In this document: positions 1 to 42,137 of the stretch, piece by piece | Layout of the letters: every line of letters begins with the position of its first letter | How positions within the stretch are numbered: the stretch's first letter is position 1 | NCBI GenBank assembly: GCA_028527945.1 | Contig: JAQQAK010000197.1 | Span: forward strand, 1-42,137 | Reading direction: 5' to 3' | DNA length: 42,137 nt | Source of the DNA: Spirochaetaceae bacterium | GTDB lineage: Bacteria; Spirochaetota; Spirochaetia; UBA9216 | Notes under the pieces: generated by a model | Databases searched by the model: none | What the model saw: the letters and a program-made list of their open reading frames with translations, nothing else | What the model was told of the DNA's origin: nothing | Program-made: the position numbers and the translations under genes

Positions 1-881
1 CAGGACAATTAACTGTTAGAATATATATATATCCAGGAACAAACCACCAGGCTGATAAAATCCATGAAATATTACCCTATAAGGAATTATTTTATAGTGA
101 TGAAATGCATATAACTGGGGTGAAAGGGATTCTTGATGGAGTTACAGCCACCTATACGGCTGTTATGACTGAGCCATATCAGGATAATCCAGGTGTTAAT
201 GGAATACTAGTTGTTGATAAAGATACTATACAAAATTGGGTAAGTACTGCTAATGCAAATGGATTAAGTTGCAGAATACATTGCATTGGTGATGGAGCGG
301 TAAGAGAGGCTCTGGATGCTTATGAAGCATCCAATGCTGTAAATGATAATTCCAATATTCGAAATGGAGTAGAACATATTGAAATGCTTCATCCTGATGA
401 TGTAAATCGTTTTCATGAATTGGGTGTTGTTGCTTCAATGCAGCCACGGCATCAAATTCTTGATAAGGGAGAGAAATTATTCCGATGTGGTTTGGAACGA
501 AGTAAATATGAATGGAATTTTAAGGCAATCCGGGATACAAAAGGCAGAATCGCTCTCGGAACTGATTATCCTGTGGTTTCTTTCAATCCTTATGAAAATA
601 TTTATATTGGAATGACAACTCGTTCTTTAGATGGAGTCCAGTTCGGAACTACCACCAGAGAACAAGTTTTAACTCTGGAGGAATGTCTTAAAGGCTACAC
701 TATTGAAGGTGCGTATCTTAATAGTATGGAGCAGAAGGTAGGAACCTTGGAGCCTGGTAAATATGCAGATATAAACGTTGTAAATTGCAATATGTTTGAT
801 ATTGATATAGAAGAAATAAAAAATTGTCATTCAACAATGACCATTTTTAATGGAGCAATTGTGTATGATGAAAAAGCTTAA
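1..881 (+). CDS. Amidohydrolase-family metal-dependent hydrolase (YtcJ-like), C-terminal part; the 5' end lies outside the window
   Basis: The frame of the 105..881 ORF stays open back to base 3 with no stop, so the gene is cut by the window edge. The sequence has amidohydrolase_3-like C-terminal features (HCIGDGA, GTDYPV, LEPGKYADI). Confidence 0.7.
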   Translation, partial: GQLTVRIYIYPGTNHQADKIHEILPYKELFYSDEMHITGVKGILDGVTATYTAVMTEPYQDNPGVNGILVVDKDTIQNWVSTANANGLSCRIHCIGDGAVREALDAYEASNAVNDNSNIRNGVEHIEMLHPDDVNRFHELGVVASMQPRHQILDKGEKLFRCGLERSKYEWNFKAIRDTKGRIALGTDYPVVSFNPYENIYIGMTTRSLDGVQFGTTTREQVLTLEECLKGYTIEGAYLNSMEQKVGTLEPGKYADINVVNCNMFDIDIEEIKNCHSTMTIFNGAIVYDEKA

Positions 882-911
882 TAAGTAAGTTTCTAACTTA
901 AGGAGAAAATT

Positions 912-2528
912 ATGAAACGAAAATGGATCACCTTGTTAACTATTACAAGTATTATAGCAATACTTGTTATGGGGTGTAGCGCTTCAAAGACTAAAAACGT
1001 TAAATCCGATGGTGTGTTTAATGTAGCTATTTCAACGGATTTACCAACCATGGATCCAGTTCAATGTAATGATTATAGTGCAGAACTGGTAATAAATAAC
1101 CTGTACGATACTCTTCTAAAATTTTCAGTAGAAGATAATCATTTAGAACCAGGTCTTGCAAAGTCATGGGAAAAGGTTGATGAGCTGACTTATGTATATC
1201 AACTACGGGATGATGTTTATTTCTGGGATGGGCAGAAAATGACCGCTGATGATGTAGTTTTCTCCTTAAGAAGACACATGGATCCTTCTTTAGCCTCTCT
1301 TTTTGGTCCCAAGTTTAACGCTGTTGAAAGTATCGAAAAAACTGGAGATTTCGAAGTAACAATACGACTTTCTTATCAAAGTGAAAGCTTCAAATATATT
1401 CCGGCAACTATGGCTGGTAGTGTGGTCGAAAAGGCTTTTGTTGAAGAAGCTGGAGAGAATTTTGGTAAAACAAATACAGGAACTATGGGTACTGGTCCTT
1501 ATAAATTTGATAGTTGGACTGAAGGAAGTACTATCATTTTTAAAAAGAATGAAAATTATTGGGATAGTAGCGTCAGTTATCCCGAAGACGTCCTGGAATT
1601 TGATATTATTGCTGATGTAACATCAGTTGGCCTTGCCCTTACCAGCGGACAGGTCGATTTCTTTAATACTCCGACCGAAGAGGTTAGAGAGCAAGTAGCA
1701 TCCTCTGATAAAGTAGAAAATAAATATGCTAAAGGACTTCAGAACTCATTCATCTACTTTAATTCTGGCGCAGGCCCTTTTAATGATATTAATTTAAGAA
1801 AAGCAGCCGCTACGGCACTTGATACTAATGCTATCGCTCTTGCCACAAGAGGTGAGGGATTTTTCGATAAGTCAAAAGCTCTGGATGTTGATCCTCAAGT
1901 AATGGGATATTATCCTGAAGATTGGATTGCTCTGAACGATGAGCTTGATTCTTATGAGTATAATTTGGAAAAAGCTAAAGAATATATGGCTCAATCTGCA
2001 TATCCTGATGGGGTTGAGGTTACTATGCCGACCTGTACTCTTGTACAGAAAGAAAGTGAAGCTGCTCAGTATTATTTAAAGCAGATTGGAATTAATGTAA
2101 AACTTGAAACAGTTCCCTTCTCTGATTTTATTTTGTACGTTTACGGAGTTTTACTTGATGACCAAGGACAAAGAGATTATGATCTATTGGCTTTTGCATG
2201 GTTCCCTGATTTTGCAGATCCTGTAGCTCTATTATATCTTTATCAAGGAATTAATATAGGAATCGGCGGATACAATATGGCTAATTATTTAAACCCTGAA
2301 GTAGATTCCTTAATTGAATTGTCAGATATACAAAGTGGACAAGAACGTTCTGAAACATTAATGAAAGCATACAGAATTATTAACGAAGCTTGTACTGGGA
2401 AAATGATTTCCTATTTTGGACCTTCCTGTTCTATCAATACAAATTATTCTGTGGAACTACCAGCAATGTGGATGTGGAATTTTAATTTTACACAGGTACA
2501 TAAGAAAAATGAAACCAATAATAATTAA
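912..2528 (+). CDS. ABC transporter substrate-binding lipoprotein, family 5 (peptide/nickel Opp/Dpp/Nik type)
   Basis: SD AAGGAG lies upstream of the ATG. The N-terminus carries a lipoprotein signal with a lipobox (LVMGC-SAS). The ~540-aa length is typical of family-5 binding proteins. Two permeases and two ATPases follow directly. Confidence 0.85.
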   Translation: MKRKWITLLTITSIIAILVMGCSASKTKNVKSDGVFNVAISTDLPTMDPVQCNDYSAELVINNLYDTLLKFSVEDNHLEPGLAKSWEKVDELTYVYQLRDDVYFWDGQKMTADDVVFSLRRHMDPSLASLFGPKFNAVESIEKTGDFEVTIRLSYQSESFKYIPATMAGSVVEKAFVEEAGENFGKTNTGTMGTGPYKFDSWTEGSTIIFKKNENYWDSSVSYPEDVLEFDIIADVTSVGLALTSGQVDFFNTPTEEVREQVASSDKVENKYAKGLQNSFIYFNSGAGPFNDINLRKAAATALDTNAIALATRGEGFFDKSKALDVDPQVMGYYPEDWIALNDELDSYEYNLEKAKEYMAQSAYPDGVEVTMPTCTLVQKESEAAQYYLKQIGINVKLETVPFSDFILYVYGVLLDDQGQRDYDLLAFAWFPDFADPVALLYLYQGINIGIGGYNMANYLNPEVDSLIELSDIQSGQERSETLMKAYRIINEACTGKMISYFGPSCSINTNYSVELPAMWMWNFNFTQVHKKNETNNN

Positions 2529-2564
2529 TAGACTACAGGTAATGTGAGGTAAAGGATTAAGAAT

Positions 2565-3509
2565 ATGGGAAAAGTATTGTTTATATTAAAAAGATTCATA
2601 ACTATGCTTTTTACACTTCTAATCGTATCATTTTTACTATTTATGGTATTGCATCTGACTGGACCTGATCCACTAACGGTTATTATTGGGCAGAAGCAGA
2701 ATATTACCCAAGAGGCTCGGGAATCCTTGAGGGTGCAATACCATTTGGATGAACCTTTATTTGTTCAGTATGGAATATGGTTTAAAGGAGCTGTTACAGG
2801 AAACTTCGGTATGGACTATATACAGAAGATGCCTGTGACTTCTCTGATTGGTGGTAGAAGTGCGGTAACTATAGGAATGGTTGCCTGTAGTTTGTTATTT
2901 TCAATTTTGATAGCAATTCCTTTGGGAATTATCAGTGCTCTTAAGAAAAACACTGGTGTAGATTATGTTATCTCGACATTGATGCTTATACTAACTTCTA
3001 TTCCCGGTTTTTTAGTAGCGATGATTATGCTTGTTATACTGTCAAAAGCAATTCCGGGATATAGAAGTGTAGGAATGTATACAAATTTTGGTGAATATAT
3101 GGCTCGGATAAGCGCTCCTTCTCTATGCCTTTCATTTGGAAATATTGCTCTCATTGGGCGTATAACCAGAAATGCAATGGTGGAACAATTAAATTCGGAT
3201 TATATAATAACCTGTGAAGCTAAAGGAATTTCTAAAAGAAGATTGATTTTAAGTCATGCATTGAAAAATAGTGTAATTCCGGTTTTTACCGTGTCTGCCA
3301 TGCTTGTAGGAACATCAGTGGGAATTTCTGTTTTAGTTGAGCAGATATTTTCCTTGCCTGGGCTTGGTAGTTTACTTACAACAGCAGTTTTAAAGGATAA
3401 TTATCCTATTATATTGGCGTTGACCCTGCTGATGCTGATTATTTTTCAGGTAGTTAACCTGATTGCGGATATTATGTATACCATCATCGATCCAAGAATT
3501 AAGATTTAG
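2565..3509 (+). CDS. ABC transporter permease (OppB/DppB/NikB-like)
   Basis: The protein is multi-span and hydrophobic. Its size and position after the binding protein match the first permease of Opp/Dpp-type importers. Confidence 0.85.
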   Translation: MGKVLFILKRFITMLFTLLIVSFLLFMVLHLTGPDPLTVIIGQKQNITQEARESLRVQYHLDEPLFVQYGIWFKGAVTGNFGMDYIQKMPVTSLIGGRSAVTIGMVACSLLFSILIAIPLGIISALKKNTGVDYVISTLMLILTSIPGFLVAMIMLVILSKAIPGYRSVGMYTNFGEYMARISAPSLCLSFGNIALIGRITRNAMVEQLNSDYIITCEAKGISKRRLILSHALKNSVIPVFTVSAMLVGTSVGISVLVEQIFSLPGLGSLLTTAVLKDNYPIILALTLLMLIIFQVVNLIADIMYTIIDPRIKI

Positions 3510-3517
3510 GTAGTTGT

Positions 3518-4405
3518 ATGAAAAAGAAAAAAATGGGAACTCTGTTTACACCACCAATGATGATCTCGGCAATTATTCTTGCCGTTATTCTATTGATATC
3601 AATATTTGGAACCTTGTTGGCTCCTTACGATCCTGAGGCTATAGATTTAGCGAATACTTATAAAAAATTTTCACCAGATCATTGGTTTGGAACTGACGCT
3701 ATGGGCAGAGACATGTTTTCTCGTATGCTATGCGGGGCTCATACAACAATTTTAAACGCTGTTCTGGTTGTTTTATTTGCTGATTTCATCGGTGTGCCTC
3801 TTGGATTGATGTGTGGATATAAAGAAGGGCTTTTAGATAAGATCGTAATGCGTATATGGGACATTCTTGCAGCTTTTCCTCCTCTTATTTTAGCCATGGT
3901 ATTTGTGGCAATTTTTGGAAAAGGAGAATTGAACGCTGTCCTTGCCACAGGGATTGTTTTTATTCCAATGATTTCTCGGCTTACACGTTCAAGTGTTCTT
4001 TCTGAAAAGACCAAGACCTATGTGGAAACGGCAAAATCTTTAGGATATACCGAACGAAAGATTATCTTTCGCCATATTTTCCCTAATGTTGTACCGACAC
4101 TAATGGCTGAATTTACTTTGGATATAGGGTACGCAATAATCAGTCTGGCTTCTCTAAGTTATATGGGACTTGGAGTTCAGTCACCAAAATCGGACTGGGG
4201 AAGTATTTTACAGTCGGGTATGGCTTTGTTGTTTAAATCACCGACAGTAGCTCTTATTCCCGGAATTGCCATCGTAATAACAGTTGTTGCATTAAACTTG
4301 CTCACTGACAGCATTCAGATGTATTTGGATCCTGTTCAGAGACGTCTGCCCCACATTATGAAATATAAAAAAAGGGAGGCGAAACATAATGAAAAATATG
4401 CATGA
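3518..4405 (+). CDS. ABC transporter permease (OppC/DppC/NikC-like)
   Basis: The protein is hydrophobic with the N-terminal OppC-type segment (LAPYDP) and overlaps the next gene. Confidence 0.85.
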   Translation: MKKKKMGTLFTPPMMISAIILAVILLISIFGTLLAPYDPEAIDLANTYKKFSPDHWFGTDAMGRDMFSRMLCGAHTTILNAVLVVLFADFIGVPLGLMCGYKEGLLDKIVMRIWDILAAFPPLILAMVFVAIFGKGELNAVLATGIVFIPMISRLTRSSVLSEKTKTYVETAKSLGYTERKIIFRHIFPNVVPTLMAEFTLDIGYAIISLASLSYMGLGVQSPKSDWGSILQSGMALLFKSPTVALIPGIAIVITVVALNLLTDSIQMYLDPVQRRLPHIMKYKKREAKHNEKYA

Positions 4406-5399
4406 TAACATAGTTGAAATTAATAACCTTGAAGTAGAGATTATCTCTCCTGATGGTTTGCTAAAGGCTGTTAGAGGTTTAAGTCTGAATGTACGCAGAG
4501 GAGAAACTCATGGTATTGTAGGTGAATCAGGTTGTGGTAAATCAGTTATGGTTAAGTCGATTATGCGGTTGCATGATGAAAGTAAAGTTGCATACAGCGG
4601 AAATATCTTTGTAAACAATAAGAATATTATGGATTTAAAGATCCGGAATATGAGAAAATTACGCGGAAAAGAAATGGCTATGATTTTTCAAAATCCAATG
4701 ACCTCGCTAAGTCCCATCATGACAGTGGGTGAGCAGATTTTGGAGGTCTTAACTGCTAAGAGTAATATCAGCAAGGATGAAGCAAAAAAGAGATCCTTGG
4801 AGATTCTCGAAAAAGTTGGGATTACACCGGGAGAAAGAAGATATAAGCAATACCCCTTTGAGTTAAGCGGTGGTCTATTGCAGAGAGTAATGATTGCCAT
4901 GTCTATGGTAAATAATCCAGAACTTCTCATTGCTGATGAACCTACAACAGCTCTGGATGTTACAATTCAAGCGCAAATTCTGGATTTAATGAAGAGTGTA
5001 CAAAAAAGTACTGGCGTTTCCATTATTTTTATTACTCACGATTTGGGAGTGATTGCAGAAATGTGTGATCGGGTCTCAATTATGTATGCAGGTAAAATAG
5101 TTGAAAGTGGCAATATCCTTGATATTTTTGATCATCCCGCACATCCTTATACCAAAGCTTTGTTTGAAAGCAAACCAAAGGGAAGTGATCGCGCGGAGAG
5201 GATGTTAACTATTCCAGGTGCTCCTCCTTCCCTTTACGATGACATCCCAGGTTGTTCGTTTGCTCTACGTTGTAAATATGCCTGTCCAAAATGTCATTCA
5301 ACATCACCTAAAAAGATAGAATTAGATAAGGAACATTGGGCAAGCTGTCATTTTTCCAGAGAGTTTTTTGAGAAAAAGGAGCTCCTTCATGATGAGTAA
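4389..5399 (+). CDS. ABC transporter ATP-binding protein (OppD/DppD-like)
   Basis: It carries Walker A GESGCGKS, signature LSGGLLQR and Walker B LLIADEPTTALD. The Cys/His-rich oligopeptide-type C-terminal extension is present. Confidence 0.9.
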   Translation: MKNMHDNIVEINNLEVEIISPDGLLKAVRGLSLNVRRGETHGIVGESGCGKSVMVKSIMRLHDESKVAYSGNIFVNNKNIMDLKIRNMRKLRGKEMAMIFQNPMTSLSPIMTVGEQILEVLTAKSNISKDEAKKRSLEILEKVGITPGERRYKQYPFELSGGLLQRVMIAMSMVNNPELLIADEPTTALDVTIQAQILDLMKSVQKSTGVSIIFITHDLGVIAEMCDRVSIMYAGKIVESGNILDIFDHPAHPYTKALFESKPKGSDRAERMLTIPGAPPSLYDDIPGCSFALRCKYACPKCHSTSPKKIELDKEHWASCHFSREFFEKKELLHDE

Positions 5400-6342
5400 G
5401 AAAATATTGGATGTAAAACATCTTAAGAAATATTATCCCGTTTCCAAAAAAAGTTTTCTTCATGCAGTAGATGATGTTAGTTTTTCTATCTTTCAGGGAG
5501 AAATATTTGGAATTGTAGGAGAGAGTGGATCAGGAAAATCTACAATCGGTCGAAGTATTTTAAATTTAATTGCCATTGATAAAGGTGAAATTTATTGGGA
5601 TGGTACAAGAATTGATTCTTTAGACGCAAAAGGAATGTTGGAGTTCCGGAAGAAAATGCAAATGGTTTTTCAAAATCCATTAGCTTCTTTTAATCCCAAA
5701 CAATACATTGGGTCAGCTTTTAGTGAGCTATGTAAGTTCTATAAAATTTCCAGGCATGAGATGAATGAAAAAATTATTAAGCTTTTGGAATTGATTAACC
5801 TGCCTGCTGATGTTTTGACCAGAATGCCAAGCCAATTAAGTGGAGGACAGCTTCAACGGTTAAGCATAGCTCGAAGCCTTTTACTGGAGCCTGATTTTAT
5901 AGTAGCTGATGAACCAGTTTCGGCTCTGGATGTGTCGGTTCAGGCTCAGATTTTAAATCTCATTCTTGATTTACGAGATAAAATGGGGCTTACGATCCTT
6001 TTTATTTCACATGATTTAAATGTAGTTGAAAGAATATGTGACCGAGTAGCAGTTATGTATTTGGGTGTTATTGTTGAAATGGCCAAGAAAGAACAACTTT
6101 TTTCACATACTATGCATCCTTATACACATGCTTTAATTGAGGTTAATCCTATTGAACATCCTTCTTTAAGAAAGGATAGGGAGATTATTGCTGGCGATAT
6201 TCCAAGTGCTGTGGATGTTGGTGAGGGTTGTCGTTTTGCGGGTAGATGCCAATACTGTAAAAAAGGTTTATGTGATTGTGTTACTCCCGAACTTATAGAA
6301 GTTGAGTCGGGACATTGGGTTGCTTGTCATTGCCCATTCTAA
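5389..6342 (+). CDS. ABC transporter ATP-binding protein (OppF/DppF-like)
   Basis: It carries Walker A GESGSGKST, signature LSGGQLQR and Walker B FIVADEPVSALD. I chose the start at the ATGATG overlapping the upstream stop; the ORF-track start at 5368 is less likely. Confidence 0.88.
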   Translation: MMSKKILDVKHLKKYYPVSKKSFLHAVDDVSFSIFQGEIFGIVGESGSGKSTIGRSILNLIAIDKGEIYWDGTRIDSLDAKGMLEFRKKMQMVFQNPLASFNPKQYIGSAFSELCKFYKISRHEMNEKIIKLLELINLPADVLTRMPSQLSGGQLQRLSIARSLLLEPDFIVADEPVSALDVSVQAQILNLILDLRDKMGLTILFISHDLNVVERICDRVAVMYLGVIVEMAKKEQLFSHTMHPYTHALIEVNPIEHPSLRKDREIIAGDIPSAVDVGEGCRFAGRCQYCKKGLCDCVTPELIEVESGHWVACHCPF

Positions 6343-6353
6343 GGAGGTTCAGA

Positions 6354-7004
6354 ATGGATAATTTTATTGTTACTATTGCCAGAGGATTTGGTTCTGGAGG
6401 AAAGAGAACTGCATTCCAGTTAGCCAAAGATTATGGAATAGAATGTTATGAAAGTCGGATTTTAACTTTAGCGTCTCAGCTTAGTGGGATAGAAACAGAT
6501 AAGTTTATCGAGATTGACGAAAGGCTTCGTGAAAAAAAGGCCTTTGATGTTTTAAAAAAACTTCCCTTTGTAAAAAATACTGATGCAGTTTTTCATAAAT
6601 TTGTTTCAGATCAGCTCCTTTTTGATTATCAGGCTAAAATTATTCAGAAACTGGCAGAATCAAAATCCTGTGTTATAGTCGGTAAGTGTGCTGATTTTGT
6701 TTTAAAGGATTATAAAAACGTGGTTAGTGTTTATATTGAGGCTCCCAGAGAATATACCAGAGAACGTATTATGAACCTTAAAAAGGTTCCTGCAGAAATT
6801 GCTGATGATATGATTACCCGTACCGACAAATATAGAGCTGATTATTACGAAGCATATACCAACGGTAATTATTGGACAAATCCAGTAAACTATGATCTTA
6901 CCCTAAATAGTTCAACATTGGGAATCGAGGGCTGTGTTTACATGATCAAACATTGTTTAAAACAAAAACTTGGTGTCGAATTACCAAAACATGCCTCTGA
7001 ATAA
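6354..7004 (+). CDS. Cytidylate kinase-like family protein (P-loop NTPase)
   Basis: The N-terminus IARGFGSGGK... is typical of the cytidylate-kinase-like family. SD AAGGAGG precedes the ATG at 6354; the ORF-track start at 6315 overlaps the previous gene and lacks an SD. Confidence 0.6.
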   Translation: MDNFIVTIARGFGSGGKRTAFQLAKDYGIECYESRILTLASQLSGIETDKFIEIDERLREKKAFDVLKKLPFVKNTDAVFHKFVSDQLLFDYQAKIIQKLAESKSCVIVGKCADFVLKDYKNVVSVYIEAPREYTRERIMNLKKVPAEIADDMITRTDKYRADYYEAYTNGNYWTNPVNYDLTLNSSTLGIEGCVYMIKHCLKQKLGVELPKHASE

Positions 7005-7132
7005 ATTGGAGCACCAGTCTTGCAACAGTATTGAAATAATTTGGTCATAGCAATTTAAGCCCTTGAGCAAAAAATCAACATTATACTATTTTATATTTTT
7101 TCACAATTTAAGTCTCTCTGAATATTTTCTTC

Positions 7133-8137
7133 TCAGCATATTCGGGGAAGAAGTTCTCCTCCGGGTTCAGGGAGCAATGTTTTGGCTCCTATTTCTGTTT
7201 TCATAACAACCCTTCCCGGCATTTCTGAGGTTACTTCTCCTATCACAGCAGCCTCCTTTGAATACGGAAGCTGTCTGAGAGTTTTTACTATCTGCTCGGC
7301 CTCATCCATTGGCGCAAAAACTACAAGTCGGCCTTCACAGGCAAGGTACAGTGGTTCAAGTCCCAACATTCCACAGACCCCGGCGACTTCTCCTGATACT
7401 GGAATCTCTTTTGAATCAAGACATATTCCTACATTGCTCTGGTTGGCAATTTCGTATAATACAGTTCCAACACCTCCCCTTGTTGCATCTCTTATTACAT
7501 GTAGTGTCTTTGTAACCTCGAGCATTTTCTCAACTGCTCCCCAAAGAGGAGCACAGTCACTTTTTATGCTTGTTTCAATCCCAAAATCTTCTCTGGACAA
7601 CAGAATAGAACATCCATGTCTTCCGATATCTCCAGTTACAATAACAGCGTCTCCTACACAGGCTTTACTTCCGGACAAGCTTATACCCTCTGCAAGCTGC
7701 CCAACACCGCTTGTTGTAATAAAAATATTATCAATCTGCCCCTTACCAGCGACCTTTGTGTCTCCGGCAACTATCTTCACACCTGTTTCTTTTGCCGTTT
7801 TTTCCATTGATGACGCAATTTTTTCAAGAATAGTCAGAGGAAAGCCTTCTTCAATAACAAAGGCGCAGGTCAGGTATAATGGCTTTGCTCCCATGCAGGC
7901 AAGATCGTTTACTGTCCCGCAAATACTTAGCTTGCCGATATTCCCTCCAGGAAACTCAAACGGTGAAACAATGAATCCGTCTGTTGAAAAAGCAATCTTT
8001 CCAGAGTCTATTTGAAGAATAGCCGCGTCATCTGCTGTAAGTAAGGGATTTGAGAAATGAGTTTTAAATACCTCATCTATCAGCATGGAAGTCTGTTTTC
8101 CTCCTGCCCCGTGTGCCAATGTAATATTTTTTTCCAT
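7133..8137 (-). CDS. hypE: Hydrogenase maturation protein HypE (carbamoyl dehydratase, PurM-like)
   Basis: The N-terminus is LAHGAGGK. The protein has PurM-like architecture and ends with the invariant PRIC motif carrying the cyanated cysteine. The ATG at 8137 overlaps the hypD stop (TAATG). Confidence 0.92.
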   Translation of the reverse strand: MEKNITLAHGAGGKQTSMLIDEVFKTHFSNPLLTADDAAILQIDSGKIAFSTDGFIVSPFEFPGGNIGKLSICGTVNDLACMGAKPLYLTCAFVIEEGFPLTILEKIASSMEKTAKETGVKIVAGDTKVAGKGQIDNIFITTSGVGQLAEGISLSGSKACVGDAVIVTGDIGRHGCSILLSREDFGIETSIKSDCAPLWGAVEKMLEVTKTLHVIRDATRGGVGTVLYEIANQSNVGICLDSKEIPVSGEVAGVCGMLGLEPLYLACEGRLVVFAPMDEAEQIVKTLRQLPYSKEAAVIGEVTSEMPGRVVMKTEIGAKTLLPEPGGELLPRIC

Positions 8138-9201
8138 TATAAGTTCCCTCCATATTGATAATAAGCTGAACATGCTCCCTCATTTGAAACCATGCATGCT
8201 CCAACCGGATGCTGTGGATTACAAATCTTTCCAAACAGTCCGCATTCTGTTGGTTTGCATTTGCCCTGAAGAATGTCTCCGCAGCGGCAGGCCGGATTAC
8301 TTTTTCCGGGAATCTTTGGAAGATTAAAACGTGTTCTTGCGTCAAAATCTTTGTAGTCGGCTCGGAGTTTCAAACCTGATTTTTTTATCTTACCAAGTCC
8401 ACGCCATTCTGAATCACAACTTTCCATTGTTTCGTTTACAAGTTCTTGTGCCGGTATATTTCCTTCGGATTTTACAACCCTTGGATAGCAGTTTTTGAAA
8501 AAAGGTTTACCCTTTTCTGACAGTTTGATTGCAACCGCCAAGGCCGTTAGAAGTTCATTAGCGGTAAATCCTGTCACAACTCCAGATACTCCTTCTTTTA
8601 CAAGGCTTTCACATACTGATGTGCCGGCTATTGCGTCTACATGTCCGGGATAAAGAAAGGCGTCCGCGCTGTTTTTTAGAATCTTGTATGCTTCTGGCAT
8701 TGTTTTATTTGCTACAAGTAAACTGAAGTTTTTGATTCCATCAGCCTTTGCCTTCTTTACAGCCAGGCATGATGCCGGAGTTGTTGTTTCAAATCCAACA
8801 GAAAGAAAAACTATTTCTTTATCCGGATGCTCTTTAGCGTATGATAGAGCGTCAACAGGCGAGTAGACCATCTTTATTGAGGCTCCTTTTTGTCTTGAAT
8901 CAGCAAGGCTCATTTTTGAGCCGGGAACCCTAAGGAGATCTCCAAATGTACAGATTACAGCCCTATGTTCAAGCGCCAACATAAGGCTTTCATCAATAAA
9001 GCCTACCGGTGTAACACAGACCGGGCAGCCTGGGCCTGAAATAAGTTTTATAGTGTCTGGCAGAATATTCCGTATTCCCAGACGAAATATCTCGTGGGTA
9101 TGTGTCCCGCATACCTCCATGATTCGTAGAGGTTTTCCTTTGTAGGATTCAATTATCTCTTTTGCCGACATTTTTTTATTTTCTATGCAAGCCGTCTTCA
9201 T
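8137..9201 (-). CDS. hypD: Hydrogenase maturation protein HypD
   Basis: It carries the conserved motifs MEVCGTHTH and GPGCPVCV and a C-terminal Cys-rich Fe-S region. The ATG directly abuts the hypC stop (TAAATG). Confidence 0.92.
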   Translation of the reverse strand: MKTACIENKKMSAKEIIESYKGKPLRIMEVCGTHTHEIFRLGIRNILPDTIKLISGPGCPVCVTPVGFIDESLMLALEHRAVICTFGDLLRVPGSKMSLADSRQKGASIKMVYSPVDALSYAKEHPDKEIVFLSVGFETTTPASCLAVKKAKADGIKNFSLLVANKTMPEAYKILKNSADAFLYPGHVDAIAGTSVCESLVKEGVSGVVTGFTANELLTALAVAIKLSEKGKPFFKNCYPRVVKSEGNIPAQELVNETMESCDSEWRGLGKIKKSGLKLRADYKDFDARTRFNLPKIPGKSNPACRCGDILQGKCKPTECGLFGKICNPQHPVGACMVSNEGACSAYYQYGGNL

Positions 9202-9408
9202 TTATAGTGACTCCATGATCTCATCAGTTTCATCTTCATCATTATCTGTAATCTTGGCGATTGCTATTCCGGCATGAACCATTACATAATCTCCCGGTTC
9301 CAGATCCTTTATAAGCTCTGCCGAGATCTCTCTTTTAGCTCCGGATGCGTCAATTATGGCCATTCCGTTATCAATTCCAATTACCTTTGCTGATAATCCA
9401 ACACACAT
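9202..9408 (-). CDS. hypC: Hydrogenase maturation chaperone HypC/HybG/HupF family
   Basis: The protein is 68 aa and begins MCVG, which places the essential Cys at position 2. SD AGGAGGG lies upstream. Confidence 0.9.
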   Translation of the reverse strand: MCVGLSAKVIGIDNGMAIIDASGAKREISAELIKDLEPGDYVMVHAGIAIAKITDNDEDETDEIMESL

Positions 9409-9419
9409 ATTATCCCTCC

Positions 9420-11735
9420 TTAAAATTCATGTTTTAAACTTGTCATTGCTATAACCGCCTGTCCAAGGGCTATAGCTCCATCGTTAGGCGGTGTCAGGCT
9501 GTGAAGCAGAACCTTGAAACCTTTCTTTTCAAGACTTAATACACACAAGGATGTAAGAAGCTTGTTCTGAAATACACCTCCACTCAACGCGCATGTATTT
9601 AGTCCAGTGCTGTCGCGGGATATCTTGCATCCCTCTGTAATCATTTCAGATAGAACTGAATGAAATTCAAACGCGAGCTGTTCCTTTTCTATTCCAGCAA
9701 GAACGGAATCGGTTATATGTCTAAAGAGCAGATCTGTGCTTAGCTCAAATTTTCTACCGTTTTTCGAGAGCATTTTCTTTGCCCATTCTTTTACGGGAGA
9801 TTTTGCTCCTTTAAAGTTTTCTGCCGCAAACTGCAAGGCCATAGCCGCTTCCCCTTCAAATGTTGAACATTTTTTTATAGAAAGAACTGCGCTTACAGCA
9901 TCAAAAAGTCTTCCGGAGCTTGTGGAGCTAACAGTATTAATGCCTCTATCTATTATTGCTCTTTGAATATTCATCTCTTTCTTTGTGCAGAGCTTAAGGC
10001 TGTTAATTATTTCTTCAGATTCATTTCCGTAAATTTGACATAGCATTGAGACGGCGATTTTCCATCCTTCTCTTGCTGAAGAATCTCCGCCGGGCTGAGT
10101 GAATGGGCAGATACTACCAAGCCTTTCAAAATCCCTGTAAGAAGCCCTGAGGAATTCTCCTCCCCATATACTTCCGTCTGTTCCATATCCGGTACCGTCA
10201 AAACATACGCCTATAACATCTTCCTTATAATTATTTTCTGCCATGCAGGAGGCTACGTGTGCCCAGTGGTGCTGTACCCTGATAACTGGAATATTCAGTT
10301 TTTCAGCAACCATGACCGAATTATATCCGGGATGTAAATCACAGGCTGCGATCTGTGGTTCTGCTTCAAGAAGTCCTTTCATTCTTGTTATGGACTCTTT
10401 AAGAGCAGTAATTGTTCGTATGTCTGAAAGATCTCCGACATACGGCGATAGATAAAAAAGATTGCCTTTTCCTATGCAGAATGAATTTTTCAATTCTCCG
10501 CCAATTCCTATAACCTGGCCGTTTAAGGTTTCTGACAACAGAAAAGGAAGGGGGGCGTAGCCACGAGATCGGCGAATCATATACGGTTTATGTTGAAAAA
10601 AGTCCATCACTGAATCATCAGCGCGAAGCAATATTCTTCGGTTATTAGAAAGTATTAGATCGCAGAAGCTTCTAATTTCGGAAATTGCGTCTTTGTCATT
10701 TCGGCAGATGGGCGCTCCTGATACATTACCGCTTGTCATAAGAAGGCAGTCAGTCATTTTTATATTATCATCGTATTCAAAAAGGAGCATATGTACCGGA
10801 GTGTACGGCAACATAACGCCTACAGTCGGATTATCTGGAGCAATTTGATTGCATAAGCTGCTATTAGCTTTCTTTGGTAACAGAATTATTGGTTTTTCAT
10901 GACCTGTAAGTATTTTTTCCTGCTCAGGTAGTATTGCACATTCTCTTTTTGCGGTATCTATATCGCGGAGCATAACTGCAAAGGGTTTAGTAGGGCGGTT
11001 TTTAAGACGTCGTAGACGGCTTACTGCCTTTTGATCTTTGGCATTGCAGCATAGGAGAAACCCTCCTATTCCTTTAACAGCTATAATCTTTCCTTCCATT
11101 ATTGCTTTTCTGGCTGTAGTTATGGCTTCACGATTTTTTTCTTTTTGACCTATAATATACAGTTCCGGGCCGCAGCTGTTGCAGCATACTGGTTGGGCGT
11201 CATACCTTCTTGTTTCAGAATGAGTGTATTCATATTCGCATTCATCGCACATTGGAAAGTCCGCCATGGTTGTTCGCTCTCTGTCGTATGGAAGAGATTC
11301 AAGGATGGTAAGTCTCGGCCCACAATTAGTACAGTTTATAAAAGGATGAAGGTAGCGCCTGTTGTTTTTGTCAAAGAGTTCCTCCCTGCATTTGTCGCAT
11401 GTTGCTATATCCGGAGATACAAAAATATCTCCACTTTCTTTCTTGCTATCTATTATTCTAAAACTATCAAAGAGTTCTTCTGTGGAATCATTGATTTCTA
11501 TTTTTATTATTGCTGACCTCTCCGGAGGAGTTTTTCTTAGCGCTTCTAAAAGACCTTTGATAGCAGATTCAGAGCCTTGTGCTTTTATCTCGACAAAAGA
11601 CCCTTTGTTTGCTACCCAGCCCTTTATTCCCAGTGCGCAGGCTGTTTTACTGACAAAGGGTCTAAATCCTACTCCTTGTACAATACCGTAAACACGAATA
11701 ACACGGGCAGCTGTAGCTATTAATTCCGCCTTCAT
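9420..11735 (-). CDS. hypF: Carbamoyltransferase HypF
   Basis: The 771-aa protein has an N-terminal acylphosphatase domain (VQGVGFRPF) and two CxxC...CxxC zinc-finger pairs (CDKC..CTNC, CDEC..CNSC). YrdC-like and Kae1-like C-terminal regions follow. The ATG overlaps the stop of the upstream nitrogenase-like gene (ATGA at 11732-11735). Confidence 0.93.
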   Translation of the reverse strand: MKAELIATAARVIRVYGIVQGVGFRPFVSKTACALGIKGWVANKGSFVEIKAQGSESAIKGLLEALRKTPPERSAIIKIEINDSTEELFDSFRIIDSKKESGDIFVSPDIATCDKCREELFDKNNRRYLHPFINCTNCGPRLTILESLPYDRERTTMADFPMCDECEYEYTHSETRRYDAQPVCCNSCGPELYIIGQKEKNREAITTARKAIMEGKIIAVKGIGGFLLCCNAKDQKAVSRLRRLKNRPTKPFAVMLRDIDTAKRECAILPEQEKILTGHEKPIILLPKKANSSLCNQIAPDNPTVGVMLPYTPVHMLLFEYDDNIKMTDCLLMTSGNVSGAPICRNDKDAISEIRSFCDLILSNNRRILLRADDSVMDFFQHKPYMIRRSRGYAPLPFLLSETLNGQVIGIGGELKNSFCIGKGNLFYLSPYVGDLSDIRTITALKESITRMKGLLEAEPQIAACDLHPGYNSVMVAEKLNIPVIRVQHHWAHVASCMAENNYKEDVIGVCFDGTGYGTDGSIWGGEFLRASYRDFERLGSICPFTQPGGDSSAREGWKIAVSMLCQIYGNESEEIINSLKLCTKKEMNIQRAIIDRGINTVSSTSSGRLFDAVSAVLSIKKCSTFEGEAAMALQFAAENFKGAKSPVKEWAKKMLSKNGRKFELSTDLLFRHITDSVLAGIEKEQLAFEFHSVLSEMITEGCKISRDSTGLNTCALSGGVFQNKLLTSLCVLSLEKKGFKVLLHSLTPPNDGAIALGQAVIAMTSLKHEF

Positions 11736-12778
11736 TTTTCAAGCCTTCCAGATACCGCAAAATGTGGAAAGTCAATAAATCGTCCATTATATTTTTTCAT
11801 TACACGCCTGAAAATTTCATCTCCAATAACTACATCATAATCTCCACTTTCTAAAATTCCTTTAAGCTGATCCTCTTCTGTAAGTCTGAAATCATGCTCT
11901 TGCATCAGGCTCTCTTTCAGCATAAACCATGACGCTACGGTGATATCAGCTTCTGTTTTTTTCAAGATTAAATCTCTAACACTATTGGCCGCTACCTGTT
12001 GGTGAATTATCAGTATTTTTTTCCCCTTTAATTCATAGAGCTCTTTTTGAAGGCTTTCCGGGATGGGTATGATATTAGTGATATAAGGAGTTCCAAATTT
12101 TTCTTTAAGGTATTCTGCTGCCTTAAGCCCCGATGGGGAAACTACAATATTTTTTTCTACTGCCGAAGCCTTTTTTATAAATTCAAGTCCGCTTCCCATT
12201 CCATAACAGGTTGTGTTTTTCCATCCTCTATTTTCTAAATATACTGTTATATTTTTTTCAGCTTCCAGGTTGCTGAAATCAAGAGGTGTTGCACCTATCA
12301 CGCCTGCACTTCCTTTCTTTACTGGTAGTTGTTCGACACTGAAGGTTTTAAAAAGCTCCAGATACGCTTGTTCTGCGCCCTCGTCATAATATCTGGTTCC
12401 GGTTGTTTCTATTGTTATAGACGGCAGTCCTGTGCGTTTTTCAGCCATTCGTTTCAAAGCCTTGAAGTCTGTAGCTATTACCGCCGGAACAGGGGTTCCT
12501 ACAAGGGTTGTGAAGTCTACATTTGTTTTGGACGCTGCATCCTGAAGTTTTTCAATAAGTTTGTCATCACGCCCAAGGATAGCATCTATATCGCGGAGTC
12601 CTGCACTAAAAATAGCGCTTTTTTTATGAAACCACCGCGGTTCATCAAATCCACATATATTTCCGGTACATCCTCCCGCGTCACAGATTACTGTAAGACC
12701 ACCAAGCTCGTATAAAACTGACACTGCGCCAGAAAGATCCGGAGCAAAGGGAGACAGCCGCTTTAAAAGATTATTCAT
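11732..12778 (-). CDS. Nitrogenase component-1-type oxidoreductase subunit, beta (NifK/NifN)-like, cassette 2
   Basis: It lies after a NifH-like/NifD-like pair. It shares N-terminal motifs with the 14869..16020 paralogue (SGxxSxLYELGGxTVxxDAxGC and DEPRW). At 348 aa it is shorter than canonical NifK/NifN. Confidence 0.7.
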   Translation of the reverse strand: MNNLLKRLSPFAPDLSGAVSVLYELGGLTVICDAGGCTGNICGFDEPRWFHKKSAIFSAGLRDIDAILGRDDKLIEKLQDAASKTNVDFTTLVGTPVPAVIATDFKALKRMAEKRTGLPSITIETTGTRYYDEGAEQAYLELFKTFSVEQLPVKKGSAGVIGATPLDFSNLEAEKNITVYLENRGWKNTTCYGMGSGLEFIKKASAVEKNIVVSPSGLKAAEYLKEKFGTPYITNIIPIPESLQKELYELKGKKILIIHQQVAANSVRDLILKKTEADITVASWFMLKESLMQEHDFRLTEEDQLKGILESGDYDVVIGDEIFRRVMKKYNGRFIDFPHFAVSGRLEK

Positions 12779-14072
12779 TTATTATTCCTCCTGACAAAGC
12801 TGTATTGAGACTTGTAAAAAGTCTTTTAACTCCTGAGTAACCAAACGGTTGGCGTTCTTCGTTCCAGTAGATTCCAGGACATTCTGAATGGTAATAGGCC
12901 GCGTCCTGGCCTATGAAGGCGTCTGCGTCTGAGTTTTCAGCGCTATGGTAGAGCATTGTTGGAGACAGGTTTGAATAGATTCTTGTTTCCGGACTTATAT
13001 CCGAAATCTTCTTTATATATGCGAAGTTTATCTCGCCTGCCGTCCCATAAATATCGGAGACTGAAAATCCGTAACGTATTAATGCCAGAGATAATTCAAA
13101 TGGATCCGCGTTTACCCATTCACCTACCGCAAATATACGATTACTATGCTTTTTGTAGCATTCCTCTATAGCTGAAAGGGCTTCGTCATAGTATTTTTGA
13201 TCATCAAACTTTATTCCGGCAGCCTCTCCAAATAGTTTATATTGAGTTTGAATTTTGTCGATCTGATACATTCTGTTTAATTCTATACCAGGAATTTCCA
13301 GTCTGTCTGCCATATCCTGTGCAGCGTATCTTGCCTCCTGATTAAGAATCAGATTAAAGTTTGCTTCGGACATCTTCATGTATTCATTAAAATTTTCACA
13401 TCTGGAAATTTCCCGGATTTGAGTGACACCCGCTTTTTTAAGCATGGTGTAGAGTTCACATTCATCATCAATAGGAGAAAAATATCCAAGCAGGTTAACC
13501 GATGTCGGCTTTTTGGGAGTAGGCTCAAGAAGAGAATAGATCGATTTTCTTACCGCGGCCATTGGAGGGAGCCTCCCTTCTCTAGTAAGGGCGTACATAT
13601 AGCATGGCAGAACTGGAATGCCCACAAATGCTGAGGCCTTCCGACATACCCGTTCCATATCGGTACCAAGAAGGGCGTCTACACATGTTATACAGATCAT
13701 AACAACAGATGGTGGTTGTTCACATGCTTCGCAAACTTCTTTAACGGCCTCTGGTATCTTTGAAAGATGGCGTCCTGTTACAATATCCGTTTCATCCATC
13801 AGCATATAGAAGAACTTGTCGGAATCGCCTTCTTTTCCTCCAGCCAATGTGGTGTTTCTTCCACAGCAGGCCGGAGCCGCAAGTAACATAACAGACCCTG
13901 GAATAGACAGCCCCGCGCGTTTGACTCCAAATCCCTGAGCACCAGGAGAATTAAAGGCTAGGGTTGCCGGAGAGCTGTAGATCATATGAGCTGAAGACTG
14001 AAGTTCTGCAGGAATATTATCCTGCCCCAAAGCCGCAAGTTGTTTTGCTGTGATGCTGTAAACATTATTCAT
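12771..14072 (-). CDS. Nitrogenase component-1-type oxidoreductase subunit, alpha (NifD/NifE)-like, cassette 2
   Basis: The size (~434 aa) and position after the NifH-like gene fit an alpha-like subunit. Cys-containing motifs are [16 protein letters not shown] and [10 protein letters not shown]. It is a paralogue of 16017..17348. I chose the ATG at 14072, preceded by GGAGG at 5-nt spacing; an alternative ATG lies at 14087. Confidence 0.7.
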
Positions 14073-14829
14073 TAGAGCCTCCGTCATTAATAAACTGCTC
14101 TGCCAGTTTCAGGAATATCTGGCTTACATGAAGCATTTTGTCTCCCTCTATAACGGTTTTTCCCATATCCTCATAGCGGATAATGTCGTCACTTCTTGGT
14201 ATATCAGCTATGATAGGGAGTCCGGCTTTATTAGCGAAATCAGTAACCTTTTCCTCTTCCCTTTCAACACTTCTCCGGTTCATCACAATTCCCTTAACCT
14301 TTGCGTAGCCACGATCTTCGAAGTTGTTTACTGCTGTGTTTATATTGTTTGCGGCATACAAGGCCATTTTTTCTCCTGACGTTACAATAATAATCTCCGA
14401 GGCATAGCCCTCACGTATTGGGGCCGCAAATCCACCACATACAACGTCTCCTAGCACATCATATAAAACAACATCGGGCTGATACTTCTTAAATAGTTTA
14501 AGATCCTCAAGAAGGCTGAATGTTGTAATTATTCCCCGTCCAGCGCATCCCAGACCAGGAGTAGGGCCGCCTGTTTCTATGCATAGAATCCCTTTGAACC
14601 CTTCCTTTGCAATATCTTCTATTTTTTCAGGTTCCCGGTCATATTCGCGTAAATAATTCATAACTGGCATAACAGGATTGCCGTTAAGCAGGTTTGTTGT
14701 AGAGTCAGCTTTTGGATCACATCCTATCTGAATTACTTTCTTGCCAAGAGCCGCAAAGGAGGCGGCAAGGTTGCTTGTAATAGTTGACTTTCCTATTCCG
14801 CCCTTTCCGTAAACAGCAATCTTTATCAT
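14065..14829 (-). CDS. NifH/BchL/CfbC-family ATPase ([4Fe-4S] reductase component), copy 2
   Basis: It carries P-loop GKGGIGKS and switch I CDPKADST, plus both cluster-ligand cysteine motifs (GCAGRGI and GDVVCGGF). Length is 254 aa. SD GGAGGA lies upstream. Confidence 0.9.
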
Positions 14830-14868
14830 AGTTCCTCCAGTATTTGTTTCTTTATATTCATAGGCACT

Positions 14869-16020
14869 TTAAATATCTCTAAAAACTGTAGCTTTTAGAG
14901 ATTCCTTTATCATATTGGGTATTTCGCTTCGATAGCATCTTCCGGAGAAGGCCTCATGCGGAAGTCGGTAAAACGGTACATCATTAGGGCAGATGGGCTT
15001 ATAAAGGGGGTCTGCTATAATTCCGGATGCAAGAGCAAGCTCTTTTTCCGCGCTTTCTTCGTCCGGAATTTCACCATCACTTTCTGCCTGCAATTCAGTT
15101 GATGTTTCAAGCGGACATAAAACCCTTGCCGTCTTTCCGTATTCCAGCTCAATAGCGCGTGCTAACGAACCGGAATAAATGCTTTCACCTACTATTGAAA
15201 GATTGCTCCCGTTTGTAAAACGTTCTGAACTCGGAAAGAGGTTTTCTTTGTTTTTTGAAGCTGTTCTCAATTTATCTGCGAGAACTCCAGCAAACTTTTG
15301 ACCGAATGGGACTCCGGTAACATATGGTGTTCCGAATCTCTTTTTCAACAGTTTTGCCGCGGAAAGCCCACTGTATGATATAACCAGATTTACACTGGCT
15401 CCGGCGGCGTTTTTTATATCTTCAAGGCTGCTTCCCATTCCCATACAGGAGACTGTGCTAAACCCCTCCGTGTAAAGCCATTGTTTTATAGATTTGATAC
15501 TTCCGTTTACAGAGAAATCAAGCGGTGTTGCACCCAGTATATTTACAGAATCTTTTTTTTGCGGCATGTTATCTTCTTTACAGAAGCGATTTATTATTGC
15601 CTCGAATGCTTCTGAGGCTCCTTTTAAATAAGAATGCATTCCATTTGTCTGTATACAAAAAGAAGGTATACCTGTGTTTTCTTCTATTTCTATAGCTAAT
15701 GCCTGATAATCTGTTCCAATCATCATTGCTACGGGAGCTCCACATAGGGCAATGAATTTGGGCGAAAGCTTACTTGCTGTTTCTGTAATATCTGAAACCA
15801 GCTTTGCATCATCCCCCATTATTGCCTCAGTTTCTGTGAGGGCGGAAATGTATACCATGCTGTCAATATCGTACCACCTTGGTTCATCGTGTGTTGTATA
15901 TGTCGAGTTGCATCCTGAAGCGTCATGAACTACTGTCATGCCTCCCAATTCATAGAGGGCAGAGCACACACCAGAGGTGTCTGCCGCGTATATTGGTATA
16001 ATTCTTGCGCTATGTTTCAT
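14869..16020 (-). CDS. Nitrogenase component-1-type oxidoreductase subunit, beta (NifK/NifN)-like, cassette 1
   Basis: It is a paralogue of 11732..12778 with the same N-terminal motifs (SGVCSALYELGGMTVVHDASGC, DEPRW). The ATG at 16020 overlaps the upstream stop (ATGA); the ORF-track start at 16026 is a TTG codon. Confidence 0.7.
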   Translation of the reverse strand: MKHSARIIPIYAADTSGVCSALYELGGMTVVHDASGCNSTYTTHDEPRWYDIDSMVYISALTETEAIMGDDAKLVSDITETASKLSPKFIALCGAPVAMMIGTDYQALAIEIEENTGIPSFCIQTNGMHSYLKGASEAFEAIINRFCKEDNMPQKKDSVNILGATPLDFSVNGSIKSIKQWLYTEGFSTVSCMGMGSSLEDIKNAAGASVNLVISYSGLSAAKLLKKRFGTPYVTGVPFGQKFAGVLADKLRTASKNKENLFPSSERFTNGSNLSIVGESIYSGSLARAIELEYGKTARVLCPLETSTELQAESDGEIPDEESAEKELALASGIIADPLYKPICPNDVPFYRLPHEAFSGRCYRSEIPNMIKESLKATVFRDI

Positions 16021-17348
16021 AAGCAACTCTCACATCCAAGCCCCTTATAGCTTATTAGCTCTTTTGTTTTTTTTGGCTTAAGGCTGGCCTCTATCATCAT
16101 TTCTGCTAACCGGATTATTCCGCTAAAACCGTATAGCCCTCCACCTGAGACTATGTTGACAAAATATGGTGTATTATTGAAATAGGCTGCTTTTTGACCT
16201 ATTGCAAGAACCTTTCTTTCTGGAATTTCTTTTTTAAGAAAACGCTTTTCAGGATGAACCGTTGAAGCTAATAAAATATTAGGCGCATGTTCTTTCAACC
16301 AAATAAAGTCTTCTTCTTCAGTAGCCACAAAGGCCTCGGAATAAATTTTTTCTACTCTAAAACTGTGTTCTGTCAGCAGCCTTGCCAAGCTTATTGGGCG
16401 TGGAGTCGCTGTGTAATCTATTGTTATGGGAAGATTTCCTATTTCTGTATGAGCCGCCTCAAGAGCCTTTTCTGCCTTTCTTATATCTTCTGAAAAATCC
16501 GGTATTTTCATATCTAATTCTACAGAAAGTCGTTTAAAATTCTCTGTTATTTCATGATATGAATAGCTTAAAGGTATATGCAGGTGTCTCTGTCCAAGGC
16601 GCCGTTCAAGTTCCTCTCCAGCAGCATAGGTTGTTGGAAGATATGTAATATTTACAGCACTCTCGGCCATATTAAGAAAGGCCTTGTAGCTTTTGCAGTT
16701 TGTAATGTCTTTTATCACAAAGCTGCTTTTTTTTATCATTGTAATAAGTCTACCTGATTGATCTGTCGGTCTATCATTTCCAATTATATTGATGCTTTTG
16801 CTGTTTTTAGGCACAGGTTTTAGCGGGCTATAGAGTTGTTTACGCATCAGGGCATCCGGAGTAAGACCACTCTTTCGCATAGTAGGAGTCATATAGCTTT
16901 CAATAAAGTCTACAGTTGGAAATCTTTTTTCAAGCTCTTTAAGCGTTATAGCAAAATCGCAGCATGCAAAAAGATGTACACAGCTTAAAAAAACTAATAC
17001 AACAGGAGGCAACGTTTCCATTTTATTCAAGATTTCTGTAGTTCCATTTACAATATCGTCTTCAAGACTCGCATCAAGAAAGTCGTTTTCACAGATTGAA
17101 ACCCATGACATCCTGTCCATGGCGTTCATTTCGGCAGCTGTTAAAATTACTCCACGAAGGCAGCCCTGTGCGCATATAAAAATTTGATGCGATTCAGGGA
17201 TAAGCATCCCTGTATGCACTATATTCCATGTTCCTCTTGCCGGAGCATTGTATTCCAGGCCTGTAATAAATGGTTCAGGAAAGGCTGCCTTTGCAATACT
17301 TATCTCAGGGGCTTTAGTTTCATTAATAGTTTTAAGACTTTTCAGCAT
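16017..17348 (-). CDS. Nitrogenase component-1-type oxidoreductase subunit, alpha (NifD/NifE)-like, cassette 1
   Basis: The 443-aa protein has Cys motifs [16 protein letters not shown] and [13 protein letters not shown]. Their arrangement resembles the three-Cys cluster-ligand pattern of NifD/NifE/BchN. It overlaps the NifH-like gene by 7 nt. Confidence 0.7.
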
Positions 17349-18109
17349 AATTGTTTCCTATAGTCAAGTTTCAGAAGCCTTTCCGCTATCTTCCTGTATT
17401 GTTTGGCCATTTCGCTTTCAGGAAAGGCTTCTATAACCGTCTTTCCGGTAAGTTCTGCTTCTTGAACGGTCGTGCTCCAGTCCAGCTTTCCTATAATTTT
17501 TGTTTCAAGATCTTCTGCGAGCTCTTTTACTTTAGCTGATTCATTTTTTACGTTACGGTTGTTTTGAATAAGTCCAGCAAGAGAGGCGTATCCTCTCCCC
17601 TGGAATCCCTCAACTGCCATAGCAATATTGGCCGCGGCATGAAGAGCCATATTTTCTCCCGATGTAATGATGAGAACCTTGTCTGTGTATCCTCCTCTCA
17701 TTGGCATAGAGAATCCCCCGCACACAACGTCTCCCAGAACGTCGTATAAAACTACATCCGGTTTGTATTTTTCGTACGCGCCCTTTTGAGCCAATTTCTC
17801 AAGAGCTGTAATAATTCCGCGTCCGGCACATCCTTTTCCAGGCATTGGCCCTCCCGCTTCAACACAAATAACATTACCAAAGCCCCGGCATACCATATCT
17901 TCCAAATCGAAATCGTTTTTATATTCTCTGACAAGCTCAAGAACAGTAGGTAGTTTTGTATTGGAATGAAGGCTTTTTGTAGAATCAGCCTTTGGATCAC
18001 AGCCTATCTGCATTACGCTGAGCCCTGTTTGTGAAAGTGCTGCTGCAATATTGGATGTAGTGGTGGACTTTCCTATTCCGCCTTTTCCATATACGGCTAT
18101 TTTAATCAT
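17342..18109 (-). CDS. NifH/BchL/CfbC-family ATPase ([4Fe-4S] reductase component), copy 1
   Basis: It carries P-loop [23 protein letters not shown] and GDVVCGGF. Length is 255 aa. The ATG overlaps the hydE stop (ATGA at 18106-18109). Confidence 0.9.
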
Positions 18110-19161
18110 GAATTATTCCTTCCTTTATAATCACCTCTTGAGATTTTTATGTCATACCCGATAGACGACATCCGTTTGCGCAAATCTATCATGCATCTTG
18201 ATGTTTCAACGTCAGAGTTTTGTTTGTTGTTGTAAAGCATGTATTTGCCCCTGACCCGACTGGGGGATAGATTTGGCATAATAACGTTTGCTCCTGCAAG
18301 AATACCTTTTTCCCGTCCTTCAGGATCGATAGTTCCAAGGGCTGTTGTTGCCGGCAGTAGAACATCCGGCAGCATAATTCTGCAAAGGCTAAGAAAGAAT
18401 AAACTTGTCTCAAGGCTTCCGGTTTTTTCAGCAGCAAATGGGGTGTCCTTATGGGGGATAAAAGGGCCTATACCTATCATTTCAGGATTAAAGTTTGATA
18501 GAAACTCCATATCCTTAACCATACAGTCTATATTCTGGTAGGGAGCTCCTACTATAAAACCACAACCTGTTTGATAGCCTGTATCTTTCAAGTCCTGTAG
18601 ACAGCGCATACGGTTTTTCCATGACTGCTTAGCGGGGTGCAGTGCTTTGTAGTGTTTTTCATCTGCTGTTTCATGTCTAAGCAGGTAGCGGTCTGTTCCA
18701 GCTTTAAACAGGTTTGTGTAATCTTCCGGTTTCAGCTCTCCCACTGAAAGAGTTACTGCTGAATCCGGATATTTATTTTTAATTTCAGAAACAATATCTG
18801 CCAGTTTATCAGTTGTAAAATATGGATCTTCGCCGCTTTGAAGAACAAAGGTTCTAAATCCCTGGGAATGGCCCTTTTGGCAGCAGTTAAGGATATCTTC
18901 TTTCGATAGTCTGTATCTGCCTATTTTAGAATTGGAATGCCGTATTCCACAATAATAACAGTCATTTTTGCAAAAGTTTGAAAATTCTATTACGCCGCGT
19001 ATATATATACTTTTTCCAAATTTTTGTAATACGACAGTTCTGGCAATAAAAGCTGCATATGTTCTATCCTCTTCTATCCAGCTGGATAAAAGCTTTTTCC
19101 ATTCTGAAGAAGATAGCCTTTTTTCTTTATTAAGACGATCAATTAATTCCATATTATTCAC
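18106..19161 (-). CDS. hydE: [FeFe]-hydrogenase H-cluster radical SAM maturase HydE
   Basis: The protein is BioB-like and ~350 aa, with the radical SAM motif in the HydE-typical context [17 protein letters not shown]. It sits next to hydF and the aspartase-like gene, as in known hyd maturation clusters. The listed start is GTG at 19161; an alternative ATG lies at 19152. Confidence 0.82.
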
Positions 19162-20434
19162 AGGCTGAATCTCTATTATTGTTTTTCAGAAGTATTTTTA
19201 GTTTTTCTTCCGCCTCAGAAGGTGTTTTGCTTGCTTTTACGATCTCTGCCACGGTGTCGTATCCCAGGACGGTGCTGTAGGAGGTGGCATAAGCAAATGA
19301 ACGTTTTAGAAGTTTTTCACAATTTATTTTGTTTGGAATCAAAACCGATATACATTTTTCATCAAAAATACATACCGCACGTTCCAAAAGATTCAGGCTT
19401 TCAAGCATAGAGTCGGCTATTAATGGAAAAAAGGCATTCAACTCAAATTCTCCATGAGCCGCTGCCATTGTTATCGCATTATCATTAGCAATAACTCGCA
19501 TCGCGCACTGCATAACCATTTCCGGAATTACTGGATTAACCTTCCCGGGCATTATGCTACTTCCTTTCTGCATTTCGGGAAGGGTTAACTCTCCAATTCC
19601 TCCCCTTGGCCCAGAGGCCATAAGGCGGATATCGTTTGCTATCTTCATCAGATTTACGGCAAGAGCCTTTAGCAGACCGGAAGTTTCCACAAAAACATCA
19701 TTATTCTGGGTGACATCCATTGGATATTCTGCCGAGGCAAGTCCTATGCCTGTGAGTTCCCGTAGAATCTCTATTATTCTGAAACGATACTTCCGCTCTG
19801 CGTTATCGTATCGACCTACTGCTGTTCCTCCAATGTTAACTTGCCTCAGACGTTCTTCAACCTTGTACAAGCGCCATCGGTCCCGGGCAATAGCTTGGGC
19901 ATAGGCTCCAAACTCACTTCCAAGAGTTATTGGAACAGCGTCCATCAGTTCTGTTCTTCCAAGTTTTTTTATCTCATCAAATTCCTTTTCTCTCGTCTGT
20001 AAGCTTTCCTGAAGTTTGGCACATGCATCGCTTAAATTTCGCAATAGTCTGACTGCTGCTATTCGAAGAGCTGTAGGGTAGACATCGTTTGTTGATTGTC
20101 CACGGTTTACATCGTTTAGTGGATGAACCAGTCTTCCTGTTTTTTCTGAAGCAGCCGTGGCAATGACTTCATTAAGATTCATATTTGTTGATGTTCCAGC
20201 TCCTCCCTGAAGGGCTTCTATGATAAAACTGTCATCAAATTCACCGTTGATAATTCTGTCGCATATTTCGGCTATACAATTGTACATTTCTGGTTTTATG
20301 TTAAGTTCTTCATATGTTAGAGCGGCCGCTTTCTTTACTACGGCAATAGCGTAAATCAAATTTATATTTGTTTTTTTATGATTCAAACTGAAATTATTCA
20401 TGGCTGATTCTGTTTCTTTTCCGTAATATGTCAT
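19154..20434 (-). CDS. Aspartate ammonia-lyase/class II fumarase superfamily protein (hyd-cluster-associated lyase)
   Basis: It carries the superfamily signature GSSIMPGKVNPVIPE. At 426 aa it is shorter than canonical AspA/FumC. The ATG overlaps the hydF stop (ATGA). Confidence 0.8.
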   Translation of the reverse strand: MTYYGKETESAMNNFSLNHKKTNINLIYAIAVVKKAAALTYEELNIKPEMYNCIAEICDRIINGEFDDSFIIEALQGGAGTSTNMNLNEVIATAASEKTGRLVHPLNDVNRGQSTNDVYPTALRIAAVRLLRNLSDACAKLQESLQTREKEFDEIKKLGRTELMDAVPITLGSEFGAYAQAIARDRWRLYKVEERLRQVNIGGTAVGRYDNAERKYRFRIIEILRELTGIGLASAEYPMDVTQNNDVFVETSGLLKALAVNLMKIANDIRLMASGPRGGIGELTLPEMQKGSSIMPGKVNPVIPEMVMQCAMRVIANDNAITMAAAHGEFELNAFFPLIADSMLESLNLLERAVCIFDEKCISVLIPNKINCEKLLKRSFAYATSYSTVLGYDTVAEIVKASKTPSEAEEKLKILLKNNNRDSACE

Positions 20435-21645
20435 TTGTCAGCTGGCTCCAGAACAGAGGCTAATCCGGGGAAAATAGCGATACTTCGTTTAAGTATTCCC
20501 TGCATATAAGCAATTGTTATTCCGTAATTTGTGAATGGAATCTTCTGATCCATCGAACATTTCATGCGGTAAACCATTTCTCTCCCTGTAAGCATGCAGC
20601 CGCCGCAATGTATGATTAAAGAATATTGTTCAAGCTCATCGGGAAATTCTGTTCCAGAAACTGTTTCAATAGAGATAGATTTTCCTGTGTAGTTTCTAAG
20701 CCACCGCGGGATTTTTACGCTTCCTATGTCATCGCATTGCCTATGATGGGAGCACCCCTCCGCTATAAGTACCCGGTCTCCGTCTTTCAGAAATTCTACT
20801 GCCGCAACGCCTTTGACTGCAGTGTTTAAAAAGCCTTTGTATCTGGCCATAAGTATGGAAAAGGAGGTTAGGGGAATATCTGGAGGAGTGTCGGCCGAAA
20901 CCTTCGCGAAGACCTGACTGTCTGTAATTACCATCGCAGGTTTTTCTCCAAGTTTTTCAAGGGTTCCCCTCAGTTCGAACTCTTTTACTACAATGGCCGC
21001 TGCGTCAGCCTCAAGGATATCTCTTATCGTCTGCTGCTGCGGGAGAATCAGACGCCCTTTTGGCGCAGCCTTATCAACCGGGACTACAAGTATTACGAAA
21101 TCGTCAGGATTAATAAGATCGCCAACAATCTGCAGCTTCGAATCTCTTACATCAATAGATTTGGAAATTTTTTCTTTTAGCTCATTTATTCCTGTTTTCT
21201 GAATAGCGCTTGTACATATTTCATGTGAATTATTTGTTGGTAGATTATCTTCAAGATCGCATTTATTTAGCACAACGATATAAGGAATATTTTTTTGTTT
21301 AAATATTTCAATCAGCTCTTTTTCACAACCATCTTGAGCTTCTGTAATATCTGTTACAAGAACTGCGACATCTGTTTTATTCAGAACCTGTTTTGTTTTT
21401 TTTACGCGCATTTCTCCAAGTTTTCCTGAATCGTCAAAACCTGGGGTGTCAATAATCATTACCGGGCCCATTGGCAGTAATTCCATTGCCTTGTACACCG
21501 GATCTGTTGTTGTTCCTTTTTGGTCTGAAACAAGAGCAATATCCTGATCTGTTACCGCGTTTACAATACTGGACTTTCCAGCGTTTCTTCGTCCGAAGAA
21601 TCCTATGTGTATACGATTTGCCGATGGTGTATCATTCATTCCCAT
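20431..21645 (-). CDS. hydF: [FeFe]-hydrogenase H-cluster maturation GTPase HydF
   Basis: The N-terminal GTPase G1 motif is GRRNAGKSS. The C-terminal cluster-binding motif is CSHH...(about 45 aa)...HCGGC. SD GGGGAGG lies 5-6 nt upstream of the ATG. Confidence 0.88.
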   Translation of the reverse strand: MGMNDTPSANRIHIGFFGRRNAGKSSIVNAVTDQDIALVSDQKGTTTDPVYKAMELLPMGPVMIIDTPGFDDSGKLGEMRVKKTKQVLNKTDVAVLVTDITEAQDGCEKELIEIFKQKNIPYIVVLNKCDLEDNLPTNNSHEICTSAIQKTGINELKEKISKSIDVRDSKLQIVGDLINPDDFVILVVPVDKAAPKGRLILPQQQTIRDILEADAAAIVVKEFELRGTLEKLGEKPAMVITDSQVFAKVSADTPPDIPLTSFSILMARYKGFLNTAVKGVAAVEFLKDGDRVLIAEGCSHHRQCDDIGSVKIPRWLRNYTGKSISIETVSGTEFPDELEQYSLIIHCGGCMLTGREMVYRMKCSMDQKIPFTNYGITIAYMQGILKRSIAIFPGLASVLEPADK

Positions 21646-21669
21646 GTTTACCTCCCCGTTTATAACCGC

Positions 21670-21709
21670 AAAAAAAAAGATAGCCGTACCCTGACGGATA
21701 CGGCTATCT
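21670..21709 (-). terminator. Intrinsic terminator-like hairpin plus U-run, lying between the TM1266-like gene and hydF
   Basis: The stem is a perfect 11 bp (21678-21688 pairs with 21699-21709) with a 10-nt loop. On the minus strand it is followed by nine T residues (21678-21670). The U-run ends 24 nt before the hydF ATG. Confidence 0.7.
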
Positions 21710-21846
21710 TGCGCTTTCGTGATTAATAGCTATATCGAACTTTCGTCTCAATAAAAATTTTGACGTCAGGTGATACTTTGCTTCAGGAACTTTTGTTCCC
21801 AATATATGTAACCGGGGTTTTTATGTCCCGATATTGTCTAATATTT

Positions 21847-22110
21847 TTAAGTGTCTGCCTTATTTATAATATTTGAATAGACTGTTTTGGCTGAAACACC
21901 ATTAAGTCTGCCAATCTTTCCTGCAAGATTGTTAATGATGTCCTGCGGGGCATCAATAGCGACGCTTATAATATTAACACCCTTTTCTTTGTATGGAAGC
22001 CCCATTCGCCCAATAATGTAAGAACCTGTTTCATGCAATAAGGCGTTAATCTGAGTTGCAGAATCTCTGCTCTCCGCTATTATTGAAATAACGGCTACTC
22101 TTGTTTCCAT
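21847..22110 (-). CDS. Small ACT-like protein of the TM1266 family (putative iron-only hydrogenase system regulator)
   Basis: The ~87-aa sequence METRVAVISII...SYIIGRMGLPY...VNIISVAIDAP matches my recollection of the TM1266-type family that accompanies hydE/F/G. I chose the ATG at 22110, preceded by GGAGGAAAC; the ORF-track start at 22143 falls inside the putative promoter. Confidence 0.65.
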   Translation of the reverse strand: METRVAVISIIAESRDSATQINALLHETGSYIIGRMGLPYKEKGVNIISVAIDAPQDIINNLAGKIGRLNGVSAKTVYSNIINKADT

Positions 22111-22128
22111 GTTTCCTCCATTTAAACA

Positions 22129-22156
22129 ATTATTCACACACATGGTTAAATGTCAA
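22129..22156 (-). promoter_or_regulatory. Putative sigma70-type promoter for the TM1266-like gene and the downstream operon
   Basis: On the minus strand there is a perfect -35 TTGACA (22156-22151), a 16-nt spacer and -10 AATAAT (22134-22129, 5/6 match). It lies about 20 nt upstream of the SD/ATG at 22110. Confidence 0.4.
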
Positions 22157-22179
22157 GGAATTAACTTGTAAAAAAGTTA

Positions 22180-22994
22180 TCACTTCTCAAAAAGCACTAT
22201 GCACTCGGTAATATAATTTTCCGGCCTGCTTATTAGTATTGATCCAGGGCCTTTTACAAAATGCTCAATGATTGGAAGCTTTGGTGTATATCCCTTTTTA
22301 TGGCAGTAGTTGAAAAGCCTCAGGTATGTGCTTCCCTGTCCGCCGTAGTTGCCCCTGTAAATGGTCTTGACTGCGTGAAGGTTTTCAATGCTTTTATAAT
22401 TTAGCCCTTTTATCTGAATCTCTTTATGGCTTTCCATGCCAGCTTCCATTTTTGCTCCATCTTCCTTATATTCAAGGTTATAATAAAATCAGTAGGGTTT
22501 TCCTTTTCCATAGCGGCCGGCCTTCTTGTATAACTCTTTGAAGGCTGTTCCAATTTCATCATACCTTCCGGTTAAGGGGATGAAGAGAAAGTGGGGGATA
22601 CTGACAAGGCATTCCTGAATTTCGTGGAGGCTGAAATCTCTTCGGTTTTTATTTGCTCTTCAAGGGATAAAAGTCTGTTCTCCATCTTTTTCAATTCTGA
22701 AGCCTTTAAGCGGATCTCGCTTATTTTTTCCTGTATGAAAGATTTTAGATCTTCCTCGGCCTCACACTTTTCAAGAATTGTTTTTATCTCCTTAAGAGAG
22801 AAGCCAAGCTGCTTGAGACTGATAATTGAGTTTGCCCTGTTGAAGGAATCGTTATCGTAATAGCGGTAACCGGTCATCTCATCTATCTTCACCGGAACAA
22901 GAATGCCCAGCTCGTGGTAATACCTGAGAGTCTTTACAGTCAGTCTTGTAACCTGAGAAAATTCTCCTATTGAAAGCATTGCTCCCTCCATCAA
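22180..22994 (-). pseudogene. MerR-family regulator with a GyrI-like (BmrR-type) effector domain, disrupted by a frameshift and an in-frame TGA
   Basis: The 22572..22994 ORF encodes the MerR HTH (LSIGEFSQVTRLTVKTLRYYHELGIL) plus a coiled coil. It then runs into a stop. The GyrI-like continuation (..GRYDEIGTAFKELYKKAGRYGKGKPY*) is in another frame and hits TGA at 22489-22491. The remainder continues in that same frame as ORF 22180..22449. Confidence 0.65.
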
Positions 22995-23054
22995 TTATTT
23001 AGAATGTGACGAAGGGAATGAAAAGGCCTTTTTTGTTTTAATAAGGCTCTGAAC

Positions 23055-23678
23055 CTATGCCTTTTTAACCGGCTGACGGATTATTGTTTTAAGCTTGTCC
23101 AGAGATGATACCCGCTTTGGACTGTTGAAGTATATTTCGCGGTGACGGCCTGTCAGGCAGTATCCCCATTGCTCAATCTGTTTGTGCATTTCAGCTATAT
23201 GGGGAGCTTCATCGGCATAGGGGCCAAAGTACAGAAACTGCGCGGAAAGGCCATCTGTCAGGGTTTCAAGTTTTGCTCTCTCGAGCCCCGCGGGGTTCTT
23301 TTTTTCTTTAAGCTTTGCTCTTGCAGCCTCAAAGGTATCAGTTTCAACAAAGTCGGGCACGGCTATCATTGCGTTCCAGTTCCAGTCATCCTTTGCCAAG
23401 GCCGCAAAGTCTTTTGGAACATCAGACCACCACTGACCTTCAAGAGGCATTACTACAAAATCGTTTCCCCTTTTCTTGCAGTCGAATTTGATTGTGTAAG
23501 CCATACCGAAAAGAACTCCCATGGCATCCTGGTATTCCTGTGAGGTATTCGGATTACCCCTTCCCTGAAAGCTTATGTACTTGACAGGCGGAACGTCAAT
23601 AAGCTGAACCTTTCTCTTTGCTGTATAGAAGGTTTTGAGGGTCTTTTTCATGTCGAGCTTTTCGTTTTTCTTTTCCAT
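23055..23678 (-). CDS. GyrI-like small-molecule-binding domain protein
   Basis: The 207-aa sequence pattern (KYISFQGRGNPNTS..., MPLEGQWW, YFGPY) is typical of stand-alone GyrI-like/SOUL-fold proteins. Confidence 0.55.
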   Translation of the reverse strand: MEKKNEKLDMKKTLKTFYTAKRKVQLIDVPPVKYISFQGRGNPNTSQEYQDAMGVLFGMAYTIKFDCKKRGNDFVVMPLEGQWWSDVPKDFAALAKDDWNWNAMIAVPDFVETDTFEAARAKLKEKKNPAGLERAKLETLTDGLSAQFLYFGPYADEAPHIAEMHKQIEQWGYCLTGRHREIYFNSPKRVSSLDKLKTIIRQPVKKA

Positions 23679-23681
23679 GTT

Positions 23682-24062
23682 TTACCTTCCTCCCAAGGCT
23701 ATATAGTCATAAAATTCTTTTTCTGTTTTATATATATCTTCTGCTGTATGTGAAAGCTTTGCAAGTTTTGTTTTTAGTTCCTGCGAGTTTTTAAGAGCCC
23801 TTTTATCTTCTGACAGGTTTTTCATCCCGAAAGCGAGTTTCGTCCATTTGTCCACTGCCGGTTCAAGCCCTTTTGCAGCGCCAATAATAAAGGTATTACC
23901 GCTTTCGTTCCCTGTTTTTTCAAGAAAGTTATAGTACATCTTTCTGAATGCGGCCTCTCCCGTGCCGTTTGTTTCTATGCAGCCGTAGTGGCAAGCCTTC
24001 CATCCAGAGCCCGCACAGCCAAAGAGGCTGCTTACACCCAAAAGAATTATTATCTCTCTCAT
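23682..24062 (-). CDS. Hypothetical small lipoprotein
   Basis: From the ATG at 24062 the protein starts MREIIILLGVSSLFGC-AG, a signal peptide plus lipobox. I recognise no family. Confidence 0.45.
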   Translation of the reverse strand: MREIIILLGVSSLFGCAGSGWKACHYGCIETNGTGEAAFRKMYYNFLEKTGNESGNTFIIGAAKGLEPAVDKWTKLAFGMKNLSEDKRALKNSQELKTKLAKLSHTAEDIYKTEKEFYDYIALGGR

Positions 24063-24241
24063 AGTATTCTCATTGAAATAATTGTTGAGCAGAATATAAA
24101 CCCTACAGTAAGGGGGAGAGGCAAGATAAAAATTGAAAGAGGCTCTACTACAACAACGAAAGCTGTTTATCAACGGGTTTTTCTTTGGGTGAAAACTCCG
24201 GCTGCTGCTTTCTATGTTTGAGTATATATAATATTGATATT

Positions 24242-25189
24242 CTACAGCTTTCGGTAATCCTTCGGCAGGAGCCCTGTATAGCGTTTAAAAAGTTCTGTAA
24301 ATCGGCTGGCATTATTGTAGCCAACGGCACGTGCAATCTGACCTACTGTCAAATCTGTGTATTGAAGCAGATGTTGCGCTTGACTAATTCTACATTTTTG
24401 AATGTATTCCGTTATTGTACAGCCGTTAATCTCTTTAAACATATCCTTTAACTTTGTAGCACTAATTCCGGCTATACGAGTCAAAGTTCTCTGGTTCAGA
24501 TTATCAGCATAGTGATCATGAATATACATAGAAACAATTTTAATGCTTTCCTGAGCAGTTGCTGATATTTTCTCCTTTTTTCTATGGCTAAGCTCTCGCT
24601 GATATTTAACAAGCAAAGAAACAGCCTCTACAACCTTTGCCTCATAATAGAGCCTGGCCGAAGAGCCATCTCCTTTATAGTTCTTTATTTGGTTTAAAAG
24701 AGAAACCATCTCTGGAAAATTTGATGTCGCAATAAAAGAGCGAAAAATATTTTCAAGATTGCTAAACTCTCCGGGGTAGTTTGTTTCAAGATAGTTATTG
24801 TAGTATTCTGGTCGTATCTCTATGCCGGTAGATCGTATTGGAATATTTTTATGGATAATTGCCCTAAATGCCTTTTCTCCGCCACTCCCTGTACGGATCG
24901 TGTTAGGGTAGAATGGCTTATACGGCGATAACTCTTCTCCTGATATGGATTCATAGTATGTTACAGACAAGCCCTCTGGTAGATCTGTATCAAAAACCTG
25001 ATCTTCATTGTAATAAAAATCGTGTATCTTTATATTAAATAGCTCGTTTGGTTCGTAGATCCAGTATATCCCTTTACCGAGTCCAGGCGGAAGAGTGAAA
25101 TATTTTCCAAGTTTCCCGAAGCGTTCTTCATTCTCTACAGGTACGAATTTAACTTCGTCCAGAAATGAATCGTATGTTTTTCCAGCCAT
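24242..25189 (-). CDS. AraC-family transcriptional regulator
   Basis: The C-terminus carries the double HTH typical of AraC/XylS (..TLTRIAGISATKLKDMFK.., ..VGQIARAVGYNNASRFTELFKRYTGLLPKDYR). It is divergent from a binding-protein gene. Confidence 0.85.
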   Translation of the reverse strand: MAGKTYDSFLDEVKFVPVENEERFGKLGKYFTLPPGLGKGIYWIYEPNELFNIKIHDFYYNEDQVFDTDLPEGLSVTYYESISGEELSPYKPFYPNTIRTGSGGEKAFRAIIHKNIPIRSTGIEIRPEYYNNYLETNYPGEFSNLENIFRSFIATSNFPEMVSLLNQIKNYKGDGSSARLYYEAKVVEAVSLLVKYQRELSHRKKEKISATAQESIKIVSMYIHDHYADNLNQRTLTRIAGISATKLKDMFKEINGCTITEYIQKCRISQAQHLLQYTDLTVGQIARAVGYNNASRFTELFKRYTGLLPKDYRKL

Positions 25190-25204
25190 CTTTTTCCTTT
25201 ACCA

Positions 25205-25236
25205 TGATCAGCCATATTTTTAGCCTGATCAGCCAT
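25205..25236. promoter_or_regulatory. Direct repeat TGATCAGCCAT x2 with 21-bp period in the divergent AraC/binding-protein promoter region (candidate operator)
   Basis: Identical 11-mers lie at 25205-25215 and 25226-25236, each followed by a T-rich tail. Two helical turns of spacing is the classic arrangement of AraC-type half-sites. Confidence 0.45.
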
Positions 25237-25329
25237 TTTTTCATGCAATTTATTGTAGCACTTAATATTTATGTTTTACAATAAAGTTAGTTAATTGAGG
25301 TTAATAAATAGTGTAAAGGAGAAATAATA

Positions 25330-26475
25330 GTGAAAAGACTATTAATATTGCTATCAATATTTTTTACCGCAAGCTTTGTCTTTGCGGGAGGGGCGCAGGA
25401 AACTCAGACTTCAAGCGCTTCAGTAAAAGTTCACTCAGACTCTAACTCTTCTGATAATCCAGATTGGTTAGTAGAAAATACTGAAGATCATATAATTGTT
25501 TTGGACAATAGGGGGAATGAAGTCACAATAAAAAAGCCTGTCAAGAAAATTATTTCGTTGGGAATGGGAGAACTATACTCTTGCGCGAGAGCCATTGACG
25601 CAAAGGAGCTTATTATCTCAGTAAATTCTTATGTCTCGAGAAATTTAGTTTTCTTCCCGGATTTTGCAAACCTTCCTGTAATATCTGATTCTCAGGATGG
25701 CGTTGATCAGGAAAAAATACTCGAAATGGATCCGGATGTCATATTCATGAAAAATGAATTTTATGGCCAGATCAATGATACTATTCGCGACTCATATCCG
25801 ACTGTTTATATTGCCTTCGATAAGCCGGAAGATATAGAGATGTTTGGCGCAATTGTTGGAAAGGAAGATGAAGCCGCGGAATATTTTGAATGGATGAACG
25901 GCTACCTGAATATGATTGACAGCAGGATTTCTCAGCTGGCTGAAGAAGATTATCAGGATGTATTTGTATTCTATGGAGGTGAATACGGAATGACTCCTCC
26001 TCCACCATATGGAACTTTTGGTAAGGCTAATCTCCGTAATGAGATTATCAGGCGTGCTGGTGGTATAAATATTGCCGAGAATCTTGACGGTGACTGGATT
26101 ACTGTAGATCCGGAATGGCTGATTGAAAAAGATCCTGAAATGATTGTTAGAGAGTTTTATATTACGACTTCTTCACCCGCAATGGGCTATAGCGTAAGCA
26201 ATCACTCAGATGCTGCAACCATGCTTCAAACATTAATTAAACAGCCTGCTATTGAGGCTACAACTGCTGTAAAAACAGGTAATGTTTCAATGATTTTTGG
26301 TGATATTTTTGAGGACTCCTGGTTTGTTGGAGTTGCCTACCTTGCAAAACTTTTCCATCCTGACCTTTTTGAGGATCTTGATCCTGTCAAAATGCATCAG
26401 GAATTCCTGAATCATTTTCAGGGACTCGATTATGATATGAATACTCAGGGAGTATTTGTTGAATCGTTAAAGTAG
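25330..26475 (+). CDS. Periplasmic binding protein, FecB/BtuF (iron-siderophore/cobalamin) type, secreted
   Basis: The GTG start is preceded by AAGGAGA. An N-terminal signal peptide is present. The size and sequence resemble class III (Peripla_BP_2) binding proteins. No cognate permease or ATPase genes are adjacent. Confidence 0.65.
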   Translation: MKRLLILLSIFFTASFVFAGGAQETQTSSASVKVHSDSNSSDNPDWLVENTEDHIIVLDNRGNEVTIKKPVKKIISLGMGELYSCARAIDAKELIISVNSYVSRNLVFFPDFANLPVISDSQDGVDQEKILEMDPDVIFMKNEFYGQINDTIRDSYPTVYIAFDKPEDIEMFGAIVGKEDEAAEYFEWMNGYLNMIDSRISQLAEEDYQDVFVFYGGEYGMTPPPPYGTFGKANLRNEIIRRAGGINIAENLDGDWITVDPEWLIEKDPEMIVREFYITTSSPAMGYSVSNHSDAATMLQTLIKQPAIEATTAVKTGNVSMIFGDIFEDSWFVGVAYLAKLFHPDLFEDLDPVKMHQEFLNHFQGLDYDMNTQGVFVESLK

Positions 26476-26686
26476 ACAAGTCTGATATTATTCACAGCCC
26501 CGCAAAAAATCTTTTATGCTGGGTTGTGATATTATAACTCCGCCGATTTAAATTTCATAAATATTCAAAACTCTCAATCTTGCTACACTCATTGGTTGTT
26601 CTAATTACAGAAAAAAATATTTTGATGAAATTTATATCTGTTTTTTTGGTAGGCGATTAAGGGTTGTTGATTCTCCTTCATGAGGT

Positions 26687-26977
26687 ATGTTTCAGTTCAC
26701 ACAACAAATCAAGGCCTTGCAGAACTCTATTGGCAAGATTGGGTTTCCAAATATGTACAAGAGTGATTTTCTTGAAATCCTCTGGCTTTTAAAGCGTGAG
26801 GTGATCCATGACAGACGAATAAACCGCGCCCTTGAGTTACTTCAAAGCAGGCGGCTTCCTGATGGCACATGGAAGATTGAACGAAGACAGGGCAAACTGA
26901 TTGTTCCGTTTTCTCCCCAAAAGTATGCTAATGTCTTAGTAACAGGCAGGGGGCTGGAGGTTCTGGGAGTGTTATAA
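26687..26977 (+). pseudogene. C-terminal remnant of a prenyltransferase/squalene-oxidase-repeat (alpha/alpha-toroid)-like protein
   Basis: The 96-aa ORF contains a repeat-like segment (DFLEILWLLK...RALELLQSRRLPDGTWKIE) typical of that fold. Only about 210 nt of stop-rich DNA lies upstream, so a full-length gene cannot fit. Confidence 0.3.
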
Positions 26978-27036
26978 AATAACACCTCCAAGTGGGGAAA
27001 AATCTCCGGATTACTCAGGGGATTTTTATCAAGTTT

Positions 27037-28059
27037 TTAGTAGTTATCTTCTTCCGCGATGCTTTCTGAGACATTTGCTGATTCAAATGATGCCATCTCC
27101 TGAGCTATTCGAACTCCAAGCTCAATCATAAATCCGCCAATTACAGCTCCTGTTCCTTCGCCAAGTCTCATGTCGAGATCCGCTATTGGCTTAAGCCCCA
27201 TCTTTTTAAGGATTATGTCATGTCCCTTCACCTTTGAGCGGTGTCCAGCAAAGAGGAAGTCTGTAACACTGTTATCAATCAGCCAGGCCATATAGGTTCC
27301 GGCAGTTACGGGAAAGCCGTCTATTATGCAGCCTATCCCTTTTTCTCTGAGTCCAAGAATGAAACCTGCCATCGTACATTGTTCAAAACCGCCAACCTTG
27401 CGCATTACATCCATTGGATCAGAAAAAGGAGAGTGCCTTTTTACAGAATCCTTTATTACTCGTTTTTTTGTTAAAAGCATATCATCGGTAATACCTGTTC
27501 CCTTATCAACGATGGAATCAAAATCAAGTCCTCCGGCAATGACCATTGCCGCAGCTGTTGTTGTGTTACTTATGCCAAGATCCCCTAACGCTACAAGCTG
27601 GTAGCCATCATTGTATGCCTGTTCTGCGAGTTTTTTTCCATTCTCGATACATTTTTCAAGTTGACTCTGGCTCATAGCCTCTTCTTTCAGAAAATTGTTT
27701 GTTCCATTTCCGGCTCTGCATTTGATTACAGTTTCAGAATTGGTGTCTACAGCTATTCCTGTATCGACGTTGAAAACATCAAAACCACAGTGCTTTGCAA
27801 GTACATTTATGCCAGCTCCACCATTTATAAGGTTACGCAGCATTTGCTCTGTCACTTCCTGCGGATACATTGATACTCCTTCCGCATTTATACCGTGATC
27901 TCCGGCAAAAACATAGCATGCCTTTTTTTCAAGGCGGGGAGGGGCCTTGCCCTGAATTTCCGCAAGTTTCAGGCTAAGTTCCTCAAGCCTGCCAAGGCTC
28001 CCTATAGGTTTTGTAAGGTTATCCAGATGTTGCTGCATTTTCTCTTTAATTGAATCCAT
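27037..28059 (-). CDS. cobT: Nicotinate-nucleotide--dimethylbenzimidazole phosphoribosyltransferase
   Basis: It carries the motifs LTKPIGSLGRLEEL, FAGDHGI and GGAGINVLA. Length is 340 aa. It lies in an operon with cobC/S/U. Confidence 0.9.
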   Translation of the reverse strand: MDSIKEKMQQHLDNLTKPIGSLGRLEELSLKLAEIQGKAPPRLEKKACYVFAGDHGINAEGVSMYPQEVTEQMLRNLINGGAGINVLAKHCGFDVFNVDTGIAVDTNSETVIKCRAGNGTNNFLKEEAMSQSQLEKCIENGKKLAEQAYNDGYQLVALGDLGISNTTTAAAMVIAGGLDFDSIVDKGTGITDDMLLTKKRVIKDSVKRHSPFSDPMDVMRKVGGFEQCTMAGFILGLREKGIGCIIDGFPVTAGTYMAWLIDNSVTDFLFAGHRSKVKGHDIILKKMGLKPIADLDMRLGEGTGAVIGGFMIELGVRIAQEMASFESANVSESIAEEDNY

Positions 28060-28660
28060 GTTCTGCTCCCTTGATGTTGATTCCTTTTATCAGTACTTCT
28101 TGATCATCAAAAATATTTATACGGCAAAAACTACCCTTGTCTATTTGAAAGAGCCAGTGCCCTTCTATTCCAGTTTTTGAAAGCTGTGAAAGAATACACC
28201 TGATTGGCCCTCCGTGAGAAACTATCAAATAGCGGCCGTCTTTTCCATTACAAACAATGTTTTTCATAAACACCTCAATTCGCTTATTCAGCTGTGCAAG
28301 ACTTTCTCCTTCCGGCGGTTTATAGCTTTCTGGAGCAGAATACCATAGTGTTAAACGCTCCTTGTCAGTTTTGTTTATTTCATCATATGTCTTACCTTCC
28401 CATTCACCAAAATTAAGTTCTTTGAGATCTTCACATATGATGGGTTTTGGAGTTTCCTCCATTTTTAGAAATGGCTCAATACTTTGTAAACAGCGAAGCA
28501 TTGGACTTGTGAATATAAAATCTGGTTTAAAATCTCTTAGGGCTGAAACAAGCTGTTCTGCCTCTTTTTTTCCCGAGCTGGACAGTGGGACATCACTGCC
28601 TCCTCCAATGTATCCTTTTTTATCGTGTTCACCATGTCTTAGTAAGAGTAGATCCTTCAT
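28046..28660 (-). CDS. cobC: Alpha-ribazole phosphatase (histidine phosphatase family)
   Basis: The N-terminal RHG motif (LLLRHGE) and the SHGG motif are present. The specific assignment rests on its position between cobS and cobT. Confidence 0.75.
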   Translation of the reverse strand: MKDLLLLRHGEHDKKGYIGGGSDVPLSSSGKKEAEQLVSALRDFKPDFIFTSPMLRCLQSIEPFLKMEETPKPIICEDLKELNFGEWEGKTYDEINKTDKERLTLWYSAPESYKPPEGESLAQLNKRIEVFMKNIVCNGKDGRYLIVSHGGPIRCILSQLSKTGIEGHWLFQIDKGSFCRINIFDDQEVLIKGINIKGAEHGFN

Positions 28661-28666
28661 TGTTGT

Positions 28667-29407
28667 CTATAATATTACCATAATGCAGAGATAGGCTATC
28701 ATTAAGAATAATTCACTTAATTCAATAACTGCTCCGTATACATCTCCGGTAAGGCCGCCAAGTTTTTTTGATATAACACCAGAGAATAATAAGGCCAGCA
28801 GGCTTGAAATTGCTCCGGCTAATACAGCGTTGAGTCCAAGTAAAAGATAGGCTGCGGCAAAGCTGAATATTCCACCTGCTAAAGGCTGATACCAACCGCA
28901 GTATTTTTTGAAAAAACTGCCAAGGCCGTCTTTTCGCGCGGACGGAAATATTAAAATAGAAAGAAGCACATTCCATCTGGCAAACATTGGAATAATCAGA
29001 AAAATCAACCAGGCATTTGCTTGTATTAGATCAAGCGATAGTCTCCATTTCAGAAACAGATGAAGAATAAGGCTTATAACACCAAAGGCGCCTATCCGGC
29101 TGTCTTTCATAATTTCAAGTGTCTGTTCTCTGTTGCGGCCTCCACCAAGTCCGTCTACAAGGTCTGAAAGTCCGTCAAGGTGCAGTCCTCCGGTGAGCAA
29201 AGCCCAGAATGATATTAGAAAGACTGCTGTCGTCGCTGGATTAAAGACAAGACCTACTATTTTCAGGATTAGAAATAGAAGTCCGCCTATTATCAACCCC
29301 ACTAGCGGATAGAATATCGTTGAGCCAGCAACCTTCTTCATGTCCTCATCTGCTTTGTATGGAATAGGTATGATTGTTAAAAATCTTATTGCGTATAATA
29401 GTTTCAT
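28667..29407 (-). CDS. cobS: Adenosylcobinamide-GDP ribazoletransferase (cobalamin synthase)
   Basis: It is a 246-aa polytopic membrane protein with the N-terminus AIRFLTIIPIP and the DGLSDL motif typical of CobS. Confidence 0.88.
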   Translation of the reverse strand: MKLLYAIRFLTIIPIPYKADEDMKKVAGSTIFYPLVGLIIGGLLFLILKIVGLVFNPATTAVFLISFWALLTGGLHLDGLSDLVDGLGGGRNREQTLEIMKDSRIGAFGVISLILHLFLKWRLSLDLIQANAWLIFLIIPMFARWNVLLSILIFPSARKDGLGSFFKKYCGWYQPLAGGIFSFAAAYLLLGLNAVLAGAISSLLALLFSGVISKKLGGLTGDVYGAVIELSELFLMIAYLCIMVIL

Positions 29408-29955
29408 TTTAGCCTCTGCGGAATACCGGCTGTAAGTAGATATACTTCATCAGCTTCTCTTGCAAGCATCTGGTGGTTTATTCCTGCTATATCCTGAAAG
29501 AGTCCGCCAAGGGCAGTCGGGGCAATCAGCCCCACCTCAACATGATTTGAAATGATAAAGAGTGTGGAGTTCACGCCTTTTGCTGCTGAAATGACGGCGT
29601 TGGTTTCTCTGCTAACCGCATCCATGGCAGCGATCCTTTCCGGATTTTCTCCAAGTTCCATTATTATATTTGTAGCGAGCATTGTGAAACAGTCTAGGAT
29701 TGCAGCTGCTTTGTTCATTGCGGCTTTTGTGAGTATTTCTGAAACATTAAGAGGCTCCTCCCATGTTTCCCATTTGTTGGGTCTTGATTCTTTATGCCTT
29801 TTAATCCTGTCCTTCATTCCCTGATCAAGCGCTCTTGCTGTCGCAATATAGGAGATATTTTTACCAGTGAGTCTTGCCAGCTTTGAGGCTTCATTTTGAG
29901 CAAAGCTTGTTTTGCCGCTCTTTGTTCCCCCCAGAACAAGTATTATTTTTCCCAT
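29404..29955 (-). CDS. cobU: Bifunctional adenosylcobinamide kinase / adenosylcobinamide-phosphate guanylyltransferase
   Basis: The 183-aa protein has P-loop GGTKSGKTS. It overlaps cobS by 4 nt. Confidence 0.85.
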   Translation of the reverse strand: MGKIILVLGGTKSGKTSFAQNEASKLARLTGKNISYIATARALDQGMKDRIKRHKESRPNKWETWEEPLNVSEILTKAAMNKAAAILDCFTMLATNIIMELGENPERIAAMDAVSRETNAVISAAKGVNSTLFIISNHVEVGLIAPTALGGLFQDIAGINHQMLAREADEVYLLTAGIPQRLK

Positions 29956-31025
29956 AAACTCTCCCTTGACAGCTCTTTCAGAAGAGCATGATTATTTTTC
30001 CGTGTTGAAACGCCAATTCTAAGATATCCAGGAAGCCCGAAAGAGTCGCAGTCTCTCACCAGTATTTTCGTCTTCCAAAGTATTTTGCGAAAGTGTCTAG
30101 GATTAATTCCTCCATGCGTTTCATCGTTCACAAGAATAAAATTGGCAGATGACGGAAAAACCTTGTAGCCAAGATCGGTAAGTCTTTTTGACAAATTCAG
30201 TTTTTCTTTACGAATCTTTTCCCACTGCCTTTCATATCTTTGTATGTTTTCAAGAGCGGCCTTCCCCGCAGCGATAGCTGTACTGTTCAGACTCCATGGC
30301 GGTTGTATTTTCTTGAGCTCATTTATAATTCTGACAGAGCCTGTAAGATAGCCAAGCCTTAGGCCGGGAATGGAGAAATCCTTTGTCATTGAGTGCAGAC
30401 ATATAAGACTATTGCCTGAGAAACTGAAACGTTCTTTTTGGGGTACAAAGTTCATATATGCTTGATCCACAACCAGAATGCTTCCACTTTTTTCGCAGGC
30501 ATCATGAATGAGCTTCGTGCTCTCTTTATTCAAAAGTGTTCCTGTTGGATTATTAGGATTACAGATCCAAATTATTGAGTAAGGTTTCTGAATAATGGTT
30601 TTTTGTAATTTTTCAATATCAGGGCAGAAATTGCTTTTAGCACTAGAGTTTAACCGGATAATTTCCATTCCGGCCGCTTTGGAGCCTTTTTCATATTCAC
30701 TGTATGTCGGTCCTATTATAATGGATTTTTTATAATGGCTTGAAAGGGTTTGGCAGAGTAGAAATATTCCTTGGCTTATACCGTTAACGGCTAATATCTG
30801 ATTAATATTTTTATCTTGATGTCTGGCAATTTCTGATACAAGAAGTCCTGCTTTGCTGTCTGGATAGCGGCTGTAGTCTGCTTTTTTTATTGCCAATTTT
30901 ACCTCCCTCGGTAAGGGGTAGGGGTTAACACATACAGAGAAGTCTTTTACAGAATTAATATCTATGCCGCTTTTAGCCAAGGCCTCATAATCAAGGCCTC
31001 CATGCAGTTGTTTATACGAAGGCAT
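29943..31025 (-). CDS. cobD: Threonine-phosphate decarboxylase (class I/II aminotransferase fold)
   Basis: The N-terminal HGG motif is present. The PLP-lysine motif is SMTKDFSIPGLRLGY. It sits between cbiB and cobU. Confidence 0.8.
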   Translation of the reverse strand: MPSYKQLHGGLDYEALAKSGIDINSVKDFSVCVNPYPLPREVKLAIKKADYSRYPDSKAGLLVSEIARHQDKNINQILAVNGISQGIFLLCQTLSSHYKKSIIIGPTYSEYEKGSKAAGMEIIRLNSSAKSNFCPDIEKLQKTIIQKPYSIIWICNPNNPTGTLLNKESTKLIHDACEKSGSILVVDQAYMNFVPQKERFSFSGNSLICLHSMTKDFSIPGLRLGYLTGSVRIINELKKIQPPWSLNSTAIAAGKAALENIQRYERQWEKIRKEKLNLSKRLTDLGYKVFPSSANFILVNDETHGGINPRHFRKILWKTKILVRDCDSFGLPGYLRIGVSTRKNNHALLKELSRESLWEK

Positions 31026-31932
31026 GAAGTAGGCCTCCTATAAGGATAATTAGTACAATAATTATAATGGCAGCTGCCCGTGATTTTCTCACGCATAGCC
31101 TAATATCTTTTTCTGATGGAAGTCTTCCGTCTGTGTTAAGGATATAATAATCAACCTTCTCAAGACGTACATCAAGAACAGCCGCCATAGCGGACATGCT
31201 CCAACCAGAATTTGGGCTTGGTGTAGCTTTTTGCCATTTTCTTGTATTGTTCATCACCCTGAAAATATTTCCTGAGGGAAGTGCTGTCAGTATTATGGCA
31301 AGAGCTGTCAATCTTGCGGGAACAAAATTTAGAACATCATCCAGACGGGCGGCGAACTTTCCTCCCCACTCATAATCATCTTTTCTGTAACCAATCATAG
31401 CATCGCATGTATTTATGTATCGGTATCCCCATGCTGACGGCAGACCCATAAGGGTGTAATAGAGCAAGGGGGAAGTCAAGCTATCTGTGAGATTTTCTGA
31501 TACAGACCCAATTACCGCCGCGGAGATTTTCTCTTCATCCAGCTCTTCTGTCGGGCGGCTTACCAGATGGAAGGATGTAAGTCTGCGTGCTTCTTTAATA
31601 TTACCTTCTTCAAGGCTTTTCTCAATAAGTTTCGCGGCTCTAAATAGATTTTTTAGCGAGAATGATATCTTCAAAAGCATGGCCTGAACAATGGTATAAA
31701 CAATAAACGGAAGAAGTCTTGTCAAAAGAAGCGGAATTGAAAATATAATCATCCCTGAAAGACTTATGAAAATGCCGTAAAAAAAGAGTTTTGACGCTCC
31801 GGTTTTTGGTCGCTTTCCCCATAGTTTTTTAATGTAACTCCCCATCCATACAACAGTGTGAAGCTTGTTAGGCGGATCGCCAAAGACAAGATCCATAATA
31901 AGAGCCAGGACTATTATCATGCCGCATATCAT
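31012..31932 (-). CDS. cbiB: Adenosylcobinamide-phosphate synthase
   Basis: It is a membrane protein with the N-terminal motif DLVFGDPPNKLHTVVWMG typical of CbiB/CobD. It is the first gene of the cob run. Confidence 0.85.
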   Translation of the reverse strand: MICGMIIVLALIMDLVFGDPPNKLHTVVWMGSYIKKLWGKRPKTGASKLFFYGIFISLSGMIIFSIPLLLTRLLPFIVYTIVQAMLLKISFSLKNLFRAAKLIEKSLEEGNIKEARRLTSFHLVSRPTEELDEEKISAAVIGSVSENLTDSLTSPLLYYTLMGLPSAWGYRYINTCDAMIGYRKDDYEWGGKFAARLDDVLNFVPARLTALAIILTALPSGNIFRVMNNTRKWQKATPSPNSGWSMSAMAAVLDVRLEKVDYYILNTDGRLPSEKDIRLCVRKSRAAAIIIIVLIILIGGLLHAFV

Positions 31933-32186
31933 AGGCCAATAATCCTGTTTGAGAGTCTCATGTTTATGTTCTCTTCAACCGTGTTAACCAAAAGAGAGAG
32001 TTTTTCCTCTGTCTTTTCGTTGAGGCTTTTTCTAAATTTTGTATGAATCTCTTTAATTACTAATGTTTGTGACACTGTATAAGATTATAATTCAATAGCA
32101 TTTTGCTCAATTATATCTCTGTAAAAAATATGATTTCTTGAAACAAAATGCTTTGAGAAGTTATAATCACACAACAAGAGGGAGTA

Positions 32187-32435
32187 ATGAAAAATAACTA
32201 CAGATTTTTTGCGAACATAGATTGTGAATATTACCCCTGTCACAAGGGAATAGAGGAGCTTAACTGTCTTTTTTGTTACTGCCCACTTTATCCATTTATG
32301 GATTGCGGTGGGAATTACAGCCTGACTAAAGAGGGAATAAAGGATTGTTCCAACTGCATAAAACCTCATATTCCTGAAAACTACGATCTTATTATGAATG
32401 AATTGAGAAAAAGGTTGAGCAGAAAGGCTCAATGA
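32187..32435 (+). CDS. Cysteine-rich small domain protein (zf-like, PF04071-type)
   Basis: The 82-aa protein has the dense Cys/His pattern CEYYPCH...CLFCYCPLY...C...CSNC. AGAGGGAG lies upstream. It is divergent from the cob operon. Confidence 0.65.
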   Translation: MKNNYRFFANIDCEYYPCHKGIEELNCLFCYCPLYPFMDCGGNYSLTKEGIKDCSNCIKPHIPENYDLIMNELRKRLSRKAQ

Positions 32436-32510
32436 AATACCTTTCCTAAGAAAATTATCTAAAACAATAATTGACTAGTCAGTCACCCTTAATGTATATT
32501 CTAAGTATAA

Positions 32511-33074
32511 ATGAGCGATAAAATAGAACTGATACAGAACAGTGCTTTCAGACTCTTTACCATCCGGGGATTTCACAACACACCAACAAGCCTTATTGCA
32601 AAGGAGGCTGGTGTTGCTAATGGTACCTTGTTTAATTATTTCAAGACCAAGGATGTATTGATTAATCATTTGTATCTTACATGTAAAAGTTCACTTATCG
32701 CAGCAATTCAGAAAGATTCAGATCCTGAAAAGGATATAAAAGAGCAGATGCGTGTTATATGGGAAAACTGCATAGGCTGGGCAGAAGAATACCCTGAGCA
32801 ATATCAATTCTTTAAACAATATAGTAATTCTCCTTTTATTCAGAATGAAACAAAAGAGGAGGGACGGCAGAAATTTACCCCCTTTATGCTCCTTCTTGAA
32901 AAGGGAGTCAGTGATGGCGTATTAAAAAAAATGTCTGCAGAGTTTATATCGGCTGTTATGATAGGAATTGCTTCTGCAACAATTGAATGTTTAAAGAGTA
33001 ATTTAGAAGCAAAAGATAATCAAAGCTTTATAGAAGACGCCTTTTTAATGTTATGGGACAGTATAAAGGCATAA
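32511..33074 (+). CDS. TetR/AcrR-family transcriptional regulator
   Basis: The N-terminal HTH is FTIRGFHNTPTSLIAKEAGVANGTLFNYFKTKD. Length is 187 aa. Confidence 0.88.
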   Translation: MSDKIELIQNSAFRLFTIRGFHNTPTSLIAKEAGVANGTLFNYFKTKDVLINHLYLTCKSSLIAAIQKDSDPEKDIKEQMRVIWENCIGWAEEYPEQYQFFKQYSNSPFIQNETKEEGRQKFTPFMLLLEKGVSDGVLKKMSAEFISAVMIGIASATIECLKSNLEAKDNQSFIEDAFLMLWDSIKA

Positions 33075-33121
33075 TTTTTAAAAACAAGATGACTGACCAG
33101 GCAGTCATTGAGGAGAAAAAA

Positions 33122-34330
33122 ATGCAATATAGAACAATGGAAAGTACAGGAGACAGTCTCTCAGCCCTTGGCTTTGGCTGTATGAGACTTGCTCAAAAAA
33201 ATGGGCGAATTGATGAAGAAAGGGCGGAAAAACAAATATGCATGGCAATAGAGCAGGGAATAAATTACATAGACACAGCGTGGCCATATCATGGCGGAAA
33301 GAGTGAGCCTTTTATTGGCAATGTTTTAAGTAAAAATGGTTTGCGCGACAAGGTTAAGCTTGCCACAAAACTGCCAACCTGGCTGTGTCACACCAGAGAA
33401 CAGATGGATGATTTTTTGAACAAACAGCTTCAGCTGTTAAAAACCGATCATATTGATTATTATCTGCTGCATACCCTGGATGGTCCGGCATGGCAGCGGA
33501 TAAAGGAGCTTGGCGCTATAGATTTTCTTGAACAGGCAGTAAAAGACGGCAAGATAATCAACAAAGGTTTTTCATTTCATGGCGCTCGGGATGATTTTAG
33601 AACAATATGTGATGAGAATGACTGGAAGTTCTGTCAAATTCAGTACAACATTCTTGATGAGCACAATCAGGCTGGGCGTGAAGGGCTTGAATACGCTGCG
33701 TCAAAGGGGCTTGGGGTTATTATAATGGAACCTCTCCGGGGAGGCATTCTTGCCGGAAAGTTGCCTGAGCAAGTCAGAAAGGTTTATACAGAATATGACA
33801 GCAAAAGAACCAACGCTGATTGGGCTCTAAGCTGGGTATGGAACCATCCTGAGGTAACCGTGCTTCTTTCTGGCATGAATCAGGAGGAGCAAATAGCTGA
33901 AAATATGGCAACAGCAGAAAAGGCTTTGCCTAACTCTTTATCTACAGAAGAAAAGGATGTTTTAAAACATGCTGGAGAAGCCTTTCACAAGCAGCTTAAA
34001 ATTGGTTGCACAGGATGTCAGTATTGTTTACCATGTCCTGCCGGAGTTGATATTCCCCGCGCGTTTTCTTTTTATAACGCGCATCATATGTTTAAAGATA
34101 AGTTAACCCCATGGGGAATGTATCTTATTCAGCTGAGCAGTCGTGGAGACGGAAAATCCGCCCTCGCGAGTCAGTGCATAGGCTGTGGGAAATGTATGAA
34201 GCACTGCCCTCAGGGAATAAAGATTCCAGAAGAACTGAAAAAGGTTAAACGCCGTTTTGAAGGCCCAATGGGAAGTGTAATTCACTTTCTTGCAAACAGA
34301 ATGATGGTTGTGAAAAAAGATCTGGATTAA
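33122..34330 (+). CDS. Aldo/keto reductase fused to a C-terminal 4Fe-4S ferredoxin-type domain
   Basis: The AKR N-terminal region (LGFGCMRL, IDTAWPYHGG, DYYLLH) is followed by two Cys clusters (CTGCQYCLPCP and CIGCGKCMKHCP). I chose the ATG at 33122, preceded by GAGGAG. Confidence 0.85.
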   Translation: MQYRTMESTGDSLSALGFGCMRLAQKNGRIDEERAEKQICMAIEQGINYIDTAWPYHGGKSEPFIGNVLSKNGLRDKVKLATKLPTWLCHTREQMDDFLNKQLQLLKTDHIDYYLLHTLDGPAWQRIKELGAIDFLEQAVKDGKIINKGFSFHGARDDFRTICDENDWKFCQIQYNILDEHNQAGREGLEYAASKGLGVIIMEPLRGGILAGKLPEQVRKVYTEYDSKRTNADWALSWVWNHPEVTVLLSGMNQEEQIAENMATAEKALPNSLSTEEKDVLKHAGEAFHKQLKIGCTGCQYCLPCPAGVDIPRAFSFYNAHHMFKDKLTPWGMYLIQLSSRGDGKSALASQCIGCGKCMKHCPQGIKIPEELKKVKRRFEGPMGSVIHFLANRMMVVKKDLD

Positions 34331-34457
34331 AAAACAATCCTTTCTGGTAAATTAAGGTTGGAGTTTCACTCTCTATAGGACTTGAAAATCTTTAAGCTTA
34401 GAAATTCCAACTAAATATTTATTTTTCATCAGTCTTGTTTTTTGCTATAATCTTTTT

Positions 34458-35132
34458 ATGTTAAAAAAAATATTGCTTTGTTTTTTTTTATATTTTAATT
34501 GTTTATTACCTGTTTTTACCCAGAATATAAACTTTATAGAGTCCACTTTTTCTTCTGCATTTTCAGCGGTTCCAGAAATATATACATATCATGAAAAATC
34601 TGGAGCTTTATGTTTTTATCAGTATAAAGACTATAGTTATAAAATAATTGATAATGAAAATGGGCCTCTTTGGTTTGTCACATATTCAAGTCCTCAGAAT
34701 CAAAAAGCCTCAGAGACAGACCCAAGACCTCCTGTTCATGAGGGAGATACCGGCCATTTCTGTATGGAGGAGCTCCTTAAGTTTATAAATATTTTTTCAG
34801 ACAAGTCTTGCAATATTATTTATTCAGGAATGAAAATAATTGAAAATTCAGAATATTCAGTCTTCGATGTTAGCTATTGTTATATTGATGAAAATGGAAA
34901 AAACTGGCCAATGAAAGGTGAGCTTTTTTTAGATTTGTCATCCGGTATTCCTGTAAAACTAACTGTAGAACAGACAAAGTTTCCAGAAGATCTGTATTCA
35001 TTAAATGCTTCAGCTATTTTTGCTTTTGACTCTTATGGAAATTGCAGATTCTTGGAATACCGGGAGTCTTATACTGGTCAGTACAGCATCTTCATATATC
35101 GTTTTGAATCTGTAAGAAGCTTTGAATATTGA
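34458..35132 (+). CDS. Hypothetical secreted protein
   Basis: It is a clean 224-aa ORF with an N-terminal hydrophobic signal sequence. I recognise no family. Confidence 0.45.
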   Translation: MLKKILLCFFLYFNCLLPVFTQNINFIESTFSSAFSAVPEIYTYHEKSGALCFYQYKDYSYKIIDNENGPLWFVTYSSPQNQKASETDPRPPVHEGDTGHFCMEELLKFINIFSDKSCNIIYSGMKIIENSEYSVFDVSYCYIDENGKNWPMKGELFLDLSSGIPVKLTVEQTKFPEDLYSLNASAIFAFDSYGNCRFLEYRESYTGQYSIFIYRFESVRSFEY

Positions 35133-35193
35133 AAGCCTGTAACAATATTTTAATTGAGGGGCTTTCGAATCTCGATTAGTTTTGAAAAAAAAC

Positions 35194-36084
35194 TCAATTA
35201 ACCAATATTTTTTCCTGTTTTCGTTGTGACACAATCACACCAGTAAGAATCATAATTAGTCCTGCAATTCTTGATAGTGTAATTCTTTCATGCAGGATGA
35301 TTGCTGAAAGGCTTATTGTTATAAATGGAACCAGATAAATAAACTGGCTGGTTCTTATTGCCCCAATTTGTCTTATTGCTACAGCCCATGTTACAAAGCA
35401 AAGTCCAGATGCCAATACTCCCAAAAATAAAAAATGTCCAAGGTTGTATAGCCTTATAACCATGCCTGGATTCGGAATATTTTTTGTTATTAATGCTGTT
35501 ATAACAATAAATATCCATCCATAGAAAACTGTTTTTCTTGTTAGAGTGAGAGGATGGGTATTGCTGTTAACACTTCTTAGAAGAAGGGTATAAAGTGAAA
35601 AGATTATTGCGGCCAAAAGAGCTGTAAGATCACCCTTCAATGAAAGGCTTACAAGATCTCCATTTGATATAAACATTATCAAGAGCCCGCCAAATGATAA
35701 AATAAATGCTGCAATGTATTTTACTGAGAACTTTTCTGACTTAAAAAAGATGGGCGCCAGTATAACTGTAAAAAGTGGAATTGTTGTTACAATAACTGAG
35801 ACATTTGAAGCATAGGTGTACTTTGCTGCCAGATTTTCAAGAAAGTAATATAAAAACATTCCAAGAAATCCACAACCAAGTAGTTTTAGCTCTTCTTTGA
35901 GTATTGGCTTATTAGGCTTTGGTGGAGATAATATTAAAAGAACAATTAACCCGATAGTAAAGCGAACTAATGAGATCTGCATTGGAGAAAAACTTTTTAA
36001 GAGTATTTTTGTTGATATATAGGTTGTACTCCAAACCAGTATTGTAAAAATAGCGGCAATATAGCCTGTTTTTGTCTTATTCAT
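35194..36084 (-). CDS. DMT superfamily (EamA-like) transporter
   Basis: The ~296-aa protein has about ten hydrophobic spans in two similar halves, typical of EamA proteins. Confidence 0.8.
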   Translation of the reverse strand: MNKTKTGYIAAIFTILVWSTTYISTKILLKSFSPMQISLVRFTIGLIVLLILSPPKPNKPILKEELKLLGCGFLGMFLYYFLENLAAKYTYASNVSVIVTTIPLFTVILAPIFFKSEKFSVKYIAAFILSFGGLLIMFISNGDLVSLSLKGDLTALLAAIIFSLYTLLLRSVNSNTHPLTLTRKTVFYGWIFIVITALITKNIPNPGMVIRLYNLGHFLFLGVLASGLCFVTWAVAIRQIGAIRTSQFIYLVPFITISLSAIILHERITLSRIAGLIMILTGVIVSQRKQEKILVN

Positions 36085-36111
36085 AGTATCAAGTATTTTA
36101 GACTAAAAGAT

Positions 36112-36894
36112 TCAGTATGAATTGTATAAAATTGCGTTACGGTACTCAGATGGGCGCATACCGCAATGAAGTTTGAACTGTTTAATGAAATGACTTTGAT
36201 CTGTAAAACCACATTCAATTGCGATATCAGTAAGAGATTTTGATGTTCCAAGAAGTTCTATAGCTTTTTGTATTCTTTTATTAACAATATCTGCATGTGG
36301 AGTAAGGCCAAAGCTTTTATTATATTTACGTATAAAACTATATTTGCTCATCTCTGCAATATCTGCCAGAGCATCAATAGAAAGAGGTTTTTCTGGGTTT
36401 GCTTTTATCATATTTCCGGCTAAAGCTAATTTATCATCTTTTTTTGCTGTTGTTTTATTTAGCGTGTTTTGTGGAATGATGCTTTCAAAAAAACTGATTA
36501 CTTCTTTTTCTATTTCTAATTCAGAAGGTTCATCATTTATGATTGATTTCAGTATTCCTATCCATTCTTCCGGAGCTTGTAACATTTTTGAAGGTATTTT
36601 TTCAGCATCAACTTTCAGCTTTTTTTCCCACCATTCAGAATCAATATAAACTAATAAAAAATTAAAAATGTCTGGTTGTTCAGGCCTGCAAAGGTGGGCT
36701 GTCTGTGCCGGAATCAGTATAAAGTCTCCTGGCGATAGTTTGTAGGTTGAGTCCTTTACACTTACATTTGTCGAACCATTTAGAATAAGACCAGCTGAAA
36801 CTTCTTTGTGAGAATGTTTTCTGCTGGCATATTCCTTTTTTTGAGAGTTCCATTTTATTTTGAAAAATGAAGGTTCGTTTAATACTCGTATCAT
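36112..36894 (-). CDS. AraC-family transcriptional regulator with an N-terminal cupin-like sensor domain
   Basis: The C-terminal AraC HTH pair is ..IADIAEMSKYSFIRKYNKSFGLTPH.., ..LTDIAIECGFTDQSHFIKQFKLHCGMRPSEYR. Confidence 0.85.
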   Translation of the reverse strand: MIRVLNEPSFFKIKWNSQKKEYASRKHSHKEVSAGLILNGSTNVSVKDSTYKLSPGDFILIPAQTAHLCRPEQPDIFNFLLVYIDSEWWEKKLKVDAEKIPSKMLQAPEEWIGILKSIINDEPSELEIEKEVISFFESIIPQNTLNKTTAKKDDKLALAGNMIKANPEKPLSIDALADIAEMSKYSFIRKYNKSFGLTPHADIVNKRIQKAIELLGTSKSLTDIAIECGFTDQSHFIKQFKLHCGMRPSEYRNAILYNSY

Positions 36895-36905
36895 CAGAAA
36901 TAATA

Positions 36906-37649
36906 TTAATCAGTATTTATCAAACCTTCAAGAGCCATTCCCTGCTGTAATAATGCCATTGCCTCATCAAGTATTGCCGCAGTTGCTGTCGCTCCAATTC
37001 TGCTGACTCCAAGTGAACGTACAAGTAAAAGATCTTTCAGCGTTCTGATACCACCAGCAGCCTTAACTGAAATCGATTCATCTGTATGTTTTCTCATCAA
37101 CTTTAAGTGATGCTGAGTTGCTCCCTTGTATGAGTAATTTCCGTCTTGTTGTTTGACAAATCCATATCCGGTACTGGTTTTTACAAAACTGACTTTTATA
37201 TCGTTGCAAATTTTACATAATTTTATTATTTGCTCATCTTTAAGAAAATCATTTTCAAAAATAACTTTTAGTAAGGCTCCTCCTTCTGTTGCTGTTTTAT
37301 TTATAGTTGAGATTTCGTCCATAACATAATTCCATTCATGTCCTATTGCTTTACCAATGTTTATTACCATATCAATTTCTGAAGCGCCGTCACTACAAGC
37401 TTTCATGGTTTCTGCTATTTTTATTTCCATGCTACTGTTTCCATGTGGAAAGCCTATTACTGTGCCAGTTTTTACACCAGAGTCTTTTAATTCATTTACT
37501 GCAAGTTGAACTGCGTATGGCTTTATACAGACTGAAGCAACATCATATTTTCTTGCCAGCTTACAGCCTTCTTTTAGCATTTCATCTGTCATTGTAGGGT
37601 GAAGCAGTGAGTGATCGATCATCTTTGCAAGTTTGTTTACTGTTATCAT
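36906..37649 (-). CDS. deoC: Deoxyribose-phosphate aldolase
   Basis: It carries the motifs IDHSLLHP, CIKP, GFPHG and the Schiff-base Lys context FVKTSTG, plus VKAAGGIRT. I chose the ATG at 37649, preceded by AGGAG. The longer ORF-track start at 37844 overlaps the upstream gene and adds a non-homologous hydrophobic leader. Confidence 0.85.
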   Translation of the reverse strand: MITVNKLAKMIDHSLLHPTMTDEMLKEGCKLARKYDVASVCIKPYAVQLAVNELKDSGVKTGTVIGFPHGNSSMEIKIAETMKACSDGASEIDMVINIGKAIGHEWNYVMDEISTINKTATEGGALLKVIFENDFLKDEQIIKLCKICNDIKVSFVKTSTGYGFVKQQDGNYSYKGATQHHLKLMRKHTDESISVKAAGGIRTLKDLLLVRSLGVSRIGATATAAILDEAMALLQQGMALEGLINTD

Positions 37650-37809
37650 ATTGTCTCCTGTAATTGGTTTTTTACTAATAATTTCATAAATTATTGTCCA
37701 TAAATATTGGAAACAGAATGTTCTAAAAGGAAAAAGAGATATCAATTTAGGCAATAACACAAGTTTTAGAAAAAGAATAATTATAGAGCCTCTATTACTT
37801 ATGGGGGTG

Positions 37810-39294
37810 TTACTTTTGTACTCTGGAAAGAAAGTCAGAAACAAGAATCTTGTCCTGGCAGGGAACTTCTATAATTTTTGATTTACTCATGGTATGAAGC
37901 TTTCCCGTTTTTAAAGTTTTTTCCAAAAGATTATTGCATTTTTCTATGTCTGTATTGTTTTGGTTAAGATTTGGAATCTTTCCATTTATAGTTTTTATCA
38001 TATTTGACAGGCGAGATAGGCGAAACGCTGTAATAAGTTCGATTGTTGAAAGACTTCCTGTCCATGGGTAGGCCGAGCTGCCCGCGCAAAGTCTTGGTGG
38101 GTATTGTATCATTTTTTTACTGGAAAAGCCCGGAAGACCGGGAACAGGGTAAAACATCGAAATGCCTGTCAATGTTGGCAAATTATGAAGTCTTAATAAG
38201 TTATTTATTACTGTTTTTTTCGTGTCAGCTTCAAGTCCGCATATGAAATAAGTTGTTGAATGAATTCCTTTTTTCGATGCAATATTTAATATATCATCCA
38301 GCTTTGAAGGGCAAGCCTTACGGTTTTCTTTGCTTAGAATTGTGTCCTCAGAAGACGCCATTGATAAATTAAAACTTTTAAAACCAAGTGAAATCAATTT
38401 CTCGGTTGTTTCTTCATCCATCATTGTATAGTCAAGACCGTTTTCTGCAGAAAACTCAGCATCAGGAAAATATTTTTTTACTATATCAAGAACAGTAAAG
38501 AAGTATTCTTTATCAAATAGGAGATTATCATCTTCAAAGTTAAGATGAATATTCATGCTATGTGGAAAGTTTTTTATTCCTTGTTCAATTTCTGATATCT
38601 CAGCTTTTCTGAACTTTCGACCATGAACAAGATGGTTGGCACAGAATCGGCAGGCTTTTGGACAGCCTCTTGTAAGCATTGCGGAAAAATAACGTGTTTT
38701 TTTATTTTGAGAAATTCCTGTCATATTCCAGTAAAACCCTGGAACTTTTACAGGCTCGCCATCTTTTTTATTAATGCCATATTGTTTTATTAAAAAAGTT
38801 GAAATTGCTGTTTCAGCTTCTCCACTAATAACAAAGTCAATATAATTGAAATTTTCAAAGTATTCAGGAGCAACACTAACTCCCGCACCGCCTACGGCAA
38901 TGCTTACTGCTTTAGATTTATTTTTTATCGCCGCTGCCAGATTTACTGTTTCTTCTGCATAAGCCCAGGCAAAACAGGATATCAATACTAAATCGGGTTT
39001 ATTTTCAAGTATTATCTCAGCACATATTTTTGAGTCTGGGCCAAATCTATAATATTTTCTGAAAAACGATACAGCGCCTCTTTCTTCTGGAATAAGGTAT
39101 TCCTTCAGGTAATTAAGTTCTGGCGGTAATGAAAGGGGAGTTAGTTTTCTTTTCATCGTACTGAAATTTAATATAATTGTTTCAATATTGTGATTTTCAA
39201 GAACATGTTTGGCTGCTACAGAACCTAACCCTGCAGCTCTTGTTGGTGTAAAGTAGAAATCTTTTACAGAAGGAATAGCAATAACAGCCTTCAT
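37810..39294 (-). CDS. B12-binding-domain-containing radical SAM protein
   Basis: A Rossmann-like N-terminal domain is followed by the radical SAM motif CPKACRFC in the context LTRGCPKACRFCANH. Length is 494 aa. Confidence 0.7.
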   Translation of the reverse strand: MKAVIAIPSVKDFYFTPTRAAGLGSVAAKHVLENHNIETIILNFSTMKRKLTPLSLPPELNYLKEYLIPEERGAVSFFRKYYRFGPDSKICAEIILENKPDLVLISCFAWAYAEETVNLAAAIKNKSKAVSIAVGGAGVSVAPEYFENFNYIDFVISGEAETAISTFLIKQYGINKKDGEPVKVPGFYWNMTGISQNKKTRYFSAMLTRGCPKACRFCANHLVHGRKFRKAEISEIEQGIKNFPHSMNIHLNFEDDNLLFDKEYFFTVLDIVKKYFPDAEFSAENGLDYTMMDEETTEKLISLGFKSFNLSMASSEDTILSKENRKACPSKLDDILNIASKKGIHSTTYFICGLEADTKKTVINNLLRLHNLPTLTGISMFYPVPGLPGFSSKKMIQYPPRLCAGSSAYPWTGSLSTIELITAFRLSRLSNMIKTINGKIPNLNQNNTDIEKCNNLLEKTLKTGKLHTMSKSKIIEVPCQDKILVSDFLSRVQK

Positions 39295-39297
39295 ATT

Positions 39298-40542
39298 CTA
39301 TTTATTTTTTTTATGCTGTAGGATCCATGTTTCGACTGTTTCTGAGAGTTTTACAGTTTCTTGTTTTTGAGAAATCTGATCTTTAATCCATGGAATTATA
39401 GCTTCATCACAAATCTTGTCCCAATAAGGAGGCAGCTTTTTCGGAAAACTCAAGTATTGTTCCGGAGGAACATTTCCAATTAATCTTCGGTAATATGTTG
39501 GGAACACCAGTTTATTTACTTTTGGAATAGCAGAAAGACCTCCGCAAATTCCAAATCCATGCATTCTCTTAAAGTTTGCAGATTCCATCATTTCTTTTTG
39601 ACTATCACTGTCAAGAAACCATAATAGAAAAGCCTTTGCTGCCTTTTTCTTTTCAGATTTAGAAGGAATTCCTGTAAATACAATATTTCCTTTTACAGGA
39701 ATATTTGAAGAGTCCCCAAACCATTTTAGGATCAGCGTTGCTCTGTCATCAGAAGGAATGCTATAAAAGTCTTTTAGCGTGGTGTAATAGAATCCAATCC
39801 TGCCTGAATTTATAAGTTTATATCCGGGATCGTAGCAATAAGTGATTGTAAAATCATTCTCGGCTTCAAATCCTGAATTATCTTTTTCTGTTATTTCTTT
39901 ACAAAAATTTATAGATTCTGTTAATTTATCATTATTCCATGAAAGCCTTTCATCTTCATTTATAGTGAAATCAGCTCCATTAATATTAGCGCAATCAATT
40001 ATAAATTGAGGCTCCCATAATGGGGAAAATCCCATTGTCCTGAAATTACCTGAGTTCAAATTATTAAATGCTTCTTCTGCTTCTTTTAGCTGCTCAGGTG
40101 TTATTATATTGTTGTTTATACTTGTCCCAAGAGTTCCTTTATTGAATATAATTGCAGGAACGTTAAAAGATACCGGAAAAACATGAGGTTCTTCATCAAT
40201 ACAGCAAAGCTTAAAGAGTTCTTCATAAAATATGCCAGGATCAATTAAGTTCCTGTCAATTAGCCTTTTTTCAGAACTAAATGCTGTTATTATTGAAGGG
40301 GACGCAAGATTTTCTCCAATCACTATATCCGGAGCAGAATCTGAAGTAAGGTTTTGTAAATCTGAAGGATTTTCAGTATATACTAATTCTACTTTATAGG
40401 TTGTCTGAGACGCGTTAAAAAGTTCAACATAGGCGGCTACTTCCGGAATATTTGTTGAAAGAATTGCTGTCCTTTTGTCTACTGAAAAGCAGCTTGATAA
40501 TAATGGTAAAATAAAAAGAATAAGCAGGTATTTCTTCTTCAT
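39298..40542 (-). CDS. Putative lipoprotein, solute-binding-protein-like
   Basis: It has a signal peptide plus lipobox (LLSSC-FS). The 414-aa protein has an alpha/beta composition reminiscent of family-1 solute-binding proteins. It ends 3 nt before the radical SAM gene starts. Confidence 0.4.
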   Translation of the reverse strand: MKKKYLLILFILPLLSSCFSVDKRTAILSTNIPEVAAYVELFNASQTTYKVELVYTENPSDLQNLTSDSAPDIVIGENLASPSIITAFSSEKRLIDRNLIDPGIFYEELFKLCCIDEEPHVFPVSFNVPAIIFNKGTLGTSINNNIITPEQLKEAEEAFNNLNSGNFRTMGFSPLWEPQFIIDCANINGADFTINEDERLSWNNDKLTESINFCKEITEKDNSGFEAENDFTITYCYDPGYKLINSGRIGFYYTTLKDFYSIPSDDRATLILKWFGDSSNIPVKGNIVFTGIPSKSEKKKAAKAFLLWFLDSDSQKEMMESANFKRMHGFGICGGLSAIPKVNKLVFPTYYRRLIGNVPPEQYLSFPKKLPPYWDKICDEAIIPWIKDQISQKQETVKLSETVETWILQHKKNK

Positions 40543-40600
40543 ATGAAAAAGACTTTAAGGTTATAAATGATGGTTGTCAATCCCGTCCGTAAAAGTGATA

Positions 40601-41563
40601 ATGCATAACGTGGAAGATGAACTATTTACAAGTTATGGAACTTACTTAAAACAAAAATATGGCGCCCCGGCTTTCAGGGTCGGGCTTGATGCTGGCTTCT
40701 CATGTCCAAACAGGCTTTCTGGCAGAAACTCACCAGGATGTTGTTATTGTGATGCTTTTGGCGCAAGGGCTATGTATCAGCGGACAAAAGGCGCTGATTC
40801 TGATCAGGTAGATGAAGATTTAAAAGCTGATATTCAGGAACAGACAGATAAGGCTGTCCGCTTTCTTAAAAAACGTTATGGGGCGGAATACTTTCTATTA
40901 TACTTTCAGGCTTTTTCAAGTACTTATGGAACACTACAGCATTTGCGTAATGTTTATGACTACGCGTTAAGTTTGCAGAATTATCGTGAGTTGATTATTT
41001 CTACAAGGCCCGACTGTATTGATGAACAAAAGGCCGATCTGCTTTTGGAGTATAAAGAAAGAGGTTATGACGTCTGGGTAGAGCTTGGACTGCAGTCAGC
41101 TCATGATAAAACTCTCGAAAGAATAAACCGTGGGCATTCTGTAAGCGATTTTGAAGATGCATATAATCTCCTTCGTAAACGCGGTATTAAAATTGCCGTC
41201 CATCTGATATTTGGATTACCGGGAGAAGGTTCTTCTGAAATTGTTGAAACGTGTAAGTATGTTGCAAAATTAAAGCCTGAAGGTCTTAAGATTCACAATC
41301 TTCATATTCCATACAATTCTCCTTTGTATAAAGATTTTTCAGCTGGTAAGGTTTCTGTTCCTACTGTGGAAGAACATCTCGATTATGTAATAACCGCGAT
41401 AGAGCATATGCCTGAATCAACGATTATTATGAGGCTCACTTGTGATAGTCAAGAAGATGAGAGGGCTGCACCAAAGAACTTTTTAAAAAAAACTGAGTTT
41501 TATAATTTAGTTCGGAACGAAATGAAAAAACGTAACTCGTTTCAGGGGCGATTATTTTTATAA
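40601..41563 (+). CDS. TIGR01212-family radical SAM protein (YhcC-like)
   Basis: It has the characteristic N-terminus FRVGLDAGFSCPNR...GCCYCD and a TIM-barrel radical SAM core. I prefer the ATG at 40601 over the TTG at 40574. Confidence 0.8.
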   Translation: MHNVEDELFTSYGTYLKQKYGAPAFRVGLDAGFSCPNRLSGRNSPGCCYCDAFGARAMYQRTKGADSDQVDEDLKADIQEQTDKAVRFLKKRYGAEYFLLYFQAFSSTYGTLQHLRNVYDYALSLQNYRELIISTRPDCIDEQKADLLLEYKERGYDVWVELGLQSAHDKTLERINRGHSVSDFEDAYNLLRKRGIKIAVHLIFGLPGEGSSEIVETCKYVAKLKPEGLKIHNLHIPYNSPLYKDFSAGKVSVPTVEEHLDYVITAIEHMPESTIIMRLTCDSQEDERAAPKNFLKKTEFYNLVRNEMKKRNSFQGRLFL

Positions 41564-41626
41564 AAATATTTATATTTTTTTGATTATGGGTTTTGTGTTC
41601 TCTATACTTTTAAGTATGGAGCGCAT

Positions 41627-42109
41627 ATGTCAGTAACTAACACACAAATTTGTAATATTATAGACAGAATAAGTGAGCATTATCAGAAAAATATCGCTAA
41701 TCGTTATATAAGAATGTCTTTTTCTGAATTATCTGTTGAGCAAAGAACTCTTGATAAAATAGAAAATTTTACTAAAACTGCTGACTATGCACAGATGCAG
41801 GGCTACGGTTTTGATGAGATTTATGACAGTATTTATGCTTTTGCTATACTTATAAAAAAGCTTAGACATGAAGTAGCTCCTAATCTTCGTCTTATGTATA
41901 ACCGCTATAAACCTATAGGAATGGAAAAGATTATGATGGATATGACCATAGCAAATTTTCAGGATAATCTTTCTCTTCTCGCGGATATGATAAATGAACT
42001 TTATATGAGAACTATCGAACTTGATAAGCTTGAGGCAAGAAAAGTTCCTCCAATATATTCCAGAATGCCAAAGTTAAAAGAAGTTGGTAAAATGCTTGTT
42101 AATGAATAA
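41627..42109 (+). CDS. Hypothetical protein
   Basis: It is a clean 160-aa ORF, predicted helical and cytoplasmic. I recognise no family. Confidence 0.4.
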   Translation: MSVTNTQICNIIDRISEHYQKNIANRYIRMSFSELSVEQRTLDKIENFTKTADYAQMQGYGFDEIYDSIYAFAILIKKLRHEVAPNLRLMYNRYKPIGMEKIMMDMTIANFQDNLSLLADMINELYMRTIELDKLEARKVPPIYSRMPKLKEVGKMLVNE

Positions 42110-42137
42110 GTTTATTCGCCGGGAAGGTTTAATACCC

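Follow-up and report, generated by a model that had tools for sequence, protein, structure and literature searches.

A possible extended H-cluster maturase operon containing two nitrogenase-like gene sets in a member of the Spirochaetaceae

Results and Discussion

Organization of the locus

The 42-kb stretch of DNA analysed here (the window; 42,137 nucleotides of Spirochaetaceae contig JAQQAK010000197.1) contains fourteen consecutive genes, all on the minus strand between positions 7133 and 22110 (Table 1). More specifically, a TM1266-family gene is followed by hydF, an aspartate ammonia-lyase-like gene (aspA), hydE, two sets of nitrogenase-like genes (nflH1D1K1, or HDK-1, and nflH2D2K2, or HDK-2) and hypFCDE. 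Profile searches and a check of the sequence confirmed the gene content, order and overlaps given in a preliminary description of this DNA, and each junction position listed there proved exact on re-reading. ATGA overlaps are found at 20431-20434, 18106-18109, 16017-16020 and 11732-11735, a TAATG junction at 8135-8139, an ATGCTGA overlap at 17342-17348 and a ATGAATAA overlap at both 14065-14072 and 12771-12778, while the gaps of 39 nt (14830-14868) and 11 nt (9409-9419) each contain GGAGG. Overlaps of 4-8 nt translationally couple HydE to NflH1 and NflK2 to HypF. HydA, HydG, [NiFe] subunits, HypA/B and NifB are absent from the entire window, and the earlier claim that no catalytic hydrogenase or nitrogenase gene is present holds throughout the 42 kb. 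The position of the promoter-like sequence places the start of TM1266 at the ATG at 22110, where a GGAGG Shine-Dalgarno sequence is present. Cobalamin salvage genes are located 5 kb from the cluster.

Table 1. Features of the nfl locus, in order of transcription
Feature	Position	Strand	Matches and conserved elements
Sigma-70-like promoter, best of the region	22129..22156	-	TTGACA-16-AATAAT, 11/12; consensus match only; immediately upstream of TM1266
TM1266-family small ACT-like protein, putative [FeFe]-hydrogenase maturation regulator	21847..22110	-	PF21699 101 bits; TIGR03959 106 bits (cut-off 61 bits)
Leader RNA hairpin, conserved	21709..21784	-	CCUGACGYCRAAA, loop, UUGAGRCGRAAG; two purine-rich internal loops
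Intrinsic terminator/attenuator hairpin, strongest terminator of the region	21668..21710	-	15-bp stem + T9; -25.5 kcal/mol
HydF, H-cluster scaffold GTPase	20431..21645	-	TIGR03918 573 bits (cut-off 326); CxH...HCxxC conserved
Aspartate ammonia-lyase-like enzyme (AspA)	19154..20434	-	PF00206 277 bits; NF008909 509 (cut-off 510)
HydE, radical-SAM H-cluster maturase	18106..19161	-	TIGR03956 525 bits (cut-off 255); CX3CX2C invariant
NflH1, NifH-family ATPase	17342..18109	-	PF00142 288 bits; [4Fe-4S] ligands C94, C130
NflD1, very divergent NifD/E-like subunit	16017..17348	-	Cys 59, 63, 123, 130, 218 invariant or near-invariant; tail GC439xxC442L
NflK1, NifK/N-like	14869..16020	-	PF00148 112 bits; C39 invariant (= NifK beta-C95), plus C21, H34, H46, H357
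NflH2, second NifH-family ATPase	14065..14829	-	PF00142 297 bits; 50% identity to NflH1
NflD2, NifE-like	12771..14072	-	PF00148 102 bits
NflK2, NifN/BchB-like	11732..12778	-	PF00148 match; C32-x4-C37-x4-C42 invariant, plus H259, H339
HypF carbamoyltransferase, all four domains	9420..11735	-	TIGR00143 761 bits, above cut-off
HypC-family chaperone	9202..9408	-	TIGR00074 60 bits, above cut-off; C2 and H45 invariant; N-terminus MCVGLS
HypD, Fe(CN)2CO scaffold	8137..9201	-	TIGR00075 398 bits, above cut-off; CGxHxH, GPGCPVC and C-terminal cysteine motifs conserved
HypE, carbamoyl to thiocyanate dehydration on C-terminal PRIC cysteine	7133..8137	-	TIGR02124 424 bits, above cut-off; C346 invariant

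Maturases and nitrogenase-like proteins

TM1266 matches the solved structure PDB 2NZC (E 1.7e-11). HydE scores 504-557 bits in every cluster type, and the catalytic motifs of HydE, HydF, HypC, HypD and HypE are invariant among the 24-68 homologues compared per protein. HypC of the nfl clusters forms a separate subtype that has serine at position 6 (S6), where canonical HypC has proline. Typical hyd operons have aspA beside hydF, and the aspA product is the source of the nitrogen in the dithiomethylamine bridge (PMC11736057).

Among proteins of solved structure, NflH1 is closest to MarH (239 bits), followed by NifH (about 230) and BchL (141). NflD1 itself matches no Pfam family although its homologues do, and its AF2 model (pLDDT 79.5) resembles NifK, NifN, NifE, MarD and BchN at TM 0.56-0.65. 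The C-terminal CxxC tail of NflD1 is flexible (pLDDT <50), a feature typical of proteins that hand over clusters. In NflD2, Cys 74, 75, 132, 135, 148 and 162 are invariant, C119 is near-invariant and H107 and H400 are conserved; among proteins of solved structure it is most similar to a nitrogenase alpha chain (9p1x) and to NifE (E 1e-9 to 1e-11). HDK-1 and HDK-2 are each other's closest paralogues. All of the Nfl proteins score below every NCBIfam equivalog cut-off for Nif, Vnf, Anf, NifEN, BchLNB/XYZ and CfbCD, and with a remote similarity to MarD they fall outside every characterized clade that the preliminary description had named as a possible home for them.

Leader RNA and attenuator

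A leader of approximately 200 nt, with a folding z-score of -6.7, separates TM1266 from hydF and contains both the hairpin and the terminator, the latter at 21677-21710. The window hairpin scores 63 bits against a covariance model (R1), and in 1.37 Mb of sequence the leader RNA has 62 matches, every one of them on the strand of the cluster and directly upstream of it. Pairing is maintained at 95.9%, with strong compensatory changes at two pairs; an Rfam search with the leader RNA matched no family. The terminator ends about 25 nt 5' of the hydF Shine-Dalgarno sequence, and the leader motif CCUGACG is complementary to the CGUCAGG at its apex. Because this terminator lies between TM1266 and hydF, an attenuator has to be read through before the 13 downstream genes can be transcribed. 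The fourteen genes therefore do not form the simple single operon that had been proposed; an internal hairpin with a T-run is lacking downstream of hydF, as had been stated, but one is found just before it. The leader RNA would gate expression, probably jointly with the TM1266 protein.

Distribution of the cluster and its sub-modules

The adjacency of these genes is not specific to one genome, and 398 GTDB species representatives encode a relative of NflD1. Both HDK sets together with HypFCDE are found in 44 of the 80 best loci, HydE in 67 and TM1266 in 63. The gene order of the window (Spirochaetales) is repeated in Clostridiaceae, Ruminococcus, Hominimerdicola, Caproicibacter, Lentisphaeria, Victivallales, Synergistaceae and acetogenic Clostridium. 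Recurrence of this order across phyla indicates an arrangement far beyond chance, and it supports the functional link proposed earlier between the three modules, whose adjacency is clearly not confined to a single genome.

Eleven loci with enough flanking sequence possess HydE, HDK-1 and an embedded ABC importer of the iron-chelate type (FecCD/Peripla_BP_2), without HDK-2 or Hyp. The cluster thus consists of two separable sub-modules, TM1266/HydE(/HydF/AspA) with NflH1D1K1 and NflH2D2K2 with HypFCDE, and the suggestion of one shared product for the whole was too strong. The pairings of HydE with HDK-1 and of Hyp with HDK-2 are kept in at least four phyla, despite flanking genes that differ wholly; in the Ruminococcus type, FeoAB adjoins the cluster. 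In the related loci, the HypFCDE genes linked to NflH2D2K2 were never seen beside HypA/B or [NiFe] structural genes, and the genes conserved with the cluster include neither HypA/B nor any substrate-pathway gene. No catalytic hydrogenase is encoded in the window or in approximately 200 related loci, with the exception of one leader-motif locus.

Relationship to the H-cluster maturase regulon

A pattern-based, unbiased scan of metagenomes for the leader motif yielded 120 further loci, and the motif adjoins a TM1266 gene in all of these except eight on short or cut-off contigs. The same leader RNA precedes canonical hydF-hydE-hydG operons in metagenomes, and one leader-motif locus adjoins a group A6 [FeFe]-hydrogenase gene. 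Where sufficient sequence extends beyond HydE, Nfl genes are present in 30 loci and bona fide HydG (917-945 bits) in 11; the two occur together in none, an exclusion shown at the level of the operon. The shared leader RNA and the alternation of HydG with Nfl place the cluster in the [FeFe]-hydrogenase maturase regulon. Judged from sequence, the two Nfl sets and HypFCDE appear to occupy the slot of HydG in an extended H-cluster maturase operon. The hyd portion, described at first as a fused module, is TM1266-HydF-AspA-HydE with the leader RNA, that is, an ordinary H-cluster maturase operon minus HydG.

Possible role in cofactor assembly

The best available reading, plausible but somewhat short of probable, is that the Nfl pairs of this extended operon are NifH/NifEN-like scaffolds, driven by ATP, on which a CO/CN-iron cofactor is assembled. 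The pathway outlined here combines established functions of the single genes in a proposed order. HypF and HypE would convert carbamoyl phosphate to cyanide, and HypC and HypD would hold an Fe-CN-CO unit. By ATP hydrolysis, NflH2 would then deliver electrons to NflD2K2, a NifEN-like scaffold or reductase for this unit; the CO ligand may be generated or fixed there as well. The Fe-thiolate-CO/CN species formed in this way would undergo the radical chemistry of HydE, with NflH1D1K1 serving as another ATP-dependent scaffold, and HydF, with ammonia derived from AspA, would complete a binuclear CO/CN-iron subcluster and deliver it. Its acceptor would most likely be an [FeFe]-hydrogenase whose gene lies elsewhere in the genome, and the route, which would not use tyrosine, would take the place of HydG or supplement it.

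In favour of this reading are the wide recurrence of the gene order, the tie to the H-cluster regulon, the orthodox maturases and the constant company of HypFCDE with NflH2D2K2. By analogy, the paralogy of HDK-1 and HDK-2 may parallel that of NifDK and NifEN, several characterized NifH-partner systems (NifEN, DPOR, COR and CfbCD) have cofactor-biosynthetic roles (PMC13474568), and the cost in ATP would be trivial in a biosynthetic role. The CxxC tail of NflD1 would suit hand-off of a cluster, and the iron-chelate importers and FeoAB of some clusters would suit its supply. Against this reading, ten proteins in place of one (HydG) are unparsimonious, HDK-1 in the clusters without Hyp cannot depend on neighbouring Hyp proteins, and the Hyp product is Fe(CN)2(CO) whereas the known substrate of HydE is Fe(CO)2(CN)(Cys). 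Fully defined in vitro H-cluster maturation, moreover, needs no Nfl protein (PMC12501116). The preliminary description, one of whose options was a CO/CN-iron cofactor built on a NifEN-like scaffold, is supported in part, and that option is still the best.

Alternatively, and with less likelihood, the Nfl proteins could themselves be the end users, NflD1K1 receiving a [2Fe]-type subcluster through HydE/HydF and NflD2K2 receiving Fe(CN)2CO through HypCD, each with its own NifH-like ATPase. The dedicated NifH and maturase set of each HDK set would fit such a division, as would the lack of a catalytic hydrogenase in the window and related loci (bar the one exception). The invariant cysteines of NflD1 (C59/63/123/130/218/439/442), NflD2 (seven) and NflK2 (three) exceed the need of one interface [4Fe-4S] cluster, and ten extra genes suit an enzyme with its maturases better than a substitute for HydG. 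The S6 subtype of HypC points the same way, and HypA/B and the endopeptidase are missing, as would follow if neither nickel nor a [NiFe] large subunit is involved. ATP-driven catalysis would nonetheless be expensive for fermenters and acetogens, attenuator control and embedded metal importers look biosynthetic, the leader RNA and TM1266 are common to the cluster and ordinary hydEFG operons, and no substrate-related gene is conserved nearby; moreover, we know of no client of HydF except HydA. If correct, this explanation would imply a new class of ATP-dependent organometallic reductases or a hydrogenase-like enzyme on a nitrogenase fold.

It is unlikely that the genes are merely co-regulated, with the hyd and hyp products maturing ordinary [FeFe] and [NiFe] hydrogenases, Nfl reducing an unrelated substrate (a metal chelate, tetrapyrrole or sulfur compound) and all being grouped as iron-hungry, anaerobic and jointly regulated genes. 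Clostridium acetogens with the cluster do possess both [FeFe] and group 1a [NiFe] hydrogenases, and in five of them the cluster HypCDEF is the only one in the genome; however, C. carboxidivorans has another HypCDE set, with HypAB, that lies beside the [NiFe] hydrogenase and serves it (PMC9431212). Other nitrogenase-like systems, of Groups IV and VI, have sulfur compounds or, as proposed, tetrapyrroles as their substrates (PMC13474568), which favours an unrelated substrate, as do the importer inside HDK-1-only clusters and the nearby cobalamin salvage genes; yet the substrate-binding protein of the window is just 20-26% identical to those within HDK-1-only clusters. Co-regulation also leaves unexplained the coupling of HydE to NflH1 and of NflK2 to HypF, the conserved pairings in differing surroundings and the lack of conserved HypA/B and substrate-pathway genes.

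Least probable is that the Nfl proteins act as ATP-driven low-potential electron pumps and not scaffolds, and that they reduce radical-SAM clusters of the maturases or make the CO ligand of HypCD from CO2. Reduction of CO2 to CO is within the capacity of NifH and nitrogenases, the anaerobic source of CO in [NiFe] maturation is not settled in the field, and one maturase set is paired with each HDK set. However, E. coli and most hydrogenase-bearing organisms manage without proteins of this kind, the extra invariant cysteines and the NflD1 CxxC tail are not accounted for by a reductase role, and the proposal overlaps the scaffold reading in a way that sequence cannot separate.

Comparison with known systems

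With the canonical maturase operon (TM1266, HydE, HydF, HydG, AspA) the window shares orthodox equivalogs of TM1266, HydF, AspA and HydE, the leader RNA motif and the gene order; it differs in carrying six Nfl genes and HypFCDE instead of HydG. In similar fashion, all four Hyp proteins exceed the equivalog cut-offs of the [NiFe]-hydrogenase HypCDEF and keep all catalytic motifs, whereas HypA/B, the endopeptidase and the large and small subunits are absent from every nfl locus, HypF of the window is translationally coupled to NflK2 and HypC carries S6.

The Nfl proteins resemble the NifH/NifEN system in having a dedicated NifH-type ATPase, two DK-like pairs arising by duplication and an interface cluster at the alpha-C88, alpha-C154 and beta-C95 positions; of the sequence relatives with solved structures, NifE ranks with the best for NflD2 and is the sole one for NflD1. 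They differ in that identity is at most 16% in structural alignments, NifE C250 and NifD C275 have no equivalent, NifB, NifX and NifV are absent from the cluster, and they are accompanied by Hyd and Hyp maturases in place of radical-SAM carbide-insertion machinery. DPOR/COR, CfbCD, MarHDK, IsrHDK and Nfa likewise combine a NifH-type ATPase with PF00148 partners, and NflH is closest to MarH and NifH; however, the Nfl D and K subunits score 15-70 bits against model cut-offs of 268-1229, MarD matches NflD2 weakly (E 0.003), and the nfl context is neither sulfur nor tetrapyrrole metabolism.

A literature search found no characterization of the cluster, which a 2026 review of nitrogenase-like systems omits. 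The preliminary description was correct that no such system has been characterized, but Dos Santos et al. 2012 had already pointed out the architecture and reported "NifHEN-like pairs with hydrogenase maturation proteins" for Coprococcus catus GD/7 as well as for Dorea longicatena in one sentence and a supplementary figure confined to Firmicutes (PMC3464626). Those pairs agree with the present ones in having two linked H-E/D-N/K sets beside hydrogenase maturation genes and canonical P-cluster cysteine positions (two in the D-like and one in the K-like subunit), and the same role in metallocluster assembly was proposed. That account did not distinguish Hyd from Hyp maturases or the two sub-modules, and it reported no TM1266, leader RNA or relation to HydG. 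The present comparison widens the range of the cluster beyond Firmicutes to Spirochaetota (the window) and to Lentisphaerota and Synergistota (related loci).

Gene content and organization of the cluster

The preliminary description read the fourteen consecutive minus-strand genes as a single operon joining Hyd, Nfl and Hyp modules. The sequence belongs to a Spirochaetales MAG (locus tag PQJ46_07260). Searches of Pfam and NCBIfam bear out the identity of all fourteen, and every gene junction that it listed is exact. Their continuity stands, but the operon is not single in the strict sense, because a terminator splits TM1266 from the 13 genes downstream. HydF (573 bits versus a cut-off of 326) and HydE (525 versus 255) are orthodox, and HypF (761 bits), HypD (398) and HypE (424) are clear profile matches. 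HypC, HypD and HypE, like HypF, are all present with their catalytic motifs, and the motifs of HydE, HydF, HypC, HypD and HypE are invariant among 24 to 68 homologues; gene functions are fixed at the level of the family. As had also been claimed, HydG, HypA/B, NifB and the catalytic subunits of hydrogenase and nitrogenase are all missing from the 42 kb, and the HydE, HydF and HydG of a canonical hydEFG operon do not stand together at this locus. The nickel-insertion proteins HypA/HypB and a large-subunit client are absent from the window, and none of the conserved gene families among the related loci corresponds to them. The N-terminus of the nfl-linked HypC carries a serine at position 6 that is at least 80% conserved (36 homologues), where canonical HypC has proline; the serine may point to a client different from the [NiFe] large subunit.

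The flanks of the cluster hold several other gene groups. The five-gene transporter stops about 0.8 kb from hypE in convergent orientation. Beyond the other end, a gene for a 140-aa MerR-family regulator is separated by 122 nt from an 89-aa ORF with no family match, which we take to resemble a GyrI-type effector domain; the pair may represent a single gene broken by a frameshift, or else a fault in the assembly. The Peripla_BP_2 protein at the edge of the cobalamin block was considered as an orthologue of the binding protein of HDK-1-only clusters, but its identity of just 20-26% indicates that it probably goes with the cobalamin genes and is unrelated to the nfl cluster. A cytidylate-kinase-like gene adjoining hypE recurs at one further locus (L209) yet at none of 80 related genome loci, and is treated as a coincidence.

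Features of the window and of related loci (L-numbers denote related genome and metagenome loci)
Feature	Position	Strand	Description
14-gene cluster	window 22110-7133	minus	TM1266, HydF, aspartase-like lyase (AspA), HydE, NflH1D1K1, NflH2D2K2, HypF, HypC, HypD, HypE
Promoter-like site	window 22156-22129		best of the region; upstream of TM1266
Leader RNA with terminator	window 21668-21784	minus	also L001, L003, L005, L011-L028, L035 and others, and the 120 metagenome loci L088-L207
Terminator	window 21710-21677	minus	15 bp, -25.5 kcal/mol, then T9; ~25 nt before the hydF ribosome-binding site
NflD1 C-terminus	window 16017-16046		disordered, ...KGLGCESCL
HypC N-terminus	window 9391-9408		MCVGLS
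Opp/Dpp/Nik-type ABC transporter	window 912-6342	plus	SBP_bac_5, two permeases, two ATPases
MerR-family gene and 89-aa ORF	window 22180-22994	minus	
Peripla_BP_2 gene with cobalamin nucleotide-loop/salvage block	window 25330-31932		DBI_PRT/CobT-type, His_Phos_1 (CobC-type), CobS, CobU, CobD-like aminotransferase (by position), CobD/CbiB-family protein
Peripla_BP_2 protein	window 25330-26475		
NflH1-NflD1 fusion	L001 10001-12103		700 aa; also L008, L009
Embedded importer genes	L035 6089-8193 and 12458-13600; L085 6086-8226		likewise L036, L040, L073
Ruminococcus-type extra genes	L005 15558-15959 and 19630-19959		

Conservation and modular structure

The distribution of the cluster disposes of the possibility, raised in the preliminary description, that this adjacency is unique to one genome. 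More than 3,600 relatives of NflD1 occur among 90%-identity clusters, two protein clusters comprise about 4,700 and 5,200 member sequences, and scanning GTDB with a single genome for each species located relatives in 398 of the species. The same cluster was present at all three relatives examined individually, namely Clostridiaceae bacterium BL-3, a Lentisphaeria MAG and a very abundant organism found only in metagenomes. When the 14 window proteins were mapped onto the 80 best loci of the scan, 44 carried both HDK sets together with Hyp; 11 carried HDK-1 only, with sufficient flank to be sure, and 24 lay on contigs too short for a call. HydE was found at 67 of the 80 loci, TM1266 at 63 and HydF at 22. 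The clustering is therefore real and strongly non-random.

Three architectures recur. The full form (A) is TM1266-[HydF]-[AspA]-HydE-H1D1K1-H2D2K2-HypFCDE, and a Caproicibacter MAG reproduces the 14-gene order of the window exactly. The half form (B) comprises TM1266, a FecCD permease, an ABC ATPase with a TM1266-like domain fused to it, HydE, H1D1K1, a Peripla_BP_2 protein and sometimes HydF. In the third (C), found in acetogenic Clostridium including C. ljungdahlii and C. carboxidivorans P7, the order is H2D2K2-HypFCDE-H1D1K1. Three contexts anchored on NflD2 agree with the picture anchored on NflD1, and together these arrangements resolve the unit into two sub-modules: HDK-1 is paired with HydE/TM1266, and HDK-2 with HypFCDE. 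The three modules had been interpreted as fused toward one shared product; the linkage is indeed conserved, but it joins two separable sub-modules and not one unit.

Some clusters carry additional genes. In HDK-1-only clusters the importer genes are embedded among the others, the TM1266-like domain lying at the C-terminus of the ATPase; this fusion of a sensor-like domain to an importer suggests that the ligand of the TM1266 fold is the compound being imported or a small molecule downstream of it. Clusters of the Ruminococcus/Hominimerdicola type (L005, L018, L033, L042, L059 and L071) have an extra acidic 133-aa protein without a Pfam match between NflK2 and HypF, one of them (L005) has a cupin between HypD and HypE, and FeoAB lies directly upstream of most.

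A leader RNA shared with H-cluster maturase operons

The TM1266 gene is followed by a spacer of about 200 nt, which closes with a terminator stronger than any other in the region. Between this terminator and hydF a promoter would not fit, so transcription of the 13 biosynthetic genes has to pass through an attenuator. Downstream of TM1266, a leader motif recurs at no fewer than 24 distinct loci, spread over four phyla: CCUGACGYCRAAA, a loop and UUGAGRCGRAAG, which RNAalifold folds as a hairpin with two purine-rich internal loops. In most cases a terminator comes after the hairpin. A covariance model gave 62 matches in 1.37 Mb, all on the cluster strand at the 5' end of a cluster. Pairing reaches 95.9%, somewhat inflated because the alignment was fitted to its own model, against 25-55% in slid controls; none of 500 shuffles reached the observed score, and covariation is seen at one pair (GC/AU, 35 versus 21) and at another (CG/UA, 32 versus 26). 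No Rfam family matched the leader at the gathering threshold, and the hits in E-value mode were chance matches through the terminator. The CCUGACG of the motif is complementary to the terminator apex CGUCAGG, with an equivalent pair in Lentisphaeria (CCCCUG/CAGGGG), which suggests an expression platform. The leader RNA is a candidate riboswitch or a candidate TM1266-binding attenuator of hydrogenase maturation, and it gives TM1266, an orphan of structural genomics, a testable function.

Used as an unbiased probe of metagenomes, the motif retrieved 120 loci. It adjoins a TM1266 gene in all but eight of them, which are short or cut-off contigs, and HydF or HydE comes next. Of the motif loci with HydE, 42 extend 1.2 kb or more past that gene; Nfl genes follow in 30 of them, HydG in 11 and something else in one, and at none of the 42 do Nfl and HydG occur in one operon. 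The 11 HydGs are bona fide (TIGR03955, 917-945 bits). The same leader RNA thus precedes nfl-hyp clusters and canonical hydF-hydE-hydG operons alike, and HydE is an orthodox equivalog in all cluster types (504-557 bits). As a possible sign of HydE specialization, HydG-linked HydEs group together in a neighbor-joining tree, but their distance from Nfl-linked HydEs (0.33) overlaps the within-group range of 0.11-0.42. The placement of AspA beside HydF is established and is the source of the nitrogen in the bridge (PMC11736057). Because TM1266 and the leader RNA are shared with hydEFG operons, HydE is orthodox and AspA adjoins HydF, the hyd part of the window is an ordinary maturase operon in which the two Nfl sets and HypFCDE sit at the position of HydG. 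This alternation is seen at the level of the operon. HydG was likewise absent from the 80 genome loci anchored on NflD1, and four ORFs of 460-474 aa near clusters, considered as HydG, proved to be MATE, ComEC-like or SPASM radical-SAM proteins. A HydG candidate has been reported from some related Clostridium species.

The motif is also found before other genes. One motif locus adjoins a group A6 [FeFe]-hydrogenase gene. On two metagenome contigs (L169 and L129), TM1266 and the motif precede another ABC transporter, whose three genes encode a binding protein, a permease and an ATPase; a gene for a group A6 [FeFe]-hydrogenase (NF040763, 770 bits) lies some 3 kb away, so the regulon of the motif is wider than the maturases.

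The Nfl proteins

NflH1 and NflH2 are NifH-family ATPases, with PF00142 scores of 288 and 297 bits, a P-loop and the two cysteines for the intersubunit [4Fe-4S] cluster (C94/C130 and C95/C131), which are invariant in 68 and 46 homologues, respectively. NflK1, NflD2 and NflK2 match PF00148, giving the adjacent subunit pairs of the superfamily. NflD1 alone has no Pfam match, but its homologues carry PF00148 and its family profile matches NifE. Its AF2 model (pLDDT 79.5, pTM 0.80), informative at the fold level only, superposes on NifK, NifN, NifE, MarD and BchN at TM 0.56-0.65 with at most 16% identity. NflD1 is therefore a member of the component 1 family. The paralogues are mutually closest, NflH1 and NflH2 being 50% identical, D1 and D2 23%, and K1 and K2 34%. 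In Clostridiaceae BL-3, C. lapidicellarium and C. aromativorans, NflH1 and NflD1 are fused in one protein, direct evidence that the NifH-like ATPase acts on this D-like subunit.

Several cysteines are conserved in the component 1 subunits. D2 C74/C75 corresponds to nitrogenase alpha-C88, D2 C135 to alpha-C154, and K2 C37 and K1 C39 to beta-C95. Beyond these interface-cluster positions, D1 conserves C59/C63, C130, C218 and a disordered C-terminal GCxxCL tail; seven cysteines of D2 are invariant or nearly so, and K2 conserves C32-x4-C37-x4-C42. The two cysteines of the D1 tail are 91-96% conserved, and where the tail sits is reminiscent of the CxxC at the C-terminus of cluster-transfer proteins and the [NiFe] large subunit.

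Possible functions

The reading that we tentatively favor, at somewhat less than an even chance, is that the Nfl pairs are NifH/NifEN-like, ATP-driven scaffolds or reductases that build a CO/CN-iron unit, with an [FeFe]-hydrogenase encoded elsewhere as its most likely recipient. HypFE would supply cyanide, HypCD with HDK-2 would form a mononuclear unit, HydE with HDK-1 would process it, and HydF with AspA would complete it and hand it over to that recipient. The main weaknesses of this proposal are that ten genes in place of one are unparsimonious and that HDK-1-only clusters lack Hyp. If Nfl and Hyp replace or feed the role of HydG, they would constitute a tyrosine-independent route to the H-cluster, and this might explain why HydG is elusive in some acetogens with active [FeFe] hydrogenases.

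Alternatively, the Nfl proteins may themselves be clients of the cofactors and form a new enzyme class, which we consider unlikely though a serious competitor. A little less probable still is that NflD1K1 and NflD2K2 are nitrogenase-fold organometallic enzymes, with CO/CN-iron cofactors from HydE/HydF and HypCDEF, their own NifH-like ATPases and control by the leader RNA. If so, they would represent a new class of metalloenzyme bridging nitrogenase and hydrogenase in human-gut, rumen and acetogenic bacteria. Co-regulation with no shared chemistry also deserves mention, but appears improbable. A purely electron-pumping or CO-generating role for Nfl, which overlaps with the scaffold proposal, is very improbable. 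The cluster is common in gut and rumen organisms, and its presence in tractable, industrially used acetogens (C. ljungdahlii, C. carboxidivorans) makes the competing mechanisms directly testable.

Relationship to known nitrogenase-like systems

True nitrogenases (Nif/Vnf/Anf) are distinguished by six P-cluster cysteines, by alpha-C275 and alpha-H442 as ligands of the FeMo-cofactor, and by NifB/E/N. The Nfl proteins keep only alpha-C88, alpha-C154 and beta-C95 of these positions, in a window without NifB; D1 C218 is not aligned with NifE C250, and no NifD or NifK model gives more than 38 bits, where the cut-offs are 427-654. By the NCBIfam equivalog cut-offs for CfbC/D, BchL/N/B and BchX/Y/Z, which delimit CfbCD, DPOR and COR, the proteins also fall short: CfbC gives 312 and 293 bits (cut-off 402), CfbD at most 29 (268), BchL 202-210 (345) and BchB at most 59 (490). 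MarHDK (Group IV-C) would call for D and K subunits closely similar to MarD and MarK that possess the ligands of the P-cluster and the L-cluster, whereas MarD (9fmg_A, 9d9u_A) matches D2 at E 0.003 over only about 70 residues and shows 12-13% Foldseek identity to D1. The best match of NflH1 is MarH, with NifH scoring nearly equal. The NifH branch of Group VI (Elusimicrobia type, Meheust 2020) is sister to Group V (BchL/X) and has many radical-SAM and B12 genes nearby. That context differs from the nfl cluster's, and NflH lies much nearer to NifH and MarH, at about 230-240 bits, than it does to BchL, at 141 bits; the two features compared, bit-score similarity and gene context, speak tentatively against membership. 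Nfl thus lies outside the characterized clades tested and is unlike any characterized nitrogenase-like system.

A 2022 survey of Clostridium acetogens (PMC9431212) lists these HypCDEF as [NiFe] maturases, occurring without HypA or HypB in five of eight species, and records a second HypCDE set beside [NiFe] genes in C. carboxidivorans. A July 2026 Chem Rev review of nitrogenase-like systems (PMC13474568) does not mention HydE, HydF or Hyp; it counts several clades of Group IV and the whole of Group VI as lacking a function, verified or proposed, and names this the greatest challenge of the field. The present cluster gives one large nitrogenase-like clade a concrete chemical context, that of CO/CN-iron chemistry. 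Full-text searches, covering few subscription papers, found no characterization of Nfl with Hyd/Hyp beyond a remark by Dos Santos et al. 2012 (PMC3464626), who noted NifHEN-like pairs with hydrogenase maturation genes. The earlier statement that no system of this architecture has been characterized therefore holds, but the association itself was noted in 2012 and, as far as these searches show, never followed up. What is new is the division into modules, the spread across phyla, the alternation with HydG in operons, and the tie that TM1266 and a leader RNA not recorded before provide to the H-cluster regulon; this RNA is a finding of this analysis and not an established defining feature of hydEFG operons. 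Dos Santos et al. also described conserved cysteines, of which the D/E-like subunit has two and the K/N-like subunit one; compared by description, the present cluster agrees with their clade in its two linked HEN-like copies, its two-plus-one cysteines and its maturation neighbors.

Follow-up and report, generated by a model that had tools for sequence, protein, structure and literature searches.

Conserved linkage of hypFCDE to nitrogenase-like genes in a Spirochaetaceae genome and across anaerobic bacteria

Results

The window analysed here is a stretch of 42,137 nucleotides from the metagenome-assembled genome (MAG) of a Spirochaetaceae bacterium (GCA_028527945.1, JAQQAK010000197.1:1-42137). 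Open reading frames (ORFs) scored with Pfam and NCBIfam models delimit a 14-gene cluster on the minus strand (7133–22143), which runs from a TM1266-like gene through hydF, an aspA-like gene, hydE and two NifH/D/K-like sets to hypFCDE, its final four genes (Table 1). From hydF to hypE the genes are tightly packed, with eight overlapping junctions and five gaps of 0–39 nt, and hypC and hypD abut. At the K2/hypF junction, which reads ...GAA AAA TGA / ATG AAG GCG... on the minus strand, the hypF ATG (11735–11733) overlaps the K2 stop TGA (11734–11732) as ATGA, just as a sequence-only reading of this DNA had described.

Table 1 Features of the cluster, in window coordinates
Feature	Position	Strand	Description
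hypE	7133..8173	-	346-aa ORF; PurM-like ATP-dependent dehydratase; Pfam AIRS + AIRS_C
hypD	8137..9201	-	354 aa; [4Fe-4S] scaffold protein; PF01924 at 451 bits
hypC	9202..9408	-	68 aa, begins MCVG; PF01455
hypF	9420..11735	-	771-aa carbamoyltransferase; five Pfam domains
K2	11732..12778	-	348 aa, NifK/NifN/BchB-like; PF00148 at 66.5 bits
D2	12771..14087	-	438 aa, NifD/NifE-like; PF00148 at 102 bits
H2	14065..14829	-	254 aa, NifH-like ATPase; Fer4_NifH at 296 bits
K1	14869..16026	-	385 aa, NifK/N-like; PF00148 at 112 bits
D1	16017..17348	-	443 aa, NifD/E-like; divergent D2 paralogue
H1	17342..18109	-	255 aa, NifH-like ATPase; Fer4_NifH at 288 bits
hydE	18106..19161	-	radical-SAM [FeFe]-hydrogenase maturase; TIGR03956 at 525 bits, cut-off 255
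aspA-like ammonia-lyase	19154..20434	-	Lyase_1; NF008909 at 509 bits, cut-off 510
hydF	20431..21645	-	[2Fe] subcluster GTPase scaffold; TIGR03918 at 573 bits, cut-off 326
Terminator-like hairpin	21677..21710	-	predicted, consensus scan; 15-bp stem then T7
TM1266-like small protein	21847..22143	-	PF21699; TIGR03959 at 106 bits, cut-off 61
Promoter-like site, TM1266-like gene	22156-22129		predicted (promoter scan)

The hyp set is intact, as had been claimed. HypF contains the Pfam domains Acylphosphatase, two zf-HYPF, YrdC-like Sua5_yciO_yrdC, HypF_C and HypF_C_2, and in HypC both Cys2 and His45 are invariant among 66 orthologues. HypD aligns over its full length with Thermococcus kodakarensis HypD (PDB 2Z1D, E = 1.7e-83) and has the CGTHTH, GPGCPVC, GFETT and PGHV motifs and the C-terminal cysteines, with 13 of 13 motif cysteines approximately 100% conserved in the orthologue alignment. 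HypE, the true start of which may lie a few codons downstream of the ORF start, ends in ...GELLPRIC, and C346 together with 168 further positions is at least 97% conserved in 68 orthologues. Across the clade, these orthologue alignments show conservation of every Hyp catalytic residue. When every substantial ORF of the 42-kb window was scanned with Pfam, none matched HypA, HypB, an endopeptidase or either [NiFe] subunit (large or small), again in agreement with the earlier reading, and none matched HydG or HydA. Its description of the set as 'minimal' is misleading, because the cluster also contains hydE and hydF and hence recruits [FeFe]-type maturases.

In set 2 (H2-D2-K2), the D2 profile matches NifD and NifE in the PDB (E = 6e-15 to 8e-13), and H34, C74, C75, C132, C135, C230 and H400 are invariant. 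Cofactor ligands of the NifD Cys275/His442 type are absent from D2 in the profile alignment, in which Asn249 aligns at the NifD Cys275/NifE Cys250 position. K2, the closest PDB relative of which is BchB (E = 2e-4), has the invariant motif C32-x4-C37-x4-C42 (CDAGGCxGNxCGFDEPRW). Neither D2 nor K2 was seen to have the pair of CxxC motifs by which hydrogenases bind NiFe(CN)2CO. H2 has a P-loop, the cluster cysteines C95 and C131 and 126 positions that are at least 97% conserved, and it scores under the nifH and CfbC equivalog cut-offs. In set 1 (H1-D1-K1), H1 reaches 315 bits against the nifH model (cut-off 394), and joint alignment identifies conserved C21, H34, C39 and H46 in K1 (aligned with K2) and C59, C63, C123, C218 and a C-terminal GCxSC tail in D1. 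The D1 protein of the window has no match in Pfam, NCBIfam or the PDB; D2 matches D1 genes at approximately 25% identity (E = 1e-30 to 1e-38), and D1 orthologues match PF00148.

HydF has a CxH...HCxxC motif with conserved C298, H300, H346, C347 and C350, and an aspA gene adjoining hydF is a typical arrangement (PMC11736057). The hairpin between the TM1266-like gene and hydF is possibly an attenuator, judging from its predicted structure, and the conserved start of the TM1266-like protein is probably Met12 (22110). The family carries the name 'iron-only hydrogenase system regulator'. Across loci, the module may have or lack the hyd genes: where they occur, in about a quarter of cases (hydF in 11 and hydE in 10 of 42), they are joined to set 1. 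In loci other than ours, hydE also exceeds the TIGR03956 cut-off. The TM1266-like gene is found in 29 of 42 full loci, mostly immediately ahead of H1. No hydG was found in the cluster at any locus examined, and hydA is absent from the window and from every locus.

Relatives of K2 are encoded in at least 516 species genomes. To count neighbours, we took the non-duplicate loci of other species in which the sequence continues for 6 kb or more past K2; of these 69, all have hypC and hypD after K2, 68 have hypE and 66 have hypF, which confirms the co-occurrence of hypFCDE with the NifK-like gene that the earlier reading had proposed to look for. Where HypF was found as an ORF (70 loci), it starts no more than 200 bp from K2 in 65 cases, and in 39 of 42 loci the other NifH/D/K set is no more than 10 kb away. 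The loci span Clostridiaceae, Lachnospiraceae, Oscillospiraceae, Lentisphaerae/Victivallales, Synergistaceae and Spirochaetales (this MAG), so that the K2/hypF linkage, the absence of which from relatives had been named as evidence against a nitrogenase-like destination, is near-universal across at least four phyla and is more than chance. Divergence is also correlated, with pairwise identities of HypF tracking those of D2 (rho 0.85) and K2 (rho 0.81). No [NiFe] subunit, hypA, hypB or endopeptidase gene was found in any of about 80 neighbourhoods, and no other gene family recurs around the cluster in more than four loci, which leaves the nitrogenase-like proteins as the only candidate structural genes. 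HypD proteins of the cluster are at least 59% identical pairwise, even across phyla. In a search against representatives of 1.8 billion proteins clustered at 50% identity, taken without genomic context, HypD matches fell at 62–72% identity and then at 49% or below with a gap between; by sequence identity, cluster HypD proteins are a discrete clade apart from other HypD representatives.

Hosts differ in their [NiFe] hydrogenases. Clusters occur in Blautia (loci L063, L076, L087 and L090), Coprococcus catus has a Hyp-linked cluster (PMC3464626; our locus L073) and Dorea longicatena has two linked NifHEN-like copies (PMC3464626). A HydDB-based screen, which corresponds to cluster hosts at the genus or species level through strains other than those of the loci and does not include this MAG, lists zero [NiFe] large subunits for Blautia schinkii DSM 10518, B. 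wexlerae AGR2146, Blautia sp. SF-50 and D. longicatena AGR2136 (Table S2, PMC6776011). The only hyp set of Clostridium ljungdahlii (L025) is that of the cluster; the genome lacks hypA and hypB and encodes a group 1a [NiFe] hydrogenase elsewhere. C. autoethanogenum and relatives likewise have a group 1a enzyme and no other hyp set. A [NiFe] hydrogenase lacking its own hypCDEF, which the sequence-only reading had regarded as counter-evidence, thus exists in some hosts. The C. ljungdahlii enzyme plausibly shares the cluster hyp set, and therefore the set is not exclusively directed to nitrogenase-like proteins in every host. In C. carboxidivorans a second hypCDE lies beside [NiFe] genes and hypAB (PMC9431212), which suggests that the [NiFe] enzyme uses its own hyp set when one is available.

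Discussion

That the cluster recurs in hundreds of anaerobic bacteria, among them gut, rumen and acetogenic species, suggests a metalloenzyme system that is still uncharacterised. Given that maturases usually cluster with their structural genes and that no alternative partner lies nearby, we infer that the nitrogenase-like proteins are the Hyp clients, and we give roughly even chances to Hyp-made Fe(CN)2CO going to a nitrogenase-like enzyme or scaffold. This was part of the original proposal, and the linkage, the correlated identities, the HypD clade, the lack of another partner and the Blautia and Dorea genomes argue for it, whereas C. ljungdahlii argues against its holding everywhere; the missing NifD-type ligands in D2, the lack of hydrogenase-type CxxC pairs in D2 and K2 and the three loci without hypF count against D2K2 as the client. 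The direction may also be the reverse, with the nitrogenase-like proteins assisting hydrogenase maturation, and the frequent hydE, hydF and TM1266-like genes fit such a role too.

If the nitrogenase-like proteins are indeed the clients, hypFCDE would be part of a self-contained, horizontally mobile module of which they are the structural genes. HypF and HypE would convert carbamoyl phosphate into the HypE-Cys346 thiocyanate, and HypC and HypD would build the Fe(CN)2CO unit. HypC would then hand this unit not to a [NiFe] large subunit but to a D2K2 heterotetramer, encoded directly upstream of the hyp genes and presumably translationally coupled to them. At the nitrogenase P-cluster position D2K2 would offer an unusual cysteine-rich site (D2 C74, C75, C132 and C135; K2 C32, C37 and C42), with H2 as a source of ATP-driven electrons or as an insertase, as NifH is for NifEN/NifDK. 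Set 1, joined by the TM1266-like protein and frequently by HydE, HydF and AspA, might provide a partner scaffold or a second step, a two-set logic that would parallel NifEN/NifDK or BchLNB/BchXYZ. The pathway would end in an organometallic Fe-S cofactor without nickel, or in an enzyme bearing one.

A rather unlikely alternative, proposed by Dos Santos et al. (2012; PMC3464626), is that the nitrogenase-like proteins are themselves maturation factors, that is, ATP-driven NifH/NifEN-like scaffolds for a hydrogenase active site. HypCDEF would be the partners of set 2, and HydE and HydF those of set 1; the hydrogenase that they serve would be encoded at another place in the genome and be of the [FeFe] type in most hosts and of the [NiFe] type in some. 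The system might provide CO or a reduced Fe synthon, or substitute for HydG. The hydF, hydE and TM1266-like genes (11, 10 and 29 of 42 loci), all above NCBIfam equivalog cut-offs, the constant lack of hydG in the cluster and the greater resemblance of the D/K proteins to NifE/NifN or BchB than to catalytic NifDK are consistent with this, and how anaerobes obtain the CO ligand for [NiFe] maturation is still debated (PMC12134894). However, well-studied hydrogenase hosts mature both classes of enzyme without nitrogenase-like proteins, and the cluster occurs in only a subset of Clostridia with [FeFe]-hydrogenase. As far as we know, [FeFe] enzymes need no maturases beyond HydEFG, so ten further genes with a cost in ATP would be superfluous. 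Moreover, hydE and hydF are distant from the cluster in C. ljungdahlii-type genomes, and the Hyp product differs from the HydG synthon in carrying two CN and one CO on each Fe.

We consider it improbable that these are ordinary hypFCDE genes serving a conventional [NiFe] hydrogenase elsewhere, with the adjacency due to shared regulation or horizontal hitch-hiking and no biochemical link. The Hyp proteins are canonical in all motifs, hyp genes are frequently unlinked to structural genes, and the group 1a enzymes of C. ljungdahlii, C. autoethanogenum and relatives have no other hyp set. Neutral linkage would decay, but these genes have stayed adjacent in 66–69 of 69 species from several phyla, their reading frames overlapping or almost abutting, and the HypD clade is distinct. 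The published genus- and species-level screen also found no [NiFe] large subunit in Blautia and Dorea, and hypA and hypB are missing from all neighbourhoods and wholly from C. ljungdahlii-type genomes.

It is equally doubtful that HypEF thiocyanate alone matters, as the sequence-only reading had offered as an option, giving CN to an Fe-S cluster or organic substrate on the nitrogenase-like proteins with HypC and HypD as a mere transfer relay and no carbonyl-iron unit: HypE Cys346 (PRIC) and the HypF domains are intact and nitrogenase-type enzymes bind and reduce cyanide, but HypC and HypD, the iron scaffold, are the strictest partners (69/69) with invariant Fe- and [4Fe-4S]-binding residues, HypF is sometimes missing, and we know of no CN-only role for HypCD.

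Comparison with known systems

The four Hyp proteins have the full domain sets and catalytic residues of the HypCDEF branch of [NiFe] maturation in E. coli and T. kodakarensis. Unlike in that branch, the operon partner is a nitrogenase-like H/D/K set, and [NiFe] subunits, hypA, hypB and an endopeptidase are missing from the window and the roughly 80 neighbourhoods. As in NifH/NifEN/NifDK, two paralogous D/K pairs occur together with NifH-like ATPases, NifD and NifE give the best alignments to D2, and equivalents of the Mo-nitrogenase bridging-cluster cysteines alphaC88, alphaC154 and betaC95 are retained. In contrast to the Mo-nitrogenase line, the Cys275/His442 ligands are missing (Asn249), all Nif equivalog cut-offs are far from reached, NifB is absent, a separate NifH-like protein accompanies each D/K pair and the maturases are Hyp and Hyd rather than Nif. 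DPOR (BchLNB), COR (BchXYZ), CfbCD (coenzyme F430) and the methylthio-alkane reductase MarBHDK are nitrogenase-like ATP-dependent reductases with non-N2 substrates, and DPOR and COR provide a precedent for two H/D/K-like sets acting in sequence in one pathway. Unlike these, the cluster scores under the BchL/BchB/BchX/BchY/BchZ and CfbC/CfbD cut-offs and has no linked tetrapyrrole or sulfur-salvage genes; to our knowledge none of the four is linked to CO/CN-ligand machinery. The hydE, hydF and TM1266-like genes, above equivalog cut-offs and with aspA beside hydF, resemble hyd operons, from which the cluster differs in that neither the window nor any of the loci has hydG or hydA and that the hyd genes are facultative and attached to set 1.

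No functional study of the nitrogenase-like/Hyp association was found in the literature. Dos Santos et al. (2012, BMC Genomics 13:162; PMC3464626) mention it in one sentence, without a census; their C. catus cluster is of the same type (L073, in the order H2-D2-K2-HypFCDE-TM1266-H1-D1-K1-HydF). They describe two closely linked NifHEN-like copies in which alphaC88 and alphaC154 have counterparts in the D-like protein and betaC95 has one in the K-like protein, a pattern with which our cysteine mapping agrees. New relative to that work are the absence of hydG, hypA and hypB, the hydE/hydF/aspA/TM1266 sub-module tied to set 1, the distinct HypD clade, the additional invariant cysteines, the spread beyond Firmicutes to Lentisphaerae, Synergistaceae and Spirochaetales, and the near-universal adjacency of hypFCDE to set 2 specifically.

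Results

The hypFCDE genes close a dense run of minus-strand open reading frames (ORFs) that descends from 22143 to 7133 in the order TM1266-like gene, terminator-like hairpin, hydF, aspA-like lyase gene, hydE, H1, D1, K1, H2, D2, K2 and hypFCDE, in which H, D and K denote the NifH-, NifD/E- and NifK/N-like proteins of two sets, 1 and 2. The junctions from hydF to hypE comprise eight overlaps and five gaps of 0–39 nt. What the sequence-only reading said of the sequence at this locus stands, but it left the anatomy of the upstream cluster undescribed.

Coordinates and identifying evidence of features in the hyp–nitrogenase-like cluster
Feature	Position	Strand	Evidence
sigma-70-like site	22129–22156	-	11/12 matches, best in region; just upstream of conserved Met12 of the TM1266-like ORF
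TM1266-like gene	21847–22143	-	TIGR03959, 106 bits (cut-off 61)
terminator-like hairpin	21677–21710	-	strong; 15-bp stem, T7 tail; between TM1266-like gene and hydF
hydF	upstream of hypFCDE, same series	-	TIGR03918, 573 bits (cut-off 326)
aspA-like lyase	between hydF and hydE	-	
hydE	between aspA-like lyase and H1	-	TIGR03956, 525 bits (cut-off 255)
hypF	9420–11735	-	five Pfam domains above cut-off: acylphosphatase, two HypF zinc fingers, YrdC-like, two Kae1-like
hypC	9202–9408	-	PF01455; N-terminus MCVG
hypD	8137–9201	-	PF01924, 451 bits; CGTHTH, GPGCPVC, GFETT, PGHV
hypE	7133–8173	-	AIRS and AIRS_C domains; C-terminus ...LLPRIC

The TM1266-like gene may be a transcription unit of its own, or read-through into the 13 genes after it may be governed by an attenuator. 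Genes for a MerR-family regulator, GyrI-like proteins and a DUF4872 protein immediately precede the cluster (22180–24173, minus strand), and a GyrI-like/AraC regulator precedes H2 in the Clostridium locus L003. No Rfam family, cobalamin riboswitch included, was found in the window. Farther along, the window carries an operon for late cobalamin steps and assembly of the nucleotide loop (27037–31932, minus strand; CobT, CobC-type phosphatase, CobS, CobU, aminotransferase and CbiB), a B12-binding radical-SAM protein (37810–39294, minus strand) and a second radical-SAM protein (40574–41563, plus strand) beside a solute-binding protein and a DeoC-like aldolase.

The maturase genes were described from sequence as an intact hypFCDE set, and the Pfam domains, the motifs and a structural relative agree: HypD aligns over its full length with Thermococcus kodakarensis HypD (PDB 2Z1D, E = 1.7e-83). 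HypC has the N-terminal Met-Cys and the conserved His of its family, and HypD has CGxHxH, GPGCPVC, GFETT, PxHVS and the C-terminal [4Fe-4S] cysteines. The zinc-finger cysteines of HypF are invariant in 71 orthologues, and the cysteine of the HypE PRIC terminus (C346) is conserved in 100% of its orthologues. The minus-strand junction between K2 and hypF reads GAA AAA TGA / ATG AAG, so that the HypF ATG (11735–11733) overlaps the K2 stop codon (11734–11732), which confirms the overlap reported earlier. None of HypA, HypB, an endopeptidase, a [NiFe] subunit, HydG and HydA turned up when all substantial ORFs of the window were scanned against Pfam, as the same reading had held for the first four.

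The coupling of hypFCDE to a NifK-like gene is near-constant among relatives (66–69 of 69 loci), which answers the question of co-occurrence raised from the single sequence. Orthologues 52–65% identical to the K2 of the window occur in Clostridium, Caproicibacterium, Lachnospiraceae, Christensenellaceae, Synergistaceae and Lentisphaeria. A scan with a K2 alignment over one genome per GTDB species found K2 relatives in at least 516 genomes; 80 loci were kept with 10-kb flanks, and the ORFs called in them were matched to the window proteins by BLASTP and TBLASTN. Among the 69 non-duplicate loci having at least 6 kb downstream of K2, hypC and hypD follow in all (69/69 each), hypE in 68 and hypF in 66. 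Where HypF was called (70 loci), its start lies no more than 200 bp from K2 in 65, often with the 4-nt overlap seen in the window. Departures from this order occur: in L065 and L081 (Oscillospiraceae and Ruminococcus MAGs) hypE is placed between D1 and K1 and the 21-kb locus contains no hypF, and in L060 hypC directly follows K2 and there is no hypF.

Of the 42 loci with approximately 10 kb on either side, 39 have D1 and K1, 29 the TM1266-like gene, 11 hydF, 10 hydE and 2 aspA. The genes sort into two sub-modules, an invariant H2-D2-K2-hypF-C-D-E and a TM1266-(hydF/aspA/hydE)-H1-D1-K1 that lies upstream or downstream of the first. The hydE and hydF genes of the other loci are bona fide by NCBIfam cut-offs. 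No other gene family around the cluster recurs in more than four loci, and the [NiFe] large subunit, hypA/hypB and the endopeptidase are absent from the window and from approximately 80 related neighbourhoods. A PF13189 cytidylate-kinase-like gene convergent to hypE (6315–7004, plus strand) was left out of the module because its association is weak; it lies within 10 kb of the cluster in 5 of 86 loci (L019, L029, L036, L072 and L076), as well as in the Blautia loci added later (L087–L092). In Blautia L087, L088 and L090–L092, FeoA-FeoA-FeoB genes and a heavy-metal-associated (HMA) domain protein are encoded directly upstream of H2 (approximately 3700–7500), which hints at a dedicated iron supply.

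Hyp and nitrogenase-like proteins have correlated pairwise identities. Across 34 taxa with all ten core proteins, the Spearman rho is 0.85 for HypF-D2, 0.81 for HypF-K2 and 0.60 for HypD-D2. The Hyp proteins are unusually conserved, with minimum identities across phyla of 59% (HypD), 62% (HypE) and 59% (HypC). When the window HypD was searched against one representative per 50%-identity cluster of approximately 15 billion proteins, the matches fell into two groups, 62–72% identity (all partial sequences) and 49% or less, with none between. This gap suggests that nitrogenase-linked HypD may form a discrete subfamily, a division that is suggestive rather than proven because the representatives carry no genomic context.

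The nitrogenase-like proteins themselves are remote from the characterized families. H1 and H2 match Fer4_NifH (288 and 296 bits), contain a 10-residue P-loop and have invariant cluster cysteines (C94/C130 in H1, C95/C131 in H2), and both score below the nifH, CfbC, BchL and BchX cut-offs. D2, K2 and K1 exceed the PF00148 cut-off and reach only 20–70 bits on models with cut-offs of 270–1200 bits. The nearest PDB relatives of D2 are NifD/NifE (E ~1e-11; 6e-15 with a profile), that of K2 is BchB (E = 2e-4), and D1, a remote paralogue of D2 (~25% identity, E = 1e-30 to 1e-38), has no PDB match. NCBIfam holds no model for D1, D2, K1 or K2. A single 698-aa ORF combines H1 and D1 in L005/L006 (4713–6809) and in the corresponding region of L007 (Clostridium lapidicellarium); nifH-nifE-like fusions are also mentioned by Dos Santos et al. 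2012 (PMC3464626).

Together the D- and K-like proteins form paired Oxidored_nitro subunits with inter-subunit cluster cysteines, and equivalents of alphaC88, alphaC154 and betaC95, the three positions given for the clade by Dos Santos et al. (PMC3464626), are conserved. With conservation defined as presence in at least 97% of orthologues, the conserved residues are C74, C75, C132, C135, C230, H34 and H400 in D2; C32, C37 and C42 in K2, within the invariant motif CDAGGCxGNxCGFDEPRW; C59, C63, C123 and C439 in D1 (C218 at 94%); and C21, H34 and H46 in K1 (C39 at 96%). Profile alignment to NifE and NifD places D2 C135 at the NifE 'TCV'/NifD Cys154 position and D2 Asn249 at the cofactor-cysteine position (NifE Cys250/NifD Cys275), motif inspection equates D2 C75 with alphaC88 and K2 C37 with betaC95, and joint alignments gave the D1/D2 and K1/K2 equivalences. 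From this conservation and alignment, set 2 is predicted to hold four extra invariant cysteines at the P-cluster site of nitrogenase and to be devoid of FeMo-cofactor-type ligands, and set 1 resembles a simpler [4Fe-4S] site of the NifEN or DPOR type. D1 (16017–17348, minus strand) ends in KGxGCxSC (orthologues L007–L086; C439 100%, C442 91%), a tail that resembles a flexible arm for carrying a metal or cluster and that D2 lacks.

As to whether a [NiFe] hydrogenase could be the client of these hyp genes, the host genomes point both ways. C. ljungdahlii, in which the locus (L025) reads H2-D2-K2-hypFCDE-H1-D1-K1, has a single hypCDEF set, no hypA/hypB and one group 1a [NiFe] hydrogenase elsewhere (PMC9431212), and this enzyme would therefore have to share the L025 hyp set. 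Hosts of the C. ljungdahlii type have such a group 1a enzyme. In C. carboxidivorans, by contrast, a second hypCDE lies beside the [NiFe] genes and hypAB (PMC9431212), and the other, hypF-containing set may be the nitrogenase-linked one. Blautia also speaks against a hydrogenase client. The cluster is found in B. luti (L076), Blautia sp. (L063), an isolate labelled 'B. schinkii' (L087) and with a multispecies Blautia protein (L090), and Table S2 of PMC6776011, a HydDB-based screen of 501 rumen genomes, records zero [NiFe] large subunits and only [FeFe] enzymes for B. schinkii DSM 10518, B. wexlerae AGR2146, Blautia sp. SF-50 and Dorea longicatena AGR2136, a match between cluster and missing [NiFe] enzyme at the genus or species level, not the strain level. 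D. longicatena and C. catus are carriers of two NifHEN-like copies according to Dos Santos et al. (PMC3464626).

The NifH column of Table S2 was rejected as a marker of cluster-bearing genomes: Blautia and Dorea are scored NifH = 0, and if these strains carry the cluster, two NifH-like genes escape that screen. Most NifH-positive rows in part 2 of the table are Butyrivibrio with a single NifH match and a group 4e [NiFe] enzyme, a NifH-like system distinct from this one and likewise uncharacterised. One Blautia lineage has a K2 protein whose exact sequence (P0352; L090–L092) occurs in 3030 assembly-collection blocks and on at least 1000 contigs, hence the module is very abundant in human-gut metagenomes.

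Discussion

The simplest reading makes the nitrogenase-like proteins clients of the Hyp machinery, and we consider the case for it about evenly balanced. It was first proposed from sequence, as delivery of Fe(CN)2CO to these proteins, and it stands in part: the linkage is conserved, the nitrogenase-like genes are the only conserved non-maturase genes of the module, neither genes for nickel insertion nor hydrogenase subunits are ever found with it, and some host lineages appear to be without [NiFe] enzymes, but the need for the C. ljungdahlii hydrogenase to share the set weighs against it. A more tentative proposal, which we hold to be possible though somewhat less than even, is that D2K2 itself bears an Fe(CN)2CO cofactor and represents a formerly unrecognised class of metalloenzyme. 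Starting from the observed gene content, motifs and synteny, we infer every step of the mechanism. Fe(CN)2CO made by HypCDEF would be grafted onto or beside an Fe-S cluster on D2K2 to give a nickel-free organometallic centre; H1-D1-K1 would serve as a second nitrogenase-like scaffold for assembly, with HydE and HydF joining in many hosts.

The relationship could also run in reverse, with the nitrogenase-like proteins as scaffolds for hydrogenase maturation; we think this unlikely, although it would explain the linkage to hydE, hydF and TM1266. A role restricted to cyanide, the variant raised alongside Fe(CN)2CO in the sequence-only reading, is improbable, given that no genes are retained more strictly than hypC and hypD. 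That this is an ordinary hyp operon with a coincidental or regulatory linkage is equally improbable.

The client reading makes a specific question testable, namely whether Fe(CN)2CO is used in a nitrogenase-type protein. To our knowledge, HypCDEF are considered to serve [NiFe] hydrogenases alone, and iron with CO/CN ligands is found only in the three hydrogenase classes. If D2K2 is a metalloenzyme of the proposed kind, the Hyp machinery would for the first time have a client other than [NiFe] hydrogenases, and the nitrogenase superfamily its first CO/CN-ligated cofactor. Either outcome is informative, a new organometallic cofactor or enzyme on the one hand, or nitrogenase-like scaffolds as unrecognised hydrogenase maturation factors on the other, and the latter possibly bears on the problem of how the CO ligand arises anaerobically. 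The module, with HypC and HypD always and HypE and HypF almost always beside a nitrogenase-like H/D/K set, spans at least 516 species and is common among Blautia of the human gut, Clostridia of the rumen and industrial acetogens, and its carriers among the gas-fermenting acetogens (the C. ljungdahlii group) are genetically tractable. For annotation, 'hyp' genes in such genomes are not to be taken as evidence of a [NiFe] hydrogenase, nor two nifH-like genes as evidence of diazotrophy.

Among known systems, a genuine nitrogenase (Nif/Vnf/Anf) is ruled out by Asn249 at the cofactor-cysteine position, by the lack of NifB in the window and by scores below cut-off (D2 36 bits against 654 for nifD; the NifH-like proteins 302–315 against 394 for nifH). 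DPOR, COR and CfbCD are ruled out by missing ligands and sub-cut-off equivalog scores (CfbC 293–312 bits against 402, BchB 40–59 against 490, CfbD 29 against 268), and no tetrapyrrole-modifying gene recurs beside the cluster in related loci. A HydEFG [FeFe]-maturation system does not fit either: HydE and HydF exceed their cut-offs, and neither HydG nor HydA occurs in the window or in any locus. A HydG in disguise was also rejected, with no HydG-like radical-SAM ORF, no weak HydE-like ORF and no 400–560-aa CxxxCxxC ORF besides D2 in any locus.

Two closely linked NifHEN-like copies, linked to hydrogenase maturation genes, were noted by Dos Santos et al. 2012 (PMC3464626). A collection of 8 million full texts yielded no other link between these families and no functional study of the association, and the linkage is not mentioned in the isoprene-reductase paper, a review of [NiFe] maturation (PMC12134894) or the ammonia-lyase paper (PMC11736057). 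Known families are thus combined in a system that is widespread yet essentially unstudied, with one mention as its literature record. By its gene order the window belongs with the 'NifHEN-like plus hydrogenase-maturation' cluster of Firmicutes described by Dos Santos et al., and the C. catus locus (L073), which belongs to the same cluster type, has the same components as the window.

Follow-up and report, generated by a model that had tools for sequence, protein, structure and literature searches.

Two paralogous nitrogenase-like systems within an operon of hydrogenase-maturation genes in a Spirochaetales genome

What are two nitrogenase-like systems doing in the middle of an operon of hydrogenase-maturation genes? 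The question is raised by the window, that is, the whole stretch of 42,137 nucleotides analysed here, in which 13 genes on the minus strand form one operon in the order hydF-aspA-hydE-H1D1K1-H2D2K2-hypF-hypC-hypD-hypE. The two paralogous nitrogenase-like (NFL) systems lie mid-operon; in each, a NifH-like ATPase/[4Fe-4S] reductase is accompanied by two further subunits, one NifE/D-like and the other short and NifN/K-like. Ahead of the operon are a gene for a TM1266-like regulator and a conserved hairpin. The preliminary description of this DNA had pointed out the two NifH/D/K-like sets at 11732-18109, and all six reading frames are found where it placed them, with the ATPase and [4Fe-4S] motifs intact. 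It stopped, however, at the borders of the cassettes and missed the Hyd/Hyp context, which is the main clue to function. The features are the following:

22129..22156, minus: best sigma-70-like promoter match (TTGACA-16-AATAAT) before the TM1266-like gene, a consensus match only
21847..22143, minus: TM1266-family ACT-domain protein ("iron-only hydrogenase system putative regulator"; TIGR03959, 106 bits, cut-off 60.8)
21677..21710, minus: terminator/attenuator-like hairpin (15 bp, then T9) within the 201 nt that separate hydF from the TM1266-like gene
20431..21645, minus: HydF, [FeFe]-hydrogenase H-cluster maturation GTPase/scaffold (TIGR03918, 573 bits, cut-off 326; HydF_dimer and HydF_tetramer domains)
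19154..20434, minus: AspA-like ammonia-lyase of the kind typical beside hydF (Lyase_1, 276 bits; PRK12273, 509 bits)
18106..19161, minus: HydE, radical-SAM H-cluster maturase (TIGR03956, 525 bits, cut-off 255); overlaps H1 by 4 nt
17342..18109, minus: H1, NifH-like ATP-dependent [4Fe-4S] reductase of cassette 1, 255 aa
16017..17348, minus: D1, very divergent NifE/D-like subunit of cassette 1, 443 aa
14869..16026, minus: K1, short NifN/K-like subunit of cassette 1, 385 aa, TTG start
14065..14829, minus: H2, NifH-like reductase of cassette 2, 254 aa
12771..14087, minus: D2, NifE-like subunit of cassette 2, 438 aa (NCBI start 5 codons later)
11732..12778, minus: K2, short NifN/K-like subunit of cassette 2, 348 aa; overlaps hypF by 4 nt
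9420..11735, minus: HypF carbamoyltransferase (TIGR00143, 761 bits, cut-off 466; all five domains)
9202..9408, minus: HypC chaperone, N-terminal Met-Cys (MCVGL...; TIGR00074, 60 bits, cut-off 48)
8137..9201, minus: HypD, [4Fe-4S] scaffold for Fe(CN)2CO assembly (TIGR00075, 398 bits, cut-off 193)
7133..8173, minus: HypE, last gene of the operon (TIGR02124, 424 bits, cut-off 252)

From hydF through hypE every gene junction is either overlapping or at most 39 nt long, and the cassettes are translationally coupled upstream to hydF-aspA-hydE and downstream to hypFCDE. HypD carries the CGTHTH, GPGCPVC and GFETT motifs, and HypE ends in ...LLPRIC with the C-terminal PRIC cyanylation motif. The link between aspA and hydF has been described before (PMC11736057). 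The TM1266-like gene probably has its true start at Met12, near 22110; promoter-like matches in this region are no more numerous than in shuffled sequence. The hairpin stem, AGCCGUAUCC...GGAUACGGCU, is found in the equivalent spacer of Clostridium, Caproicibacter, Synergistaceae, Ruminococcus and Lentisphaeria loci. Nearby, the window also encodes a Peripla_BP_2 protein and has cobalamin genes, which are outside the operon and not conserved neighbours.

Both reductases keep the motifs of their family (GKGGIGKS at 8, CDPKADST at 37, GCAGRGI at 93/94, GDVVCGGF at 126/127) and match Pfam Fer4_NifH with 288 (H1) and 296 bits (H2). The best solved relative of H1 is MarH (9fmg_D; 4e-70, ~50% identity) and that of H2 is the NifH of C. 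pasteurianum (1cp2; 2.5e-68). H1 falls below the cut-off of every NifH-family equivalog model; H2 is the most conserved protein of the set, with 72-82% identity across phyla. Pfam Oxidored_nitro matches K1, D2 and K2. As a single sequence D1 has no Pfam, NCBIfam or PDB match; its family profile matches NifE, and its AlphaFold model has a component-1 fold, as does D2, which is closest to NifE and NifD by sequence. Fusion proteins of H1 with D1 exist, and one open reading frame joins K2 to HypF. All peptide motifs quoted in the preliminary description occur in the H and D proteins, DEPRW and LYELGG occur in both K subunits, and the DNA strings it gave for the two N-termini start exactly at 18109 and 14829. 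Its wording that the cassettes look catalytically competent holds at the level of the motifs, which are intact, and goes no further than that level.

The inter-subunit cluster ligands are retained in part, and the complete loss that the preliminary description had allowed for is not seen. The conserved cysteines of D1 are C59, C63, C123, C218 and a C-terminal C439xxC442, and the conserved residues of D2 are C74, C75, C119, C132, C135, C148, C162, C230, H107 and H400; K1 conserves C21 and C39 with the motifs DEPRW and PHEAFSGR, and K2 conserves C32, C37 and C42 with DEPRW and PHFAVSGR. The positions of NifD C88 and C154 are invariant Cys in D1 (C63, C123) and D2 (C74/75, C135), and so is the NifK-C95/NifN-C44 position in K1 (C39) and K2 (C37). 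The NifD-C62 position is not Cys, that of the FeMo-co cysteine (NifD C275) is Leu in D1 and Asn in D2, and the K subunits (348-385 aa) retain one canonical ligand. An extra Cys is common to both D subunits (D1 C218 = D2 C230), a CYM loop is conserved at the NifD-C183 position, and each D subunit has a strongly conserved pocket at the FeMo-co site of NifD. These residues suggest that each D-K pair probably holds an inter-subunit cluster, whose predicted ligands are the canonical Cys (two of them in D and one in K) and the family-specific extra Cys; it is because the ligand set is reduced that a [4Fe-4S]-type cluster is suggested.

Could the locus nevertheless encode a genuine divergent N2-fixing nitrogenase, like the Group IV-A Nfa system? 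The NifH-like proteins would fit such an enzyme: they keep every motif and share ~46-50% of their residues with NifH and MarH. The other subunits do not: the nifD equivalog model gives 36-38 bits against a cut-off of 654 and nifK 33 against 427, the C62 and C275 positions are changed, the short K subunits have their single canonical ligand, and NifB, NifEN, NifV and Mo-transport genes are missing from the cluster. We give nitrogen fixation almost no credence, and the earlier judgement that these are not canonical nif genes is borne out. Identities as nitrogenase, NifEN, DPOR/COR, CfbCD or MAR were all rejected, every curated model being far below its cut-off.

The tandem layout might by itself bring to mind a recent duplication, an assembly artefact or a pair of decaying pseudogenes. 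Nothing else points that way. H1 and H2 are 49.8% identical, in line with the half of residues estimated by eye in the preliminary description, D1 and D2 23% (E 6e-33), and K1 and K2 34% (E 1e-64). At the DNA level the similarity is limited to short patches of 74-82% identity within the H genes, with none in D; with such short patches and such low protein identity, the cassettes are therefore neither a recent duplication nor an artefact. The two copies are reciprocally monophyletic (82 H1 and 46 H2 orthologues), and in many phyla both lineages are retained together, their proteins 49-82% identical to those of the window, with intact reading frames and invariant ligands. The explanation by artefact or decay is refuted. 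Judged from their sequences, the cassettes are the products of an old duplication, as had been proposed, and represent two distinct orthologous lineages.

Some 400 species of anaerobes share the conserved gene cluster, the D1 family being present in 398 of 185,579 species genomes, and the gene order recurs in Bacillota, Lentisphaerota, Synergistota and the present Spirochaetales MAG. Among 87 loci, 42 are of type A, in which HydE is adjacent in 40 and TM1266 lies directly upstream of the cluster in 39. Type B (6 loci) has no HydE or HydF within 10 kb, as seen in 17 of 31 metagenome loci and in Clostridium acetogens. In all 31 metagenome loci that were found with D2 and had enough flank, HypFCDE directly follows K2 and cassette 1 is also present; cassette 2 without HypFCDE or without cassette 1 was never seen among the loci sampled. 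Cassette 1 can occur alone: in type C (11 loci) it is accompanied by HydE and HydF, with cassette 2 and Hyp not adjacent, and by the genes of an IsdE/BtuC-like importer of the heme/siderophore/corrinoid class (Peripla_BP_2 in 10 of 11, FecCD in 8 of 11, and an ABC ATPase that carries a fused TM1266-like domain).

Such an importer is what one might expect if the two systems were ordinary reductases of a small molecule, either a tetrapyrrole (heme/corrinoid) or a sulfur compound, in the manner of DPOR, CfbCD, MAR and ISR, with their Hyd/Hyp neighbours explained by shared regulation (an iron/TM1266 regulon) or by chance linkage spread through gene transfer. All characterised NFL systems except NifEN act on small molecules or tetrapyrroles (PMC13474568), the 2 + 1 pattern of canonical Cys resembles that of NFL clades adjoining ABC transporters (PMC3464626), and the cobalamin genes and Peripla_BP_2 protein of the window would also fit. 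Chance or regulation accounts poorly, however, for the translational coupling to the maturases and for HypFCDE immediately 3' of K2 in every examined locus with enough flank, across four phyla. Inside the cluster there are no NifB/MarB-like, sulfur-metabolism or tetrapyrrole-biosynthesis genes, and the cobalamin genes are neither in the operon nor conserved beside it. We consider a plain substrate reductase improbable.

For these protein families it is established that HypF and HypE produce cyanide, HypF catalysing the first step in the synthesis of this ligand, and that HypC-HypD assemble the Fe(CN)2CO unit. The reading we prefer, tentatively and at a little less than an even chance, is that the locus encodes an assembly line, driven by ATP, on which a metallocofactor of iron-carbonyl/cyanide type is made, in analogy to NifEN feeding NifDK; its chemistry is read entirely from the neighbouring genes. 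Cyanide would come from HypF/HypE, and the Fe(CN)2CO unit would be put together on HypC-HypD. Cassette 2, with the more NifE-like pair D2K2 reduced by H2, would take over this unit, as a scaffold or as a station for its reductive processing. Cassette 1 (D1K1 with H1), which is accompanied by TM1266 and HydE and in many cases by HydF, would be the downstream component, either a terminal enzyme keeping the cofactor or the last scaffold before hand-over. Where cassette 2 and Hyp are not beside cassette 1, the ABC importer of the same operon may supply their product by uptake. The direction of flow from cassette 2 to cassette 1 is proposed solely because of the presence/absence patterns, which also favour the "scaffold plus enzyme" option of the preliminary description.

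This assembly line is consistent with the equivalog-level scores of all the maturases, the coupled operon, the synteny across phyla, the component-1 folds, the conserved cluster cysteines, the two kinds of fusion and the absence of HydG, HypA/B and hydrogenase subunits from the window, and within the operon no candidate clients other than the NFL cassettes are encoded. An independent source (PMC3464626) had already suggested a part in assembling active-site metalloclusters. Several points stand against it. HydE and HydF are not near the type B loci, cassette 1 appears from gene content to function without adjacent Hyp genes in type C loci, and the K2-HypF fusion is a single case, with none among the 120 closest K2 homologues. 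A group 1a [NiFe]-hydrogenase is also present in the Clostridium acetogens that bear the cluster (PMC9431212), and could be the real client of their HypCDEF set. HydEFG and housekeeping proteins are reported to suffice for H-cluster assembly in vitro, and an NFL reductase is therefore required by no known step.

It is worth considering the reverse arrangement, in which the cassettes are not end-users but ATP-driven helpers of an auxiliary maturation route, feeding HydE/HydF and/or HypCD. CO2, cyanide and thiocyanate are all substrates for reduction by nitrogenase and its Fe protein. Such helpers might make CO from CO2, reduce Fe(II) synthons, mobilise iron, or turn (thio)cyanide of Hyp origin into the aminomethyl units of the dithiomethylamine bridge, and their product would go to [FeFe]- or [NiFe]-hydrogenases whose genes lie elsewhere, perhaps as a supplement to HydG or in its place. 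hydF-aspA-hydE and the TM1266-like gene are arranged as in a canonical set of hyd maturase genes from which hydG is missing, and HydE is closely orthologous to its T. maritima counterpart (3cix; E 2.5e-80). There are no genes for HydG, HypA/B or hydrogenase structural subunits in the 42-kb window, none recur in the 4-kb flanks of the 24 type A/B loci that were sampled, and HydG is missing from all the flanks examined. A role of this kind was proposed by Dos Santos et al. (PMC3464626), and C. ljungdahlii and C. carboxidivorans carry the cluster with no canonical HydG found (PMC9431212). The same source, however, lists atypical HydG candidates in these two species, and HydG is found in C. autoethanogenum, which also has an orphan HypCDEF set. 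Two complete component-1-like heteromers with conserved pockets would be a heavy investment for helpers, and neither E. coli nor the defined in-vitro systems need such proteins. An auxiliary route seems to us rather unlikely.

Returning to the assembly line, how does the locus compare with known systems? The arrangement is not unrecorded: Dos Santos et al. (2012, BMC Genomics, PMC3464626) noted in gut Firmicutes "two closely linked NifHEN-like copies" next to genes of hydrogenase maturation, and the present locus is orthologous to these. That is the one earlier record, and no function has ever been ascribed to the cluster. Both accounts describe a pair of neighbouring NifH/E/N-like sets, with two conserved Cys in the D/E-like subunit (NifD C88, C154), one in the K/N-like (NifK C95), and nifH-nifE fusions in some members. 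The earlier one gives it a few sentences, with no modular analysis, TM1266, importer variant or leader hairpin; the present copy is in a Spirochaetales MAG, and hydF-aspA-hydE, both cassettes and hypFCDE are one translationally coupled operon.

DPOR (BchLNB), COR (BchXYZ) and CfbCD likewise pair an ATP-dependent NifH-like reductase with a component lacking FeMo-co ligands, and the reduced inter-subunit ligand set suggests a similar [4Fe-4S] cluster. H1 and H2 are, however, far more distant from BchL (1e-40 to 1e-49) than from NifH or MarH, CfbD is a homodimer without a K partner, tetrapyrrole-pathway genes are missing from the present cluster, and every model falls far short of its cut-off. 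MarBHDK and isethionate reductase (Group IV-C and IV-F NFL) are also non-nitrogenase NFL systems of anaerobes, and MarH is the best solved relative of H1; they differ in having a MarB/NifB-like radical-SAM gene, a sulfur-metabolism context and the full P-cluster ligand set, and MarD is matched by D1/D2 only at E ~0.001-0.015. Compared with HypABCDEF/HydEFG systems, the window and the recurrent flanking genes of the sampled loci lack HypA, HypB, the endopeptidase, hydrogenase subunits and HydG, whereas the four Hyp proteins (C, D, E and F) and both HydE and HydF score at equivalog level with catalytic motifs intact, and hydF is accompanied by TM1266 and aspA as in ordinary hyd operons.

From NifH and NifEN feeding NifDK the locus differs in lacking NifB, NifX and NifV, in the replaced L-cluster/FeMo-co Cys (NifE C250, NifD C275), in K subunits shorter by 100-170 residues, in a separate reductase for each cassette, in accessory genes that are Hyp and Hyd maturases, and in scores of ~10% of the family cut-offs. 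The two nevertheless share a plan: two paralogous component-1-type heteromers of common fold served by NifH-type ATPase reductases, D1 and D2 matching NifE best by sequence, radical-SAM and carrier proteins in the same gene cluster, and a putative scaffold, cassette 2, that was never found without its partner in the loci sampled.

The two nitrogenase-like cassettes are real, and they lie where the preliminary description had placed them, as six tightly packed ORFs on the minus strand within 11732-18109. Cassette 1 is made up of H1, D1 and K1, and cassette 2 of H2, D2 and K2:

17342-18109, minus strand: H1, NifH-like protein
16017-17348, minus strand: D1, NifE/D-like protein
14869-16026, minus strand: K1, short NifN/K-like protein
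14065-14829, minus strand: H2, NifH-like protein
12771-14087, minus strand: D2, NifE-like protein
11732-12778, minus strand: K2, short NifN/K-like protein

Both DNA strings and every peptide motif quoted in that description were found where expected, and its structural reading proved largely right; what it had left uninspected were the flanking genes, where the significance of the region lies. The old duplication it had suggested is borne out by the divergence of the paralogues, which share 49.8% (H1/H2), 23% (D1/D2) and 34% (K1/K2) protein identity. Their DNA similarity is reduced to scraps, and a recent duplication was rejected on that ground; pseudogenes were rejected because the reading frames are intact and the ligands invariant. 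The relationships of the reductases were judged by NCBIfam scores, PDB rankings and a neighbour-joining tree. In this tree, built from 82 H1 and 46 H2 orthologues with A. vinelandii NifH as the sole outgroup, the H1 and H2 groups are reciprocally monophyletic. The mean identity between H1 and H2 is 50%, about equal to the 46-47% that they share with the A. vinelandii reference sequence.

Both H proteins match Fer4_NifH strongly (288 bits for H1, 296 bits for H2) and fall under the cut-off of all NifH-family equivalog models. The best solved relative of H1 is MarH (4e-70) and that of H2 is the NifH of C. pasteurianum (2.5e-68), with BchL ranking far below in the PDB comparison. K1, D2 and K2 are matched by Oxidored_nitro. 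D1 matched no Pfam or NCBIfam model, nor did its single sequence match any PDB sequence. A profile of D1 orthologues, however, matched NifE (E 1.5e-5), the D1 and D2 profiles align end to end (E 6.6e-40), and the AlphaFold model of D1 (pLDDT 84.6) adopts the component-1 fold of nitrogenase (TM 0.6-0.68), as does the model of D2 (pLDDT 85.6). On these three lines of evidence, D1 is a genuine member of the nitrogenase superfamily.

The ligand residues are numbered here according to PMC13474568 and PMC3464626. The P-loop, the two switch regions and the two cluster cysteines of the H families are conserved in all orthologues. The positions of NifD C88 and C154 are invariant cysteines in the D proteins (C63 and C123 in D1, C74/75 and C135 in D2), and that of NifD C62 is taken by a non-Cys residue in both. 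The only position that is certain in the K proteins is that of NifK C95/NifN C44, retained as K1 C39 and K2 C37; K1 C95 lies two residues from the NifK C153 position and is merely 59% conserved, and K2 has no Cys at that position. Every family also has invariant cysteines of its own (D1 C59; K1 C21; the C74-C75 pair and C132 of D2; K2 C32 and C42), which could complete the coordination of an inter-subunit [4Fe-4S]-type cluster. The position of NifD Cys275/NifE C250 is Asn249 in D2 and Leu237 in D1, the latter from a weak alignment that agrees with the D1/D2 profile alignment. The region of NifD His442 is unalignable by sequence; an invariant His400 is found nearby in D2, and D1 has no such His.

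Other residues are pointers to a second site. D2 C230 aligns with D1 C218, and D1 position 151 (window 16896-16898) aligns with the invariant C162 of D2, in a conserved CYM...R loop at the NifD C183 position; the residue is Cys in more than 80% of D1 orthologues and Ser in the MAG of this window. By homology with NifD we infer that D1 C218/D2 C230 and the CYM...R loop should line the pocket that holds FeMo-co in NifD. D1 ends in the tail GLGCESCL (residues 436-443, window 16020-16043), which is of low confidence in the AlphaFold model and is probably flexible or disordered; its CxxC (C439, C442) is 92-96% conserved across orthologues. The tail calls to mind metal-handling proteins with a C-terminal cysteine arm, HypE among them. 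Both K families have the motifs DEPRW and PHxAxSGR in common.

The flanking genes are those of hydrogenase maturation. Upstream of H1 are HydE (TIGR03956, 525 versus 255 bits; E 2.5e-80 to T. maritima HydE), an AspA-like lyase (PRK12273, 509 bits), HydF (TIGR03918, 573 versus 326 bits) and, beyond a 201-nt spacer, a TM1266-family ACT protein (TIGR03959, 106 versus 61 bits). Downstream of K2 follow HypF (761 versus 466 bits), HypC (60 versus 48 bits), HypD (398 versus 193 bits) and HypE with its C-terminal PRIC (424 versus 252 bits). With the gene identities established at this level, the coupling of the genes in one operon is equally plain, as each junction from hydF to hypE overlaps or has a gap of at most 39 nt. 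The hydF-aspA-hydE-TM1266 segment resembles ordinary hyd operons (PMC11736057); the unusual point is what this segment is fused to, namely the cassettes and hypFCDE.

The spacer between the TM1266-like gene and hydF (21646-21846) contains a further element:

21677-21710, minus strand: 15-bp hairpin followed by T9

The stem, AGCCGUAUCC-loop-GGAUACGGCU, recurs with a few compensatory changes in the equivalent spacer of loci from Clostridium, Caproicibacter, Synergistaceae, Ruminococcus and Lentisphaeria, and the density of the motif is about 50 times higher in TM1266-hydF spacers than in the loci overall. An Rfam scan of the window matched no family, the hairpin included. The hairpin may be an attenuator controlled by TM1266 or by a ligand.

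The scan of the rest of the window covered the ORFs of at least 110 aa except two at the 3' end (40574-41563 and 41627-42109). It returned genes for a Nik/Opp-like ABC transporter, the cobalamin lower ligand, regulators and a B12-radical-SAM protein, together with a few ORFs of unknown identity. The transporter, of the nickel/peptide type, lies at 912-6342 on the plus strand and converges on the operon's 3' end. Upstream of the operon are a lone Peripla_BP_2 binding protein with an AraC-type regulator (25330-26475, plus strand), a cobalamin lower-ligand/aminopropanol set of cobT, cobC, cobS, cobU, an aminotransferase and cbiB (27037-31932, minus strand), and a DeoC-like aldolase, a B12-binding radical-SAM protein and a 414-aa ORF matching no family (36906-40542, minus strand). 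The transporter and the cobalamin genes were rejected as parts of the system, since neither is conserved next to the cluster in other loci and the transporter runs towards the operon; the lone Peripla_BP_2 protein is likewise not conserved there. The G+C content is 0.40-0.425 over 8000-32000, a stretch that takes in the operon and its upstream neighbours (with one 2-kb bin at 0.378), versus 0.33-0.39 at both window ends, which, together with the scattered phyletic distribution of the cluster, is compatible with horizontal acquisition.

Of a complete [NiFe] maturation set (HypABCDEF, a protease and a large subunit) the window holds HypC, D, E and F only, and of a complete [FeFe] set it holds HydE and HydF at equivalog level with no HydG. 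The scanned window ORFs include neither HydG nor HypA/B, and no endopeptidase or hydrogenase subunit. HydG may be encoded elsewhere in the genome. Neither HydG, HypA/B nor a hydrogenase is among the recurrent flank families of the related loci, and each was therefore rejected as a hidden conserved neighbour; the endopeptidase does not recur in these flanks either. These observations bear on the possibility that the cassettes serve ordinary hydrogenase maturation, with candidate roles in making CO, reducing a synthon, turning cyanide into dithiomethylamine building blocks, or supplying iron. If so, they could account for the source of CO under anaerobic conditions, among other gaps such as the apparently orphan HypCDEF sets and the atypical HydG candidates of acetogens. 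Gaps of this kind appear in a 2022 survey of Clostridium acetogens (PMC9431212), where several species that carry the cluster have apparently orphan HypCDEF sets without HypA/B, and a canonical HydG proved difficult to find in several cluster-carrying acetogens, with atypical HydG candidates; the nitrogenase-like neighbours went unnoticed. On balance, we consider a role in ordinary hydrogenase maturation rather unlikely, though it is the main rival to the reading proposed below.

The cluster is by no means confined to this genome. Databases contain more than 3,600 relatives of the D1 family, at 50-64% identity, and the family forms 227 clusters at 50% identity (E <= 1e-30). One of its 90%-identity clusters has 4,683 member sequences, and single 90%-identity protein clusters of the system hold 4,000-5,000. 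In a scan of one genome per species, D1 was found in 398 of 185,579 species. The carriers include Clostridium ljungdahlii, C. carboxidivorans, C. luticellarii, C. thailandense and C. muellerianum, as well as Ruminococcus, Oscillospiraceae, Lachnospiraceae, Peptococcaceae, many Lentisphaeria/Victivallales and one Synergistaceae chromosome. Three layouts were recognized.

Layouts of related loci, from mapping 14 window proteins onto 87 loci
Type A, 42 loci: TM1266-[HydF]-[AspA]-HydE-H1D1K1-H2D2K2-HypFCDE
Type B, 6 loci, Clostridium acetogens: H2D2K2-HypFCDE-[TM1266]-H1D1K1
Type C, 11 loci: cassette 1 without cassette 2

Within type A, HydE is adjacent in 40 of the 42 loci, TM1266 in 39 and HydF in 13. 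The synteny crosses phyla, and the pair of cassettes is kept in 48 genome loci and in 31 of the 31 metagenome loci with enough flank. A search seeded with D2 found HypFCDE directly after K2, and cassette 1 also present, in all 31 of these metagenome loci. The co-occurrence is modular: HypCDEF goes with cassette 2, which was in no case found by itself, and TM1266, usually together with HydE, goes with cassette 1, which can exist without cassette 2. The gene cluster looks self-contained, since the flanks of the type A and B loci have no other family in common. The cassettes could in principle be plain substrate reductases that are merely co-regulated with the maturases; we regard this weaker rival as quite improbable.

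Type C loci run in the order TM1266, FecCD permease, ABC ATPase/TM1266-like fusion, HydE, H1D1K1, Peripla_BP_2, HydF. The importer is of the heme/siderophore/corrinoid class (IsdE-, SstD- and BtuC-like, with an IsdE/SstD/BtuF-like binding protein). The gaps of about 1.9 kb and 1.2 kb in these loci encode the FecCD permease, the ATPase fusion and the Peripla_BP_2 protein, and were thereby rejected as HydG. The C-terminal TM1266-like ACT domain on the ABC ATPase suggests that a ligand regulates uptake. The interleaving of the importer with hydE, H1D1K1 and hydF can be seen in L085 (6086-8226 and 12487-13665), and the importer is also present in loci L031, L035, L036, L040, L073, L076, L082 and L086. 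Ruminococcus-type loci have ORFs that are absent from the window: a 133-aa ORF between K2 and hypF with no Pfam or NCBIfam match and, in some of them, a cupin-domain ORF between hypD and hypE (L005:15558-15959 and 19630-19959; L018:15602-16000; L071:15689-16096).

Some loci encode fusion proteins, which support a physical coupling of the components. H1-D1 fusions of about 700 aa occur in some Clostridium-type loci (L001:10001-12103, L008:9236-11329). There are also D1-containing database representatives of 850-1010 aa, which suggest further fusions, possibly of D1 with K1; the entries for the H1-D1 fusions and the longer representatives are P0002, P0003 and P0402. In one Oscillospiraceae MAG, a single 1121-aa ORF (L074:6138-9500) joins K2 (about residues 1-350) to a complete HypF (359-1113). 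No such fusion was found among the 120 closest K2 homologues, so this ORF may be an assembly or sequencing artefact. The K2-HypF fusion was rejected as a recurrent feature, and being non-recurrent it carries little weight.

What could such an operon do? We tentatively propose, as a reading that may quite possibly be correct, that it works as an assembly line, driven by ATP, on which an Fe-CO/CN-type cofactor is built, by analogy with the passage from NifEN to NifDK. The NifE-like D2K2, reduced by H2, would receive an Fe(CN)2CO unit from HypEF and HypCD; D1K1 and H1, linked to TM1266, HydE and HydF, would act downstream, either as a scaffold or as the terminal enzyme. Transfer of Fe(CN)2CO from HypCD to the apo form of the [NiFe] large subunit has been carried out in vitro (PMC11565642). 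Where the locus is of type C, the importer may stand in for the de-novo branch. Against the assembly line stands the fact that defined in-vitro assembly of the H-cluster proceeds without such nitrogenase-like proteins. The type B loci also lack HydE within 10 kb, and the [NiFe]-hydrogenase of the acetogens could be the client of HypCDEF (PMC9431212).

The assembly-line proposal leaves room for a terminal enzyme, and H1 with D1K1 might form a new class of nitrogenase-fold, ATP-driven reductase whose cofactor is made by HypCDEF and HydE/HydF on an H2 and D2K2 scaffold. This cofactor would be H-cluster-like or derived from Fe(CN)2CO. We think it unlikely that this is so; if true, it would be the first biological Fe-CO/CN chemistry outside hydrogenases, and the first functional bridge between the Nif-, Hyp- and Hyd-type cofactor assembly machineries. 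The Fe-CO/CN cofactors of the Hyp and Hyd systems are the only biological ones known. If the cassettes turn out to hold an iron cofactor with CO/CN ligands, or to process one, they would make up a new enzyme class and tie three metallocofactor assembly systems together. The hypothesis is directly testable, since the cluster, common in human-gut and rumen bacteria, is also present in the cultured acetogens C. ljungdahlii and C. carboxidivorans, which are genetically tractable and industrially used.

It is acknowledged that most nitrogenase-like systems still lack an established function. A survey of these systems published in Chemical Reviews in 2026 (PMC13474568) never mentions Hyp or Hyd, and finds genetic context of little help beyond sulfur and tetrapyrrole associations. 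Here the context is unusually informative: two nitrogenase-like systems are encoded in a single operon together with the proteins that build Fe-CO/CN cofactors, a layout conserved in four phyla. Clusters of this type occur widely among anaerobes of the gut and rumen and among acetogens; they have been on record since 2012 and have never been characterized. Our search of the literature combining nitrogenase-like proteins with Hyp or Hyd found no functional study, only the work of Dos Santos et al. (2012; PMC3464626) being relevant, and no follow-up of the double cassettes was found in the searchable literature after it.

Comparison with the known systems sets the cassettes apart from each of them. 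The Mo, V and Fe nitrogenases (NifHDK, VnfHDGK, AnfHDGK) were rejected because the set of six P-cluster cysteines (NifD C62, C88, C154; NifK C70, C95, C153) is incomplete, Cys275 is replaced, and the equivalog scores are below cut-off: 315 and 302 bits for the H proteins against 394 for TIGR01287 nifH, 36-38 against 654 for TIGR01282 nifD, and 33 against 427 for TIGR01286 nifK. No NifB or NifEN was found in the window or in the related loci. The NifEN scaffold is approached in architecture only: its C62, C124 and NifN-C44 positions are conserved cysteines in the cassettes, whereas its C37 and C250 (L-cluster) positions are not. With these ligands missing and TIGR01283 at 66-70 bits against a cut-off of 505, identity with NifEN was rejected. 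DPOR and COR (BchLNB, BchXYZ) were discarded on scores below cut-off (BchL 202-210 against 345 bits; BchX 166-202 against 331; BchB 29-59 against 490) and on the absence of chlorophyll genes. In CfbCD, which serves coenzyme F430 synthesis, CfbD is homodimeric with no K subunit, whereas both cassettes have distinct D and K partners; the scores are again under cut-off (CfbC model NF033200, 312 and 293 bits against 402; TIGR03282, 29 against 268), and the host is a bacterium without cfb genes, so CfbCD too was rejected. The MAR, ISR and Nfa systems (Group IV-A, C and F) have a NifB/MarB-like radical-SAM partner, along with the P-cluster ligands, a conserved Cys275 and a sulfur or N2 context, whereas the sole radical-SAM gene of this operon is HydE; lacking that partner, with an incomplete ligand set and a weak match of MarD to the D proteins (E 0.001-0.015), they were set aside as well.

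The one description that does fit is that of Dos Santos et al. (2012; PMC3464626), who noted double NifHEN-like cassettes, uncharacterized, beside hydrogenase maturation genes. Matched against that published description of the Coprococcus and Dorea genes, the cluster in the window is a new Spirochaetales member of the class. Fusions of nifH with nifE occur in this class. The window has the two closely linked NifH/E/N-like sets, the exact pattern of two canonical cysteines in the D/E-like proteins and one in the K/N-like proteins, and the adjacent maturation genes, with HydF, HydE and HypFCDE all in one operon.

Follow-up and report, generated by a model that had tools for sequence, protein, structure and literature searches.

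Background

Within a window of 42 kb, one entire contig (42,137 nucleotides) of a Spirochaetales MAG, genes for [FeFe]-hydrogenase maturation run directly into nitrogenase-like genes and from there into hypFCDE. The question raised by this locus is whether these groups of genes serve one pathway or are only neighbours. An earlier note on the window took the missing hydG and hydA as its starting point, and suggested that HypCDEF might be an alternative source of CO/CN-ligated iron for HydE and HydF.

Results and discussion

Organisation of the operon

The maturase, nitrogenase-like and hyp genes belong to a minus-strand operon of 14 genes reaching from 22143 to 7133. The packing is tight: of its 13 junctions, ten are overlapping or abutting, gaps of 11 and 39 nt separate the genes at two more, and the remaining one is taken up by a 201-nt leader. 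The order is a TM1266-like gene, a leader RNA with a terminator, hydF, a lyase gene and hydE (genes 2-4), a first nitrogenase-like set (H1-D1-K1), a second one (H2-D2-K2), and hypF-C-D-E. An independent metagenome contig of 9.7 kb (L001), which may have a common sample origin with the MAG, carries the same junction of AraC...HydF-lyase-HydE-NifH-like genes.

The TM1266-like gene (21847..22143) encodes a small protein of the type named 'iron-only hydrogenase system putative regulator' (TIGR03959, 106 bits with a cut-off of 61; PF21699, 4e-29), which also matches the PDB entry 2nzc. A homologue is found in 45 of the 49 related loci with enough flank. The leader RNA (21667..21772), identified by terminator scan, alignment and RNAalifold, has a hairpin, CCUGACGYC...GRCGAAAG, and after it an intrinsic terminator made up of a stem (21677-21710) and a U-run; it ends approximately 20-30 nt upstream of the hydF start. 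The 201-nt leader folds with -60.7 kcal/mol (z = -5.7), and a comparison of the RNA with Rfam gave no family match. A covariance model, R1, matches 52 related loci on the plus strand, 54 times in all; 38 of the matches lie 12-136 nt downstream of a TM1266-like gene and 14 upstream of one. Two stem pairs covary (GC 28, AU 21; CG 30, UA 21). The leader RNA probably gates expression of the operon, with the TM1266-like protein as a putative mediator.

The maturases

The earlier note described HydF and HydE as intact, and this is borne out by family profiles far above cut-off and by the presence of all motifs it quoted. HydF (20431..21645), the GTPase that scaffolds and carries the [2Fe] subcluster, scores 573 bits against TIGR03918 (cut-off 326), has both HydF-specific Pfam domains, HydF_dimer and HydF_tetramer, and matches the T. 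neapolitana HydF structure 3qq5 with 379 bits. It carries GRRNAGKSS, CSHH and HCGGC, and its residues C298, H300, H346, C347 and C350 are invariant among 28 cluster-linked HydFs. HydE (18106..19161), the radical SAM maturase, scores 525 bits against TIGR03956 (cut-off 255) and 273 bits against T. maritima HydE (TmHydE), and has the motif CKNDCYYC at 18949-18972. The alignment to TmHydE shows that R54, T134, R155, M224, T269, M291 and K309, taken from a published list of functional residues (PMC11826987), are all retained. These seven residues and the CX3CX2C motif are invariant in 64 cluster-linked HydEs. Only two other radical SAM proteins occur in the window, a B12-binding one (37810-39294) and MnmL/YtqA (40574-41563).

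Between hydF and hydE lies a gene for an AspA-like ammonia-lyase (19154..20434) of the fumarase/aspartase family (Lyase_1, 4e-82; NF008909, 509 bits, just under the cut-off of 510) with the SS-loop signature GSSIMPGKVN. It presumably supplies NH3 for the azadithiolate bridge, following the role of AspA in [FeFe] maturation (PMC11736057). Judged by sequence, the hydF, lyase and hydE genes encode bona fide maturases of the [2Fe]H subcluster.

The hydF-aspA-hydE arrangement is itself published and common (PMC11736057). With the hydE/hydF/hydG operons containing aspA (Pagnier et al. 2024, PMC11736057; T. maritima TM1266-TM1269 region) the window shares a canonical HydF, an AspA-like lyase, HydE and a TM1266-like gene. 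Unlike these operons, it has no HydG or HydA nearby, translation of its hydE is coupled to that of a NifH-like gene, and it extends into six nitrogenase-like genes and hypFCDE. The coupling, which the earlier note had reported correctly, is an ATGA common to the hydE stop and the H1 start at 18106-18109, with AAGGAAGGA just before it. Such a stop/start overlap is retained in 49 of 64 loci.

The nitrogenase-like sets

Each set begins with a NifH-like ATPase/reductase. H1 (17342..18109; Fer4_NifH, 9e-86) has the P-loop GKGGIGKS and the invariant cluster cysteines C94 and C130, and is below the equivalog cut-offs for both NifH (315 vs 394) and CfbC (312 vs 402). H2 (14065..14829; Fer4_NifH, 2e-88) reaches 302 bits for the NifH equivalog with a cut-off of 394, and its C95 and C131 are invariant. 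For both proteins the CfbC score is nearly equal to the NifH score.

D1 (16017..17348) is a very divergent subunit of the nitrogenase component-1 type. The protein of the window has no Pfam or NCBIfam match, and PF00148 is found in its homologues. Its AlphaFold2 model (pLDDT 80, pTM 0.83) gives NifK, NifN, NifE, VnfK, MarD and BchN as top Foldseek matches (E approximately 1e-17, 10-16% identity), and on this model D1 is predicted to have the component-1 fold. The conserved cysteines are C59, C63, C123, C218, C439 and C442, and the C-terminal tail ...GC-x-SCL is invariant. Its partner K1 (14869..16026; PF00148, 4e-32) is NifK/N/BchB-like, with every equivalog far under cut-off and with C21, C39, H34 and H46 conserved.

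In the second set, the NifD/NifE-like D2 (12771..14087; PF00148, 4e-29) has nitrogenase alpha chains and NifE as top PDB sequence matches (3e-11 to 2e-9). When aligned to NifD, its C74 corresponds to C88 and its C135 to C154, and no aligned counterpart of C275 or H442 is found. The partner K2 (11732..12778; PF00148, 3e-18) has the invariant cysteines C32, C37 and C42.

In nitrogenase cofactor assembly the product of the radical SAM enzyme NifB passes to the NifEN scaffold, served by NifH, and on to NifDK. The operon resembles this line in that it encodes, in one unit, a radical SAM enzyme together with NifH-like ATPases and two component-1-like heterodimers that are paralogues of each other, as well as in the D2 equivalents of NifD C88/C154 and the predicted fold of D1. 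It differs in that the radical SAM enzyme is HydE rather than NifB, that each set comes with a NifH-like protein of its own, that all Nif, Vnf, Anf and NifEN equivalogs are far under cut-off, and that the C275/H442 ligands have no aligned equivalent. The Group IV nitrogen-fixation-like (NFL) systems with known functions (MarBHDK, CfbCD, Isr, Nfa; PMC13474568) likewise combine an ATP-dependent NifH-like reductase with a D/K-like catalytic component, and D1 has MarD and MarK among its structural neighbours; however, these systems use NifB-type maturases or none, and their substrates are organic compounds or tetrapyrroles.

The Hyp genes and the missing HydG

The four Hyp proteins all score above their curated cut-offs, with the catalytic motifs retained, as in Fe(CN)2CO synthesis for [NiFe]-hydrogenases. 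The carbamoyltransferase HypF (9420..11735) has five of five HypF domains and scores 761 bits against TIGR00143 (cut-off 466). The chaperone HypC (9202..9408; TIGR00074, 60 bits, cut-off 48) starts with MC..., where Cys2 is invariant, and the scaffold HypD (8137..9201; TIGR00075, 398 bits, cut-off 193; PF01924, 4e-135) carries the CGTHTH motif. HypE, the cyanide-forming ATPase (7133..8173; TIGR02124, 424 bits, cut-off 252), ends in ...PRIC; the start as called gives an overlap of 37 nt with hypD, so that the true start may be later. Unlike the Hyp systems of [NiFe]-hydrogenases, the set has no linked HypA, HypB, endopeptidase or hydrogenase subunits, always accompanies the second nitrogenase-like set, and is in one case fused to K2.

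Neither HydG nor HydA, and no [NiFe] large subunit, HypA or HypB, was found in the window by Pfam/NCBIfam profiles on nearly all ORFs of at least 80 amino acids and a six-frame motif scan, which agrees with the earlier note as regards HydG and HydA. The significance it gave to this absence is not supported, since the window is a single whole contig of a MAG, in which 42 kb without hydG or hydA are uninformative, and since cultured carriers of the cluster (the Clostridium ljungdahlii group, Ruminococcus albus and strain BL-3) possess [FeFe]-hydrogenases.

HypCDEF could still replace HydG, if Fe(CN)2CO made by Hyp and perhaps remodelled by the nitrogenase-like proteins fed HydE and HydF, so that a HydA from another locus received its normal [2Fe]H subcluster. 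HydE, HydF and Hyp occur at the cluster and HydG never does within 10 kb in about 85 loci; HydE and HydF look fully canonical, the window also has the ammonia-lyase needed for the bridgehead nitrogen, and translational coupling runs all along the operon. We nevertheless regard this as improbable. HydG is reported for C. autoethanogenum, a close relative of C. ljungdahlii, itself a carrier (locus L048), so that this lineage needs no substitute. Furthermore, loci of the short type have HydE and HydF with no Hyp nearby, and the HydE substrate differs from the Hyp product in ligand stoichiometry and in its cysteine ligand.

Conservation of the gene cluster

D1 relatives are encoded in at least 567 species genomes, 227 clusters at 50% identity have E <= 1e-30, and the supercluster is conserved in hundreds of anaerobic species. 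We analysed the 80 loci nearest to the D1 of the window, which are thus not a random sample of the family; the synteny spans Spirochaetota, Bacillota, Lentisphaerota and Synergistota. HydE is directly upstream of H1/D1 in 57 of 69 informative loci. HypFCDE is at the locus in 35 of the 51 with enough downstream sequence, each time jointly with D2 (either alone, 0 vs 0), and the other 16 have HydE and the first set with neither the second set nor Hyp genes within 10 kb. Four Clostridium species of the C. ljungdahlii type have both sets and Hyp, and no HydE or TM1266-like gene nearby. HydF is found in about half of the loci, and the lyase gene is rare (the window and one of 49 loci). No [NiFe] large subunit, HypA or HypB was found near the cluster in any locus examined. 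Gene fusions join H1 to D1 in three Clostridium species and K2 to HypF in one Oscillospiraceae species (L058, L087, L088).

The operon of the window is the fullest version of this widespread supercluster, whose parts are the TM1266-like gene with the leader hairpin and terminator, HydE, the first set, and the second set with HypFCDE. The nitrogenase-like genes, which the earlier note had treated as a mere neighbour of the maturases, are its conserved core. As for the proposed crossover between Hyd and Hyp, the linkage is real, conserved and stronger than was seen at first, but Hyp is not an obligate partner of HydE, given the 16 HydE loci without Hyp and the C. ljungdahlii type without HydE.

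Many loci of the short type have an ABC importer beside K1, which hints that the substrate is a metal chelate taken up from outside. The nitrogenase-like sets might then act on such a chelate or a tetrapyrrole, for example to release or tailor iron for cluster assembly, leaving the maturases as downstream users. Precedents are CfbCD and DPOR, both acting on tetrapyrroles, and Dos Santos et al. (2012) noted ABC transporters beside nitrogenase-like genes. Conserved at the loci are a Peripla_BP_2-type lipoprotein (27 loci, directly after K1 in those inspected), a FecCD-type permease (21) and an ABC ATPase (9), and H1 and H2 fit CfbC nearly as well as NifH. This explanation is very doubtful to us, as the transporter is absent from the operon of the window and from full-type loci, and the cluster has no linked genes for tetrapyrrole biosynthesis. 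The binding protein at 25330-26475 is only a distant relative (E 2e-10 to 7e-6), located beside cobalamin salvage genes.

Hydrogenases of the carriers

Strain BL-3 has Hnd/HydA genes, and the cluster HydE is the only HydE in the authors' listing (PMC7764203 supplement). Those Clostridium acetogens that carry the cluster possess a single [NiFe]-hydrogenase, of group 1a, several [FeFe]-hydrogenases and, as their sole HypCDEF set, that of the cluster. The cluster proteins may therefore simply serve ordinary hydrogenases. Extended to the whole locus, this becomes a split maturation regulon whose branches do not interact chemically: HydE, HydF and lyase with a HydG from elsewhere for [FeFe]-hydrogenase, HypFCDE for a [NiFe]-hydrogenase elsewhere, and nitrogenase-like sets for an unrelated ATP-driven reduction, co-regulated with H2 metabolism only. 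That every maturase is canonical, that these acetogens have hydrogenases of both types with this one HypCDEF set, and that module combinations vary between loci all agree with it. We find it rather unlikely, because chance co-regulation explains neither the frequent HydE-to-NifH-like overlap nor the strict co-occurrence of set 2 and Hyp nor the two kinds of fusion, and leaves the synteny over four phyla unaccounted for. Additionally, R. albus strain 7 has been described with no hydrogenases beyond HydABC, HydA2 and HydS, none of them of the [NiFe] type (PMC10838669), and strain AR67 of the species carries the full cluster (L082); the Hyp set there seems to be without a classical client.

A proposed single Fe-CO/CN assembly line

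The association was mentioned in 2012 in a one-sentence passing remark (PMC3464626), the sole description we found. The cluster type meant there is almost certainly the supercluster analysed here, C. catus being outside our set of loci; the remark gives no anatomy, distribution, leader RNA or link to HydE, HydF and TM1266. A 2026 review of NFL systems (PMC13474568) leaves HydE unmentioned, and among its listed passages with words beginning in 'Hyp' none concerns Hyp proteins. The larger unit, combining [FeFe]-hydrogenase maturases, two nitrogenase-like sets and the cyanide/CO machinery of [NiFe]-hydrogenases, is new and so far uncharacterised.

We give about an even chance to the explanation that the operon is one Fe-CO/CN cofactor pathway using nitrogenase-like modules, a mechanistic reading drawn from synteny, fusions and conserved residues. 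In its favour we count the HydE adjacency and HydE-H1 overlap, the presence of the TM1266-like gene, the co-occurrence of D2 and Hyp, both fusions, the retained HydE residues and catalytic Hyp cysteine motifs, the lack of HydG, [NiFe] large subunit and HypA/B at the loci, the Hyp set of R. albus, the component-1 fold of D1, the conserved covarying leader RNA and the spread of D1 relatives. Against it we count the separable modules (16 of 51 loci; C. ljungdahlii type), the possible service to ordinary hydrogenases, the importer beside K1, and the unequal ligand count of the Hyp product Fe(CN)2CO and the known HydE substrate Fe(Cys)(CO)2(CN).

The whole operon would then act as a single assembly line that builds an organometallic Fe-CO/CN centre. 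HypFCDE would make the Fe(CN)2CO unit and the second set would handle it, D2K2 serving as its scaffold or acceptor and H2 as a reductase or insertase driven by ATP. HydE, in which every residue used for binding and dimerising Fe(CO)x(CN) units is retained, would partner the first set, and the NH-bridged dithiolate would be added by HydF and the lyase in loci that have them. The final acceptor may be an [FeFe]-hydrogenase encoded elsewhere or a nitrogenase-like protein itself, for which D1, with its invariant terminal CxxC tail, would be the best candidate.

Layout of the operon

Fourteen minus-strand genes, running from 22143 to 7133, were identified from a listing of open reading frames (ORFs) combined with Pfam and NCBIfam scans. 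Their order is TM1266-like gene ('iron-only hydrogenase system putative regulator', 21847-22143), HydF, lyase, HydE, a first nitrogenase-like module (the NifH-like H1, D-like D1 and K-like K1), a second such module (H2, D2, K2), HypF, HypC, HypD and HypE. Ten of the 13 junctions overlap or abut, two are gapped by 11 and 39 nt, and the sole large gap, of 201 nt, separates the TM1266-like gene from hydF. The earlier note had read the hydE stop as overlapping the start of H1, and this is the case: the two share the ATGA at 18106-18109, which is preceded by the ribosome-binding site AAGGAAGGA. Exact protein matches to the window were found on one further contig, of 9.7 kb.

Just 5' of the TM1266-like gene an 89-aa ORF without family match (22180-22449, minus strand) is also predicted as a gene on L001, an independent contig, and was not seen in the other loci. 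The longest ORF of hypE runs 37 nt into hypD (8137-8173). The HypE family model matches from residue 16 only, and therefore the true hypE start is probably later.

HydF, the lyase and HydE

HydF and HydE had been described as intact, and both score above their curated cut-offs and carry all the motifs quoted for them. HydF (20431-21645) obtains 573 bits against TIGR03918 (cut-off 326) and has the dimerisation/tetramerisation domains PF18128 and PF18133. The motifs GRRNAGKSS (G1), CSHH and HCGGC are present and fit the CxHx(~45)HCxxC cluster motif, and T. neapolitana HydF matches the protein with 379 bits. HydE (18106-19161) obtains 525 bits against TIGR03956 (cut-off 255), with CKNDCYYC as its CX3CX2C motif, and is matched by the T. 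maritima HydE structures with 273 bits. The residues of T. maritima HydE that contact Fe(CO)x(CN) species are R54, T134, R155, M224, T269, M291 and K309 (PMC11826987). In a HMMER alignment to the T. maritima protein all seven are kept in the window HydE, and these functional residues are invariant in 64 of 64 cluster-linked HydEs.

The gene between the two (19154-20434) encodes a lyase of the fumarase/aspartase family with the SS-loop GSSIMPGKVN from residue 291 (signature GSSxMPxKxN). Its score against the aspartate ammonia-lyase model NF008909 is 509 bits at a cut-off of 510, against TIGR00839 399 bits (cut-off 681) and against the class II fumarase model TIGR00979 383 (cut-off 665), and it is approximately 40-50 residues shorter than AspA. 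The order hydF-aspA-hydE has already been published, and ammonia-lyases were shown to provide the bridgehead nitrogen (PMC11736057).

Family and motif scans of the 42-kb window found no HydG, HydA, [NiFe] subunit, HypA or HypB; the lack of HydG and HydA in the window, as stated in the earlier note, was thus confirmed in the ORF family scans. The window is an entire contig from a metagenome-assembled genome, and gene absences apply to this contig only. The missing hydG and hydA are not evidence of absence from the organism.

The two nitrogenase-like modules

H1 and H2 belong to the NifH family, and each has the P-loop as well as the two cluster cysteines. Against the NifH equivalog (cut-off 394) they score 315 and 302 bits, respectively, and they are also under the BchL and BchX cut-offs. 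An identity as CfbCD, the F430 biosynthesis proteins, was rejected, as both the CfbC model NF033200 (312 and 293 bits, cut-off 402) and the CfbD model TIGR03282 (29, cut-off 268) score under the curated cut-offs.

The component-1 domain PF00148 was found in K1, D2 and K2, all of which fall far under every Nif/Vnf/Anf/NifEN/DPOR/COR equivalog; the D- and K-like proteins obtain at most 70 bits where the NifD, NifK, NifE and NifN equivalog cut-offs are 327-1229. D1 (16017-17348, 443 aa) is 100% identical to 'MAG: hypothetical protein PQJ46_07260 [Spirochaetales bacterium]'. The window copy has no family match and NCBIfam holds no D1 model, while homologues of D1 carry PF00148. An AlphaFold2 model of D1 (pLDDT 80, pTM 0.83) was compared by Foldseek and found NifK, NifN, NifE, VnfK, AnfK, MarD/K and BchN/B with E around 1e-17 at 10-16% identity. 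We assign D1, K1, D2 and K2 to component 1 of the nitrogenase-like (NFL) superfamily.

Conserved cysteines are present in all four component-1-like subunits. In D1 the invariant ones are C59-x3-C63, C123, C218 and, at the extreme C-terminal end, C439-x2-C442. The C-terminal tail is disordered in the AlphaFold2 model, which would suit a swinging arm carrying metal or ligand. D2 is the more Nif-like subunit; when aligned to NifD it has C74 at the place of C88 and C135 at that of C154, both of them P-cluster ligands of NifD. The A. vinelandii NifD sequence used as reference agreed in its numbering with published values at nine landmark residues. No FeMo-cofactor ligands were found in D2 by MAFFT alignment, where NifD C275 is opposite a leucine and H442 opposite a gap, the alignment being uncertain at this low identity. 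A true nitrogenase (Nif/Vnf/Anf) or NifEN was rejected on the unmet equivalog cut-offs and on the lack of an aligned C275/H442 in D2. The conserved D2 residues C230 and H400 were considered as FeMo-cofactor-like ligands, since their spacing of 170 residues resembles that of NifD C275-H442 (167), but they fall 12-19 residues off these positions in the alignment and were rejected because they are not superposed.

The Hyp proteins

HypF (761 bits, cut-off 466), HypC (60, cut-off 48), HypD (398, cut-off 193) and HypE (424, cut-off 252) all score above cut-off, and keep Cys2 of HypC, the C-terminal PRIC of HypE and CGTHTH (CGxHxH) of HypD. They do not make up a complete [NiFe] maturation locus, as the window has no HypA, HypB, endopeptidase or hydrogenase structural genes. 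[NiFe] large-subunit motifs were found in none of approximately 85 related loci, and HypA or HypB in none of the Pfam-annotated example loci.

Ruminococcus albus strain AR67 has HypFCDE within the cluster. For R. albus strain 7 only [FeFe] enzymes, namely HydABC, HydA2 and HydS, are described (PMC10838669), so the Hyp client in this species seems to be non-classical, the comparison being between two strains. In the Clostridium acetogens a group 1a [NiFe]-hydrogenase is accompanied by the cluster HypCDEF as the sole set, and here the Hyp proteins of the cluster probably do their ordinary job as well.

Conservation of the cluster

Homologues of D1 were searched by scoring 8,000 candidates, of which 3,604 had E ≤ 0.001; all 120 matches listed had E ≤ 1e-149. 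At E ≤ 1e-30 the family forms 227 clusters at 50% identity. When one genome was scanned for each species, relatives were present in at least 567 species; the metagenome-assembled genome of the window is not among the loci retrieved. The best 80 of these at least 567 were analysed with 10-kb flanks, and this set consists of the loci closest to the window D1 rather than a random sample. ORFs were simple longest-ORF calls, assigned by phmmer to 14 window proteins, and counts were limited to loci with sufficient flanking sequence. The 80 loci include Clostridium ljungdahlii, C. ragsdalei, C. muellerianum, C. luticellarii, R. albus AR67 and a Synergistaceae chromosome, together with Oscillospiraceae, Lachnospiraceae, Blautia and many Lentisphaeria/Victivallales.

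HydE is located immediately 5' of H1-D1 in 57 of 69 loci, at another place within the locus in 4/69 and is missing in 8/69. The end of HydE overlaps the start of H1 (by -8, -7, -4 or -1 nt) at 49 of 64 junctions. The TM1266-like gene was found in 45 of 49 loci and HydF in 25/49, and the lyase, with the window not counted, in one of the 49. D2 and Hyp are both present in 35 of 51 loci and both missing in 16/51, and neither occurs singly (0/51). Module 2 hence always accompanies HypFCDE, and module 1 is associated with HydE and the TM1266-like gene. No HydG-like radical SAM protein or [NiFe] large-subunit-like ORF occurs in the loci examined.

Three arrangements were seen. The full type (the window, R. 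albus) has TM1266, HydF, HydE, H1 D1 K1, H2 D2 K2 and HypFCDE. The short type has two copies of TM1266, HydE and H1 D1 K1, and after these, in many cases, a binding-protein/ABC importer and HydF. The C. ljungdahlii type has H2 D2 K2, HypFCDE and H1 D1 K1, and is without HydE.

In short-type clusters a Peripla_BP_2 lipoprotein occurs in 27 loci, right after K1 where inspected (L030:12458-13600, L024:9704-10855, L024:1587-2612), a FecCD-type permease in 21 loci and an ABC ATPase in 9 loci. These transporter genes suggest that import of a metal chelate is linked to the first nitrogenase-like set. The ABC importers also speak for a reading where the nitrogenase-like sets act on an imported metal chelate, which we consider very improbable and less likely than a single Fe-CO/CN cofactor pathway.

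Fusions were observed for both modules. Three Clostridium species have an H1-D1 fusion of approximately 700 aa (L002:10001-12103, L006:9236-11332, L007:9209-11329); a NifH-type ATPase fused to its component-1 partner is unusual among nitrogenase-like systems. A K2-HypF fusion of 1,121-1,151 aa was found in one Oscillospiraceae species (L058:110-9503; L087:2339-11733; L088). The species of L058, L087 and L088 has, 13 nt 5' of D1 and in the usual position of HydE and H1, a gene for a 484-aa [FeFe]-hydrogenase-like protein with the motifs TSSCCP, GPCIAKKME and EGMACVNGCIGG. A general location of [FeFe]-hydrogenase genes beside D1 was rejected. The adjacency is lineage-specific, since it is seen in this one species only and a 75%-identical homologue has an ordinary HydS/SpoIIE-phosphatase context (L086).

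Elsewhere in the window, a cobalamin nucleotide-loop/salvage operon (27037-31932, minus strand) encodes CobT, a CobC-like phosphatase, CobS, CobU, a CobD aminotransferase and CbiB. No cobalamin riboswitch was found at Rfam gathering thresholds. Beside it (24242-26475) are a divergently oriented AraC regulator and a lone Peripla_BP_2 binding protein. The latter (25330-26475) was rejected as a member of the cluster, being only distant kin of the K1-adjacent binding proteins and adjoining the cobalamin genes. The region 37810-40542 (minus strand) encodes a 494-aa B12-binding radical SAM protein with weak matches (best 60 bits, to a lipid-biosynthesis family) and an adjoining 414-aa protein with no NCBIfam match, with a DeoC/LacD-family aldolase and an AraC regulator 3' of this pair.

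A conserved leader RNA

Within the 201-nt gap 5' of hydF, a GC-rich hairpin of 15 bp with a U-run after it (21677-21710) lies only approximately 30 nt from the hydF start. It is part of a conserved leader at 21667-21772 (minus strand), which was also located at L002:8604-8700, L009:9074-9177 and L051:6813-6917. The leader consists of a hairpin with the invariant flanks CCUGACGYC...GRCGAAAG and then an intrinsic terminator; its fold has z = -5.7 relative to shuffled controls. Loci from Clostridium, Caproicibacter, Synergistaceae and Ruminococcus share it. With a covariance model derived from seven sequences, 52 related loci yielded 54 plus-strand matches. The leader is always beside a TM1266-like gene and on the coding strand; 38 matches are 12-136 nt downstream of such a gene and 14 upstream. 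Two stem pairs swap G-C/A-U or C-G/U-A in approximately 40% of the sequences, and pairing drops from 95% to 29-49% in slid-partner controls, on an alignment that had been fitted to the model.

Rfam gave no credible family for the leader at permissive thresholds, nor for the whole window at gathering thresholds. The leader looks like an undescribed attenuator and is a candidate attenuator or riboswitch. As its candidate partner we infer the TM1266-like 'putative regulator'.

A possible Fe-CO/CN cofactor pathway

The earlier note had proposed that HypCDEF could replace HydG as the source of CO/CN-iron for HydE and HydF if the genome has no hydG. The Clostridium acetogens that carry the cluster have several [FeFe]-hydrogenases, with HydE and HydF at other positions too. 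Strain BL-3, a cultured carrier, has Hnd/HydA genes, and the cluster HydE is the only HydE listed (PMC7764203 supplement). Given the single-contig absence and the [FeFe]-hydrogenases in cultured carriers (Clostridium acetogens, BL-3, R. albus), the premise of a HydG-less organism is unsupported. The other part of the proposal is strengthened, in that a functional connection of Hyd and Hyp is backed by synteny across four phyla, by translational coupling and by the K2-HypF fusion. That Hyp bypasses HydG and feeds HydA is improbable in our judgement, and a split regulon, with genes that are merely co-regulated, is rather unlikely; both are rated less likely than a single Fe-CO/CN cofactor pathway.

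The cluster resembles the NifB/NifEN/NifDK assembly line in having a radical SAM enzyme and two paralogous component-1 heterodimers, but differs from it in that HydE and Hyp are found in place of NifB and that each heterodimer has its own ATPase. As the layout recalls this assembly line, we favour, at about even confidence, a single Fe-CO/CN cofactor pathway. HydE and Hyp would occupy the role of NifB, and the nitrogenase-like modules may act as ATP-driven scaffolds, reductases or acceptors, with the D1 tail as a putative swinging arm. Rather more tentative is a new organometallic Fe-CO/CN centre, built by Hyp and HydE (possibly with HydF) and held in D1K1 or D2K2 with its own ATP-driven NifH-like reductase.

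A literature search for a characterised nitrogenase-like/HydE/Hyp system found only one sentence, in Dos Santos et al. 2012 (PMC3464626). A survey of nitrogenase-like systems published in Chemical Reviews in 2026 mentions neither HydE nor hydrogenase maturation, and none of its 'Hyp' passages that were inspected is about Hyp proteins (PMC13474568). The present system is a nitrogenase-like one with unprecedented maturase partners.

Parts of the Nif, Hyd and Hyp cofactor systems, which have been studied separately, are here joined in one translationally coupled operon, and a large nitrogenase-like family without assigned function, which the 2026 survey leaves aside, gains a context. The carriers span Ruminococcus, Blautia, Oscillospiraceae, Lentisphaerota, Synergistota and industrial acetogens, and C. 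ljungdahlii and C. autoethanogenum are tractable hosts for genetics. It thereby becomes possible to test where the anaerobic Hyp pathway gets its CO and which other clients it may serve, and whether HydE has partners besides HydG. Chemical cooperation of the parts would point either to an Fe-CO/CN cofactor that is new or to a further route towards those already known. A new Fe-CO/CN centre, if true, would be a new enzyme class and possibly a new type of catalyst for handling H2, CO or CN; it would be common among anaerobes of the gut and rumen, and governed by a new leader RNA element.

Follow-up and report, generated by a model that had tools for sequence, protein, structure and literature searches.

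A conserved leader RNA, predicted to act as an OFF switch, between a TM1266-type gene and hydF

Introduction

How cells control the synthesis of the H-cluster maturases HydE, HydF and HydG is essentially unknown, and the TM1266 family is called a 'regulator' only because of where its gene sits. The locus studied here, a stretch of 42,137 nucleotides (hereafter designated the window) that is one whole contig (JAQQAK010000197.1, assembly GCA_028527945.1) of an 82%-complete metagenome-assembled genome of a Spirochaetaceae bacterium, raises the question of why a strong intrinsic terminator should lie only 24 nt before the hydF start codon, at the head of a long operon. A preliminary description, based on the sequence alone, had proposed a conditional terminator or leader that gates hydF through hypE, belonging to no recognised riboswitch class and possibly controlled by the TM1266-like protein encoded just upstream. 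We therefore examined the structure, conservation and predicted alternative folds of this leader.

Results

A strong terminator lies immediately upstream of hydF

On the minus strand, the 201-nt spacer between the TM1266-like gene (stop at 21847) and hydF ends in a perfect hairpin, AAGAUAGCCGUAUCC-GUCA-GGGUACGGCUAUCUU (21710-21677), with 15 pairs, 7 of them G-C, and a 4-nt loop. The calculated energy of the hairpin alone is about -25 kcal/mol, and the other 13 terminator-like sites found by a terminator scan of 14 kb have only 5-7 pairs. The 211-nt region folds at -60.7 kcal/mol against -40.2 +/- 3.7 for shuffled sequences (z = -5.6). Thus, the terminator reported in the preliminary description is real, although its 11-bp stem with a 10-nt loop is the outer part of the 15-bp hairpin; the feature has the stable stem and the U-tract of an intrinsic (Rho-independent) terminator, whereas transcript ends were not mapped in this study. 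The TTGAGA, TATTAA, 8-bp palindrome and GGAAC-AAAA-GUUCC hairpin named in that description are also all present. The features of the locus, all on the minus strand, are as follows.

22129-22156, promoter-like site of the TM1266-like gene (TTGACA-16-AATAAT, 11 of 12 consensus positions), the likely source of the transcript carrying the leader; this rests on the consensus match only
21847-22143, TM1266-family ACT-like protein gene, started at 22110 (87 aa) by the gene caller; PF21699 at 4e-29, TIGR03959 at 106 bits against a cut-off of 60.8, PDB 2NZC at 2.7e-12; candidate trans-acting effector
21786-21799, small hairpin GGAAC-AAAA-GUUCC
21772-21776, GUAUC, 5' strand of the closing helix P(-1), pairing with GAUAU at 21736-21732 in the minimum-free-energy (MFE) folds; in the antiterminator state GUAU pairs instead with GUAC of the terminator 3' arm
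21738-21771, sensor hairpin of 34 nt, with the invariant 5' strand CCUGACG at 21770-21764
21761-21768, palindrome TGACGTCA
21746-21751, TTGAGA
21723-21728, TATTAA
21725-21736, GAUAUAGCUAUU, 5' strand of the predicted antiterminator, pairing 11 of 12 with GAUAGCCGUAUC (21708-21697)
21677-21710, intrinsic terminator hairpin
21690-21696, terminator apex CGUCAGG, perfectly complementary to CCUGACG and forming the outer helix of the predicted extended antiterminator
21670-21678, U9 tract of the terminator
21646-21669, 24 nt between the U-tract and hydF
21643-21657, hydF ribosome-binding site GGGGAGG (21657-21651) and ATG (21645-21643)
7133-21645, the operon that the terminator would control

The downstream genes overlap or nearly abut, in the order hydF, AspA-like lyase, hydE, NifH-like, two NifD/K-like, NifH-like, two NifD/K-like, hypF, (hypC), hypD and hypE, as assigned by open reading frames and Pfam and NCBIfam profiles. 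Whatever happens at the terminator therefore gates about 14.5 kb. The same gene order recurs in Clostridium spp. and several metagenome contigs, and NifHEN-like genes next to hydrogenase maturation genes in Firmicutes were noted by Dos Santos et al. 2012 (PMC3464626). No hydG was found in this 82%-complete genome, but four HydA-like genes are present. Upstream of the cluster (22180-22994, minus strand), an ORF of 140 aa of the MerR helix-turn-helix type is followed by a separate 89-aa ORF with only a weak GyrI-like match, which looks like a split or decayed BmrR-type regulator.

The leader is conserved in related loci

The absence of the leader from related genomes had been put forward in advance as grounds for abandoning the conditional-terminator reading, and we therefore searched for homologues. 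A DNA search with the leader in 60 relatives found none, and HydF itself was not found in the 10 genomes of the same family examined. A metagenome scan with the TM1266 protein gave only 3 loci, none with a hydF leader, and a degenerate pattern scan of 301 genomes returned fewer matches than the reversed-pattern control, with only one real hit (genome G352). Searches anchored on the encoded proteins, however, found homologous leaders, so that at least 10 other loci carry one upstream of hydF or hydE (loci and genomes are designated hereafter by L and G numbers): L077 (an uncultured Ruminococcus), G352, two Clostridium genomes (L130/L131 and L132), L137 and L136, and L160 to L163. All of them sit in the same cluster type, hydF/hydE plus nitrogenase-like cassettes plus hypFCDE. 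The closest HydF proteins (77-79% identity; L132 and L137) are in a Clostridium and a metagenome contig, and the block was probably acquired horizontally by the present genome.

In most of these loci the leader starts only 22-36 nt after the TM1266 stop, which leaves no room for a promoter, and the stretch containing the GGAAC hairpin is lacking. In L136, by contrast, the leader precedes hydF although the upstream gene is divergent, and a good promoter (TTGACT-17-TACTAT) lies about 85 nt upstream of the motif. The hairpin is therefore not simply the terminator of the TM1266 gene. In Clostridium sp. MT-14 (L130/L131, 6600-6712) and in L160 (95-142), hydF has been lost, whereas the leader and a short remnant of the hydF start remain (for example ATGGGAATGAATGATAAGGGC...TGA in L160), so that the leader now heads hydE. 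U-tracts are weak in L130, L132 and L137. In L161 (4246-4385), the hydF leader keeps the sensor and the GCCGUAUC...GAUACGGC hairpin but has no U-tract, and its sensor-apex helix is extended to 13 bp, possibly representing a decayed switch that is constitutively read through.

The conserved element is a covarying hairpin with two tandem G·A loops

About 60 nt upstream of the terminator, the conserved 5' block folds, from the base, into P0 (C-G, U-A), tandem G·A/A·R, P1 (4 bp), tandem R·A/A·G, P1b (3 bp) and a variable loop of 3-5 nt; in the window these are tandem G·A/A·A, P1 CGUC/GACG, tandem A·A/A·G, P1b AAU/AUU and loop UUUU. In a hand-seeded alignment of 11 sites, 99% of cells are paired and 6 of 9 pairs show compensatory changes (P1 examples are CGUC/GACG, CGCC/GGCG, CCGC/GCGG and CGGG/CCCG), whereas registers slid by 1-3 columns pair at less than 50%. 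A covariance model built for this element (R1) found 45 hits in 856 kb of hyd loci, all on the coding-sense strand, and in 43 distinct hits 96.6% of cells are paired and 7 of 9 pairs are compensatory; this second alignment is fitted to the model, and many of the sites are related by descent. In whole genomes, hits of 30 bits or more occur only at hyd loci, and the window site (46.3 bits, E = 1e-10) is the only hit in the 3.68-Mb genome. A class-wide scan of 150 genomes with R1, which was insensitive because only 47 candidates per genome were scored, found 3 weak hits and was not used for prevalence. The closing helix P(-1) is present in the window, L130/L132 and L118, weak in L077, and absent in L137 and L136.

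Comparison with the 4227 families of Rfam 15, a check that had been suggested at the outset, gave no relevant hit at E <= 10 on 21400-22600 and nothing at the leaders of 18 related loci, the T-box, PyrR site (RF00515), known riboswitch and GA-cis families included, and full-text literature searches found no description of the motif. The PyrR consensus (ARUCCAGAGAGGYU) is absent from the hairpin, and a T-box was likewise rejected. Leader-peptide attenuation was rejected, as there is no AUG in the 201-nt leader. The element is not a kink-turn, as both internal loops are symmetric 2x2 without a 3-nt bulge, and a hammerhead-like core was rejected because, although CUGA and GAAA are present, the arrangement differs and Rfam gives no hit. 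The incidental Rfam hits in related loci were a group II intron domain next to the cluster in L137 (2213-2283, minus strand) and a Clostridiales-1 RNA downstream of the nif-like genes in L038 (8452-8622, plus strand).

The preliminary description had noted TTGAGA-17-TATTAA as promoter-like; an internal promoter here is not supported. TTGAGA and the palindrome TGACGTCA belong to the 3' and 5' strands, respectively, of the sensor hairpin; in relatives the palindrome is lost (TGACGCCG, TGACGCTG, TGACGTTG), and the putative -10 varies (TATTAA, TGTTGA, TGAATT, TAAAAA) while the 'spacer' CGAAAG..GAUAUAGC is conserved. Transcription most likely comes from the TM1266 promoter.

The hairpin recurs before hydE, hydF, hydG and TM1266 genes

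The hairpin recurs in dozens of Clostridia loci. Of the R1 hits, 17 lie before TM1266 genes, usually followed by a GCGCCUUU...GGCGC terminator; 12 lie 7-14 nt before the hydG ATG, directly abutting the Shine-Dalgarno (SD) sequence; 10 lie before hydF; and 4 lie before hydE. Many operons carry two sites, one of them before the TM1266 gene. At the hydG-type sites (L028 2523, L051 2067, L094 2527, L033 2525, L081 2510, L026 2522, L044 2239, L099/L103 2505, L068 1824, L072 2524 and L063 2519), the hairpin ends 2-5 nt before a conserved AAGAAAGGA SD sequence, with no terminator and no alternative helix, which is a probable translational version of the same control. A second copy of the sensor hairpin sits between the aspA-like gene and hydE (L136 5630-5853; L135 1917-2139), with its own TTGACA promoter and an unrelated terminator (GCUCCCUUUUC.../GAAAAGGGGGC plus U-run), and in L135 the 5' arm of that terminator pairs 11 of 12 with the sensor 3' strand. 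In L106 (2379-2500), one of the 3 loci from the metagenome scan, the motif plus a terminator precedes a TM1266 gene whose next gene, judged from its translation without comparison with a family library, looks like a FecCD/BtuC-type ABC permease; the regulon may therefore extend to metal or chelate uptake. The present genome has two more TM1266-family paralogues (contig C91, 2972-3235, and contig C475, 5059-5283; L169 and L170), one of which heads what looks like an ABC-transporter operon, and neither has a significant R1 hit upstream (best 8.3 bits).

Sensor, antiterminator and terminator are predicted to be mutually exclusive

Alternative folding of terminator and antiterminator had also been named beforehand as a point to examine. 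The transcript truncated before the 3' arm folds into the sensor plus a second hairpin of -8.8 kcal/mol, in which GAUAUAGCUAUU pairs with the terminator 5' arm (duplex z = -2.57, p = 0.017 against shuffles). Moreover, the sensor strand CCUGACG and the terminator apex CGUCAGG form a duplex of -12.7 kcal/mol. The two helices are contiguous on the 3' side and are predicted to stack into an extended antiterminator, which is the MFE fold when the transcript ends at the apex or 4 nt beyond it (-27.9 and -29.2 kcal/mol); once the 3' arm is complete, the MFE becomes the closing helix GUAUC:GAUAU plus sensor plus terminator (-42.3 against -32.9 kcal/mol). All of these structures are thermodynamic predictions, and, as the terminator is about 10 kcal/mol more stable than the antiterminator, the switch must be kinetic.

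In 9 of 10 homologous leaders, the best downstream partner of the sensor 5' strand lies at the terminator apex, in one of them with a G·U change, and this helix appears in the truncated-transcript MFE of those 9, including GC-rich leaders that have diverged elsewhere. This explains why the loop region of a terminator is conserved across leaders of very different GC content; in L161, the extended long-range helix may be constitutive. Across 31 leaders of all types, complementarity between the sensor 3' strand plus downstream region and the terminator 5' arm reaches p <= 0.05 in 13, against about 1.5 expected, and involves at least eight unrelated terminator sequences.

Discussion

The interpretation of the terminator as part of a conditional leader is supported, apart from the internal promoter. 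The analysis itself establishes the sequence features, their conservation and covariation, and the predicted alternative folds; the direction of the switch, the origin of the transcript and the effector are inferred. In the mechanism that we propose, transcription starts at the TM1266 promoter and reads through TM1266 into the leader, where the sensor hairpin forms first. If nothing holds it closed, its 5' strand would re-pair with the terminator apex while GAUAUAGCUAUU pairs with the terminator 5' arm, and RNA polymerase would read into hydF through hypE. If an effector stabilises the sensor hairpin and its closing helix, both antiterminator strands would be withheld, the 15-bp terminator would form, and transcription would stop 24 nt before hydF. 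Because the sensor and the antiterminator compete for the same nucleotides, stabilising the sensor should cause termination, that is, an OFF switch. Neither termination at about 21670 nor read-through was followed in transcript data, and the effect of any effector on termination frequency was not measured. We consider it very likely that the element is a real effector-dependent attenuator, whereas the full model with the TM1266 protein as effector is held with no more than even confidence.

Our leading guess for the effector is the TM1266-family protein itself, acting like PyrR on the pyr operon and probably binding, as a ligand-loaded oligomer, the pseudo-two-fold-symmetric element (tandem GA, 4 bp, tandem GA). 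Its gene is adjacent and is often itself preceded by the motif, the multi-site operons match the pyrR/pyrP/pyrB layout (PMC7430163), both strands of the sensor read GA-NNNN-RA, which suits a dimer, the hydG-type sites abut an unpaired SD, which suits steric block by a protein, and TM1266, with an ACT/NikR-C-like fold, has no DNA-binding domain. On the other hand, no RNA binding is known for the family and none was assayed here, and the protein is near-neutral in charge as counted from its translation. All 10 motif-bearing genomes checked encode TM1266, but 18 of 21 HydF-positive genomes do so anyway, so that co-occurrence does not discriminate, and paralogues also occur in 9 of the 10 same-family genomes in which HydF was not found. 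The main rival, less likely in our view but serious, is a true riboswitch, in which a small molecule (a pathway intermediate or product, a compound related to SAM or 5'-deoxyadenosine, an amino acid, or a metal ion) binds the hairpin directly and promotes termination, TM1266 being just another regulated gene. A conserved sensor with variable expression platforms, comprising several unrelated terminators and an SD-adjacent type, is the hallmark of riboswitches; the motif precedes TM1266 genes as well as enzyme genes; small bulged-hairpin aptamers exist, such as the nadA/NAD+-I domain and guanidine-III; and co-occurrence with TM1266 is not above the base rate. However, the conserved core is very small (about 12 invariant nucleotides in a simple hairpin with a variable loop), the hydG-type sites leave the SD unpaired in both states, so that ligand binding alone would hardly change translation, and two-fold pseudo-symmetry is more typical of protein sites.

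Other readings appear improbable. Tandem sheared G·A motifs are common protein-binding platforms and the TM1266 link rests on synteny only, so that a different RNA-binding protein, such as an L7Ae/YbxF-type GA-motif binder, or an sRNA might read the same switch; yet the confinement of strong hits to hyd/TM1266 loci argues for a dedicated rather than a general factor, and the lack of a 3-nt bulge excludes a kink-turn. Still less likely is an ordinary, somewhat leaky terminator of the TM1266 gene with constitutive read-through into hydF, the upstream conservation reflecting shared descent of a horizontally transferred cluster. The hairpin does follow a gene and has a canonical U9, the closest leaders belong to closely related clusters, and HydF was not found in the 10 same-family genomes, which suggests transfer of the whole block, but the leader is kept before hydF in L136 without a same-strand upstream gene, the sensor covaries across sites with unrelated flanks and terminators, antiterminator complementarity is enriched, and the apex stays complementary to the sensor strand in leaders of diverged GC content. 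A DNA-level element, with the inverted repeats as operators for a dimeric transcription factor and a regulated hydF promoter, is the least likely: the hairpin and TGACGTCA are palindromic in this window and TTGAGA-17-TATTAA resembles a sigma-70 promoter, but, besides the variable -10 and the unconserved palindrome, G·U pairs occur in the helices, all 45 hits are on the sense strand, sites lie inside operons 7-14 nt before the hydG ATG, and a transcript started from that promoter would still have to pass the terminator.

The closest known system is PyrR-mediated attenuation of the Bacillus subtilis pyr operon (RF00515), where the regulator is encoded by the first gene, several attenuators lie before the regulator gene and downstream genes, and the effector-bound PyrR dimer stabilises an anti-antiterminator hairpin and causes termination (PMC7430163). 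Three-state logic of sensor, antiterminator and terminator is likewise predicted here, with sites before TM1266, hydE, hydG and hydF, but the candidate protein is not a PRTase and part of the antiterminator is a long-range helix to the terminator apex. Transcriptional OFF riboswitches share the covarying sensor followed by a variable platform, the sensor strand that is also part of the antiterminator, and the occurrence of terminator-type and SD-adjacent variants, whereas here no ligand is known and the sensor is a single small hairpin with two tandem-GA loops. In the TRAP system of Bacillus, a small oligomeric ligand-sensing protein binds leader RNA to choose between terminator and antiterminator (PMC7430163), as does HutP; TRAP binds 11 single-stranded (G/U)AG triplets and HutP binds UAG repeats, while the conserved element here is a structured hairpin. 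Kink-turn/GA-motif protein sites (L7Ae, YbxF) also have tandem G·A/A·G mismatches flanking short helices, but the present loops are symmetric, and there are two of them 4 bp apart.

A more far-reaching possibility, which we regard as somewhat less likely than not, is that TM1266-family proteins, of unknown function, are a new class of ligand-sensing RNA-binding attenuation proteins that recognise a two-fold-symmetric tandem-GA hairpin and through it would switch off transcription or translation of the [FeFe]-hydrogenase maturases (hydE/F/G), of themselves and, here, of a 14.5-kb nitrogenase-like plus HypFCDE operon. For RNA biology, the element is a compact orphan motif with an unusual platform, in which the terminator apex is complementary to the sensor strand. 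For the maturases, a conserved leader switch gives a concrete, testable mechanism, consisting of RNA, terminator and a candidate protein or ligand, and a handle on the signal that the pathway senses. In this window the switch probably decides whether a large operon of unknown function, presumably for metal-cofactor assembly, which joins hydF/hydE with two nitrogenase-like cassettes and hypFCDE, is transcribed, and finding the effector could therefore also hint at what that operon makes.
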